Shown: positions 1-64,000, counted from the stretch's first letter. The stretch: 64,000 nucleotides of DNA from Octopus vulgaris (GCA_951406725.2 OX597816.1:70742001-70806000); one strand, 5' to 3'. Program-made: numbers and translations. Notes: generated by a model not told the origin, from the letters alone.

Positions 1-842
1 CATTTTGCATCCATTTTTCTAAGCTAGTTTCTGTGTATTAGAACGAGAAGATTAGGTGCAGCTGTTTTGGATGCTAACAATTTGGCACAGCTGACTCCAC
101 GTTTGACCTGTTCTGGTGATAGTACTTTTTGGCTCTGAAGGTAAACGCACATACACACACACTCATGCTCACTCGCACATGTGTAGAAGCGTACACGCAC
201 AGATAATGAGTGAGGGAGAGAGACTTTACGCAAACAAACATAACTAGATGCTCACAAAACTGAACAGAAAACTGAAAGAATGAGAAAAATATTAAAATGT
301 TTGATGTCAAGTCAGCTTCAAATCAGCAATGGCAACTAGGCAGTGCCAAAATGCCCCATACAATATATATATAAATATTACCTAGGCGTAGGAGTGGCTG
401 TGTGGTAAGTAGCTTGTTTATGAACCACATAGTTCAAGGTTCAATCCCACTGCGTGGCACCTTGGGCAAGTGTCTTCTACTATAGCCTCAGGCCGCCCAA
501 AGCCTTGTGAGTGGATTTGGAAGATGGAAGCTGAAAGAAACCCGTTGTATATATGTATATATATATATGTTTGTGTGTCTGTGTTTGTCCCCCCAACATC
601 ACTTGACACCCAATGTTGGTGTGTTTACGACCTCGTAACTTAGCGTCCTCTGCAGCATTTGAACACAGAACATAAATCCAGAAGAAATGTCACTAAGCAT
701 TTTGTCTGATACTGTACTCATTCTGCCAGTTTGCCATTTCAATAATAATAATTGTTTTTAAAATAGGCAGAAGGCCTGGAGAGAGTTTTCCGCGAAGTGA
801 ACTCCAGCACTTGAATGTTACTTTATTTTATTGACCTTAAAG

Positions 843-1120
843 TAGTGGTTCTCAACTAGGGTCCATATAAGATTTTGGGTGGGATCCACACAACAAAATA
901 CTAAATTGGGAATCTGCAATAGTATTTTAAGGACCCCTGAAAAAAATTTTGTTTTAGATGTATGTATTGGGAGAAACAACTTGGTTATTTTCTTTAACAT
1001 TTTACATAGTTCAACCTACACAAGTAAATGTGTGAAAAAACATTGAATGGCTATGGGGGTCCACCAGAATAAAATAGTAATCAAAGGGGTCCATAGAAGA
1101 AAAAGGGTTGAGAATCCCTG
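843..1120. mobile_element. hAT-type MITE
   Basis: TIRs TAGTGGTTCTCAAC / GTTGAGAATCCCTG; TSD degenerate. Confidence 0.7.
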
Positions 1121-1218
1121 CCCTAGAAGAATGAAAGACATAGGTGACCTCAATAGTGTTTGAACTTAGAACACAAAGAACCAAAGTAATTTCTGCAAAG
1201 TATGTTGTCCAATTTTAA

Positions 1219-1928
1219 TCCTTTAGCATTCTGATTATTTGGTCAAATTTACTACTTATTAATTCACATTGTTTTGAATTAATTGTGCATTATCTCATAG
1301 TTTTGAGATTTCAATGATGCGATTGCTTATTTTAGAAGATTTTGGAAGTATGCTGTGTGTGAGAAGACCCGGCAGGACAAGTGAGACCATAACCCGTGGC
1401 CTCTAACTGGGATGTAGCCAGTCCATTTATGCATACCTTTCCTTCTTGGGACACAAAACTCTGCTTGCGAAGACCTGTTGAGGCAAGTGGAATCGAAATC
1501 GATCAAAAATCAATGGAAATTGTAGTTGTGATACCAGTGCTGGTGGCACGTAAAAGAACCATCCGAACGTGGCCGTTGCCAGCGCCACCTTGACTGGCCT
1601 CCATGCCGGTGGCACGTAAAAAGCACCAACCAATTGTAGCCATTGCCAACCTCGCCTGGGACGTAAAAAGCAGCCACTACTCTCACGGAGTGGTTGGCAT
1701 TAGGAAGGGCATCCAGCTGTAGAAACACTGCCAGATCAGACTGGGCCTGGTGCAGCTTCCTGGCTTCCCAGACCCCGGTTGAACTGTCCAACCCATGCTA
1801 GCATGGAAAGCGGACGTTAAACGATGATGATGATTGTAAGGTTGGTGTGAGAGGTCAAATCTGACTGTTTTGTGCATAAAACAGGTAGAATATTTGGGCT
1901 GGATATGGCTGGTTTAAATGCTACAGGG
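1219..1928. mobile_element. TTAA-flanked MITE containing an RTE LINE 3' end (~1341-1833)
   Basis: TTAA-TCCTTTAGCATT ... AATGCTACAGGG-TTAA. Confidence 0.6.
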
Positions 1929-2192
1929 TTAATGATTCTGTCACTCCAGATAATAAACAGAAAGGCCACGAAATTGTAGAGTTTGAGTTGACTCTAGCTC
2001 ATGACAAGTACTTCCAGGTTTAACACCTTCTCAGGGTCTTTAGGTGTCTTTCTTGAAGTCCACTCTGATACAAAAATTTAGGTCATAGATTCTGTCTGAG
2101 TATAACTTCCAAATTACAAACAATTTTGCCAACTTGCCAAATAATAATAGTAATAAATTCTAATGGACATTAAAGAATGACGATGATGTGTA

Positions 2193-2561
2193 ATGCAAGG
2201 CTCCCTCTGACAAGTCATTCTAACGAGACGTCTGCGTTGGCTGAGTCATGCCCTCCGTTGTCAACCAGGAGAATTCATCTACGAAGCAATTGCCCCAGCT
2301 CCCCCTCAGGGTTGGCGAAAGCGATGTGGTGGACAACGTAAGACCTGGCTGATGACAGTCAAGGCATATCAGGAACCCAACCTAGGACCCCATAACTATG
2401 CTGTTCGCCGTTGGAATAGGGAGTGGTTGGAGATCACGCGGTCGTTAGCCTCAAATCGCCAGGTCTGGTCAGCGTGTGTGAGAGATGCGGCATTGAGGAT
2501 AAATGAAGCCAGCTCAACCCACCCCGGGTGAATGCTGTCTCAAGACAAGAAAGAAGACAAG
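2193..2561 (+). mobile_element. 5'-truncated RTE-clade LINE (ORF2 C-terminus plus (CAAGA)n tail)
   Basis: TRRLRWLSHALR...GWRKRCGGQRKTW...LASNRQVWSACVRD...PG* (TGA 2529-2531), followed by a short repeat tail. Confidence 0.85.
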
Positions 2562-3104
2562 GCTACAGATCTTTTTGGGGGAAACACAGTAAAATAAATC
2601 ACCTCCAATCTGTGACTGGTACATCCTATTTTGATTCAGTTTTTCTTGATCTCCATCTGCTTCTTTATTCTTGCCAACTACTGCTATCCAAAATTGAAGT
2701 GTCTATACAAGATTGGTCGATTTGCCTGATAACCCTCAAATTAGAAATAGCAGCCAAATAACCTTCAAATTACGCCCTTCCATCATTTAAAAACATACAG
2801 AAGTTAAAAAATAAACTGAGATATATTAGATACTGAGGTGGTAGATAACACTGTACGAATAAAAGACAGCATGATAACAGCTGGAACATTTTTGATCATA
2901 GTTATGCTGGATCAGGGTGACCTGGGGCTAGAACAATGAGAATAACTGTCAGCCGGCATCACTTTTTGTTAACCAGCACAGCTGTAGAGCAAATACCAGG
3001 GAGATAGGAAAACATCTATTCAGTTTGTTGAAAGTATCTCCTCTAACAATACTTAAATATCCAGTCTAAATGTTCACAAACTATCCCGCCCATTCCTGCA
3101 TGTT

Positions 3105-3137
<33 letters not shown>

Positions 3138-3844
3138 TCAATAAATATATGATGCCAACTTTTTATTAGTTTAGATCAGGGAAAGTAAAAAGGATGGGTG
3201 AGGGGAAAATCTGTGGCCTTGAGACTGTATATCAGATATTTGAGGGTTGTACAAGCTGCAAACTGCTGTTATGTGTCAGAATTTTTTTTTTTTTCATATT
3301 TATTTTAGTGATAATAACATTTAATAATTCTGTATTCATTTAATAATTAGTTGTTATTAATAAATTATACATGTAATTGATGACAAAAAAGTAATGAATA
3401 ATAAAATGTTAAATAATTAATAATTCATTTGATAATACTTATAATGGTTCCCTTTATTTTCTAAATGGGCATACATACTTGTTAAGGAATGTAATAAAAT
3501 GCATTTTTAAAAATATATTCTTCCAATTTATTTATTTTTTCATCATCACCATCATCATCATTATTAATAAGGCGGTGAGCGGGCAGAACCGTTAGCACGC
3601 TGGACAAAAGTACTTAGCGGTATTTTGTCCATTGCTACATTCTGAGTTCAAATTTCGCCAAGGTCAACTTAGCCTTTCATCCTTTCAGGGTCGATTAAAT
3701 AAGTACCAGTTATGTACTGGGGTCGATATAATCGACTTAATCCCTTTGTCTGTGTGTTCATTTGACTGTAATTTTACGTGTTCCGTCTGTGTGTCTATGT
3801 CTTTAGGTTTCCATAATTCTGGGTTGTCTTGTTTCTGTTTGTTA

Positions 3845-4811
3845 TTACTTATGTGCTTTTGCATGTCTATGTGTTTGAGTGTCTTCTGGTCTGAATGACT
3901 GCACTTGTAAGTCCTTTACTGATCCTACTGGTAAATCTTCCCCATTTCTCGTCATGGGTTGGGTTTCCTCTTCCGTTGCTTTGTACTTCTTCAATTCCAC
4001 TGTCGTCGGTGACTTCCTTCTCTCTCTTATTCTGGCTTTCACCTCCGCAAAGTTCCTGATGTATTCAATTTTCTGTTTCTGCTGTTTTTCTACCATTATA
4101 TCCCCCTGAATACTCTTCTCTACCATTTCCACTGCTGCTCTCGGGCATTTTTTCCTCAAGTGCCCTCTTTCACTTTGGCATCAAAGTTCATTTTTCCCCC
4201 TGTATCATCCTGTTGGAGATTTTTTCCGCTTCCTCTTCTGATAAAAAACTTACCACTATCGACGCACATCTCTTTCCTCTTTTAAAGAACATTATGCTGT
4301 CTCCTATTTGTTCTTCCAAGATTTCTTCTATCTCTTCCTATTTCTTTACTACCCACAAGGGGCTAAACACAGAGGGGACAAACAAGGACAAACAGATCAA
4401 GCCAATTACATTGACCCCAGTGTGCAACTTGCACTTAATTTATCGACCCCGAAAGGATGAAAGGCAAAGTCGACCTCAGCGGAATTTGAACTCAGAACGT
4501 AGCGGCAGACAAAATACGGCTACGCATCTCGCTCTGTGTGCTAACGTTTCTGCCAGCTCGCCACCTTCTGTCTCTTCCTGCGGCACGTGTTCAGTTCTAT
4601 TTTCATTTGAAAATGTTCTAAATATGACCGTCTTCTTTTCTATTTTCACTTTTTCCTCCTCTGGCAGGGTCATTTTTATATTTGCCCCTTCTTTCTTTAC
4701 CATACCATAATATTTGTTTATCAACTCGTCATTCCACAGTATCATCTCCAGCCTCAGCACATGTGGGTCTAGGGGAACTCAACCTCCAGCAGCCTCTGCA
4801 TAACTTCTCAT
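3845..4811 (-). pseudogene. Decayed retroelement ORF1/gag-like sequence interrupted by a SINE (4337-4568)
   Basis: MRSYAEA start, ..ERGHLRKKCP zinc-knuckle-like remnant, K/E-rich; SINE flanked by ~15 bp TSD CTTCT(A/G)TCTCTTCCT. Confidence 0.55.
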
Positions 4812-5387
4812 TTTTCTCAGTTATTCACCACCACCAAACAATGGCAGCTTTGCACACAAAAAATTCGGCTAGAGTTCTTCAAAAAACAACAAAAAAAGTG
4901 GCTTGCTAGCTGTTGATGATTATTCGCCTTTGAAGACTTATAGAATTTCAAGTGAAATAAATTCACTGATCTACAAAATTTGAAATATTGCATTTCTAAA
5001 TCTCTCAGAGAGACTTATACAGTAGCAGCACGATAAAGTAACGGTTTGTTGCCAACTTAATGTGGCAGTCCCATTACCTTCAATTATTATTTACGATTAT
5101 TTAAGGCAAATACAAAACGCAAATTTTTTTCACTTTGATGTTTTAGTCTATATTTAATTTCGATTTGCATATGTTCATCAATTCACTACACTGTCTTTAA
5201 AGTAAACAAAATCAAAATTTTAAATTGGGGGTGGGGGGTGAAAGTAAAATTTAAAAAATTTTTTTTGCATATTCGTAATCTCCAACATCTGAAACGTAGG
5301 AATCTGAAAAAAAATTTTTTTTTTAAATGCATTTTTCAAGGAGAGGTGTGATTCGGCATTAGCCCCGTGATTACAAGTCATTTTATA

Positions 5388-7041
5388 TCTCTTATTATAA
5401 AAGGCAGATTTTATCTGCCTCCCTTTGTAACTTATAGAAATCTACAATATAGGATTTCTTCAATTACAATTTACCTAGCATTTTTAAGAGTAGAATGCAT
5501 CGGGTCATGCCAGGTCCAGTTTTTAAAATTTAAACTCCAATTAAGCAAAATTTACAGAAAACTCACATTCTGGTGTGTATGTCAAATGCTTTTCTTAATG
5601 TGGTTTACACCACACGCACACACACAGTGTGCAACGAATAAAATGAAAGTAAATAGCGACAGAGTGATTTGAGGAAGACTAAACTGAAAGTATTTAAACC
5701 ACTACTCAAAAAATAAAAAAACACAGCAAACAGAAACAAATAAATACATAACGATTTACTCCTCACACAATTTCTTCAATTAGAGTTTACCTAAGATTTT
5801 TCAAAGTACTCCATTCGGTCATGCCATAATATATTTCTTTCAATTTCACCCCCAATTAAGACAAAATTCGAGAAAACTCAATATTTTAACATTTCACTCC
5901 GAAAGCATTGATGTACATGTGTGCGTGCGTGAGTGTGTGTGTGTTTGATGGGTTGTGCGACACAGAAAGTGTGGTGTGTAAGTGAAATGCTTTTGTTAGT
6001 GTGTGTAAAGAGACAGAGTGAGTGAAAGACAGAAATAACTGAACTTTTTTTATTCACTTTTTGTAGTGAGTAACTGAGAGAGAAAAGAGAGAGAGAGGTT
6101 ATGTATGTATATATGTATGTATGGCTTCAGTGACACACACACACAAAAACACATACCTACGTACACCTAAAGCACGCACACACACACACACACACACAAG
6201 TGGAGCGCGAACTTCAAAATTTTGGTAGTATTAATTTGCGAGCGTACTTCTAAGCGCGCGTAATTGAAAGTTTTCACTATGATATCATCACGTGCGAAAA
6301 AATTCGAAGGGTTTTGAACAATTGAGATACAGATGTCACGCCTGTATTGAAACCATTGCTAAGCTGCCGTAATTGCTTAATTAAGACTTTGTTTAAATTG
6401 AAAGGGGCAAATATGTGACGAGGTTGAAAAAAAAATACCCCAGAAAAAAAAATGTACTGCTGGTATTTATATAATTCACTACTATTTTGCTACAATGTCA
6501 TGAAAAAGAAAAAATTTAGGTATGTAAATCGAATTCGCCACCCCCTTTTCCCCGTTCGCGTTTGTGTAAAAAAAATTATTATTTAAGTTTTAAAAATTAT
6601 TTACTTTGTTCAAAAAATATTAATATTAATTAATTTTCAAGAATTATTTAATTTTATTCTGTAAAATAGTAATTAATTCATTTATCTGTAAATCCGCGAG
6701 GTTGTTACTCAGGCACCTAGAATGGTAACCTTCAACTAACACTATCTCCTCCGAGACCCTGCGGCGCAAGTTGACCAAAATTGAGAGTATGGTAGAAGAA
6801 GGCTTGCTCTTCCTTCCGTAGAACATAAAATTCAAATCGGACCATGTTAACACCAAAAATTATTTACATCAAAAAGATGCTTTTTTCTATGAAAATCCCT
6901 ATTTTTTACGATTTTTTCACTGCTGTGTCGCCACTTTTCGGTGTATTTCGACCAGAAAAATGTTCACAAAATTTTTACTTTTCAAAATTACAATTCCAGC
7001 GGGTCGAAACAAACCCGAGCAACGCCGGGCGATACTGCTAG
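5388..7041 (+). mobile_element. Non-autonomous Helitron
   Basis: 5' TC, 3' CTAG, subterminal hairpin CCCG-AGCAACGC-CGGG, inserted between A (5387) and T (7042); first ~220 bp nearly identical to 32350-32569 (-). Confidence 0.85.
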
Positions 7042-9849
7042 TTACTACTAAATAACAGCATACTTGCTGATGGAATTTTATAAAATCACTCATTTGACAT
7101 AGTAATTTAATTTATTAGTAATATTTATCTTTTGAAAATTGTTTGGATTGTATATCTAGAAAAGGACTTGGTAAATTATATATTTATATTTGTTTCCAGT
7201 GATATAAAGCAGATATGATTCTTAAGGAAAATTTTTCACCAGTTTGTTATACTTTTGGTTGAATTTTTGTTTTAGTATGCTAAAATACTAAATTATAAAA
7301 AAAAAACTATAATTTTCTATCGAAAGATAATAGTAAAAATCAGATGTTGAATATGTAAGGTGTGAACTTTTAGTCAGTAGGGAGGTGATAATTGAAGAAC
7401 AGGAATGCTAATTATTCCAGTTGTAACTAATGTAGAAGTTAAGTAGAGTTAAATTAAACTGAAAGATAAATTATCATTAAGCAATGTTTTTGATATTGTA
7501 ATGCTGATCAAGGCAGTGAGCTGGCAGAATCGTTAGCATGCCAGGCATAATGCTTAGTGGTTATTTCGTCTGCCAATCAAACCGTCCAACCAATGCCAGC
7601 ATGGAAAGCGGACGTTAAATGATGATGATGATGATGATATATGATGGGCTTCTTTCAGTTTCCATCTACCAGATCCACTCACAAGGCTTTGGTTGGCCTG
7701 AGACTATAGTTGAAGACAATTGCCCAAAGTGGCACACAGTGGGACTGAACCTGGAACCACGTAGTTGGGAAGCAAGCTACCTACCACCCAGCCACTACTG
7801 AAATAACCATGAAATTCAATTAAAAGTAATCCTAGTTATGGTAATGGTTTCTCAGTAAAGTACAAGGCCACTTGACTGTTGACAATGGATCAATTGTTGG
7901 TTTTGATGATGAGCCTTCAGTTGATCAATCAACTGCACTACCTAATCATTAATTAACATGTCAGAGGGCTGAGTATTCCACAGGTGCCTTTTAGCTTTTA
8001 TTTGTTTCTGTCATTAGATTGTGTCCATGCCGGGTCACCACTTTGAAGAATTTTAGTCAAATGAATCGATCTCAATTCTTATTCTGTTGGTCACTTTTGT
8101 CAAACCTCTACGTTACTAGGATGTAAACATACCAACACTGGTTGTTAAGTAGTGTTGGGGGACAAAAAGATGCAAAAGCATATCGACATATACATACACA
8201 CACATAGTTGTGATACCTGTACCTGTGGCACGTAAAACGCACCATCCGTACGTGGCCGATGCCAGCGCTGCCTTTACTGACTTCCTTGCCGGTGGCAGGT
8301 AAAAAGCACCAACTGATCATGGCCGTTGCCAGCCTACTCTGGCACCTGTGCCGGTGGTACGTAAAAAGCATCATCCGTACGCAGCTGATGCCAGTGCCAC
8401 CTTGACTGGCCCGCTTGCCGGTGGCACGTAAAAAGCACTCACTACACTCACGGAGTGGTTGGCATTAGGAAGGGCATCCAGCTGTAGAAATACTGCTAGA
8501 TCAGACTGGAGCCTGGTGCAGCCTCCTGGCCTCCCAGACCCCGGTCGAACTGTGCAACCCATGCTAGCATGGAAAGCGGACGTTAAACGATGATGATGAT
8601 ACATGCATAACAGGCTTCTTTCAGTTTCTGGTGTAGTTGTATATATGTTAGCCAGTATACATACATTGTTACTTATGCCTGTGCCTCAGTTACAATAAGA
8701 GGTTGTCTGTTGGTGCATTTGTGTAGCTATTGTGCCCATGTATTTCTGTTATCTGTGCATTTGTTGTAATATGAGCTCATCTGTTGGGGTCTGCTGTCTC
8801 CATATGTGTCCTTACATATTCAGTCTTTTGGGTCTTACTTCGTGTGTGTGTGTGTGTGTATGAATGTTGATATTTTGTTTCTTTATGTGATGTGTGTTGA
8901 ATTGTCTGTTCCTGTCTGTGTGTATGATTTGTTTTTGTAGCTACCACTTTCTCTTTTTCCCCTTATTTGTATGTGGTCTCTCTCTGTCTCTCGCTGTCTT
9001 CCTCTTCCCCTAAGTGTCTGTGTGTCTCTGTATGTTCCCATTTTGTTAGATGTTCGTAAAGAGAAAAAATATTTTAAATACTTTATAATTAGATGTATTA
9101 ATAACTGATGCTGACTGAAAGACAGGACAGAAATAACAATAACAACAACAACAACAACAATAATAATGTTTTACATGTGCTACTTCATTATTTGAAGTAC
9201 TGTGTTAATTGTCGATGTTAACCTCATTCTAGAAACGTCCAATCCTCTCTCATCATGAATACTTGTTATCTAAGGAGTCAATATAGGACATCTTTTATGT
9301 GGTCGCCTGACCAGCTAGAAATAGCTGCTAAATCTCCCTCAGATCACACCATGTTGCTGGGAATGAAGAAAGAATACTTTGAATATTGTAGTCCTAGATA
9401 GCCATAGCTAAAAAAAAACACGGTCAGGATTGAATTGATTTCAGACATAGTTCTTGATTGATCGGCCTGGGGTTAAACAGTAGCAACCATTAGATATTGT
9501 TGAGTCTCTACATGGTCCCTCACTTACTAGAAATGGTGCTTAAATCTTCCTCAAATTATACCTTACCATGCAAAAAAAAAAAAAAAAAAAGGAAAGGATG
9601 CTTCAGATAATGTAGTCTCACACATGCTCTTAAAGAGAGGTTGGTCACAGTTGGAATGCTGTTAATCATAGGTCAGCTTGAGGTTAAGTGGCAACAGTGA
9701 TTTCTTAATGTTATTGAGATATTATATATATATAGCTACTACAAAATCTTTGGAAAGCAGCGGATCAATCAGAAAGTAATGCAGTTTTTACCTTCTGATG
9801 CACCTTCATATGTGTTTGCATGTATATTTATGTGTGTGTATGTGTAGTC

Positions 9850-9881
<32 letters not shown>

Positions 9882-10900
9882 GTTTGTGTGTCTGTGTTTG
9901 TCCCACCAACATCACTTGACAACTGGTGTGTTTATGTCCCCGTAACTTAGCGGTTCGGCAAAAGAGGCCGATAGAATAAGTACTAGGCTTACAAAGAATA
10001 AGTCCTGGAGTCGATTTGCTTGACTAAAGGCCGTGCTCCAGCACGGCCACAGTCAAATGACTGAAACAAGTAAAAAAGAAAATACCCTTACGTGTTGAAT
10101 GTAATGGTTTCTATTTCTCTTGCTTATTCCATCAAACATATACATATGATGATGATGATGATTTTATTATCATCATCATCATCAGTAAACAACAAGAATA
10201 GTGCAATGCAATTTGTAATAATAGAGATTGACTCTGTTTATCGAATTGAATGAATTGAACAATATTTCGTCAGATTGTTTGTCTTCCTTGGGTTCAAAAT
10301 GTGAAATAGAAAATTTCTGAATTTCAGAGTGAATTAAAATTAAGAACTTTATTCCAGATTAAGTAAATCTTTTATTGCTTTGCTTGTTTCATTCGTTAGA
10401 TTCCAGCCAAGCTGGGCACCCAATTAAAACTTTTAGCTGTTCATATGAATCTTTCTCTGTATCTATTTTTATTTCTGGTACTTACTTACCTTATTGGTCT
10501 ATGAATGCTTCACCTTGAGAGATGATAGCCGTCCCATCAACTCACACATACACACCACACCCCATCACACAGTACAATCCCTCCCTTGATGAGCCCTTAG
10601 ATGACTTTTAAGACCAGCTGCTGACTGACTGGGTTTAAAACACAAATGACAAATATTATTCAAGTTTCTTCTATATCTTTGCCCTTTGGAATCTGATTCT
10701 GTAGGAATGTTTTTATGAACTAGCATATGTCTTTTAAGTCCAGATATTGTCTTATAAGTTTTTTGACATGTGACTCAAGCCCTAACCGGTGGTTGGTGTC
10801 CAAGATCATTACCTATCTGGACATTATGATTTTCATGTGACTTCAGAACACGGCCACATATAATACATATCCAATGTTCACTGTTGATTATAGTTCCAGT

Positions 10901-10951
<51 letters not shown>

Positions 10952-10953
10952 AT

Positions 10954-11005
<52 letters not shown>

Positions 11006-12259
11006 ATTATAATTTATATATATATATATATGTATATATAGGCGCAGGAGTGGCTGTGTGGTAAGTAGCTTGCTTACCAACCACATGGTTCCGGGTTCAT
11101 TCCCATTGCATGGCACCTTGGGCAAGTGTCTTCTACTATAGCCTCGGGCCGACCAAAGCCTTGTGAGTGGATTTGGTAGATGGAAACTGAAAGGAGCCCG
11201 TCGCATGTATGTATATATATATATATAAAACTTTTTCAATTTTTTAATTCTTAGGCCTATTAATTATTAATTGGTGCACATTCTATATGAATGTTTCTTT
11301 CCTTGTTATAAATATGGAATGTGAAACCTCTTTGGTGAAGATAAATTTTATTCCTGATGAAGAGGCCATTGTCAGTTTGGTGTTTTAATGTGTTAATGGA
11401 TTGTGGCAATGGCTCCTGAAACAGCTGTGCAACTTGAATTCCTTCATGCACTTTATGAGGGATATTATTCTGGATTCCTCTTACCTTTAGTAGTTTAACT
11501 ATCTTACACTTTTTTAATTTTTAGTCACCTTGCTATATGTATACTTTCACATTTTCTTCATGTGCTTCCATAAGCATTGTTCTTTATAGGTTTTTCACAT
11601 GTTTTTACATGTGTATATGTGTATATTCTTATACCTTTGGCTTTTATGTGCTGAACGCCCTCGTATTTTAACATGTACCTATGTTCAACGGTGTGAATAT
11701 ATGGGGGTGATATAAAGTTGTTTGCCCAAATCTGATGTTTATTTTTTAACCACTGAGTTTCATCATCATCGTTCAACGTCCACTTTCCTATGCTGGCATG
11801 GGTTAGACAGTTTGACTGAGGGCTGGCAAGCCAGAAGGCTGTACCAGGATCCAATCTGATCTGGCAAGGTTTCTACAGCTTGATGCCCTTTGTAATGCCA
11901 ACCACTCCATGAGTGTAGTGGGTGCTTTTTACGTGCCACCCGCATGAAGGCCACACAGGTGGTACTGGCAACAACCACGCCTGAATGGTGCTTTTTATGT
12001 GTTCCTTTCTGTGGAAGAGCGACGGCTCGAAATGTTAAAGACTTTTTCAATTCCCGAGCATTATACTAACACATCTGTTTGTTGTCTACACCACCTGTCT
12101 TCGTCTTTGGTTTTTTCCGTGAATTCTCCCTATAAGCCTCATTAAAGGATAATAATATCCAATGAATTTACTGGTTTATTACCTATATATTTTGAATATT
12201 AATTTTAATACTCAAAAATAGGTAATTAAATAAACCGAGGTTCATATTTATTTAAGAAA

Positions 12260-12530
12260 GATAAGAAAATCAAGATAAATCAATTGACAATTATCTTTAT
12301 AATTACAAAAATAGACATAATCCCTGACAGCTGTTTCGATTCAGACTTTAAAGATTTTAATTAAAATAATTAAATCATTATCAAACAGAATCTTGTCGGA
12401 GGTAGAAAAAAAGATATACCATTACATTTTTATGTTTTTAAGTATATGGAACATTTCAGCTGCCAGGGATTATGTCTATTTTTGTAATTAATAAATATAA
12501 TTATTAATTGATTTATCTCTATTTTCTTAT
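12260..12530. repeat. Inverted repeat (~72 bp arms) with a degenerate hammerhead on the - strand
   Basis: 12260-12333 vs 12457-12530; minus strand 12402-12323 reads CCT-CCGACAA-GATTC...GAATC-GAAAC-AGCT-GTC-AGG. Confidence 0.65.
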
Positions 12531-13285
12531 ATATGTATATATATATATATTTAAAAATGCATTTTACCCTATCTTCAGTATTTGAGTACTTTTTTTCCCA
12601 CCTTGTTTTGTCTTTATGTGCTTACTCCTGTATGTATGTGTGTGCATGTATATATAATAATAATAATAATAGGGAATATAATTCCAAACTTACAGGGAAA
12701 AATTCAATTTAGCAATTCTAAGGTTTTTATTGTATATTTATTTTTTCTATATGGTGTGAATAACGTCTTTAACTATTGAATTGCTTAATATAGGTTTTTC
12801 TCTCAATTATATATATATATATATATATGTGAAAAGGATTTGCACAGTTTCTCTCTCAAGGTGTGTGTCCAGCAATACTTGGTCAGCTTCAAGCTATAGC
12901 AGACAGTTGCGGCAAGATGTCTTGTAGCTGCAAAGCGACCCCAAACCATCAGATTGCAGACTGGACTTCTTAACCATGCAGCCATGCCAATGCCTGACAT
13001 AGGGATAAGAATGTAGCATGCTTGATTTCCAAATATGAATTTATTGAAATAAGGTTAATTGCTTTGAAAATTATAATCTTATTTACTGCAGCTCATCTCA
13101 TACACTTAAACACTTAATAACATTTAATTATAAGTAACGAGGCATTTTACTGAAGATCCAGCAGAGCATGCTGTGGTTACTCTTTAATTTCATTATATGA
13201 GTTTCGCTGACGAGTGCATAGAATGAAGTAAATGATATACACACAAACACTCACACTTTCTCTCTCTCTCTCTCTCTCACACACA

Positions 13286-13319
<34 letters not shown>

Positions 13320-13833
13320 AATATATTGTTGTTTGCCTGTCCATTTAATGTTGGCTTTGAAAAATGAACATTAAAACACCAATGAGGAAGAGGAGGAGGA
13401 GGTCGACAATGATGCCATCGATGTCATCAATGGTGGTAGTGTTGGTGGTGGGGGTGATGACAGGTAGAGTGCAGAATTCATAATTGTTGCTGCAGGAATA
13501 TTTGTTGTTCAATTGGATTTCTGCTTAGGAAAGCATTCGTGTGCTTTTAACCTGTGACTTAAATGCATATGATATTATTATAACATATGCAACAAATTTC
13601 AAATAAATCTGTCTAGTGAAGGAGTCTTTATGCAGTTGTTCAGCCTGCTAGAAATTACAGCCAAATCTCCCTCAAATCACAGTCTTCTGTCTTAAAAAAA
13701 AAAAAACCGGATGGTTACATTGAGAGTAATCTCTCTCTTTTTTAAGAAAATGCAGTGGGCAGGACTAAAACAGTAGGTACAGGTGTGCCCAATTACAGGT
13801 TATTGGTGGGGTTAAAAAACCAGCAACAGTAGT

Positions 13834-14213
13834 GGAGGCGCAATGGCCCAGTGGTTAGGGCAGCAGACTCGCGGTCGGAGGATCGCGGTTTTGATTCCCA
13901 GACCGGGCGTTGTGTGTATTTATTGAGCGAAAACACCTAAAGCTCCACGAGGTTCCGGCAGGGGGTGGTGGCGACCCCTGTTGTACTCTTTCGCTCCAAC
14001 TTTCTCTCACTCTTTCTTCCTGTTTCTTGTCCCCGACTTCCTACGCAACCGCTGAGCCTGGATGCGCATTCATCCATCCGTCGATGCTGTCGGTGTCGGG
14101 GGTTGACCTGCTTTCTCTTCTGCGGGTCTTACAAATAGCAAAGGATCACGTTTCAGACTTCTCCCATCTTGCAAGCTCTGGGACGAAGACCGTTCGCTCA
14201 ACAGCAACAGTAA
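13834..14213 (+). mobile_element. tRNA-derived SINE family C
   Basis: TGGCCCAGTGGTTAGG A box, GGTTYGATTC B box, CAA/CAG tail, flanked by CAGCAACAGTA; close inverted copy at 44202-44526. Confidence 0.85.
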
Positions 14214-16386
14214 CCAAAGCTGAAAAGGATCATAAGATGTAATGTTGAGTAATTTTCTGTATGGCATTAACACCTGGATCATCTGTTATTTGTAAGAGTA
14301 GAGGCCTCAGGGTTTACACCTGACTACCTGACATAAATATTTGGTGTTAACATAGAAAGATACCCCTCACCTCATCTCTCAGGAATAATGGTGGTGGACT
14401 CATTGAGTAGATAGATTATTGGAATAAGTACCTGCATATCATGTTTGTATTGTATATTATATATATCTTAATGTAGGATAAAATTTTTTTTGAAAAAAAT
14501 TCTTTTATAAAAAAAACCTTATCAATGGCCAGCATATTAAAAAATACCTTTAAAGGTTAAATTTAACGTTTATAAATTGTTTATGAATTGTATATTATAT
14601 ATATATATATATATATATATGCGGGCATGGCTGTGTAGTTAGGGAGCTTGCTTCCTAGCTACATGGTTTCGGGTTCAGTCCCACTGCATGGCACTTTGGG
14701 TAGGTGTATTCCGCTATAGCCCCGAGCCAACCGAAGCTTTGTGATTGAATTCAGCAGGCGGAAGTTACTGCCGTGTGTGTATATGTGCGTGTAGGTGCTT
14801 GTGGCTCTCCGAAAGAGAGAGAGAGAGGGATATATTTATATATATATATTTGTGTGTGTGTTTTGATAAGCTGATAGTTTCAAAAGAAAAATCTCTTTTG
14901 TGATATTTGTTCTACTTGTGCTGCACAGACAATCCCTTGCTCTAACCATCTCAAATGCAGTGAACCAATGATTGGTTAGTTGGAAACCTGTAACCAACAA
15001 CAGCAACAACGATACTTGCCACAATATCTTATTTGCAGGTTGGACAAAATGCTTAGGGGCATTTCTTCATGTCCTGAGTTCAAATTTTGCCAAGGTTGAT
15101 TTTACTTTTCATCCTTATGGGATTGATAAAAGTACCAGTTGAGCAAGGAGATCAGTGTAATTGTCTAGCCCCCACCCTTAAAAATTTCAGGCCTTGTGCC
15201 TATAGTAGAAAGTAAAAAATATCTTGTACAAAAAGCAGACATTTGTGACATGTAATTGTAATGGTCTGAAATTTCAGATTCAAAGAATATTCCAAAGTGC
15301 TATGTGCTTTAATTTGACATGTCTGCTGACAGCTGGAATGTAATCTTTCAGCTGACAGGAACATTTGGAGGAGATTCATAGGAGAAGCAAATTGTATCCC
15401 TTTTGTAAACTGCAAGGCCTCACAGACAGGCAGGTGAAATTAAATAGTGATATGTTTGTTTTGTTGGCTCTCCAAGCAAATACTAGCATTTAAATTTGAT
15501 AGCATTAATAATACTGTAATTTTTCTGTACTATTAACCTCTTGTTTAATCATAAAAAGTGTTGTAATATTTACATTTATACTATATTTAGTTTGGTTGCT
15601 CTCTGACTAATTGTGTATATGGTCTCAGACTAAATTCAATCTAGTAACCCCTGTACTTAAACTCGTGTGTGACACTCTTGTCCACTTGGCCTCTGATGCA
15701 TTTTCAATCCAGTCTAGTACTTCACACACATTCAAGAATTACAAAGCTGCCTGATGATGATCTGAGATCAAATTGAAAGAAACTTGATATGGCTATAAAT
15801 AGTCTGAATATTATAGACATAAGGCACATGATAATATGATCAAAGGTCACACTGATAAAAAATGTGTTGAAAGTTAATAATCCAGATATTTAAGACATGT
15901 GGCACTTGACGATAATCAGAAATCAAACTGATCAAAATATGGTGTAATGGTTAAGTCTGAATATTTTTCCTGCTATACACAAAAGCCAAATCCCCTTCAA
16001 ACCACACCCTAATGTGTTAAAAAGGGAAGGACACATTGCATGATATAATCTGAGATACACTGTATCTGAAAAGCAAAAAAAGATCATGGTTTGGTCACAG
16101 TTGTAATACCTGTCAAGGCCAACCCAGGGCTAAAAAGCAACAACAACAATAGCAACAATGACACTAAGTTATCAACTGTAAATATCAAGTTAGTAAGCTT
16201 ACTCGTTAGCAATTTCAAGAATGCTTGCAAATAAATTACTTATCTCATTTGTGTGTGTACGAAGAAATTAGTTACATTTCAGGCAAATAATTTATTTATC
16301 AGACTTGTGTATGTTTAAAGAAATGAGTTGGCATTATTTTTCAACCTTATCTGTAATTATTGTGTTTCTATATCTGCTGTTTTCAG

Positions 16387-16498
16387 ACTCACTGTTGGTA
16401 TAGAATATGAAACCAGTCCTGATTCATCAGCCTTGTTTTGGTTATCACCACTTCAAACTGCTGGAAAGCAGCATCCATATTTATACAGCCAATGTGAG
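16387..16498 (+). CDS. LTA4H: LTA4H-like M1 aminopeptidase, first exon visible in window (LTVGIEYETSPDSSALFWLSPLQTAGKQHPYLYSQCE)
   Basis: tttcag acceptor, gtaatt donor; peptide resembles the LTA4H segment [30 protein letters not shown]. Confidence 0.93.
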
Positions 16499-16512
16499 GT
16501 AATTTCACTTAA

Positions 16513-17021
16513 CCCTTTTGTTACCATATTTCTGCTGAAATACATTGCTTTTCGTTTTTGGATTTAGTTTGCAAGATTCTTTATATGAGTTCGTGTGTTG
16601 AAGCATATTCTTTTGTGTCTGGGAAGAGTCATTTTCTTTCTGTGCCTTATTATTTAACACACTCACCGGTAAAGTTTCCACTTATTTATTATTTTTATTT
16701 TCCTAAAATTTTCATTGCATCTTGCAACCTTTACATGCAAGACGCAACGAAAATTTTAGGAAAATAAAAATAATAAATAAGTGGAAACTTTACCGGTGAG
16801 TGTGTTAAATAATAAGGCACAGAAAGAAAATGACTCTTCCCAGACACAACAGCACATTGCCTTTGTTATTTAGGAAACTAACTTTAATCATAATTGAGCT
16901 GGTGTTTAGAGCATAAATTAACATGACATTTTGATGGGAAGTTTTAGTTTATATGACTTTAAAGCAAGAGGTTTAGATCATAGAACAAGGGCTGGCTTCG
17001 AGTGGGTTGGTATCAAAAGGG
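16513..17021. mobile_element. TTAA-flanked piggyBac-like MITE (hosts the 16553 palindrome)
   Basis: TTAA-CCCTTTTGTTACC ... GGTATCAAAAGGG-TTAA. Confidence 0.7.
16553..16853. mobile_element. Palindromic short element (~60 bp tail plus ~115 bp inverted arms); second copy at 50879-51138
   Basis: Arms ~16613-16726 and ~16736-16849 are nearly perfect inverted repeats; flanks ACATTGC(T/C)TTT at 16542 and 16854. Confidence 0.8.
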
Positions 17022-17372
17022 TTAATGTATTCATGCAGTTTTTTGTCCTTATTTTTCACAGATTTATGTAAATAAAATTACTTTTCCCTCCTCTCTGTTA
17101 GGAGGCACAAGAACTTACACTCACATGGTACACACATGACGAATACTTTCGCTTAACAAATTCAATCACAATGCTTTGATCAGCCCGAGGCTATAGCAGA
17201 AGGTGCCATGCAGTGGGACTGAACTCAAAACCACGTGACTGGGAAGCAAGCTTCCTAACTACACAGCCTTGCCTGTACCTACAAAAAGGAATATTAATAG
17301 ATAGTGGTAGCAAGTACTGTAGACTAGAATGTACATTTCTATAAGTACATCATCATCATCATTTTCCTTTAA

Positions 17373-17593
17373 CCCTTTCATTACCAACCCGGCTGAAACC
17401 AGCTCTGGCTCTGAGTACAAATGTCTTGTTTTCATAAGTTTTGAATTAAAATCTTCCATCAAACCTTTGTCACAATTTCTGTTCCTAACACTAGCTTAAT
17501 GATAACTAAGTTATTTTTTCTAAATTCTTTGTTATATTTAAAATAATTGAAAGAAACGCAGAGCATCTCAAAATAAATACAGTAACGAAAGGG
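17373..17593. mobile_element. TTAA-flanked piggyBac-like MITE, related family, opposite orientation
   Basis: TTAA-CCCTTTCATTAC ... GTAACGAAAGGG-TTAA. Confidence 0.75.
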
Positions 17594-18680
17594 TTAATGT
17601 TTGTTTTCCATACTGGCATGAACTGGACAGTTTGACAAGAGGTGAGAAGCTGCACCAGGTCCCATTCTGATTTCACTTGGTTTCTACAGCTGGATGCCTT
17701 TCCTAACGCCAACCACTTTACATTGTGCGCTTGGTGCTTTTAAAATGTCATGGGCATGAGCACTTCTGTGTGGTACTGGCACAAGTGCTCATTACATGGC
17801 ACTGACATGGGACTCTTGCAGGCCAAACCTCTTCACCAGGGGATGCAGCGTTGGCAGTAAGATCTCTACACGTTGTGTTATGTTGAAGGGATTTATCATA
17901 ATCTAGACATAAAGTATGGATGTACGGTTAAGAAGTACACTCGGCAACCATATGCTTCAAGATTTGGTCCCTCAGCACTATACCTTGGGCAATTCCCTTC
18001 TAATAAATACAGGTAGATAAATACCTATTTCTTTACTACCCACAAGGGGCTAAACACAGAGAGGACAGACAAATGGATTAAGTCGATTATATCGACCCCA
18101 GTGAGTAACTGGTACTTATGTAATCGACCCCGTAAGGATGAAACTCAAAGTCGACCTCGACAGAAATTGAACTCAGAACGTAGTGGCAGACGAAATACTG
18201 CTAAGCATTTCGCCTGGCGTGCTAACGTTTCTGCCAGCTCGCCGCCTTAACAGGTAGATAAATACCTTGTTAGTGGAATTTGGCAGACATATTTTGTAGA
18301 AGCCCATTGAGTGAGACAGACTCTGACACCAGATTATCTAAGGAAGAAATAGATGGAAAATGAAAGCTCTCTCAGCCAAACATAGGTTCAAAGAAGTTGT
18401 GAATGATGTGAATCACATAAAGAAGGAAGAATTAAAGACTTTCGGAGATTCTGTTATATAATTTTCTGTCAGCTGCAGACCAGATTTGTGGATTACTCTG
18501 GGACATAGTAGTGGAATGGTATGGTAGCTAGTCTTAAAAGTTAAAAGTCATGCCTGGAAAAAATTGAGAGCAAGAAACGATATCAGGTAACTAGAAGAGT
18601 AGCTAGGTGTCTAGCCAGAGTGGCTACAGTAAATAATTATCCAACTCATAACTGTTTCCTTTGATATCTTTACCATTTAG

Positions 18681-18749
18681 CCAATTCATGCCCGGAGTTT
18701 TGTACCCTGTCAGGATTCACCTGGAGTTAAGTTTCCTTACACAGCAAAG
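18681..18749 (+). CDS. LTA4H: LTA4H exon (PIHARSFVPCQDSPGVKFPYTAK)
   Basis: tttag/gtaagt, 69 bp, phase 0-0; PCQD-P motif of M1 peptidases. Confidence 0.95.
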
Positions 18750-20185
18750 GTAAGTAGCAATTAATTTTTCTCATCATCATCATCATCATCATCATCATCT
18801 AACATCAGCTTTCCATGCTGGCATGGGTTGGACAGTTTGACATGGAGCTGGCTAGCAGGGAGGTGCCCAGAGGCATGGTTTCTATGGCTGGATGCCCTTC
18901 CTAATGCCAACCACTTAACAGTGTGCTAGATGCTTTTTACATGCAACCAGCATGGGTGCATTTGCACAGCCCTGGCATGGGTACATTAATGCAGCACTGG
19001 CACAGGTGCTTTTAAAGCAGCATTGGCACCTGAAAAGACAAACCTGTATGTGTGGAAGACAGTGGTTTTACTTAGCTTGATGTGTCTTATCAAGTAGAAA
19101 GCCTAAGAGCATGGAGCTTACAGTTGTTTCTGTGCAGGACAAAACGTTTAGCATTTCTTCTGGCTTTACATTCTGAGTTCAAATGTCATTGAAATTGATT
19201 TTGTCTTTTTTTCTTTTGCGGGGTCATTGAAACAGGTACCAGTTAAGTACTGGTGTCAATGTAGTCAACTAGCTACCCCCAAACCAACCCAACCCAAAAG
19301 AAAAATGTCAGGCCTTGTGCCTACAGTAGAGCAATAAAAGAATTATATCCTGCAATGAAGACACATTTGTCCATTCCCAGGCAAAATCAAACTCATCATT
19401 GTCCCCACTGTGATATCTCAGCAAAATCCACACCTGGACTCAAATTACATTCATTCATCCATCCATTGCAAATAGATGCAGGATCTTTTATTTTTAATTC
19501 CCCTTTAATCCTTCATTCAAACACGTGTCGAAATCAACAGCAGTGACCATCATTATACCATTACTATTATCTGGTTGAAGGAAACTGAAAGAAGACTGGT
19601 GTGGGTGTGTGTGGGGTTTTGTTTTGTGTATCCCTGACTTGACAGTGCATGATAGTTGTAAATAGGTACCACCATCATACAAACATTGTCTTGTTTCCAA
19701 TCTTCCATGAAAACATGTCCAGTCATTGAGAAATATTAGCGTGTTTTGACACAGGTGAGGGCTGATGAGAAGAAGGGCATCCAGCTGCAGAAAATCTGTC
19801 TCAACTGATTTTGTCTTAACCCATGCAAACAGGGAACAGTGGTGGTGGTGGTGGTTGTTGTTGTTAAGGACTTTGGATTAATAGAATTGTTAGCGCATTG
19901 GACTAAATGTCTCGGGTGACTAGAGAAAGTAGAACAAGTGTGTCAGGCAGAGGTGGTATGAAACCAACAAGTTCTGAGAAGCAGAGGCCATTTTGGTAGT
20001 TGTGGTGGTGGCGGTGGAAAAAGCAAACTGAAGAGGCAGCATGTTTGTAGATCAGAAGAGAAGGACTGAATTGTTGTTGTCTCATTGCTTTTGTTATTTT
20101 GATTGTGATTTAGGATATTTGACACATGACTGAGAAAAGCTTAAATGCCATTCCAATATTTTGTTTGATGTTTTCTTCTCTGTAG

Positions 20186-20343
20186 GTGACAGTCTTAAAG
20201 GAATTTGTGGTCTTGATGAGTGCACTTCAACAGAGTTCCAATGTATGTCGATCAAATTCTTCAAAAATGGAATTCTTCTTCAAACAGCCAGTGCCAATAC
20301 CAAGTTATTTGATCGCTATTGTTGTTGGAGACTTGGCCAGTCG
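20186..20343 (+). CDS. LTA4H: LTA4H exon (VTVLKEFVVLMSA...FKQPVPIPSYLIAIVVGDLASR)
   Basis: tgtag/gtaagt, 158 bp; PIPSYLIA motif. Confidence 0.95.
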
Positions 20344-20810
20344 GTAAGTAATTTTCTTTTGGGTGTGGCTACGTGGTAAGAAGTTTGCTTCACAACCACA
20401 TAGTTCTGGGTCAAGTCCCACAATGTGACACCTTGGACAAGTGTCTTCTATTATAGCCTCAGGCTGACCAAAGCCTTGTGAGTGGATTTGGTAGACAGAA
20501 ACTGAAAGAGGCCCGTCGTATATATGTATATATCTATGTATGTGTGTGTATATGCTTGTGTGTCTGTGTTTGTCCCCCCAAACAGTAGAAGACACTTGCC
20601 CAAGGTGCCACACATCTTAAAATTTGACTGCAGCCATGCTGGAGCACTGCCTTTAGTTGAGCAAATCGACCCCAGGACTTATTCTTTGGAAGCCTAGTAC
20701 TTGTTCTATCGGTTACCTTTTGCTGAAGCGCTAAGTTACAGGGACGTAAACACACAACCATTGGTTGTCAAGCGATGTTAGTGGGGACAAACACAAACGC
20801 ACAAACATAT

Positions 20811-20854
<44 letters not shown>

Positions 20855-22453
20855 ATGATACGATGGGCTTATTTCAGTTTCTGTCTACCAAATCCACTCA
20901 CAAGGCTTTGGGTGGCCTGAGGTTATAGTAGAAGACACTTGCCCAAAGTACCACGCAGTGGGAATGAACCCGGAACCATGTGGTTGGTAAGCAAGCTACT
21001 TACCACACAGCCACTCCTGATTAATTTTTCTGCCAATGCATGCTTATTTTTAGTTATCTTTGTTATGATCTATCTGGGAAATATGTTATTAATATGTATC
21101 TGATTGCCTGTCATCATCATCATCATCATCATTTAGCTTCTGTATTCCATGTTGGCCTGGGTAGGATGGCTTAATAGGATCCGACAGGTCAAAGGACTAT
21201 GTTTAGCTCCAGTGTCTGTTCTAGAATGGTTTTTGTGACTGGATTCTCTTCCTAAAACCAACCATTGTACAGAGTCACTGGCACTAGTGAGATCACAAAG
21301 TAGCTCCCAAGACAATACCCTTTAACTGAGGTGCAGAGTAATGTTGAGAGGCCACAGATTATGATAGAGGGATAGGAATAAGTGACATGGTGTATAATTA
21401 CATAATCATTTCTAGTTATGCTCCATGTATTAAATAGTAACTATATGTAGAGCTGCTCTATGTATCTGTCTACTATTTCAGCTTAGCTTTTTAATGTTCT
21501 GTTTTTTTTTTTAAATATGCTAATAACTAACGATTAACGTATCATATGATGGGTAGTGTTGGAATGAATGTTTTACCATTGTGGGTAATATTATGTAATG
21601 TTAGTTTATATGGGTACAATGATTATAATTTTATTTTTCAAATTTCATAGTCCTTATACAAAATGAATACTAGTTTTAAAAAGATGAATATGTATTAAAT
21701 TAATTTTGAATTAAAACATCTTCCTGTTATGCGTTTGCAATAAATATATTATCAGTAAGAATAATACTGTTTAACTATGAATGACAGATGTAACATTATT
21801 TGTTTATTGTCAATGGTGGCAAAAACGTTCTCAACATTACTTGTCATATGACAGGCAATACGAGTATAAAGTAACCAAAGGAGACAAATATAATAAGGTC
21901 AGTTTTCTCCCTTAGAGGAATGGACAAACAGAGAGATGGATACCGACTGCCAGTTATATGAATAGATAACATATGTTCCTTCAATTTATGTTCATTTTCT
22001 CATGCTAGTGTAGGTTAGACAAATACATACATAGACTTCGTTTTTCATCCAAATGCTATTGTGGTTACTAACTCTTATCTGTTTTTCAAGCAATGAACCT
22101 GTTTTATCCCACTCATCTTTGAAAGTGCAGAGCTAGGGGATAATTTATTGATGAGTGATGTGAAAGTAATGTCTCCAGTGCTGAAGTTGAACCTCCTCCT
22201 TCCCCTCCCTTCTCCCACTAAGAAACCAGCTGTTCAGACCTGGAAAGGGATGGCTTTATTGGGATATGAAAAAAACCTAGGACAAGTCAAAGTTTACATC
22301 ATGTGGGTGGCTTTCAATTTCTGCAAAACTTGAGGGGGCCAATGAATAAATGTAATACATCATTTAGTGTGTTCAATCTTATTAGATTGTAGCAAATTTT
22401 GTGTTTATATATAATTCCATACTTTTTTTTTTTTCATATTTCTTTTTAACCAG

Positions 22454-22526
22454 TAACATTGGACCCCGTAGCAAAGTATGGTCAGAGACGGAATTTCTTG
22501 ACAAAGCAGCTTTTGAGTTCTCTGAG
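22454..22526 (+). CDS. LTA4H: LTA4H exon (NIGPRSKVWSETEFLDKAAFEFSE)
   Basis: accag/gtgatg, 73 bp, phase compatible with both neighbours. Confidence 0.95.
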
Positions 22527-22903
22527 GTGATGTATATATTTATATATAATATCGAGAATTATTGTCTTGCATTTTGTTCATTTTCTGTTGCTGTTGTTTA
22601 AACCCAGGCAAGCCCAGATTGAACAGACTTGTTAGGACCAAAGGCATTCCAGGCATGATCCAAGTGTTTATTTTTTTAGGGGTCTCTTATACTACATTAT
22701 AGAATCTGTGCTTCCTATTTTTTTTTGTCGGTTGTGAACTGGCCGATATTTTTAGTAGATTGCATGACTACACAGAGGCTCCTTTGTGAACTTGATTCAT
22801 TTTTATGTGTATGCAGGATGGGAAATAATAGTTAGTTTCACTGGTGGAAACCCAGTGCAGATATTAACTAATACGCAGCTAATTTTCGTGTGTGTGTGTG
22901 TGT

Positions 22904-23037
22904 AAAATTAAGATTGGCTGAGCTTTTACTCTTTTGTTTGACATGTAGTTTACGTCCCTGTTGAGCTCACCTTGCGACATCAGCATTACTGTTTGATAAA
23001 TGTACCACCCCAGCCAAACTCCTCAACTGACACTGTT
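22904..23037 (-). pseudogene. Decayed 28S (LSU) rRNA fragment
   Basis: Minus strand GGAGTTTGGCTGGGGTGGTACATTTATCAAACAGTAATGCTGATGTCGCAAGGTGAGCTC...GAGTAAAAGCTC...TCTTAATTTT is colinear with the conserved LSU segment GGAGTTTGACTGGGGCGGTACA...GGCGAGCTC...GGGCAAAAGCTC...TCTTGATTTT. Confidence 0.8.
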
Positions 23038-23083
23038 CTTGATTAAAGGTCGAGCATTGACATCTGTTAAGGTACTCAACATT

Positions 23084-23140
<57 letters not shown>

Positions 23141-23142
<2 letters not shown>

Positions 23143-23330
23143 TCGCCATGATAGATCGTTAGCCACTACACACGTTCTTTTCTCTCCTTGTTTCTTCTGT
23201 GTCCCTTTCTGTAGAAGAGCGTAGGCTCGAAACGTAAAAGACTTTTTCTATTCCTGAGCGTTATACTAATACATCTGTTTGTTTTGTACACCACCTGTCT
23301 TCGTCTTTTGTTTTTTTTGTAAACTCTCCC
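23141..23330 (+). mobile_element. Short hammerhead-like element embedded in (TA)n; copies at ~11998-12130 and ~35249-35430
   Basis: Three ~130-190 bp copies all ending CTCCC-TATA; internal CTTT-CTGTRGA-A-GAGC-N4-GCTC-GAAA-CG-TH-AAAG. Confidence 0.7.
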
Positions 23331-23363
<33 letters not shown>

Positions 23364-23604
23364 CAGGGTTTGATGAGTAAATTCTCGCCATTATATATTT
23401 TTAATTTCACACTTGCATGTTGTTTGTTTTTAATTTTGTTGAGTACACAGTACAGTAGGGTCAGTTGGGCACCATCTGTGAAAAAAACAGTGCCATGATG
23501 CAATTCACTGTCAGAAATTTTGAAACGGCATGCTATATTGTTTGGTATTTGTGCTGGAAGCTCCAATATAAACGTTTCAAAGTGTTTGGGTGTCAATCTG
23601 AGGA

Positions 23605-23701
23605 TATGTATCGAGAGTGATAAAAATCAAACATCCAGTCAACATCATGGTGTTTGGAGTGATCACTAGTGATGGCAATGTTATGCCTCCATTCATCTTC
23701 C
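23605..23701 (+). pseudogene. Tc1/mariner (maT/DD37D-like) transposase fragment
   Basis: KIKHPVNIMVFGVITSDGNVMPPFIF. Confidence 0.6.
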
Positions 23702-24216
23702 TACTACTACTACGTGTACATATTTCTTGATTTTTGCCCTTGCCAGAATGGGATAGGTAAGACTTATTAAAGCTGTTTTCTGAGGCCCAGAATAGACGAA
23801 TATGTCCTGATTACTCTTGAATACTAAACGATTCTTATTCTTGAACCGTTGTATTGGCACTCTTCAGTTCTTGAATATTTAGGTTATTACTGTATTTTCT
23901 AATTAGCGCTGCACTCATTAGTAATGTTACTTCCTTTGTTCAGATCTACTGAGGTTATTATTGTGTTATAAATATTCTTTTCAAATTTTCATTTGTGTGT
24001 GTGAGTGGGTGTACATGTTTGTACTTGAGTGTTTGCGTGTTTTTATACAGGCCTTTGTGTGTGTATGTTTTCTACTTGAATTTTAATGTTTGTGTGTTTG
24101 TACACATGCTTGTGTGTGTTTGTGCTTGAGTATATGTGTTTGTACACATGCCTGTGTGCATGTGTTTTGAGCTTGAATTTTACTATGTGTTGGTGTGTAT
24201 CTGTATATTTTGGGTT

Positions 24217-24248
<32 letters not shown>

Positions 24249-24309
24249 TAAGTATGATGCCAAATTTTATTTAATTTTCTTTTTTTTTTTTTCTGTCTTC
24301 CCCCATTAG

Positions 24310-24450
24310 ACTGAAGAGATGCTGAAAGTTGCTGAGAACCTGATGGGACCCTATGTATGGAGTCAATATGATCTTGTTGTGCTCCCACCATCTTTTCCTT
24401 ATGGTGGCATGGAAAATCCCTGCCTCACATTTGTTACCCCAACACTCTTG
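24310..24450 (+). CDS. LTA4H: LTA4H exon with GGMEN exopeptidase motif (TEEMLKVAE...[22 protein letters not shown])
   Basis: attag/gtaagc, 141 bp; GXMEN motif. Confidence 0.97.
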
Positions 24451-24562
24451 GTAAGCTCTTTATTTTATTACATTTATCTTTATTGTTATTTAGTCCCATG
24501 TCAGCCTTCATCTTACTGACCTATGATCAAAGGAGTTTCAGCTGTGATATCCTTGTATCATA

Positions 24563-24841
24563 ATCCCATGACTTTTGGAAACATTTTTTCACACTAAGAG
24601 TTGCTGAAGCATGGAACAAACTGCCTGCATCAGTTGTTAGTTGTCAGAGCACTACATCCTTCAAAACTTCCATGCTTCCTGAGATTCGCCAACACTACAC
24701 CTGATTTTCCCCGCTCCATACACACGCAAGCATGTATCTGACCCATACACTGTTCGCTTTCCAGACATTTGTACATTACTGCATATGCTTTATATGCACT
24801 TTTGACAAGCTGTGGTGCACCTGAGCACTGTATACATAATT

Positions 24842-24903
<62 letters not shown>
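24563..24903 (+). mobile_element. CR1-like LINE 3' end with (ATT)n tail
   Basis: KHFFTLRVAEAWNKLPASVVSCQSTTSFK motif, short UTR, (ATT)~19. Confidence 0.75.
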
Positions 24904-26243
24904 ATCATCATCGCTACCACCACCACCACCATTCATCTTCCTTTTCTTCTGACGCCCATCTTCTGTCCTAACCTGGGTTGTGCAGTTTGGCAGGATCTGA
25001 CATATTGAGGGCTGCATCATGCTCCATTGTCTTATTTGGCACGGTTTCAGTTGTTGGGTTCTCTTACTAATGTGATTGACTTTGTAGAAAGTACTGGACT
25101 TTTTTTTGTGTTTTCATGGCATCAGCACTAGTAAAGTTACCATGTAACTCACAAAAATAAGATCCCCTTCAAGGGGCTACTGTTTAGAGGGAGGCAGCTT
25201 TATGCTACTCAGAGAAATGGTAGAATGTGAAGGAAGGGGCTGGAACAAGTTTCTTGTTGTAGGGGAGACACATGGCTGCTTACATTACATAAGGTGTGGG
25301 TGAGATTGAAAAGAAATAAAGATGGTAGTGACAAGGAATCAGAGTGTGCTCGGGGTGGAGTGTAGTGGTGGTTGAAGAACAAAAAGAGTGGGTGGATAGA
25401 AGGCTGCGTGCCGGCAGAGACGTTAGCAAGCCGGGCGAAATGCTTAGTGGTATTTTGTCTGTCTTTATGTTCTGAGTTCAAATTCTGCTGAGGTCGACTA
25501 CGCCTTTCATCCTTTCAGGGTCGATAAATTAAGTACCATTTGCGTACTAGGGTCGATCTATTTGACTGCCCCCCCTCCCCAAAAATTTCTGGCCTTGTGC
25601 CTTGAGTAGAAAAGGATAGAATGCGTAATGTTGTATGGAGAGAATGGGGAAGAGATAGAGATGGAATAGGGGTATGAATATCCTGAATGAAGAAGAAGGG
25701 TTGAGGTAGCAGTTGGGTGGGGTTCAATGATATATATCTGGGAGTACATTATCCAATGTCTCCCTTCTTTTAAGATAAGTGGGGGCGGGGGCAGTAGTTC
25801 TTAAGCTGACTAGGTACCTACCTCCCAAAATATTTGTGAAATTTTTTTAACCCATCTTCTCTCATCTTTCATCTTTATTACTGAGAAAACAAACAATTTT
25901 ACATTTATATCATTCTTCATTTTTTTTTTGCTATGGAGTTGGACAAGTTTATAAAGTTTAAAGCAAATTCCAATTTTATTAGACATGGTAATTCATCCAT
26001 CACCCTGTCAATCATCACAGCTACCACCTGAGAGAACATTACTGTAGGGTGTGATTTAAAAGATATTTGGCTGCAATTTCTAGCAAGGAAAGAAGGAAGT
26101 GATGGTGTAGCAGTTTGCCTCATTACCTTACATTATGCAGTGTTTTGTTTTGTTTTCTTTGTAAAATGGTGTGTTGTGATGTAAGGGATATTTCTAAATG
26201 AGTTCTGAGACTGTAAAGGTTTTTCCATTTTTCTTTTATTTAG

Positions 26244-26338
26244 GCTGGAGATAAATCACTAGCTAATGTTATTGCACATGAAATATCTCACAGTTGGACT
26301 GGTAACTTGGTCACTAATTCTACATTTGAACATTTCTG
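26244..26338 (+). CDS. LTA4H: LTA4H exon with zinc-binding HEISH ([31 protein letters not shown])
   Basis: tttag/gtaagt, 95 bp; HEXXH motif. Confidence 0.97.
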
Positions 26339-26366
26339 GTAAGTTGATGAGTGTTGCTTTTCTGTT

Positions 26367-26971
26367 TACTTCCTCCTCCTTTTCTTCCTTCTCTTCTTCC
26401 TCCTCCACTTCTTCTTCCTCTTCTTCCTCCTCCACCTCTTCTTCCTCCTCCAATTCTTCCTCCTCTTCTTTTCCCTCCTCTTCTCTTCTTTCTTCCTTCC
26501 TCCTCCAATTCTTCCTCCTCTTCTTTTCCCTCCTCTTCTCTTCTTTCTTCCTTCCTCCTCCACTTCTTCCTCCTCCACTTCTTCTTCGTCCTCTTCTTCT
26601 TCCTCCTCTTCTTCGCCCTCTCCCTCCTCCACTTCTTCTTCTGCTTCCTCCACTTCTTCTTCTGCTTCCTCCACTTCTTCTTCTGCTTCCTCCACTTCTT
26701 CTTCTGCTTCCTCCACTTCTTCTACTTCCTTCTCTTCTTCCTCCTCCACTTCTTCTTCCCTTTCCTCCTCTACTTCTTCCTCCTCTACTTCTTCCTCTTC
26801 CTCCTTTTCTTCTCCCTCCTCTTCTCTTCTTCCTTCTTCCTCTTCTTACTCCCCCTCTTACTCCTCTTCCTCATCATCATCATCTTGGTTGTCATCTTCG
26901 TCATCATTATCATCATCGACATCATTATCATCATCGACATCATCATCATCATCAACAACATCATCATCATC
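26367..26971 (+). repeat. (CTT/CCT)n low-complexity tract followed by (CAT)n
   Basis: Direct reading; includes a 21-bp subunit CTTCTTCTTCTGCTTCCTCCA. Confidence 0.95.
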
Positions 26972-27336
26972 CTTTAACATTCATGTTCCATGCTGACATG
27001 GAACTGGAGGTATGACAGGATTCTCTGGGTCCAAGAACTGCATGATGCTCCAGTGTCTGCTTTGACATGGTTGCTATGGCTAGCAACCAGTTTACTGCAA
27101 GTACCAGGTGCTTTTTTTATGTGCCACCGTCACGAGGGCCTGTTTGGCGGTACTGGCAATAGCCACACTCAAATGGTGTTTCTTATGTGCCACCTGCACA
27201 GGAGTCAGTCCAGCGGCACTGGCAACGACCTTGCTCAAATTTTGTTTTTCACATGCCACCGGCACGGAAGCCAGATAGTTGCTCTGGCAGTGATCCCGCT
27301 CGGATGGAGCTGTTAGCGCTCCACTGGCACGAACAG

Positions 27337-27380
<44 letters not shown>

Positions 27381-28160
27381 GCACAAACACACACATATGA
27401 CGAGCCTCCTTCAGTTTCCATCTACCAAATCCACTTACAAAACGTTGGTTGGCCTGGGGCTATAACAGAAGACAATTGCCTAAGGTGTCAAGCTGTTAGA
27501 ATGAACCCAGAACCATGTTGTTGGGAAGCTAACTTCTTACCACACAGCTACACCTGTACCTACCAAAGCAACACTTATGCATATTCCTTATTCAAAATAT
27601 GCATGTTAGTAACCTCAAAGGAAGGTCATGAAACTGTTGTCTATAATATTTTGTTTTCCAATGAACTTAGATCAGCAAGATAAATCATGTCTGTGCAAGT
27701 GCACACAGACATGGTTTATGTGCTATCAGTTTGTGCACTATTTTGTATTTTTGGGGTCAGTTTCTGCAGCGTTATCTATTTTCTATAGTGGGCTGCATGG
27801 TTAAATGGTTTGCTTCCCAATCACATGCTCTTGCGATTTATTCCATCATGTCACACCTGGGGCAGGTGTTTTCTACTGTAGCCCCAGGTTAACCAAAGCC
27901 TTGTAAGTGGATTTGGTCAATGGTAACTGAAAGAAGCCCATTGTATACATAAATGAATATATATATATATATATATTAGAGATAATATCTTTCATTATTA
28001 ATTGAATTACTTTATGGAGGTTCTGTCTCTTAAATCTATATATATTTAAGATATCGTGAAATTTTATTTAGTATTTCTAAATTGAGTTTGTTTTCCCCTG
28101 TTGCCTTGGAATTTTATATTCCCTGCTATTAATAATTATATATATTTATACATATGTATA

Positions 28161-28211
<51 letters not shown>

Positions 28212-29163
28212 CTCCTTGTCTTGACATCACATGCTAGTTGTAAATGAGTGTAACCAGCCTACTTATGCGTACATTCCCTTCATTTGATACTGCTTGCGAA
28301 GACCTGTTGAGGCAAGTGAAATCGAAATCAAATTCGATCATTGGCATCCATGCTAGTGGAGCACTAAGAGCACCATCCGAGCGTGATCGTTGCCAGAGCG
28401 GCTAACTGGCGTCCGTGCCGGTGACACGTAAAATGCACCATTTGAGCGTGATCGTTACCAGCGTCGCCTTACTGGCACTTGTGCCAGTGTGCAGGTGGCA
28501 CGTAAAAAAAAAATACCAGTTGGGCCAGTACCGCCTGACTGGCCCTCGTGCCGGTGGCATGTAAAAGCACCCACTACAGTCTTTGAGTGGTTGGCGTTAG
28601 GAAGGGCAGCCAGGTGCAGCCATCTGGTTCACCAGTCCTCAGTCAAATCGTCCAACCCATGCTAGCATGGAAAGCAGATGTTAAATGATGATGATGATAT
28701 GATAAAAGCTTTTAATATAGATTGCTTTCAAAGTAAAAGTTAGTTTCTTAGAACCAGGTGCAGTCTCAGGCTGGTTTGTATCAAAAGAATTAAACTAAGT
28801 CCAAGTCATTGCCCTGAGTTAAATAAACTCTTGTGTGTTTCCATGGTGCTGAAACTATTGCTTTTGTTTGAGAGCCCTACCTTACTGCAGTACCTATTGG
28901 TGGGCTTGGCCACAAACACAAATCAATGCAAGTGACTGGATATAAACTCACTGATCTTGAGATTGATTGTCTGGTAAACGAATATTTAAACTTCCTGCAT
29001 TGTCCTGGTATAATAAATGCAAGTTAAATTACTTACACTTCACTGGGTGTAGTCAAGTGGGAAGGATTAGTCAACCAGTAAGTTGTAAACACATCATAAA
29101 TTAGAATCAAATTGCTTTGACCTTTCTTAGATATAAATTGTAGAGCTTGGTACTGTGTGTGTT

Positions 29164-29560
29164 ACTCTTTTACTTGTTTCAGTCATTTGATTGTGGCCAT
29201 GCTGGAGCACTGCCTTTAGTCGAGCAAATCGACCCCAGGACTTATTATTTGTAAGCCTAGTACTTATTCTATTGGTCTCTTTTGCCGAACCGCTAAGTTA
29301 CAGGGACGTAAACACACCAGCATCAGTTGTCAAGCGATGTTGGGGGGGACAAACACAGACACACATACGTATACACACACATACATATACACATATACGA
29401 CGGGCTTCTTTCAGTTTCTGTCTACCAAATCCACTCACAAAGCTTTGGTCGACCCGTGGCTATAGTAGAAGACACTTGCCCAAGGTGCCACGCAGTGGGA
29501 CTGAACCCGGAACCATGTGGTTCGTAAGCAAGCTACTTACCACACAGCCACTCCTACGCC
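29164..29560 (-). mobile_element. tRNA-derived SINE family A (near full-length example)
   Basis: Head GGCGCAGGAGTGGCTGTGTGG..GGTTCAGTCCC, CCTTGGGCAAGT core-like segment, internal (TA)/(TG), 3' GAAACAAGTAAAAGA. About 20 further copies or fragments, e.g. 385, 11041, 20362, 29605, 30359, 34084, 43186, 46664, 50062, 63672. Confidence 0.85.
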
Positions 29561-29766
29561 TATCTTATTAACTAGTTTCTTTTTTTTTTTCTTTTTTTTT
29601 TTTTCTTTTACTTGTTTCAGTCATTTGACTGCGGCCATGCTGGAGCACCGCCTTTAGTCGAGCAACTCGACCCCGGGACTTATTCTTTGTAAGCCCAGTA
29701 CTTATTCTATCGGTCTCTTTTTGCCGAACCGCTAAGTGATGGGGATGTAAACACACCAGCACACAA

Positions 29767-29819
<53 letters not shown>

Positions 29820-31080
29820 ACAGGCTTCTTTCAGTTTCCGTCTACCAAATCCACTCACAAGGCATTGGTCGGCCCGAGGCTATAATAGAAGACACTTGCC
29901 CAAGATGCCACGCAGTGGGACTGAACCCGGAACCATGTGGTTGGTTAGCAAGCTACTTACCACACAGCCACTCCTGCGCCTATTTGTTTGTTTATTTTTC
30001 TTGAAGATAATTACATTTTGAATGTATGACATTAAAATATATATATTTTTATGCCATACATATATATGTATATACATATATATATACATACATATATATA
30101 CAGGTGGCATGTAAAAAGCACCCACTACACTCACGGAGTGGTTGGCGTTAGGAAGGGCATCCAGCTGTAGAAACACTGCCAGATAAGACTGGAGCCTGGT
30201 GCAGCCTTCTGGCTTCCCAGATCCCCGGTCGAACCGTCCAACCCATGCTAGCATGGAGAACGGACGTTAAACGACGACGATGATGATGATGATATACATA
30301 CATACAAACAAAATATATATATTTTAACGTCATACATATATAATATATATATATATTAGGCACAGGAGTGGCTGTGTGGCAAGTAGCTTGCTTACCAACC
30401 ACATGGTTCCAGGTTCATTCCCACTGCATGGCACCTTGGGAAAGTCTCTTCTATTGTAGCCGCAGACCAACCAAATCCTTGTGAATGGATTCAGTTGGCA
30501 GAAACTGAAAGAAGCCTGTCATATATGTGTGTGTCTTTGTGTTTGTCTCCTACTGCCACTTGATAACCGATGATGGTTTGTCTTCATCCCTGTAACTTAG
30601 CAGTTTGGCAAAAAAGATTGACAAAATAAGTACCAGGCTTCAAAATGAGTACTGGGCTTTGATTTGTTCAATGAAAAAACTAAAAAAAAAAAATCTTTGA
30701 GGCAGTGCTCTAGCATGTCCACAGTCTAATGACTGAAACAAGTAAATGATAAAAAAAAGTTTCTTATTAAAAAGCAATAATGACATGGAAGAATAATTTT
30801 AGAAATTCATATGAAGGGTGTTGGTTGATAATTTATCAATAATTCAAAGAAGCGGGTCACTGATTTAAGAAGTTTGCCAATTCTTGATCTGGAGGGAGGG
30901 AGTGAGCGGGAGATAGATGGATTTGATGATGAATACACTGTAAACTGTGACGACGACGATCAGGACAATGATGATGATGATGATACTACAAAATGTAAAT
31001 AAGTTTAACATTTCAGGAGAGTGGAAAAGAACATTAAAGGGAACTTAATACTTCTGTAGTTTTGCATTGTTAAAAATAAA

Positions 31081-32569
31081 CTAGCATTGTGACCATACGA
31101 ATACTGTCCAAGTCTCTGTCCAATCACATACAGCTGACTGGCATTCAATTGGCGTATCAAGTTTCAGGCATTTTGATTGGGTTTTGGGTTTTGGATAGAA
31201 AATTCACAAAAAAAAGTCACTTCTAATGATTTTTTAATGGCTTTGAGGGGTGACAGGTGGAAAGTAAAGATGTGCACGACCACCCTTGGATGGTTTTGAA
31301 TGACCATAGAAAGTGCGAGCCCTCTAACTGAAATATTGTGGATTTGTATAAAGGACACACACACAGACAGACATTTTGCCGTTTATATAGAGACTAGCAG
31401 TATCGCCCGGCGTTGCTCGGGTTGTAAGGGAAATAACTATATAAGCATTTTTAGAGAGTTATAGCCAAAAAATAGCAAAAAAATGCATTAAAAATTGAAA
31501 AAAAATTAAGGTAAATTTTTTTTAAATCGTTGACATATCGTAGATATTTTTAGAGAGTTACTTCCCTTATATAAAAGCGAAAAAAATGCATTAAAATGGA
31601 AAAATATGATGGTAAATTTTTTTTAAATCGTAGACTCATCGTAGACGCGCGCTAATACCCAGAAGGGCTCGATATGAATCACGACTATAAGATACCCGCT
31701 TTTGGTTAAACTGCACCGCAAAATGTGGGAGTAGTTACGAATCTAAATCGAAGGGGACAGACACACAACTTCACTCTTATATAAAGATGCTTTTTTTTTT
31801 TCAGTCATAGAGTTAGATTTATGATGGTCTTCAGTAGAAAATCCTTCGAATTCTGACTCGCTGCTTGATATAATGAAATTCGTATCCATTTTTTGTCAGA
31901 ATTACAAATTTTGAAAACACAATAGGAACAAATTTCGGAAAAAAATCTCCCATAATTCACGGAATTAAAATTACACTTCGATTTTTGTACAAAACTGTAT
32001 TTGAAGTGTTTACGAAGTATAATACGTGTTTTCACGAATGTACTAAAGAGATTTACTCTGATATTCTCATTTAAATATGAATAGGTAAATTTGGGCGGTT
32101 TGGTAACGAAAGGGTTTATATAAGTGTCGTCTGTTTATACATAAACACTGTTTCATACTTTCAGTTTAGTCTTCCTCAAATCACTCTGTCGCTAATTTAC
32201 TCTCTTCCAAGAACATTTTCACTCACTCTTATCTGTTAGCTTCCCATACATTTTACTCATGTATCTATCAGCGTGATAGACAGAAACAAATATTTCATCT
32301 AGTTTCACTTTATTCGTTGCACACTGTGTGTGTGCGTTTGCGTGTGCTGTAAACCAGACTAAGAAAAGCATTTGACATACACACCAGAATGTGAGTTTTC
32401 TGTAAATTTTGCTTAATTGGAGTTTAAATTTTAAAAACTGGACCTGGCATGACCCGATGCATTCTACTCTTAAAAATGCTAGGTAAATTGTAATTGAAGA
32501 AATCCTATATTGTAGATTTCTATAACTTACAAAGGGAGGCAGATAAAATCTGCCTTTTATAATAAGAGA
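31081..32569 (-). mobile_element. Tandem/composite non-autonomous Helitrons (31081-31393, 31394-31787, and a 5' portion to 32569)
   Basis: CTAG 3' ends at 31081 and 31394; TC 5' ends at 31393, 31787 and 32569; 31394 has the same 3' hairpin as the 7041 end. Confidence 0.8.
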
Positions 32570-32645
32570 TGTAATAATTTTGAACGTAATCTATTTTGTT
32601 TTATTTGAATTTATTTAATCTTTCTTTTTTTTCTATTCTTTATAG

Positions 32646-32760
32646 GTTAAATGAAGGCCATACGACATTTGTAGAGAGAAAAATTTGTGCTAAGCTAGGT
32701 TGTGGGGAACCATTAAGAAATCTTTTAGGCATGATTGGAAAAAAATCCTGGGCAGATTAT
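32646..32760 (+). CDS. LTA4H: LTA4H exon with third zinc ligand (WLNEGHTTFVERKIC...KKSWADY)
   Basis: tatag/gtgagt, 115 bp; after splicing, E lies 18 residues after HEXXH. Confidence 0.96.
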
Positions 32761-33366
32761 GTGAGTTTCAGCATTTTTTTTTGCACTCCATGTTATTGTC
32801 CCCTACTGCCACTTGATAACCGGTGATGGTTTGTCTACTTCCCTGTAACTTAACAGTTTGGCAAAAATAGACTGATAAAATAAATACCAGGCTTCAAAGC
32901 GAGTACTGGGCTTTGATTTGTTCAATGAAAAAACAAAAAATTTTTGAGGCAGTTCTCTAGCATGACCACAGTCTAATGACTAAAACAAGTAAAAGATTTC
33001 TTATTAAAAAACAATAATAACCACTGCAATCAAAACAGACTTTTGTAAACTGTTGGTCCTAATTTTGCAGCTAAACATCAACTTCTTTCTCATTGCCTAG
33101 CCATTGCCTTTTTTTTTTTTTTTTTTATCTCTGTTCATATACAATGGTGTGAAAAGAAGTTCCAGCTACGTAGTTTCAGGTTCAGTCCTTCTGTGTGGTA
33201 CCTTAGGCAAGTGTCTTCTACTATAGCTCCTTTGGTTATCTCCAGGCCAACCAAAGTTTCGCAAGTGGATTTGGTAGATGGGAACTGAAAACACCTGTTG
33301 TATGCATGTATATGTGTGTATATGTTTATCAACATATGTGCATGTGTGTGTGTGTCTGTGTATAAG

Positions 33367-33421
33367 CCACACTGATGAGGCTCAGGGTTTAAATACCCAA
33401 AAGCCAAAACCCGGTTTGTGG
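33367..33421 (+). ncRNA. Degenerate type I hammerhead motif (Penelope-like remnant)
   Basis: CCACA-CTGATGA-GGCT..GGGT/ACCC..AGCC-AAAAC-CCG-GTT-TGTGG; G12 mutated to A. Confidence 0.6.
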
Positions 33422-33742
33422 ATATCCCTAATTGCATAATATTTTTTATTTGTGCTGTTAAATGTTTTAATCCTTTCTGTTTTCCTTGTATACTGTTTTT
33501 CTTTGTTATCTTGGTGCGGTATAGTGGATAAATTTAAGACTTTAGCTCTTATTTCTAGCAGGTGGATGCTTGTTAAGTATCCTTACGCTTTGTACAAATT
33601 TATTATTCATAGCTATTTAATGCTATTGCGCCTGCGATCCACCTATGTCACTACTGGTGATATCATCAATTTTCAAATTTATCCACAGATGATATGAACA
33701 GTAGTGACGTCTGATTTCAAATCTCAGTGTTTGAATGCTTTG

Positions 33743-33812
<70 letters not shown>

Positions 33813-34970
33813 CGCGCTTCCTTATCTTGATAACACTTAGTAGTTGTAAAACCAGTGTCACTATCAAATAAGCTGTATCATTTGTTTCCAACCTTCTGTA
33901 ACACCCTGCTATCTCCTGTCTTGGCACGTTTGTTCATTATCTCCACTATGACATGCCTTAGCATGTCTCCTACACAATGTTTTAAAATGCCTGTGACAAA
34001 CACGTCTATTACTTCTCTCTATCATGTCATAATGTTAACATCTTTGTCACTTGTTTTTGTTATGTGCTATCATTGCATATCTAGGCGCAGGCATGGCTGT
34101 GTAGTAAGAAGCTTGCTTCCCAATCTCATGGTTCCAGGTTCAGTCCCACCGCATGACACCTTCGGCATGTGTTTTCTACTATAGCCTTGGGCCAACCAAA
34201 GCCTTACGAGTAGATTTGGTTGATGGAGACTGGAAGAAGCCCATTGTATATATAAATATCTATATACACCCGTGCTGGTGACACGTGAAAAGCACCGTCC
34301 GAACGTGGCAGATGCCAGCGCCGCCTGACTGGCGTCCGTGTCGGTGACATGTAAAAGCACCAACCAATCATGGCCGTTTGCCAGCCTGTTCTGGCCCCTG
34401 TGCCAGTGGCACGTAAAAAAACACCCACTACACTCACGGTGTGTTTGGCGTTAGGAAGGGCATCCAGCTGTAGAAACACTGCCAAATCAGACTAGAGCCT
34501 CGTGCAGCCTCCATGGCTTCCAGACTCCGGTCAAACCATCCAACCCATGCTAGCATGGAAAACGGACGTTAAATGATGATGATGATGATGATGTGTCTTT
34601 GTATTTGTGTTTGTTTACTACCGCTGATTGACAACTGGTGTTAGTCACTTTACATCCCTGTAACTTTACGGTTTGGATAAAAGTGACCAATAGAATAAAT
34701 ACCAGGCTTAAAAAGAAAAAAAAACAACACCGGGGTTGATTAGTTCAACTAAATTTTCTTCAAGGCAGTGCTCCAGCATGGCTGCAGTTTAATGACAGAA
34801 ACCAGTAAAAGATAAAGATAAAAGATTTGTTACTTTTCTCTGTTATGACACGCTCTTACATATCTCTTCTGGCCCCTTATTATCCCATGCCAAAACAAGT
34901 TTGTCACTTATAATGTATTATGTGATATCATGACATTCCTGTCACTTGTGTCTGTTCTTACTTTTGGTAG

Positions 34971-35115
34971 GTTAATAATCCGAACACTAAGCCTAATTTT
35001 ACTCGATTGGTACCCGAACTCAAAGGAGTATCTCCTGATGACTCCTTTTCTTCTGTGCCTTATGAAAAAGGCTATGCCTTACTCTATTATTTGGAAGACC
35101 TTGTTGGTGGACCAG
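34971..35115 (+). CDS. LTA4H: LTA4H exon with catalytic Tyr (…[30 protein letters not shown])
   Basis: ggtag/gtttgt, 145 bp; SSVPYEKG motif. Confidence 0.96.
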
Positions 35116-35427
35116 GTTTGTGTTTTATATATTAATTATGTATTAATTATTTTACCAACTTGGATTTCTTATCATAACATAAAATATCCAAGTAATTAAT
35201 ATGTACTCAATGAGATTAGCTCTCTTGTGTGACCCTTCTGTTTGGCATTCGCCATGATAGGTCGCTAGCCACTACACACATTTTTTTCTCTCCTTGTTTC
35301 TTTCTGTGTTCCTTTCTGTGGAAGAGCGTAGGCTCAAAACATTAAAGACTTTTTCACTTACCGAGCGTTATACTAATACATCTGTTTGTTGTCTACACCA
35401 CCTGTCTTTGTCTTTTGTTTTTCTCCC

Positions 35428-35462
<35 letters not shown>

Positions 35463-36900
35463 TTACCAGGGAAAGGTTGATAAGGATTTTGAAGTTTTGG
35501 CTTATTTGTCATCATCAAACTGTGGTTTACTTTAGTTCTTTCTAGCTTTAGATTTTGGCAGGTTGTTCCTTCAATAGGTAGAGTAATGTAAATGAGGTTT
35601 CGGCTTGGTGTAGGCATAGAAGGGAAGTAGCTTACTCTTTAACTTTCAAACCTGACTGAATCCTAAACAATAACAAAATTCTCCTATCAAACCTGAATGA
35701 CTCTCTCCACCATACCTTTCTTTCAGCTTACACCCTGCAAGCTCATATCTCCTTATGTTCTTTTCTGTTTTCTTCCTTTCCTATGTAACCATTTCTCCTG
35801 TCTACCAACACCACATCTAATCTTCCTTCACATTATTCTTTCTGCCAAAACCCATATAAAATCAGAACAAGTCAAAGTAAACCACATTCTAATAATATTG
35901 AACAAGCCAAAACTTTGAAGGCATTATCAACCATTTCTTTGTAACAATTAATAATATACTCTTCTAAAAAGTACTGAGTAATCCTTCAGTTAATGTTAAA
36001 TTAGTTTTTTAATATAACTTCACAGAAAGAAGAAAAAAAACATTCATGTATGTTTGTGTGTGTGTGTGTGTATGTGTGTGTACAGAAACACACACACACA
36101 TACACACAAGTATTTTGCATTATATGTGTATAGAAAAATGTATCTGGACAGAATGTTTCATTCAGTCAACCTGATCAACAGACCGAGAAGAAATTGAATA
36201 TACATACATGCACACACACACACACACACACGGTCATCTGAGGAAAACCAGCAATATTCCTGGTCAACTTTCACCAGGATGATAAGATCTAAAGAAGAGG
36301 GCAATGCCAAGGTCATTTTAGATCAACCTGTACCAAGGAAATAAGGTTTTGGGTGCTAAAATCTAAAAAAAAAAAATAGCATACAAGAAGAGAATAAAGC
36401 TTTGGGTTAAGACTGATCAGAGAGGGCAAACTACAACAGAAAGTTTAAGATAATTGGGTGACATTAGCAAACTGTAGCATCGTAGTTCATTTTTGGTCTG
36501 CCTGCATCAAGGAGATAGCAATAACTGTGTTAGATGTACAGATCAAGGGCTGTATTTGTGGGTTTTTTTTTTTTAAATATGACCCTCACTGAGAATAGAT
36601 AGTCTTTATGTAAGATTTCAAGAGCTAAGTCTTTTTTCTCCTTTTTTCAGAAAAATATTAAATCTGTTTTATATAGTAAACTAAATTAAATGTAATTTAC
36701 CATTATTTTAATGGATTAGCAGAATCCTAAGCACATTGGACAAAATACTGAGAGGCATTTAGTTACAGCTTAACTTTTGTGTTCAGTTTCTTCTGAGGGT
36801 TGATAAAATAAAGTTTGCAAGCTAAAGGTTGATTTCCGATTTCTATAATACATCTAAGATATGAAAAAAAGTCTAAGACTATTCTGTTTCATTTCCACAG

Positions 36901-37004
36901 AGGTTTTTGAACCATTTTTAAAAGCTTACATTGAACATTTCAAGTATCATTCAATTAACTCTCACCAATGGAAAGAGTTCCTGTTGTCTTACTTTACAGA
37001 AAAG
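36901..37004 (+). CDS. LTA4H: LTA4H exon (EVFEPFLKAYIEHFKYHSINSHQWKEFLLSYFTEK)
   Basis: cacag/gtaaat, 104 bp, phase compatible. Confidence 0.95.
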
Positions 37005-37041
37005 GTAAATATATATTTATATTCTACTATTTTAAATAGAA

Positions 37042-37391
37042 CTAGCACTATGACCTGGCAACACCGGGTCATAGTGCTAGTGCATGCATATACAGCTGCA
37101 TGTGTGCGCACATACACGTGAGTACTGTCCAAATCTCTGACCAATCACATACAGCTAGCTGGCATTCAATTGGCGTATCAAGTTTTGGGCATTTTTATTG
37201 GGTTTTGGATAGAAAATTCACAAAAAAGTCACTTGATTTTTTAATGGCTTTGCGGGGTGACTGGGGAAATGTAAAGATATGCACGACCACCCTTGGACGG
37301 TTTGAATGACCATAGAAAGTGCGAGTCCACTAACTGAAAAATTGTGGATTTGTATAAAGGACACACACACAGACAGACAGACATTTTGCCG

Positions 37392-37429
<38 letters not shown>
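37042..37429 (-). mobile_element. Non-autonomous Helitron (same family as 31081-31393)
   Basis: CTAG end within the hairpin ACTAGCACTATGACC...GGTCATAGTGCTAGT; shared body; 5' TC followed by expanded (TA)n. Confidence 0.8.
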
Positions 37430-37673
37430 TTATGTTGACATTGTTATTGGATATTGCTGTTATTGACCAGTGGTAATTTGGCCCTAGATCCAGGTTACCA
37501 CTGATCAAGCAGACTTAGGATCAAAGATACCAGTTGTAGCCATCATTCTAACCTTTCCTTAGATTGGCTGCACTGCCTTCAGTGCTCGAGTGCCAACAGG
37601 TAGTACACTTGTGGTTACATAACCAAGATTTGATCTTGATCCTCCAGTTTTCTTTCTTGTGTTACAGAGTAAA

Positions 37674-38735
37674 CATGTCTGCTCTGCTGACTGTGTACAC
37701 CAAGGAAGGACTGAGATCAGTGATCCAATTCCTCTGGTTTAAAAGTGTGTTGGGCCGAAATTCACTGTAGGCTTTCAGTACAATATGTAGACAGTGGTCT
37801 CTCATGTAGAAGTGTGTATGAGTTGATCACAAAGTTTGGAAAAGGTCAGACAAGCATAAAGAACGAAGAGGGAGTAGAATGTCCATCAACATCTGCCACT
37901 GATGTGAAGATGCAACAAGCTCAAGAGATGGTTCTGGTGAAGCAACAAGTGACCATTGAGGAAGTGGCATGTTCTCTGCAAACTAGTCATGGGTCTGCAT
38001 TCAAAATCATCCACAACAGGTTCCACTTCTATAAAGTCTGTGCAAGATGGGTGCCAAGAGAGCTTGCCAAAGCACGTAAATGCAGTCATGTAAAGATCTG
38101 TCAATGCTTACTCAACTGCTAGAATGATGAAGGTGAAGCTTGTTTTGAGAAAATAGTCACAGAAGATGAGATTTGAGTCCATTACTGTGAGCCAGAATCA
38201 AAAAGCAAAGTGTGGAACAGAAACACCCAGAATTGCCAGCAAAAAAGAAATTCAAGACTAAAACTTCTGCATAAAAAAATGATGCTGACTGTTATTTGGG
38301 GTGCAAAAGGCTTTGTACTAGATAGAACATTACTTGGAAAAGGTGTCTACTGTCATCAGTGTAGACTAAATGAAATGCTGGTCAACAAAGTGAAACTAGC
38401 AGTTCATGCCAAATGCTGAGGTCTGTCGTTAAATCAAGTGTTAATGTTGCACAACAATGCACATCCACACCATTGAAATCACTGAAAAATCGGCTTTTGA
38501 GTTGCTGGAACACCCTGCATACAGTTGAGATCTCTCCCATTCCGACTATCACCTCTTTGGACCACCCAAACATGCTTTACAAGGTCATTGATTTGCTACA
38601 GATGATGAAGTGCAGGTACTGGTGCACAAATGCCTGCGCGACTAGCTAAGAACCTTCTCCAATAGAATAAGCAAGCTTGTGGACTATAGGAAGAAATGCA
38701 TTGTAAAGTGAGGAGATTATGTTGAAAACTGATGT
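37674..38735 (+). pseudogene. Decayed mariner (Tc1/mariner) transposase
   Basis: RSVIQFLW..AEIH helix-turn-helix, KVCARWVPREL, IVTEDE, SDYHLFG; stops and frameshifts. Confidence 0.9.
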
Positions 38736-38807
38736 AATTGTTCTTCCTCCAATTTTATTTTAATAAATTTGATAAGGAGAGTGCATATAATTTATTACCT
38801 ATTACCT

Positions 38808-39078
38808 ATTGCGTCATCCCATAAATAATGTGGTTTTTTTATAATTCTTTTATTTTTCAAAATTAAGATAAAGTTCTTTTTTAATCTAAAATATACTCTC
38901 CTTCGTTTTCTACAATGCTCTTCCATCTATCTGATAGACTTGCAAGATCTCTCTTCCAAAATTCACGTGTCCGTGATGAAAAATACTCCTCCAGTACCGT
39001 TCTGACTTCATCTACAGAATTCATATTTTTTTCATCCAAATGATTTCCATGACTATGGAATAAATGATAATTATATTC
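38808..39078 (-). mobile_element. Mariner 3' end (transposase C-terminus plus TIR)
   Basis: YHLF...EYFSSRTREFWKR...DRWKSIVENEGEYILD*; TA-TTGCGTCATCCCATAAATAATG terminus. Confidence 0.8.
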
Positions 39079-39609
39079 CAAGTGGCTGAATATTCCACTG
39101 ACTCCTTTACTCTTAACGTAATCCTCAAGTAGACTTGGTGAAAAGCTGTGTCACAAGGCTGGAATCACATTTGACAGGCTTCTACCAAAGCTTAGAAAGA
39201 AGCTCTAGCTTCTCTCTAAACTTTGGGTTATAGATTAATACAAGGTTGTGTTAGTCTATAACCCAAGTCCATAGTAAAAGACAATATGTAAGGAATATGA
39301 CTCAACAGTGATGCATTGTATGGAGGAAACCTACTGAGATTGGCAAGGAATGAGCTTTAGTCTCATCTGTTCTAATGTTGACTTGAATGACAAGCCAAGT
39401 GCAGATAAGTGTGTGTAAAAGGTAGCTGCTGTCATATGCAAGCAGCGTGGATGTATTAATAGAGACAAAATGTAAATAAAGAAAACCAGTTTTACTTTGT
39501 CATATTTACCTGTTGTTCTGTTAACTCGTTACGTTTATACCTGACTAGGTCAATCTTTTGCAACTTCTTTAACCAAGTTTGTTTCCAATAACAACTTTGC
39601 CACATGGCT

Positions 39610-39945
39610 ATTGTCATCAGCCCACCATCTTCACCGCTCTGCCATCTCCACTTCATTGTAGTCATCACTCTACTATCTTCATCACTCCACCATAGTCATC
39701 ATTCTGCCATCTTCATCACTCCACTTTCTCCATTACTCTGTCATCTCTATCACTCCATCACTCTGTCATCTCTATCACTCCATCATTCCGTCATCTCCAT
39801 CACTCCGTCAACTCCATCACTCAGTCATCTCCATCATTCCACCTTAATCATCACTCTACCATCTTCAGTTTCCCACCATTATCACTACTCTGCTATATTC
39901 ATCACTCCATCATAATCATCAGTCCATCACTCTTCCATCATCTCA
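39610..39945 (+). repeat. Degenerate CATCACTC/CAT-rich repeat
   Basis: Direct reading. Confidence 0.8.
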
Positions 39946-40190
39946 AACTATTGATGCTGTTCCTGAATCTGTATACCATCCATGTAAGTCAGCCAGCCAT
40001 GTAGCTGCTGTGATTTAATTGATGGGTAAAAGGATTTGCCCAGCAAATCTAAGGTTCAAATCCAACCAGTGAATCTGTTGTGTTTTTCTTTTGTTTTTTG
40101 TGGATTTTTTTTTCTTTTTCCAATCATTGTTTATAGTGTCTTCTATCCCATGTCTTTATGATTCCTCCATTTTCAATCTGTTTAACAAAG

Positions 40191-40267
40191 GGCAAGGGCA
40201 GTGCTTTAAGGAGAGTGAACTGGAATGACTGGTTCTTTGAGACTGGAATGCCAGCAGTACCGATATC
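40191..40267 (+). CDS. LTA4H: LTA4H exon (GKGSALRRVNWNDWFFETGMPAVPI)
   Basis: gtaagt donor; VxWxxWxxxxGxP motif; acceptor is either 40191 or the in-frame 40197. Confidence 0.85.
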
Positions 40268-40500
40268 GTAAGTATTTCTTACATTTAACCTCCACAGTTT
40301 CTCCTCTGCAGAATTGGTTAGACTATGGACAAAGTAATTTATCGTAGTTTGCATCTCTTCCTGTCCTGAGTTCAAATCCTATTGCGTACTGGGGTCGATC
40401 CAATCGACAGCCCCCTCCCCAAGAATTTCAGGCCTTGTGTGTAGAGCAGAAAAGAATATTTCTATTATCCTTAATAATGATATTATTATCACATTGTTAG

Positions 40501-40651
40501 GTATCAGTCATGCCTTGCTGATGCTTGCCAGCAACTAAGTGAAAGATGGTGTTCAACTGGAGACAGTAACTTTGGACAGTTCTCTTCATCAGATCTTGAC
40601 CAATTCTCCACTCCACAGACGTTGGAATTCCTCAACCAGTTGATGGAACAG
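40501..40651 (+). CDS. LTA4H: LTA4H exon (YQSCLADACQQLSERW...QTLEFLNQLMEQ)
   Basis: gttag/gtaaag, 151 bp, phase compatible. Confidence 0.92.
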
Positions 40652-40679
40652 GTAAAGCTTGAAAAATTCAAACTCTTTA

Positions 40680-41110
40680 TCCTCTCTTCTTCCCTTTCTT
40701 CTCTTTCCTCCCTTTTCTCCTCCTCTCCTTTCCTCTTCCTCCCCTTCTCCTTTCTTCTTCCTCTCTCCCCTCCCCCTCTTCTGCCCTTTCTTCTTCCCTT
40801 CTCTCTGCCTCCTCTTTACTCTTCTTTTTTTTCCCTTCTCTCTCCCTCCTTTTACTTTTTCGTTTTCCCTCCTCCTCCTTTCCTTTCCTCTTCCTCCACT
40901 TCTCCTTTCCTCTTCCTCCCCTTCTCCTTTCTTATTCCTCCCTTCCCTCCCCCTCTTCTTCCCTTCTATCTGCCTCCTCTTTACTCTTCCTTTTTCCCTT
41001 CTCTCTCCCTCCTTCCTTTCCTCTTTTCTCTCCCCCTTCCTTTCCCCTACATCTTCCCCTCAACTTTCCCCATCCCCTCTTCTCATCCTTCTACTCTCCT
41101 TCCTCCCCTT
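40680..41110 (+). repeat. Polypyrimidine (C/T) tract with an internal duplication
   Basis: TCTCCTTTCCTCTTCCTCCCCTTCTCCTTTCTT occurs at ~40724 and ~40901. Confidence 0.9.
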
Positions 41111-41599
41111 CTTCATGTCTTTTGTTTTAAACATGAGCTTAAACATCATTCATCATAAGATGCCAAATCATTAGAGTGTGGGGCAAAATGCTTTGCAGTA
41201 TTCAATCTGGCTTTCAGTATTACTAAGTTCAAATCCTCACTCACTATTTCCCACTATCACCAAACCTATTCTGTGTTTTCAACTCTTTCTCCTCCTTCTA
41301 TCACCCCTATAATGTCTTTATCCACGCCAATCCATACTGACTTGACCACAACTCCATCTCGAGAACTTCCTTTCGGACAGTGTCCTGATGAGCCATTTAA
41401 GCTAACAGCATATGAAGGCCATGGGCTTTTCCTCTTTTGCTTGCATTTACCATAAGAAAATCACCACCATTATCATCACTCTTACCAAAACCGCCATCAC
41501 TAGCATCATCATTATCATAACCAACAGTAGCCTACATTTTTACAAAGACCTTAAGATTTTGAAATGTCCAGTATAATGTGCTCTCTCTTTTGCTCACAG

Positions 41600-41682
41600 G
41601 ACCCCTTTAGTTTGACCAAGATTGCTCATATGGAATCGGCATATCACTTATTTTCTCAGGGAAACTCAGAGATACTGTTTCG
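41600..41682 (+). CDS. LTA4H: LTA4H exon (DPFSLTKIAHMESAYHLFSQGNSEILFR)
   Basis: cacag/gtaagt, 83 bp; NSEIxFRW motif. Confidence 0.94.
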
Positions 41683-41767
41683 GTAAGTATATATTCATAA
41701 TGCATTTTCTCAATTTCTACAAACAGATGTAGCATATTTATATAATAATAATAATAGTATATATGTA

Positions 41768-41819
<52 letters not shown>

Positions 41820-42031
41820 ATATTAATGATTCTGTAGAGAGCCAGGTCCTCAAATGATGTGCACCAGGTTGATTTGAATTAACCTTTAAGCAGGTTGTGG
41901 ACAGAGAATTTAACCCATACAAGTATTTAATGCCCAGTGCATGTTTTGCTAATCCAAAGTACACATTGTATTGATCACACGGTGTTTGGTATACTCTAGG
42001 ATGTCCAATGGGTTGTGAATCCCTTTTGGTG

Positions 42032-42095
<64 letters not shown>

Positions 42096-42320
42096 GGTGG
42101 CACGTAAAAAGCACCCACTACACTCACGGAGTGGTTGGCGTTAGGAAGGGCATCCAGCCGTAGAAACACTGCCAGATCTGACTGGGCCTGATGAAGTCTT
42201 CTGGCTTCACAGACCCCAGTTGAACCGTCCAACCCATGCTAGCATGGAAAACGGATGCTAAACGATGATGATGATGATATATATATATATATATATGTAT
42301 AGACAGATGGATAGATAGAA

Positions 42321-42737
42321 AAGGCAGGAAGCTGGCAGAAACGTTAGCACGCCGGGCAAAATGCTTAGTGGTATTTCGTCTGCCGTTACGTTCTGAGTTC
42401 AAATTCCGCCGAGGTCAACTTTGTCTTTCATCCTTTTGGGGTCGATTAAATAAGTACCAGTTACGCACTGGGGTCGATATAATCGACTTAATCCGTTTGT
42501 CTGTCCTTGTTTGTCCTCTCTGTGTTTAGCCCTTGTGAGTAGTAAAGAAATAGGTATTTCGTTTGTCTGTACGTTCTGAGTTCAAATTCCGCCAAGGTCG
42601 ACTTTGCCTTTCATCCTTTTGGGGTCATAAATTAAGTACCAGTTACGCACTGAGGTTGATGTAATTGACTTAATCCCTTTGTCTGACCTTGTTTGTCCCC
42701 TCAATGTTTAGCCCCTTGTGGGCAATAAAAAAATAAG
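42321..42737 (+). mobile_element. SINE family B with duplicated 3' half
   Basis: GGCGGCGAGCTGGCAGAA..GAGTTCAAATTCC Pol III-type head, GCCTTTCATCCTTTCGGGGTCGAT central domain; copies at 3570, 4337, 18022, 25400, 52920-54003, 57440-59010. Confidence 0.8.
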
Positions 42738-43818
42738 ATAGATAGATAGATACAGATATATCTACAATATTGGAGCAAATGTGTGGTGTTGCTGTTACAT
42801 TTCTCTTGTGAACAAATCACCTGCTCCCTTAAAAATCTCAGGGAACAAAAGATCCCTTACTTGAAAAACAGTGAAAGGTTAGTGACATGAAGAGCATCTG
42901 GCTGTAAATCAGTTCCTTAATAACATAATTGTCCCAATCCATGCATGCATTTAAAAACAGGCATAAAACAGATGAAGAATTTTTTTTTTTTGAGTGTGGT
43001 GAGGAAGAACACAATAACACGAAGGAGAAGGACAGAGTTAGGAGGAATGAACTTATGTATAAAGAGGTGGCACACAGTTCAGGTAAACAGAGGCCATTAG
43101 AATAGTGATAGAAATGGAGATAGAAAGAGGAGACAGTATGGTTGATATCCTTTTGGGAAGTTAAAAATTTTTACATTGTTTTATACTTTTATTTGTTTCA
43201 GTCATTTGACTGCGGCCATGCTGGAGCACCGCCTTTAGTCGAGCAAATTGACCCCGGGACTTATTCTTTGTAAGCCTAGTACTTATTCTGTCGGTCTCTC
43301 TTGCCGAACCGCTAGGTGACGGGGACGTAAACACTCCAGCATTGGTTGTCAAGCGATGTTGGGGGGACAAACACAGACACACAAACATATACATCATCAT
43401 CATCATCATCATCGTTTAACGTCCGCTTTCCATGCTAGCATGGGTTGGACGGTTCAACTGGGGTCTGGCAAGCCCGAAGGCTGCACCAGGCCAGTCAGAT
43501 ATGGCAGTGTTTCTACAGCTGGATGCCCTTCCTAATATATATATATGACGGGCTTCTTTCAGTTTCCGTCTACCAAATCCACTCACAAGGCTTTGGTTGG
43601 CTCGAGGCTATAGTAGAAGACGCTTGCTCAAGGTGCCACACAGTGGGACTGAACCCGGAACCATGTGGTTGGTAAGCAAGCTACTTACCACACAGCCACT
43701 CCTGCACCTATATGTATTTATTTTTTTGTGGTTGTATTTTCAGCTTTGTTTAGTATCTGTATGCATTTTAGTTCTTAATGTTTGTTTTCTCATGTGATCT
43801 TTATTTTCAAACATGCAG

Positions 43819-43923
43819 GTGGTTAAGACTTTGTCTGCGAGCTAAATGGAACAAGTGCATTCCTCATGCTGTTAGCTTCATTAATAAACAAGGCCGGTTG
43901 AAATTTCTCCTACCAATATACGA
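43819..43923 (+). CDS. LTA4H: LTA4H exon (WLRLCLRAKW...KQGRLKFLLPIY)
   Basis: tgcag/gtaaat, 105 bp; QGRxKF carboxylate-binding motif. Confidence 0.94.
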
Positions 43924-44201
43924 GTAAATATCACTTTATTTCTATTCTATTTCTAATCTTTTATTTCTATTTCTATTATTATTATTATTTCTATTCCTCT
44001 CTTTTGTTTCCTTTCCAGTTTCTTCTGTGTCTCTCTCTTACAGCTCCTCCCTTTTCATTTTTTATATTTTTCTCTCTCTCTTATTATAAGCCAGTGCAGA
44101 TAACTTATCATTCGTTATTGCAATCATTATTATTTAATCCTTCAGCATTCTTTTTCTCATACTGGCATGATGAAACTTTGTGGGTGAGAGGTAGCTGCTA
44201 C

Positions 44202-44526
44202 TGCTGTTGCTGTTAAGCGTAGCGGTCTGCGTCCAGTGGGAGAAGTCCGACACATGGTCCTTTGCTATTTGTAAGACCCGCAGAAGAGAAAGCAGGTCAA
44301 CCCCCGACACCGAGAGCATCGACGGATGGATGAATGCGCATCCAGGCTCAGCGGTTGCGTAGGAAGTCGGGGACGGAGCGAAAGAGTACAACAGGGGTCA
44401 CCACCACCCCCTGCTTGAGCCTCATGAAGCTTTAGGTGTTTTCACTCAAACACCCGGTCTGAGAATCGAAACCGCGATCCTCCGACCGCGAGTCTGCTGC
44501 CCTAACCATTGGGCCATTGCGCCTCC
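44202..44526 (-). mobile_element. tRNA-derived SINE family C, second copy
   Basis: High identity to 13834-14213 with small deletions. Confidence 0.85.
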
Positions 44527-45875
44527 ACTGCTGCTGCTGTCTCAGCAGTGTCAGAAGGATGGTGAGGTGTCTTCTGTGAAAGCAGTTGCTGTCTTGTTTG
44601 TCTCTCTCCCTGCTGTTTCCAGTTCCCCACCCCGAGTAGGTGGCTGTCATAATGTGTAACTCTCTGCAACGAAGATAATGGCGACAGATGACGTTTTCAT
44701 GTCATGATACCCCAAAAAAATATTAAATATCATCATCATCATCATTTAACGTCAGCTTTCCATGCTAGCATGGGTTGGATGATTTGACTGAGGGCTGGCG
44801 AACCAGATGGCTGCGCCAGGCTCCAATCTGATCTGGCAGAGTTTATACAGCTGGCTGCCCTTCCTAATGCCAACCACTCCGAGAGTGTAGTGGGTGCTTT
44901 TAAAGTGCCACCGGCACGAGGGCCAGTCTGGTGGTACTGGCAATGGCCACGCTCGAAAATGGTGTTTTTTACGTGACACCTGCACAGGAGTCAGTCTAGC
45001 AACACTGGCAACAGCCTCACTCGAATGTTTTGTTCACGTGCCAGTGAGGCAACACTGACAATGATCACGCTCAAATGGTGCTCTTCATGTGCCAGACAGC
45101 TGCTCTGGCAGTGATCCCGCTTGGATGGAGCTGTTAGCGCTCCGCTGGCATGGGTGCCAGTCATCGAATTTGGTTCAATTTCGATTTCAAATTAGATGAC
45201 TGGCATCCAAATATATTCTTATAAAACCACTTCTCATATGATCCCCTCATTTGAGGGGCCTCACTGTAGAAGTATGAGACTTAGTGGTTAGGGTGTTGGT
45301 TGTAGGTGCACCCGGCCCAAATACCTGTGAGAGGAATGCAAGTTTGCAACATAATGAAATGCTCTAAAGTCACCCAAGTACCAAGTGGTCATCTTGTTAA
45401 GCCACAGGCCAATTCTAACAATGACTATGCCGTCATCATCATCCTTAAACACCCATTGTCATGGGTTGGACAGATTGACAGGATCTGGTGAGCTGCAAGG
45501 CTGCATTGTGCTCCATGTTAGCTTTGACATAGCTTTTGGATGTCTTTCCTAACACCAACAACTTTATAGTGTGTACTGGATGCTTTTTTTCATGCCACCT
45601 GTATTAATGCTGTTGCCAGGTAATTTGCCAAATAAGAAAGAACAAGAAAAGGAAAGAGAAGGAAGAAGTCCCCCCAGTGGGCTAAGTGACAGGAATATTT
45701 AATAGGGTGGAGAGATGGCTTTGTTCCATGACAAGCAGAGGTGTCTTGCTCTTGAGAATATACATTGCTACCCTGCATTATCAAGGGCTGTTTCTTTTAA
45801 TATACTTTTCAGACAGTGCATCTATGTTTTGTTATGAAATTACCTAATTATCTCTCTTCTTTGTCTCGTTTACAG

Positions 45876-45993
45876 ACTTCTGTATCAGTGGGAAGACACC
45901 AGACAATTGGCAATTGATAATTTCCAAGAACACAAAGAGGAGATGCACAATTTAGCTGTCACAAAGATTTCTAAAATGTTGAAACTTACATAA
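45876..45993 (+). CDS. LTA4H: LTA4H terminal coding exon (LLYQWEDTRQLAIDNFQEHKEEMHNLAVTKISKMLKLT*)
   Basis: tacag acceptor, TAA at 45991-45993; resembles the LTA4H C-terminus; candidate AATAAA at 46460 and 48036. Confidence 0.92.
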
Positions 45994-48900
45994 TTATTAT
46001 AAAATCCTGTTTTTTTTCCCCTTTTGATTTTTTTTTCCAAGTCAAATTTTTTGTTTTACTTAATCAGATTCCTGTTTTAAAAAGTTCATTCTGGAATAGA
46101 AAAATCCCTCAAGGTTTAATGGAAAAACTAAAAGAAAATTTTTATAACTTTAATTATAATTTCAATGATACTATTTTTGCGTAAAGACCTCGGAATTTGT
46201 TTTAACACTCATGGCATTTTTAAAGAATCCCAATAATTAGCAATAACAAAGAAGCAGCCACCATTTGTTTTGATCCTGACCTCACAAAGTATAAGAGACG
46301 CTCCAGTATGTTGAGAACTATAGAGAATTTTCCTTAAATTGATATATAATCCAATAACATTACAAGCTGCTTGCTTCTGCAGAGATCCTATGGATAGCAG
46401 AGGTCTTAATGATTGGTAAACTGCATGATTTCACAATGTCTAAAACATAATGCCTATATAATAAATGGCTAGTATATTTTTATATGAGGCAAGCACTGTG
46501 GTACAGTGGTAATGTTACAAGTCTGCAACTCCATTGTGCTTTTTCTACCTTTTTTTTTTTTTGATGTGGTATGCATATGGCAACACAATTTCTTTTTATT
46601 CCTCTCCACTCTCTTTTTTAGGCTTTGTATCTATATAATATATTGCTATATTTCATACATAAAGGTGCAGGAGTGGCTGTGGTAAGTAGCTTGCTTACCA
46701 ACCACATGGTTCTGGGTTCAGTCCCACTGCGTGGTACCTTGGGCAAGCGTCTTCTACTATAGCCTCGGGCCGACCAAAGCCTTGTGAGTGGATTTGGTAG
46801 ACGGAAACTGAAAGAAGTGCGTTGTATATATGTGTATATATATATATATGTTTGTGTTTGTCCCCACAACATCGCATGACAACCGATGCTGGTGTGTTTG
46901 CATCCCCGTAACTTAGCGGTTCGGCCAAAGAGACCGATAGAATAAGACCTGGGGTCGACTTGTTCGACTAAAGGCGGTGCTCCAGCATGGCTGCAGTCAA
47001 ATGACTGAAACAAGTAAAAGAATAAAAAAGTATAAAAGGAAAACTAATGGTGAATTGGGGAAAAATAAGGTTGTTGATCTTACTTTATGTATATCTTGTG
47101 CGTACAATTAGACGTACCACTGCAACTGATGAACTTGGAGCTCGATGTACAGTATCATCATCTAGTCTACAATCAGTGTGGTGGTGTGGTTACTACCGCA
47201 CTTAACAGTGTTACCAATTATGATATACAGAGCAAATATGTGTCATAATTTATCTTACACTTGCTGTTTGTCCTCACATACACATATATGTAAATATATG
47301 TTATTGTAAATTGGTGACCACCACTTCTACCGATGCCATAACAACCTAATTTTATGTACCAATATTGATGTTTCTCTCTACACACATACACATATAATGG
47401 GGGTTATGTATCTCTTAACAATTTCCTCTATTGGTGGTAACATTCAGGAGTTATTCTCTCCTTAGCTTAAAACTTTTTTCCCTGCAATTTTTTGCCTCAG
47501 CTGTAATTAAAGATTAAATTTTCATAACCTAAAATGTTATTTCCATATCGGATACGAAAATGGAATATTTTTTCTATAACTTTTTTTACAGTTTTTTCTT
47601 TTTTTTTTACAAAGAAATTTACACTTGGCTATATCCTTTTTTTTTATGTTTAATTACATAGTAAGTGTTTTAACAACATGCAAAGTGTTTTGGTATGCTA
47701 TCTAAGCTTTAAGACATGTATTTAAAATATAATGATATATCTTCTTTGTACTCATACTGGAATTGGAGATGACAAAATTTTATATAAATCAGATGTACTG
47801 GGAGTGTTGTTATGACTAAATTATTGTCTTTTAAATGGAGAAGAGCACATTTTAAGAAATTCAAACTATTTTTATATGCATATATATATATATTTACATT
47901 GTTTTTCTCTTACAATACATTCCAGTATATTCTATTAAGTATTCTGCCGAAAATGCCTTTCACACTCTTGCTTAAACTTTGTGTATGATATATGTATATA
48001 GCATGCACTTTTGAAGGCTTCCAAACAGAAATTTTAATAAAAAAAAACACACATATCTTACTCACAGGTTAATATATTTTGTTTTACATCCATTTTTAAG
48101 GTGGAAAATTGTAAGTGTCATTAGAGTGTTGGGTAGAATGAATACCATGTTGTATTTGTTCTGAGTTCAAATCCTGCCATGGTCAACTTTGCCTTTCCTC
48201 CTTTCAGTGGGGGGTTGATAAACGTGTACCAATGCAGGGCAGTGACTTGATGGAATTGTCAGAGCATCAGACAGGATCAATTGCAGTGTTTCAGCTCTGT
48301 GCATTTCAAGTTCAAATCCTGCCCCTGTCATCTAAAAACTGGCACTTCTGTCAGGTGTTGTGACCGACAGATAATTTGAAAAATAATCAATGGAAATGTA
48401 ATTTCCTTGGTTTAATTAGAACAGCAATAGCCACCTCCACCACATCCATTCTCCTTTGCTAGCATGGGGAGGATGGTTTTGTACATTTGAACATTTTTGT
48501 ATTATTTGAGAAGATGGTTTTTATAGTTGTTATATGTTCTCACAATGTTGGAACATCTTGATTGGTCAGGCAACATAATTATGTCTTCATTTAATATCAT
48601 CAACTGCATTGGCTATAACGAAGTCAGAGCTCTCAGCCGTGTAGTCAGTAGCTTAGCATTATATAACCACCTCCACTGCTACCAACACATATACTACTAA
48701 TTACTATATTTTAATAAATTCACTTACAAATGCAACATCCGCAGAGATAAGATAGTAGCCATCACAGTTAACAAAACAAAAGTACATAAACAGCTCTGAT
48801 TCTGTATGTTATTTTTCTAAGTCCTTCTCGATAATAAACTGAACTTCTCACTGTATTCTGACGAAGAATCCACTTATATGTTGTTTTAATTATATAGAGT

Positions 48901-50651
48901 AATAAAACAATAGTTAATTGTTGCTTTTATCTTCCTCATTACCAACGTCATATCAGGGGTTTTTTACCATATGTCACACATCTTATCGAGATATATGTAT
49001 TATTTTAATAAGTCTGACAAGAATATGTTATCAATAAATTCATGTCTGAAACTGAAAATTAAAAGGCATAATTTTGATATCAACATTTTTTTAAAAAAAG
49101 TATAAATTCTAAGCCCCAATTTCTAATTAATCTTGTTTGTGTATTTAATTAAAATAAGAGTTCAAAGATTTAAAACTGAAAATTTAATGCTGGTCTAGAA
49201 TCTTTTTTAAAATAATATCAGAATATCCCTAAAGGTGGTGCTCCAGCATGGCCGCAGTCAAATGACTGAAACAAGTAAAAGAGAATGTAAGTTGAAAAAA
49301 AAAAAAATTCTTATCAAAAATATTCTTAGCATGTCTTTTTAATGGTTGAACGATTTCCTTCAAATCTTGATTTGTTTTTCTTATTTCCTGTTTAATTCCA
49401 AACTTTGCAGATTTCCAAATTTTGGTTATTGTAGTTAATGTTATGAGAAATAAATTTGTTTTGCTTGTTATTTTATAGACATTTTTATTTATTCATTTCT
49501 TTTCTTAATTTTTTTTTTTTTTTATTTTACTAAGTTTCGGTTTTATATCATTTGGCCTAATGTGTTTGTATAGCTATGCGGTTAAGAAGTTTGCTCCCTA
49601 ACCACATGGTTTCAGGTTCAGTCCCACTGTATGACACCTTGGGCAAGTTTAGTCTACTGTAGCCATGGGCCAACTGAAGGCTTTGTGAGTGGATTTGTTT
49701 GTTATCATCATTGTTGTTTAACATTCGCTTTCCATGCTGGCATGGATTGGACAGTTTGACTGAGGATTGGCAAGCCAGGCTCCAATCTGATTTGACAGAG
49801 TTTCTACAGCTGGATGCCCTTCCTAATGCCAGCCACTCTGAGAATGTAGTGGGTGCTCATTATGTGGCACAAGAGACAGTCAGGTGGCACTGGCATCGAC
49901 CACGCTTGAATGGTGCTTTTTACATGCCACTGGCACAGTTGGTTACTGGGGTTGATGAAATCAACTTCCTCCCTCCACCAAATTTGCTGGCCTTGTGCCA
50001 AAATTTGAAATCAATATTTGTGTCGCGATACCTTTGTTTTTTCAATTACTTTTGAAAATAATGGCTGTGTGGTAAGTAGCTTGCTTACCAACCACATGGT
50101 TCTGGGTTCATTCCCACTGCATGGCACCTTTAGCAAATGTCTTCTACTACAGCCTCGGGCTGACCAAAGCCTTGTGAGTGGATTTAGTAGATGGAAACTA
50201 AAAGAAGCCCGTCGTATATTTATATATGTTTGTGTGTCTGTATATGTCCCCCACCAACATAGCTTGACAACCGATGGCGGTGTGTTTACATCCCCGTAAC
50301 TTAGCGGTTCGGCAAAAGAGACCGATAGAATAAGTACTAGGCTTCCAAAGAATAAGTCCTGAGGTTGATTTGCTCGACTAAAGGCAGTGCTCCAGCATGG
50401 CCGCAGTCAAATGACTGAAACAAGTAAAAGAGTAAAAAAAGTAGAGTAAGAATATTTAGCCATATGATTTGCACATTATTAATCTTTTCAATACCAACCT
50501 GCCTGAGATCAGCCCTGGTTCTAGGATACAAACTTTCTGTTTTGAAGTGATCTAAATTAAAAAAATTTCATCCAAATTTCTTCTTAATTAATGTTTGAAG
50601 CACCCGCTTCATAAATTCTTTGTTATTTTCAAAAATAATTGAAACTAAGAC

Positions 50652-50878
50652 ACATGGCGTAGTGGTTAAGAGCATGGGCTACTAACCTTAAGATTCCAAT
50701 CCCAGGTTATGACCTCAACGACGATGACAATGATGATGTTGATGCCGCCGATACCTCAGAAATGTAAACCCAGGTTCAAAATTCCCCCAGGGCACCTGAT
50801 GAAGGCTGGAGAGTACATCAGCCAAAACGTGTTAACAAACAAGATGAGGCCAAATATCCGTCAAATGCAAATAATGTA
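50652..50878 (+). mobile_element. Single copy of the tRNA-head/hammerhead-tail element
   Basis: ATGGCGTAGTGGTTAAGAGC head, anticodon-like arm, CTGATGAAGGCTG...CAGCC, same 3' region as 56700-56805. Confidence 0.7.
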
Positions 50879-51138
50879 TTTTGTTTTGGGATTTGGTTTG
50901 CAAAATTCTTTATATGAGTTCGTGTGTTGAAGCATATTCTGTTGTGTCTGGGGAGAGTCATTCTCTTTTTGTGCCTTATAATTTAACAGACTCACCGGTA
51001 AAATTTTGAGAGCCAAGACTATTGAAAAGGTTGCAAGACGTAATGAAAATTTTAGGAAAATAAAAATAAGTGGAAATTTTATCGGTGACTTAAATTATAA
51101 GGCACAAAAAGAAAATGACTCTCCCCAGACACAACAGC
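50879..51138. mobile_element. Second copy of the 16553-family palindromic element
   Basis: Same outer ends as 16553-16853 but a different inversion point; flanks AAATAA(T/A)GTA at 50869 and 51139. Confidence 0.75.
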
Positions 51139-51957
51139 AAATAAAGTAAATCATCATCATCATCGTTTAGCATCCGCTTTCCATGCTAGCATGGGTTGGA
51201 CAGTTCAACTGGGGTCTGGGAAGCCAGAAGGTTGCACCAGGCCCAGTCTGATCTGGCAATGTTTCTATGGCTGGATGCCGTAGAAACATTGCCAGATTTA
51301 CCATCCGAGCATGATCGTTGCCAGAGCGGCTAACTAGCTTCCATGCAGGTGGCATGTAGGAGGCACCATTCGAGTGGGATCATTACCAGCATTGCCTTAC
51401 TGGCACCTGTGCCGTTGGCATGTGTAAAAAGATTTGAGCAAGGTCGTTGCCAGTACCGCCTGACTGGCCCTCGTGCCGATGGCACGTAAAAGCACCCACT
51501 GCACACTCGGAGTGGTTGGCGTTAGGAAGGGCATCCAGCCGTAGAAACTGCTAGATCAAGACTGGAGCATGGTGCAGCCATCTGGTTCGCCAGCCCTCAG
51601 TCGAACCATCAAACCCATGCTAGCATGGAAAACGACGATGATGATATTTGCATGTATGTTTCAAAATTGCACAAAAAAATAAAGACAGGTGAGGAAACGA
51701 CAATCAAGGTGTATTAGTTTTGATGCACACAAAAAATGGGTCTTTGATATTTCGATCCTTGTGTGTGTATATTTGCTCACCGCTGCCACCACCACTTGAC
51801 AACTGGTGTTAGTTTGTTTACCACCCCGTAACTTAGCAGTCTGGCAAAAGAATCAATGAAATAAGTACAGAGGTTGGTTGGTATGTTCAGTTAAAACCTG
51901 CATGTTCATATTTCAATGACTGAAGCAAAAGATAAAAGATATCAGACCCATTACATC

Positions 51958-51963
51958 TTTATT
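51958..51963 (-). promoter_or_regulatory. Candidate RFC4 polyadenylation signal AATAAA
   Basis: TTTATT on +, ~100 nt downstream of the RFC4 stop. Confidence 0.5.
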
Positions 51964-52063
51964 AAGGCAGTTCTCATTCTCTCTCTCTCGTGAAGTTAAA
52001 TGTATGAAAATATGTTTTTTTTTTCTTCTTTCTCTTTTTCATTTGCAAGAAGCAAAGAATGTC

Positions 52064-52162
52064 CTATTCCCTTTCATGGCATATTTGGTTCATAATAGCA
52101 TTCAGTAGATCCAGAAGTTGCAGGTACTCATCTGCTCCATCCATCATACACTTGTCCACAAC
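52064..52162 (-). CDS. RFC4: RFC4 terminal exon (VVDKCMMDGADEYLQLLDLLNAIMNQICHERE*)
   Basis: ttcag acceptor, TAG stop; DGADExLQL motif. Confidence 0.94.
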   Translation of the reverse strand, partial: VVDKCMMDGADEYLQLLDLLNAIMNQICHERE

Positions 52163-52204
52163 CTGAAATAAAAACGAAACAAATGAGCTAATAATAATAA
52201 TAAT

Positions 52205-52776
52205 AATCGTCGATGTCGTCGTTTAACATCCATTTCCCATGCTAGCATAGGTTGGAAGGTTCAACCGGGGTCTTGGAAGCCAGGAGGCTCCACCAGGCTC
52301 CAGTCTGATCTGGCAGTATTTCTACAGCTGGATGCCCTTCCTAATGCCAAACATTCTGTGAGTGTAGTGGGTGCCTTTTATGTGCCATCAGCACAGGTGC
52401 CAGAGGAGGCTGGCAACATCCACAATTGGTTGGTGCTCTTTACGTGCCACCAGCATGGATGCCAGTCAAGGCAGTGCTGGCATCGGTCACGTTCGGGTAG
52501 TGCTTTTTACATGCTACCGTCACGGGTATCACAACTACAATCTCCATTTGACTTCTATTTTGATGTTGATGTACTTGACTCAATAGGTCTCCTCAAGCAC
52601 TGCAGGTTACCCTACGATCCAAGGTAAGCACAGCAGGCCATCCTGCAAGCCATGAACTCACTTCATTTGTTAGGTCTTCGCAGTCACAGCATATCTCCAG
52701 AGGTCTTGGCCTTTCGTCATTGCATCTGTGAGGCCCAACGTTCGAAGGTCATGCTTGACCACCCCATCCCATGTCT
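52205..52776 (-). mobile_element. 5'-truncated RTE LINE: ORF2 end plus repeat-bearing 3' UTR
   Basis: TWDGVVKHDLRTLGLTDAMTKGQDLWRYAV followed by the abundant GGCACGTAAAAAGCACC...(ATG)n sequence. Further copies near 1341, 8205, 11760, 26970, 28255, 30100, 34270, 42095, 44730, 51150, 54230, 55325, 60912, 62545. Confidence 0.8.
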
Positions 52777-54989
52777 ATAAAATAGGAAAGGAGACAGACC
52801 TGGAAGAGGGAGTGTATGTCACTGACTTTGACAAATCTAACTGATTGATTGAGAGACCAAACAATTAATCAAACAATTGATTAATTAGTTGGTTGAATGT
52901 CTAACTAGTTGACGAATAACAATTCTTGCTAATTTTGGTGTGAGGCCAGTCATTTTAGAGGTAAGTGAAAATTGATTACACTAACCCCAATATGAGACTG
53001 GTACTTTATTTTATTGATCTCAAAGGGCTGAAATGCAAAGTTGACTTCAGTGGAATCTGAACTCAGAACGTAAAAAGCCAGAAGAAATGGCACCACACAT
53101 TTTGTCCAGCATGCTAACAATTCTGCCAACCTAATAATGATGATGATGATAATGAATCCTTCCAACTAAAGGCACAAGGCCTGAAATTTCAGGGGAGAGG
53201 ACTAGTCGATTACATTGACCCCAGTGTTTCACTGGTACTTATTTAATCAACTCCGAAAGGATGAAAGGCAAAGCCAACCTCGGCAGAATTTGCAATCAGA
53301 ACATTGCGACAGACGACATACTGCTAAGCATTTCGTCTGGTGTGCTAACAATTCTGCCAGCTTGCCACCTTAATATTAATAATAATAATCCTTTGTACTA
53401 TAGGCACAAGGCCTGAAATTTGGAGGAGGGGGATAATCGATTACATCAACCCCAGTGTTTTACTGGTACTTAATTTATCGACCACGTAAGGATGAAAGGC
53501 AAAGTCAAACTCGGCAGAATTTAAACTCACAATGTTGTGACAGGCGAAATACTGCTAAGCAGTTCTGGCAGCTTGCCACCCTAATAATAATAATAATAAT
53601 AATAATTATAATTACCATTTTAAATTTTTGCCACAAGGGCAACTTGGGGGAAGGTGGGGATGAGTCGACTACATCGACCCCAGTGCATAACTGGTACTTA
53701 TTCTATTGACCCTGAAAAGATGAACGGTAAAGTCGGCCTCGGCGGAATCTGAACTCAGAACATAGTGAATACCTATTTCTTTACTGCCCACAAGGAGCTA
53801 CACACAGAGGGGACAAACAAGGACAGACAAACGGATGAAGTCGATTATATCGACCCCTGTTCGTAGCTGGTATTTATTTAATCGACCCCAAAAGGGTGAA
53901 GGGCAAAGTCGACCTCGGTGGAATTTGAACACAGAATGTAGCGGCAGACGAAATACCGCTAAGCATTTTGCCCGGCATGCTAACAATTCTGCCAACTCGC
54001 CTTTGACATAAGGTATAACATGTACTTATTTGAATATTATAATTAGCAATATTTCAACAACATTTAAGGCAGTTTGCTGGCAGAATTGTTAGCACACTGG
54101 GCAAAATGCCTTAAGCATTTTGCTGTTGAGTTCAAGTTTTACGAAGGTTGACCTTTCATCCTTTTGGGTGTCAATATTAGCTTACATCCTCCCCCAAACT
54201 TGCTGGCCTTGAGCCAAAATTTGAAACAACGCCAACCACTCTGTGAGTGTAGTGGGTGCTTTTTATGTGCCACTGGCACAGGGGCCAGAGGAAGCTGGCA
54301 ACGGCCACTATCGGTTGGCATGTATAAAGCACCAACTGATCGTGGACGTTGCCAGCCTCCCCTGTGCCGGTGGTATGTAAAAAGCACCCACTACACTCAC
54401 GGAGTGGTTGGCATTAGGAAGGGCTTCCAGCTGTAGAAACATTGCCAGATCAGACTGGAGCCTGTTGTAGCCTTCTGGCTTCCCAGACCCCGGTCGAACC
54501 GTCCAACCCATGCTAGCATGGAAAATGAACATTAAACGATGATGATACTTGAACAACATTTATGGATGGGTTTCCCATAAGTTGTTGGTGCACATGAGAT
54601 GATGATGACGACGACGATGATATCAATGATGTTATTGTTGCTTTTAGCCCAAGGTGGCCTGATAGAGCAGGCTTCTGAACCAAAGCATTGCAACCACAAC
54701 CATCTTCTCATGGTTTTTCAGGCATAGTTTGCTCCTAACTCTATTATCTAATGTGTTCCTTAAGATGGTACAAGAGTGATTACAGAGTGAGATTTAACTG
54801 CTATTTCTAGCAGGCTGAACAACCCTGTAAAAGCTTCCGCATTGGATTAATCCATCTTTCATGCTAATTAACATTATACACCCAATTAGTCATGGCTGCA
54901 GTGAGATTCTGGCAGCTTGCCAGAGAACAAGGGCTTCAGGGTTAGGGTTAAACTTCAGATGCACAGAATGTAGGAGTAGCAAAAGAGGT

Positions 54990-55310
54990 AAGCAAGAACT
55001 GCACAGTTAGGGTGCTGCTACGTGTAATGGATAGCTTCTGTTACTTGAATGATCTAATTAGTGTCAGGAATAGTTCTGATGAAAATATAATAGCTAACAT
55101 AAATAAGGATGGAGAGGAGGAAGTTTAAGGATTTTCCCTTCTACTGTCAACGAATCTCTCTCTCTCATTCTTCCTCTCTGTAAAAAAGCAGATTATGTGA
55201 AACATAATGAAGCATATGTAAAAAAAGTGTGATGTTACACTGTACTAAAACATAGACACCAATATGCTAGAATGGGGAGAAATGCAATGAGTATGACTTA
55301 CAACATGCAT
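54990..55310 (+). pseudogene. Highly decayed RTE-type reverse transcriptase fragment
   Basis: VMDSFCYLNDLIS and later VKxVMLH remnants. Confidence 0.5.
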
Positions 55311-56334
55311 AGTGTTAACTAACAAGACAGACAAGAAAATCTAGACAGACTGGCTCCCGTGCCGGTGGCATGTAAAAAGCACTATCTGAACGTGATCGAT
55401 GCTAGGCCCACCTGACTGGCTCCTGTGTCGGTGGCACATAAAAAGCACCCAATACACTCTCGGTGTGGTTGATGTTAGGAAGGGCATCCAGCTGTAGAAA
55501 CATTGCCAGATCAGATTGGAGCCTGATGTAGCCACTGTCTTTCTAGACCTCGGTGAAACCGTCCAACCCATGCCAGCATGGAAAACGAACGTAAAACGAT
55601 GATGATGATGGCTTGTAAGAAATAGATAAACCTTCCTCAAATCACTTAAATGGGTGTCTGTATATATGTGCTGGTGACACATAAAATGCACCCAGCACAC
55701 TCTTAAGTGGTTGTCATTAGGAAGGGTATCTAGCCACAGAAACCATGCCATAACAGACAACTGAAATCTGGACAGCTCCATGGCAAACTGACCAACCCGT
55801 ATCAGCAAGGAAAACAGATGTTAAACGATGATGGTGATGATGTATATATGTGAACCTTGTGTAATAAAGTGCTTCGGTCAGCATTATAAATCCCAACATC
55901 TAGATTAGTGGTTCTCAACCATTATTTCGGTGCAGGCATGGATGTATGGCTAGGAAGATTGCTTTTCAACTATATGGTTCCGGGTTCAGTCCCACTGCAT
56001 GGCACCTTGGGCAAGTGTCTTCTACTATAGCCTCAGGCTATCCGAAGCCTTGTGATTGAATTTGGGAGGTGGGGGTTCCTGTCGTATGTGTACATGTATA
56101 TGAAAGTACGTGTACCTCCTAACAGATATGAGGGGCCCCTTTGTTTTCTCTTTTACTCAGTGAGGAGGGTTAGCGTTAGGGTCCGCATAGCCATTACATA
56201 TCTAAAAATTCCTCTCGTATTTTTGTGGTTAAATATTATTAGAAATTGTATAAAAAAGGTGTTTAAATATTTTGAGCACTGAAGAAATACAACCAGTTTA
56301 TTGCACATAAATTTTAACAACAAAATCTTATATG

Positions 56335-56837
56335 TACATTATTTACATTCAATGGATATTTGTCCTCATCTTTGTTGTTAACATTTCGGCTGATATACCC
56401 TCCAGCCTTCTTCAGGTGTCTTGGGGAAATTTCAAACCTGGGTTCTCGTTCCTAAGGTATTTTTCGATGTTATCATCATCATTATTATTATTATTATTGT
56501 TAGTATTCAGGTCCCTGCTTGGAATCAAACTCAGAATCTTGGGGTTAGTAGCCTGCACTCTTAACCACTATGCCATATGCCTGTGGGCATTTGGCATAGT
56601 GGTTCGATTCCAAGCAGTGACCTGAACACTAACAAAAATAATAATAATAATATTAATAATAACATCGAAAAGTATCTTAGGAATGAGAACCCAGGTTCGA
56701 AATTTCCCCAAGACACCTGAAGAAGGCTGGAGGGTATATCAACCGAAATGTTGTGTTAACAACAAACATGATGAGGACAAATATCTGTCAAATATAAATA
56801 ATGTAAATAATTTCTCATCTCTTAAATATAGAACTGT
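56335..56837. mobile_element. Palindromic head-to-head dimer of a tRNA-headed, hammerhead-containing short retroelement
   Basis: Arms 56335-~56580 (-) and ~56585-56805 (+) plus a ~30 bp tail; 13-bp direct repeat AAAATCTTATATG at 56322-56334 and 56838-56850. Confidence 0.8.
56712..56757 (+). ncRNA. Minimal type I hammerhead ribozyme motif
   Basis: GACAC-CTGAAGA-A-GGCTG(10 nt loop)CAACC-GAAA-TG-TT-GTGTT; stem II is perfect (GGCTG/CAGCC) in the sister copies at 56380-56420 (-) and 50791-50835. Confidence 0.7.
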
Positions 56838-57167
56838 AAAATCTTATATGGCCCAACAAGGGCCATGCGGACCTCAGTTGCGAACCACTGATCTAGATAG
56901 TCAGGCTGCTGCTGGAAAAATAACTTGTAATCAATGTGGTATGACTTGGAAATCCCTTGCAAGCTTTAAGAGCCAGATGAGACATCATGTGTGATAAGGA
57001 AACCAACAAAGAACAAAGCGTTTCTTAGAATGAATTGAGTTTAAGAGGTGGACTTATTTGGTCACAAGTTGACCTCCACCGCATGTGTGTGTGTGTGTGT
57101 GTATTTGGGTATTTCTATCTACTTACAAATGAAACAAACAAGATACTAATAAATAATGCACACTTAC

Positions 57168-57284
57168 CGCCATCTTTTCTCCAATGACACATTTCTGCTT
57201 GTCGCCGAGTTCTTCAGAAAACATGATGAGGTCATGCAGCTGGCAGACAATTTGCAAACCGGAATGGCCATTACAGATAATCTC
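57168..57284 (-). CDS. RFC4: RFC4 exon (EIICNGHSGLQIVCQLHDLIMFSEELGDKQKCVIGEKMA)
   Basis: cgcag/gtaagt, 117 bp; QLHD and DKQK motifs. Confidence 0.93.
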
Positions 57285-57612
57285 CTGCGTAAATTAACAG
57301 TGAGTATTATATTGCTTACTTGGTTCATGATGAAGGTGGTGGTGGTGATGATGGTGATGATGATGAGGTTGCATGTAGATGAGGATAAACTTAAATTTGA
57401 GAAGCAACAAAATGAACAATTGGTAGCATAAAAGAAGATGAGAATTATTTCTAATTTAGGCACAAGACTAGCAATTTTGAGGAGAGGGACCAAGTGGATT
57501 ACACTGACTTAAGTACTTGACTAGTACTTTATTTTATTGACCATGAAAGGATAAAAGTCAAAGTTGATCGTGGCAATATTTGAACACAGAATGTAAAGAA
57601 CCAGAAGAATTA

Positions 57613-58268
57613 CAGGTTGTCATTGACTTATGACCAATTGACTTTATGACAATTGGTGCGCCAGCAATACTAAACACTCCAGTTGAAATCTAATGGGTTT
57701 AATTTCTTAGAAATCAATCTGTCTACGGATGATGTCAGCTAACAAACGCTTCTCCTAGGTTTAGTTATCAATCACCACTGTGCTTATTCCGAGTGCTGGA
57801 TGAATATCCTGTTGGGAGACATTGAGGCAGCCTCATATTTGTTAATAAGATGACTGTTTGAGACTCCGACATTTTTTGACTAATGCCAGTATAATAGTAT
57901 TGGGTCGTCCAGAAAGTTCGTGCCGATTTTTAAAGGAAAGAAAAAGGTCAATAAATACTTACCATTACATTTTTAATCAACCAAATATGAACCATTTTGA
58001 AGCACAATGCGTCTCCATCTTTCCTTTAACTTGAAAATACCTTCTTCCCAGAATTAAGGTGCCTGGGATGGTAAGTCGAAAGGTAAGTTACTATAAATTG
58101 GCACGAACTTTCCGGACAACCCAATATAATACAGAATGCTGTGAGTAACTTTTACCTGAAAATGTACCTTAAGAATGTAAAAATATAGAACAAAGTCACG
58201 TAGGACTACAGGCCGACTTACGACCAGTCAGTCGGAACCAATTGTGGTCGTAAGTCAACGATGACCTG
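57613..58268. mobile_element. Tc1/pogo-type MITE hosting the mariner MITE
   Basis: TIRs CAGGTTGTCATTGACTTATGACC / GGTCGTAAGTCAACGATGACCTG, TA on both sides. Confidence 0.75.
57900..58124 (-). mobile_element. Mariner-derived MITE (shorter derivative of 61384-61944)
   Basis: Same TIRs, TA TSDs. Confidence 0.85.
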
Positions 58269-59125
58269 TACAGCTCAGTATTTTGTCTGAAATACTAATG
58301 ATTCTGTAAGCTCACCACCTTAATAATTCTTTCTACTGAAGACATAAAACCTGGAATCATTCATTATATCAGCCACTTTGCTCAACTAGTACCCATTTTA
58401 TTGATCCTAAAAGGATAAAAGACAAAGTTGACTTCAGCAGAAATTAAGAAATTCCGCAAAGCACTTCAATAATAATAACAATTCTTCCAAATTTTGGCAT
58501 AAGGCCAGCTAGTTTGAAGAGATGGACAAGTCAGTTACATCAACCCAGTACAGGACTGGTACTCATTATTTTATCAACCTCCAAAGGATGAAAGTCAAGG
58601 CTGACTTCAACAGAATTTGAAAACAGAACATTAAGAGCTGGAAGAAAAGCCGCACAACATTTTGTCCAGTATGTTAATGGATTCAACTAGCACACCTACT
58701 TAGTAATAATAATAACCCCTTTTCTACTAAAGACTTTAAGGCATGAAAATTTGGTAGTGGTGGCCAAGTCAGTTACATCACCCCCAGTACTTATCTGGTG
58801 CTTAATTTATCAACCTCAAAAGGATGAAAGGCAAAGTCAACCTCAGTGGATAGTCAATTACATTGACTCCAGCACATCTCTGGTACTTCATTTTACCAAC
58901 CTCAAATGAATGGAAAGCAAAGTTGTCTCAGCGGTACCTGAATGCAGAATGTAGGGTGTTGGAAGATAGAAGAATGCTGCTAAGCATTTTGTCCGACGCT
59001 CAAACAATTCTATTATGTGTTATTGGCAGTATGGCTTGCTCTGTTTATTAAAACACTGAATGGTCATTTAGTTAGCTGAATAATGAGTAGGAATACACAT
59101 TGTAAATTCAACTCTCAGTTTATAA

Positions 59126-59760
59126 AGTTGTCGGCTGTCAATCTACTCCTCATTTCAAGCATTGAATGACAATATAAGTCTTCAAAAAGACAGTTGCTCC
59201 CATAAATACCAAAATAAAATTTGGGATTTATGGAGGTTCAAAGTTGGGAACAAAAACAGGACAGTGGAGACATACAAGGAAACCAAATGAAAACAAACAT
59301 GGAGGGTTGTTAGACCAGAACGAGGGTAAAATAGCAAATGCTGGAGAAATATTTTCTTTGAAAAGAGAAAAGGCAGAAAAGAAGGACAAGGTGCATTTTA
59401 TCTCTCTTCTATCTTTTCTCTTTGCAAAGAAAATATTTTTCCAGCGTATGCTATTTTACCCTCATTCTGGTCTAACGACCTTCCATGTTTATTTCATTTG
59501 GTTTCCTTGTATGTCTCCACTGTCCTGTTTTTGTTCCCAACTTTGACCATCCATAAATCCAAAATTATATTTTGGTATTTATAGGAGCAACTGTCTTCGA
59601 AGACTCATATTGTCGCTCAGTGCTCAAAATGAGAAGTATTTAGACAGCTGACAACTGATGAAGGGTTATTCTTTGTATTACTTGTCCTATTTTCCATTTG
59701 TTTCTCTTGTTGTTTGCATATTTCATGCTGTTTACTGTTGGTGACATCCTGTACCCATAT
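59126..59760. repeat. Long inverted repeat (~245 bp arms, 40 bp spacer) with a one-sided tail
   Basis: 59126-59372 is the diverged reverse complement of 59413-59656; tail runs into TA-rich sequence. Confidence 0.85.
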
Positions 59761-59878
59761 ATGCATATGTATTATATATATGTGTGTGTATGTATATATT
59801 ATTATTTGATTGAATGCCACTCATCCATTTCCAAGTAAGTTTATTGTGTGTGTGTTTGTGTGTGCGTGTATTGCTTAC

Positions 59879-59959
59879 CTTTAATGCTAAGTTAAGTTTA
59901 TCATATGAATCTGAGTGGCAGACATCGAGTATGTTGCGGATAACATCTTCTGGAACAAT
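59879..59959 (-). CDS. RFC4: RFC4 exon (IVPEDVIRNILDVCHSDSYDKLNLALK)
   Basis: ttcag/gtaagc, 81 bp, phase 0. Confidence 0.93.
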
Positions 59960-60166
59960 CTGAAAAAAAATCAAGAACATAATAAAAATGGATTCAAATT
60001 TTGGCACAAGCCTAGCAATTTTGGGGGAAGACGATAAGTCAATTATGGCAACAACATTGCTCAAATGATAGTTATTTTACTGACGATGCAGAGTTGACAT
60101 GGCAGTATTTGAGCCACAAGAAATTCCACAAAGCATTCTGACTGATGCACCACTTTACCATAATAA

Positions 60167-60380
60167 TAACAAGAGTGCTCAGAGAGCACAAACCTACACC
60201 AAGGCAACAACAATGTCCTCTCAACGATTAGCTGGAAATGATTTCTAAAAGGAGAATATCGACTGCTGTCACAAATGAGAATACTATAAATGAACCTGAC
60301 CGCTCTCAAAAATTAAGTAAAAAAACCCAGAAAAATAATCCTGAATCCTTGTCCGGTACCGGATCAATCCCAAAATTTTG
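60167..60380 (-). mobile_element. Helentron/HINE-like terminus
   Basis: AACAAGA-GTGCTC-AGA-GAGCAC-AAACCTACACCAAGGC: terminal hairpin plus subterminal motif. Confidence 0.4.
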
Positions 60381-61383
60381 ACTTATTGAATACAGTTCCT
60401 TCTATCACCTGAAACTACTTATTTTTGAAGCGGCTAAACTATTTTACAGAAGCCTTTAGTCAGTAAAACAGCAAATCTGCTGTTTGTAAGGTAAATATAT
60501 TATTTTCCAATTAAATACTTGTTGATATGCAGCAATTTCGAAATTTACAAAACAAATGAAAAAAGTCATGCAAACATTCTTTATTGCAATTAAAAATTCA
60601 CCTGTACTTCTCATTTACCACTTTGTTTATGTACAACCAAGTTTTGGCCAAGATATTTCACTGCAATTTTATGTTTATAAAGAAGACAAAATTATTAAAC
60701 AAGAAACAAATTCCCTTTGAAATTCATAGTCTGTTACAAATATAGCCAACATATAGACATATATTCACAAATGTGAGAGTTTATTGAGTTTAACTGATGC
60801 GTTAGAAACAGCAGCCAAATTTTCTTGTCAGAAAGACACATTATGATGTGACAAATGATTATGTAGAGGCTTCCTTGTTGACTCATTAGCCTTTTAATAT
60901 TTAAATTGGCCATCATCATCGTTTAACATCCGCCATCCATGCTAGCATTGGTTGGATAATTTTGACTGTAGGCTGGTGAACCAGACGGCCGCACAAGGCT
61001 CCAATCTTGATCTGGCAGAATTTCTACAGCTGGATGCCCTTCCTAACGCCAACCACTCCGAGGGAGTAGTGGGTGCTTTTTACATGCCACCGGCACGGTG
61101 TCAGTCAGGCGGTACTGACAATGATCTCACTCGAATCTTTTTACACATACCACCGGCACAGGTGCCAGTAAGGTGACGTTAGTAACGATCATGCTTGAAT
61201 GGTGCCCTTTTATGTGCCATCGGCACGGAGCCAGTTGGCTGCTCTGGCAACGATCACGCTCAGATGGTGCTTTTGGCACCCTACTAGCATGGCCATATCC
61301 AGTCCAAATATTAAACCTGTTTTATTTTCAAACCAGCCAGATCTGGCCTCTAACATCTACCCCACAATGTCATTCTAAAAATA

Positions 61384-61944
61384 TTGGGTTGTCTGGAAAG
61401 TTCTTGCCGATTTTTAAAGGAAAGAAAAAGGTCAATAAATACTTGCCATTACATTTTTAATCAACTAAATATGAACCATTTTGCTGCACAATGCGTCTCC
61501 ATCTTTCCTTTAACTTGAAAATACCCTCTTCCCAGAATTGAGGTGGTTTCATGGCAAAGAATTCATCAAGGTATCTTTTTACATCATCCAAGAAATTGAA
61601 ATTTTTACCGTTAAGACTATTCTACAGAGACCTGAATAAGTGGAAATCCGAAGGAGCAATATCTGGTGAATATGGAGGGTGGGGTAACACATCCCAGTAG
61701 AGCTGCAGCAATTTTTGTCTGGTTCCCAAAGCATCAAGTGCCAAAAATGAACTTATCTTCCATTTTAAAGGGTTACAGAATTAACACAGGTTATAGGAAC
61801 ATAAATCTTCTTCCATGAAAAGATAGCTTAAACTGTGCTCAAATGGAGGTGTAGTCAAATCCTATTTTATAGACTCAACCATGTTCTAAAATAAGTCGAA
61901 AGGTAAGCTACCATAAATCGGCACAAACTTTCCAGACAACCCAA
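61384..61944 (-). mobile_element. Internally deleted mariner element
   Basis: ~30 bp TIRs TTGGGTTGTCTGGAAAGTT.., TA TSDs, YSPDIAPSDFHLFRSL on the - strand. Confidence 0.9.
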
Positions 61945-62144
61945 TATACAACTGCTGTATGATTAAAATTTTGAAGCTATGAGATAATACATGATCAATT
62001 CAAAACAATGGGAATAAATAAGCATCACATTTGGCAGAGAAATTTGAACGATAAAGGGTTAAATACATACTAAAACAACAACAGCAACAATATGGCAAGA
62101 TTTGAAAGAGATAAAAAGATGAAGAAATGGAAATGATAACTTAC

Positions 62145-62465
62145 TCCAGCCACTTCCAGAATGTCTTGCTTGGTGATCTGTTCCTCTCCTTTTAATCGTG
62201 ACACACTCTGAAGAAGTGTAATAGCACGTCTTAAATCTCCCTCAGATACCTGTATTAATGCTTGCAAAGCATCTTCTTTACAGACCACTTGTTCTTTCTT
62301 AGATATGTCTTGTAATCGTTTCAACAATATTTCTAAAGTGAGAGGTTTGAAGCGGAACTTGGCACACCGGGAAGTGATTGGATCAATAATTCTGCTCACA
62401 TAGTTACAGATCAAACAAAACCGGGTGGTTTTTGATTCTTTCTCCATGGTTCGTCGCAATGCCGT
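62145..62465 (-). CDS. RFC4: Replication factor C subunit 4 exon ([42 protein letters not shown]...[13 protein letters not shown]...EVAG)
   Basis: cctag acceptor, gtaagt donor, 321 bp; ALRRTME, SRC and GDLR clamp-loader motifs; upstream exons lie beyond the window end. Confidence 0.96.
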
Positions 62466-62544
62466 CTAGGAACACAAATAGAAATTAAACAAAATAATAA
62501 AGGAGTTGCTGATATTAACACTATGTTCATCTTCATCATCATTA

Positions 62545-63280
62545 GCATGTAAAAAGCACCATGCGAACGTAGTTGATGCCAGCGTCCCCTGACTGGCTCC
62601 TGAGCCGGTGGCACGTAAAAAGCACCATCCAAATGTGGTCGAAGCCAGTACCCACTGACTGGTTCCTGTGCCGGTGGCACATAAAAAGCACCATCCAAAT
62701 GTGGTTGAAACCAGTACCCACTGACTGGTTCCTGTGCTGATGGCACGTAAAAAGCACCATCCAAATGTGGTCGAAGCCAGTACCCACTGACTGGTTCCTG
62801 TGCCGGTGGCACATAAAAAGCACCATCCAAATGTGGTTGAAACCAGTACCCACTGACTGGTTCCTGTGCTGGTGGCACGTAAAAAGCACCATCCAAATGT
62901 GGTCGAAGCCAGTACCCACTGACTGGTTCCTGTGCCGGTGGCACATAAAAAGCACCATCCAAATGTGGTTGAAACCAGTACCCACTGACTGGTTCCTGTG
63001 CCGGTGGCACATAAAAAGCACCATCCAAATGTGGTTGAAACCAGTACCCACTGACTGGTTCCTGTGCCGGTGGCACGTAAAAAGCACCATCCAAATGTGG
63101 TCAAAGCCAGTACCCACTCACTGGCTCCTGTGCCGGTGGCACATTAAAAGCACCATACAAATGTGGTGAAAGCCAGTACCCACTCACAGGCTCCTGTGCT
63201 GATGGCACATAAAAAGCACTATCCAAACATGTTTGATGCTAGAATGCCCTGACTGGCACCCGTGCAGGTAGCACATAAAA
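62545..63280 (+). repeat. 66-bp tandem repeat (~11 units) inside an RTE 3' UTR copy
   Basis: GCACCAT-type motif recurs every 66 bp: 62556, 62622, 62688, 62754, 62820, 62886, 62952, 63018, 63084, 63150, 63216. Confidence 0.95.
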
Positions 63281-64000
63281 GCAACCACTACACTCTCGGA
63301 GTGGTTGGCATTAGGAAGGATATCCAGCTGTAGAAACTTTGCCAGATAAGATCGGAGCCTGGTGCACCCTACTGGCATGCCAGTCCTCAATCAAACCATC
63401 CAACCCATACCAGCATGGAAAATGGATGTTAAACGATAATGATAATGATAATGCTCCAAGCTTGCATGGGTTAGATGGAATTTACTGAGGCAGATTTTCT
63501 GTGACCAAATGTCCTTCCTGTTACCAACCCTCAGCTATTTTCAAGCAAGGTAATATTTTCCTAAGTCTGGACAGTTTCCATGGAAGATTGGAAAGGAATA
63601 ACACTGACTGCATGACAATGATACACATTTCCAACCATCTTGTGATGTCAAGACCAGAAGGCACAAACACATGCACAGGAGTGGCTGTGTGGTAAGTAGC
63701 TTGCTTACCAACCACATGGTTTCGGGTTCAGTCCCACTGCATGGCACCTTGAGCAAGTGTCTTCTACTATATCCTCGGGCCGACCAAAGCCTTGTGAATG
63801 GATTTGGTAGGCAGAAACTGAATGAAGCCCATTGTATATATGTATATGTGTATATATATATGCATGTGTTTGTGTGTCTGTGTTTGTCCCCCCAACATTG
63901 CTTGACAACCGATGCTGGTGTGTTTACGTCCCCGTAACTTAGCGGTTCGGCAAAATAGACCGATAGAATAAGTACTAGGCTTACAAAGAATAATTCCTGG

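Follow-up and report, generated by a model that had tools for sequence, protein, structure and literature searches.

Head-to-head hairpin insertions of Penelope-type end repeats and a predicted strand-rewired hammerhead at an Octopus vulgaris locus

The window analysed here, a stretch of 64,000 nucleotides from Octopus vulgaris (GCA_951406725.2, OX597816.1:70742001-70806000), contains part of a replication factor C (RFC) small-subunit gene and an M1 aminopeptidase gene, which we take to be LTA4H-like, together with copies of six abundant repeat families, denoted A to F (Table 1). The family A insertion at 16553 lies inside an intron of the plus-strand M1 aminopeptidase gene, and the family B insertion at 56335 lies inside an intron of the minus-strand RFC gene. 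Relative to the host introns, the family C copy at 23140..23334 is sense and the predicted family E hammerhead is antisense. The 3' end of the single family B copy at 50649..50878 is the target of the adjoining family A insertion at 50879.

Table 1. Genes, repeat copies and hammerheads in the window
Feature	Position	Strand	Details
Family C copy	11989..12134	+	minimal hammerhead, core 12009, U6, otherwise intact; not inverted
Family D head-to-head insertion	12135..12548	-	arms 12244-12333/12457-12548 (79/90 matched), the second short and inverted; tail 12135-12243 on minus-strand arm; TSD not found
Family D hammerhead	about 12323-12402	-	C at position 4, long loop II; G8 lesion in the 12135 copy
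M1 aminopeptidase gene	16390..49258	+	PF01433 weak, E 0.002; exons near 16400, 18690, 20300, 24400, 26280, 35055, 36858, 45876 onward
Family A head-to-head insertion 16553-16853	16542..16864 including TSD	-	arms 16610-16726/16736-16852 (114/117 matched); tail 16553-16609
Family C copy	23140..23334	+	core 23209, U6 variant, otherwise intact; not inverted
Family F copy	33364..33805	+	hammerhead core 33372, G12 lesion; retrozyme-like
Family C copy	35246..35425	+	core 35316, G12 lesion; not inverted
Family B single tailless copy	50649..50878	+	tRNA-like head, triplet tract, hammerhead core 50796 (G12 lesion)
Family A head-to-head insertion 50879-51137	50868..51148 including TSD	-	arms 50935-51001/51079-51143 (61/63 matched); tail 50879-50934; U3-A8 hammerhead 51022(+) in tailless arm
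RFC small-subunit gene, part	51576..62467	-	exons 62145-62467 and 51576-52162 joined in RNA-like contigs; PF21960, E 7e-10
Family B head-to-head insertion 56335-56837	56322..56850 including TSD	+	arms 56331-56530/56602-56809 (181/200 matched); tail about 56810-56837
Family E insertion	59126..59845	+	inverted arms 59126-59382/59403-59656 (226/254 matched); TSD not found
Strand-rewired hammerhead (predicted)	59585..59661	+	II5' - X5' - III3'/UH/I3' - II3'/GAAA/III5' - X3' - I5'/CUGAUGA

All five inverted-arm hairpins named in a preliminary description of the window were recovered as paired arms, and for two of the five the predicted folding, compared with shuffles, gave z = -34 and -12.6. The three elements said to carry target-site duplications (TSDs) do so: 11 nt with one mismatch at 16542/16854 and again at 50868/51138, and 13 nt, exact, at 56322/56838. 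The hairpins had also been assigned to several unrelated families, with a tail on only one arm of each. Several families are indeed present, but the five hairpins represent four of them, because 16553 and 50879 both belong to family A. The single tail is a family feature in A, B and D but not in E: none of 29 other copies selected by means of the short arm ends where the 59126 arm does, and the 111-nt 'tail' was dropped as a family trait. In the family B insertion at 56335, the junction lies at a quasi-palindrome before the tRNA-like head (56573-56590). The sense arm of the E insertion reaches a (TA)n tract near 59767, after which a second unit starts (59799-59845); a splice-donor-like motif occurs at 59831 in this unit start.

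Families A and B had been thought to be non-autonomous. Longer copies, however, enter GIY-YIG endonuclease coding sequence on the same strand, so that these repeats are truncated ends of coding Penelope-type elements (PLEs) rather than a separate non-autonomous class. Coding parents of A were found at loci L004, L026, L212 and L213, where the endonuclease fragment matched the GIY-YIG of a 781-aa PLE ORF in blastp (E 0.002) and gave no significant match in a Pfam search; those of B were found at 4 of 10 pattern-selected loci and at L156. All were recovered as truncated C-terminal parts, with a weak RT match farther up in L367; RT matches near B copies at L041/L214 and L274 belong to other elements. 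An unrelated intact ORF with RT and GIY-YIG occurs at L211, and the 781-aa PLE family was ruled out as parent of families A-F, L211 having no family match. In the loci examined, no GIY-YIG ORF was found within about 1.5 kb upstream of the C, D, E and F repeats; the ORF that precedes C in L230 seems to belong to a separate element.

The end repeat of family B begins with a tRNA-like head, tested for A and B boxes, in which relaxed ARAGORN called tRNAs at 7 of 30 loci with inconsistent anticodons. That B is a separate tRNA-derived SINE was rejected, the head being inside the end repeat of a coding element; a tRNA-like promoter in this position would let a coding element shed SINE-like RNAs. The non-coding, head-to-tail arrays of non-LTR retrozymes, in which each unit has a hammerhead, do not fit A and B, which have coding parents and inverted pairs, and fit F and E in part. 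Family F is retrozyme-like and forms direct partial tandems (direct repeats in 4/30), never inverted and never with the inverted tailed-arm structure, and a 766-nt direct unit of family E occurs in L149. The L220 array, direct tandems with type I hammerheads, is likewise retrozyme-like.

In an unbiased 1.2 Mb sample, 10 of 57 copies were head-to-head, all of them in families A and B, where every pair had this orientation (10/10); no inverted copies were seen among 26 of C, three of D and six of E. Overall, most copies are not inverted, an outcome named beforehand as grounds for refutation. Extrapolation from 10 per 1.2 Mb gives roughly 23,000 A and B hairpins genome-wide. Among 117 inverted repeats sampled, 13 were PLE-type hairpins, 41 came from ordinary abundant repeats and 60 were unclassified.

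The nine hammerhead-like sites listed for the window are all homologues of family hammerheads, but only two are intact by descriptor (12009 and 23209, both with U at core position 6; none in 30 window shuffles). The other seven carry lesions: G12 to A at 33372, 35316 and 50796, C11.1 to U at 51022, G8 to A at 12399(-), loss of the 3' strand of helix I at 56415(-), and a helix II mismatch at 56717(+). The 16553 element has no hammerhead core because both its arms stop inside the ribozyme. Rfam detected no hammerhead in the window at the gathering threshold and one weak Hammerhead_3 match below it (33349-33415, E 0.12). At the family level, minimal type I features (core, G10.1-C11.1 helix II, GAAA, palindromic helix III, UH and helix I) are present in the C, D and F references and in sampled A and B copies, and a G3-C8 core occurs at L229 and L237. 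Hammerheads do exceed the shuffled background, with 39 in 1.2 Mb and none in each of five shuffles. In the hairpins, their cores are predicted to fold into the arm duplex. As cargo of the end repeat, the hammerheads are mostly decayed and probably silent in host pre-mRNA.

The preliminary description took these insertions for a non-autonomous, retrozyme-like community and suggested that they could be a systematic source of ADAR substrates and of cryptic cleavage within pre-mRNA. Tight, stable predicted hairpins do lie in introns of two genes with RNA-like contigs, and by the above extrapolation the A and B hairpins number roughly 23,000. Heavy hyper-editing is documented for lizard Penelope, and predicted dsRNA is abundant in octopus (PMC5625713); both F and the L220 array have retrozyme-like features, and B may also be transcribed alone from its head. 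We nevertheless regard this reading as rather unlikely, given the coding parents of A and B. Cryptic cleavage in particular is unlikely: minimal PLE hammerheads did not cleave as monomers in vitro (PMC4209133), most copies are damaged and the cores fold into duplex. With 47 of the 57 sampled copies not head-to-head and the PLE-type hairpins a small share of the inverted repeats, any role of these hairpins as a systematic ADAR source is probably minor. Contigs compared with positions 45000-64000 gave balanced changes that stem mostly from paralogous copies (A>G 57, T>C 48, C>T 47 and G>A 45 in X1; 56, 50, 47 and 48, respectively, in the large run X18), so these counts carry no information on editing. 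Editing of the A and B hairpins, should it occur, would add about 20,000 self-contained ADAR targets, a minority of the inverted repeats of the genome.

Family E contains a motif, absent from the earlier site list, that has the S-G-C block order, the full core, and helices I and III, with the link between A9 and G10.1 opened; the copy at 59585-59661 has a G12 lesion. Block C, in which the 5' strand of helix II would follow A9, is interrupted: in a search that left helix II unconstrained, the upstream partner gave at least four Watson-Crick pairs in 39 of 56 matches and the downstream partner in none of 56. Across 10 clusters, every helix is replaced compensatorily while the full core is kept. 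The possibility that E lacks a hammerhead was rejected by this full-core motif, and a plain type SGC by the upstream partner of helix II and the compensatory helices. The rewired hammerhead has a predicted pseudoknot fold and would be the ribozyme of Naiad-like elements that target (TA)n.

On balance we favour the view that an active hammerhead of a seventh wiring (S-G-C, opened at A9/G10.1) occurs in family E and in at least nine related clusters. It would be the ribozyme thought missing from Naiads, present in the order of 10,000 copies in the genome. The wiring lies outside the six permutations considered in print. A minority possibility is that the motif is conserved as a fold without catalysis, such as a protein-binding signal, or that it is an ordinary type SGC whose helix II is built with the strand after A9: pairing with this downstream strand can yield a weak, G-U-rich helix II in E and two relatives, block C is held to tolerate no interruption (PMC10085705), and cleavage of the E motif is itself a prediction. 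Both versions sit poorly with the one-sided pairing of helix II and with a core retained in full while all helices change. If the rewired hammerhead cleaves, it would break an assumed rule of hammerhead topology, explain why standard searches miss Naiad ribozymes and provide a new cis-cleaving scaffold.

The proposal that integration itself makes the hairpins is borne out by fixed arm ends, TSDs around the whole pair and recurrent junctions. With a tail-bearing query, 18 of 20 inverted family A arms ended 44-63 nt short; 16 of 19 family B pairs consisted of one tailed arm and one arm 24-42 nt short, on either side; and all 15 inverted family D arms ended 130-152 nt short. Each of these families thus has two fixed arm ends, which leaves the tail on one arm. 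Families E and C had no tail asymmetry and were rarely inverted. TSDs of at least 9 nt and non-simple sequence were found around 11 of 20 A pairs (mismatched pairs as control, 19/380) and 11 of 19 B pairs (control, 13/342), with lengths of 9-15 nt; D had no excess (1/15 versus 16/210) because its ends lie in (TA)n. Junctions are recurrently placed at a native quasi-palindrome, whose centre is found in both versions with respect to the tailed arm, and the exact junction motif was found at 364 loci for B and 147 for A, with none in the control. The common junctions are upstream of the core, and the idea that the 5' end is set by ribozyme cleavage was rejected.

The hairpins very probably represent 3' end repeats of several PLE families, truncated at the 5' side and inserted head-to-head, likely by double priming and subsequent joining. 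The RT/endonuclease would nick both target strands about 12 nt apart. Reverse transcription would begin at the outer initiation site from one 3'-OH and at the inner site from the other, with the stretch between the two sites becoming the tail. The 3' ends of the two antisense cDNAs would then pair by way of the quasi-palindrome or microhomology, so that each cDNA serves as template for the other. Published data show that both strands are cut and then extended and that the tail results from two RT starts, with the ribozyme unnecessary for insertion (PMC11167929).

Alternatively, the same elements might self-prime, a single cDNA or antisense RNA folding back at the quasi-palindrome and then being copied, as proposed for rotifer PLEs (PMC3846280). 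In agreement with this model, palindromes occur at the junctions and arms diverge less within an insertion than between unrelated ones (7.1 versus 8.5% in A, 8.2 versus 9.2% in B, and 11.1 versus 13.3% in D). Rare variants are common to the two arms of an insertion about twice as often as to arms taken from different insertions, a pattern expected of a single template but also of fold-back or of subsequent gene conversion. We consider fold-back unlikely, however: single copies also end at the inner site (7/11 in B and 3/9 in A), so the inner site is an independent start, many junctions hold gaps or filler, and the anole enzyme extends both strands (PMC11167929). Independent insertions that happen to lie in inverted orientation, as abundant repeats do at times (6 pairs head-to-head and 14 tail-to-tail among 192), are a very improbable source, as are DNA-transposon MITEs bounded by terminal inverted repeats. 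Both are largely refuted for A, B and D by the uniform head-to-head orientation of A and B pairs, one common TSD of variable length, unequal ends, single arms and copies with retroelement ORFs; they may account for the lone E pair at 59126, which has no TSD. Under double priming, the natural copies form a quantitative footprint of the poorly understood PLE integration (two start sites, a stagger near 12 nt and joining at a quasi-palindrome) that agrees with recent in vitro data.

The inferred Penelope-type origin is upheld by published PLEs, which have an inverted pLTR, a tail, a TSD of 8-10 bp and junction palindromes (PMC3846280); the arm-arm-tail pattern is ordinary for PLEs and already in print. 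A literature search that reached only a minority of subscription papers found no description of the E wiring order or a permuted hammerhead in Naiads, of a tRNA-like or Pol III head in a PLE pLTR, of a tRNA-SINE with a hammerhead mobilized by Penelope, or of the Penelope hairpin-tail-Eulor combination. The nearest match to the hairpin insertions is found in EN+ PLEs (Pen2a_Av, PMC3846280; Poseidon_Ac, PMC11167929; scheme in PMC8557442, Fig. 2), which share the head-to-head inverted, 5'-truncated copy, one-arm tail, TSD near 10 bp, junction palindrome, AT-rich or (TA)n targets, hammerhead in the end repeat and, for A and B, a GIY-YIG parent. Tails of about 55 nt in A and 130-140 nt in D differ from the published 30-40 nt, which B fits at about 30, and the tRNA-like head of B sets it apart. 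Minimal PLE hammerheads (PMC4209133) resemble those described here in the short helix I, the extra base between 9 and 10.1, the palindromic helix III, the U3-A8 variant (A) and opposite-strand pairs 100-700 bp apart, whereas U6 (C), C4 (D) and the G3-C8 core are not mentioned in the accessible part of that paper.

Family E shares with the type-SGC HRIMA-1 (PMC10085705) the S-G-C order, the full core and an extra helix tying helices I and II, but has the 5' strand of helix II at its 5' start, so that A9 and G10.1 are unlinked; HRIMA-1 comes from metatranscriptomes, not animal genomes, with demonstrated cleavage, whereas E is known from its sequence. Like Naiads, reported to lack canonical hammerheads (PMC8557442), E targets (TA)n, and two octopus Naiad 3' ends in the supplement of that work have the same rewired layout, Naiad_Ovul being marked HHR_half_core; E differs from these 3' ends in sequence, and no ORF, whether of the Naiad arrangement (GIY-YIG at the N terminus, CxC linker, RT at the C terminus) or another, was linked to it in the loci examined. 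Family F and the L220 array resemble metazoan non-LTR retrozymes (PMC7229834; bioRxiv 10.64898/2026.07.22.740005) in forming direct tandems that contain type I hammerheads, and the combination of a Pol III-like head and a hammerhead in B recalls schistosome SINE-like elements (review, PMC6765202). Unlike these systems, the five hairpins are inverted pairs rather than tandems, and B has a coding parent.

All five inverted structures of the preliminary description exist in the window, and three of the elements carry target-site duplications (TSDs), of 11, 11 and 13 nt. The hairpins and the hammerhead sites sort into six repeat families, A to F, of which A, B, D and E supply the hairpins. Most of this is the known footprint of Penelope-like elements (PLEs); the unusual content is a predicted rewired hammerhead in family E and a tRNA-like head in family B. 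The setting is part of an M1 aminopeptidase gene on the plus strand and the end of an RFC small-subunit gene on the minus strand. RNA-like contigs extend about 3.4 kb beyond the start of the last plus-strand exon, repeat copies included.

Locations of features in the window and in loci fetched from elsewhere in the genome (L-numbers)
Feature	Location	Strand	Remarks
Aminopeptidase gene end	45876-49258	+	convergent with RFC gene end
RFC gene end	51576-52162	-	convergent with aminopeptidase gene end
Intronic elements	16553; 23140; 33364; 35246; 56335; 59126
Elements between the ends of the two genes	50649-51137
Nested insertion	50649-51148		family B copy with a family A pair at its 3' end
Join of C and D 3' ends	12134/12135
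Array of 66-67-nt units	8214-8438		3.4 copies
Array of 66-67-nt units	62550-63280		11 copies; adjoins an RFC exon, directly upstream
Longest inverted pairs of the window	20362-21017; 29185-30546		most abundant short repeat, not PLEs
Start of a second family E unit	59799-59845		splice-donor-like motif at start
Young PLE	L211:430-5672		direct 456-nt repeats 99% identical, 359-codon upstream frame, 781-aa RT+GIY-YIG ORF
RT frame of another PLE	L274:5948-8893		interrupted by a family B head-to-head pair
Intronless 441-codon frame	L213:~3270-4590		next to a family A copy; WD40-like host gene (identity by eye)
Hammerhead array	L220:1145-4360	-	seven ~536-nt units, intact type I hammerhead in each; retrozyme-like
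Further hairpin-forming family	L229:4760-5039; L237:1213-1509; L307:4062		minimal hammerhead with G3-C8 core pair

In an unbiased sample of the 2.8-Gb genome (120 evenly spaced 10-kb stretches, 1,199,700 bases), head-to-head pairs numbered 4/13 for A, 6/9 for B, 0/26 for C, 0/3 for D and 0/6 for E, and 6/192 and 2/62 for two ordinary control repeats; family F was not found in these bases. Rough genome copy numbers are 30,000 (A), 21,000 (B), 61,000 (C), 7,000 (D) and 14,000 (E). A census of inverted repeats (at least 45 matched bases, 80% identity, loop of at most 1 kb) yielded 117, namely 13 of PLE type with outward 3' ends, 41 abundant repeats, 3 inward pairs and 60 unclassified; among the 70 with loops of at most 250 nt, the respective numbers were 9, 13, 2 and 46. 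Part of the unclassified repeats may represent further PLE families. Family sets comprised the best 30 genomic matches each and, because only 40 candidates were scored, favour query-like copies; in these sets an upstream inverted arm was present at 20 (A), 19 (B), 15 (D), 5 (E), 1 (C) and 0 (F) of the 30 loci.

Arms end at two fixed sites. The short arm of A falls 44-63 nt short of the outer end in 18/20 pairs, and that of D 130-152 nt short in 15/15. In B, 16 of the 19 pairs combine a tailed arm, which may lie on the left or the right, with a short one; of 11 single copies, 4 stop at the outer site and 7 at the inner. The tail previously described on one arm only is a family feature of A, B and D, but not of E, where six other inverted copies have two full arms and the end point of the 59126 arm recurs in 0/29 other copies. 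Non-simple duplications of 9-15 nt enclose 11/20 A pairs (19/380 mismatched flank pairs) and 11/19 B pairs (13/342); D has no such excess (1/15 vs 16/210). Recurrent junctions map to native quasi-palindromes, which immediately precede the ribozyme in A and the tRNA-like head in B, with exact junctions at 147 A loci, 364 B loci and 0 for the control; relative to the tailed arm, the junction centre derives from either arm (4 and 2 in B).

The available parts of PMC3846280 and PMC8557442 describe a PLE footprint of an inverted end repeat (pLTR), an optional 31-bp tail, an 8-10 bp TSD and junction palindromes. For the anole PLE protein, PMC11167929 reports that both strands are cut and extended, that reverse transcription starts at two internal sites, the distance between them being the tail, and that ribozyme cleavage is dispensable. 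The inversion probably arises by double priming, after which the two cDNA ends anneal. A less likely rival is fold-back self-priming. Arms within one insertion resemble each other slightly more than unrelated arms do, which fits either fold-back or double priming.

The label 'non-autonomous' is not supported for A and B. In two long A copies, a microsatellite-rich stretch is followed by a GIY-YIG-type reading frame of the same orientation, and one locus (L212) has the whole pattern, its long arm being coding and its inverted arm 62 nt in length. For B, a pattern search returned 11 loci with native upstream bases; in four of the 10 fetched, the shared upstream sequence translates to a GIY-YIG domain, as it does at locus L156. 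The motif was identified by features that we take to be those of PLE endonucleases. Coding parents for C, D, E and F were not found in the loci examined. An unrelated young PLE is also present in the genome; 781-aa open frames hold many of the 150 scored GIY-YIG matches.

Each of the nine hammerhead-like sites is homologous to a family ribozyme. Only two fit the intact descriptor; the others have lesions in the core, GAAA or a helix. Hammerheads do exceed the shuffled background, with 39 minimal-descriptor matches in the sample vs 0 in each of five shuffles. With one lesion allowed, an inverted copy lies upstream of 9/47 matches (8 insertions) and downstream of 2, compared with 10/443 on each side of random positions; C-like matches have an upstream copy in 0/20, and 7/27 non-C-like matches come from one tandem array. 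The proposed co-occurrence of hammerhead and inversion therefore applies to some families only. The G3-C8 core pair is not mentioned in the available text of PMC4209133. Papers used for comparison, each in part, were PMC7229834, bioRxiv 10.64898/2026.07.22.740005 and PMC6765202.

PMC4209133 describes minimal PLE hammerheads, among them U3-A8 cores and pairs on opposite strands at distances of 100-700 bp; a single motif did not self-cleave in vitro. When the window hairpins are folded to minimum energy, most of the cores that they contain are predicted to be paired, and the only host-sense hammerhead otherwise intact, at 23209, has U at position 6. ADAR editing of PLE hairpins in cephalopods is plausible, because heavy editing is reported for lizard Penelope and for a palindromic frog repeat, and predicted dsRNA is plentiful in octopus (both PMC5625713, in part), and repeats are targeted by editing in squid (PMC9068888, in part); the available portions of these two papers do not connect PLE hairpins with editing in cephalopods.

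Family E yields no match to the standard hammerhead descriptor. A descriptor with the blocks in S-G-C order, modelled on the available part of PMC10085705, gave 17 matches vs 1 in five shuffles. With helix II left free and pairing scored as at least four Watson-Crick pairs with the strand before GAAA, the helix II partner lay upstream in 39/56 matches and after A9 in 0/56 (the 56 include some chance matches). The full rewired layout, with the 5' strand of helix II at the 5' start and A9 and G10.1 unlinked, has 38 matches in 10 clusters across all loci, 23 of them in the E cluster, where the loci are a selected set; the random sample contains 5 and each of five shuffles 0. A fourth helix (X), outside the search requirements, has at least four pairs in 33/38, and helices I, II, III and X differ in sequence between clusters with pairing kept. 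One 34-nt segment of E has 202 exact occurrences. The E motif in the window bears a G12 lesion and runs antisense to its host intron. A literature search found no account of this S-G-C wiring with an upstream helix II partner.

This genome's repeats include near-identical matches to published octopus Naiad ends. In a term search of the PMC8557442 supplement, Naiad_Ovul is labelled HHR_half_core, and the records preceding the Naiad_Ovul and Naiad_Omin headers show, by eye, the E layout. E units, about 770 nt long, have a splice-donor-like motif at their start; a polypyrimidine tract follows and terminates in CAG some 215 nt further on, an arrangement that resembles the pLTR intron of PLEs.
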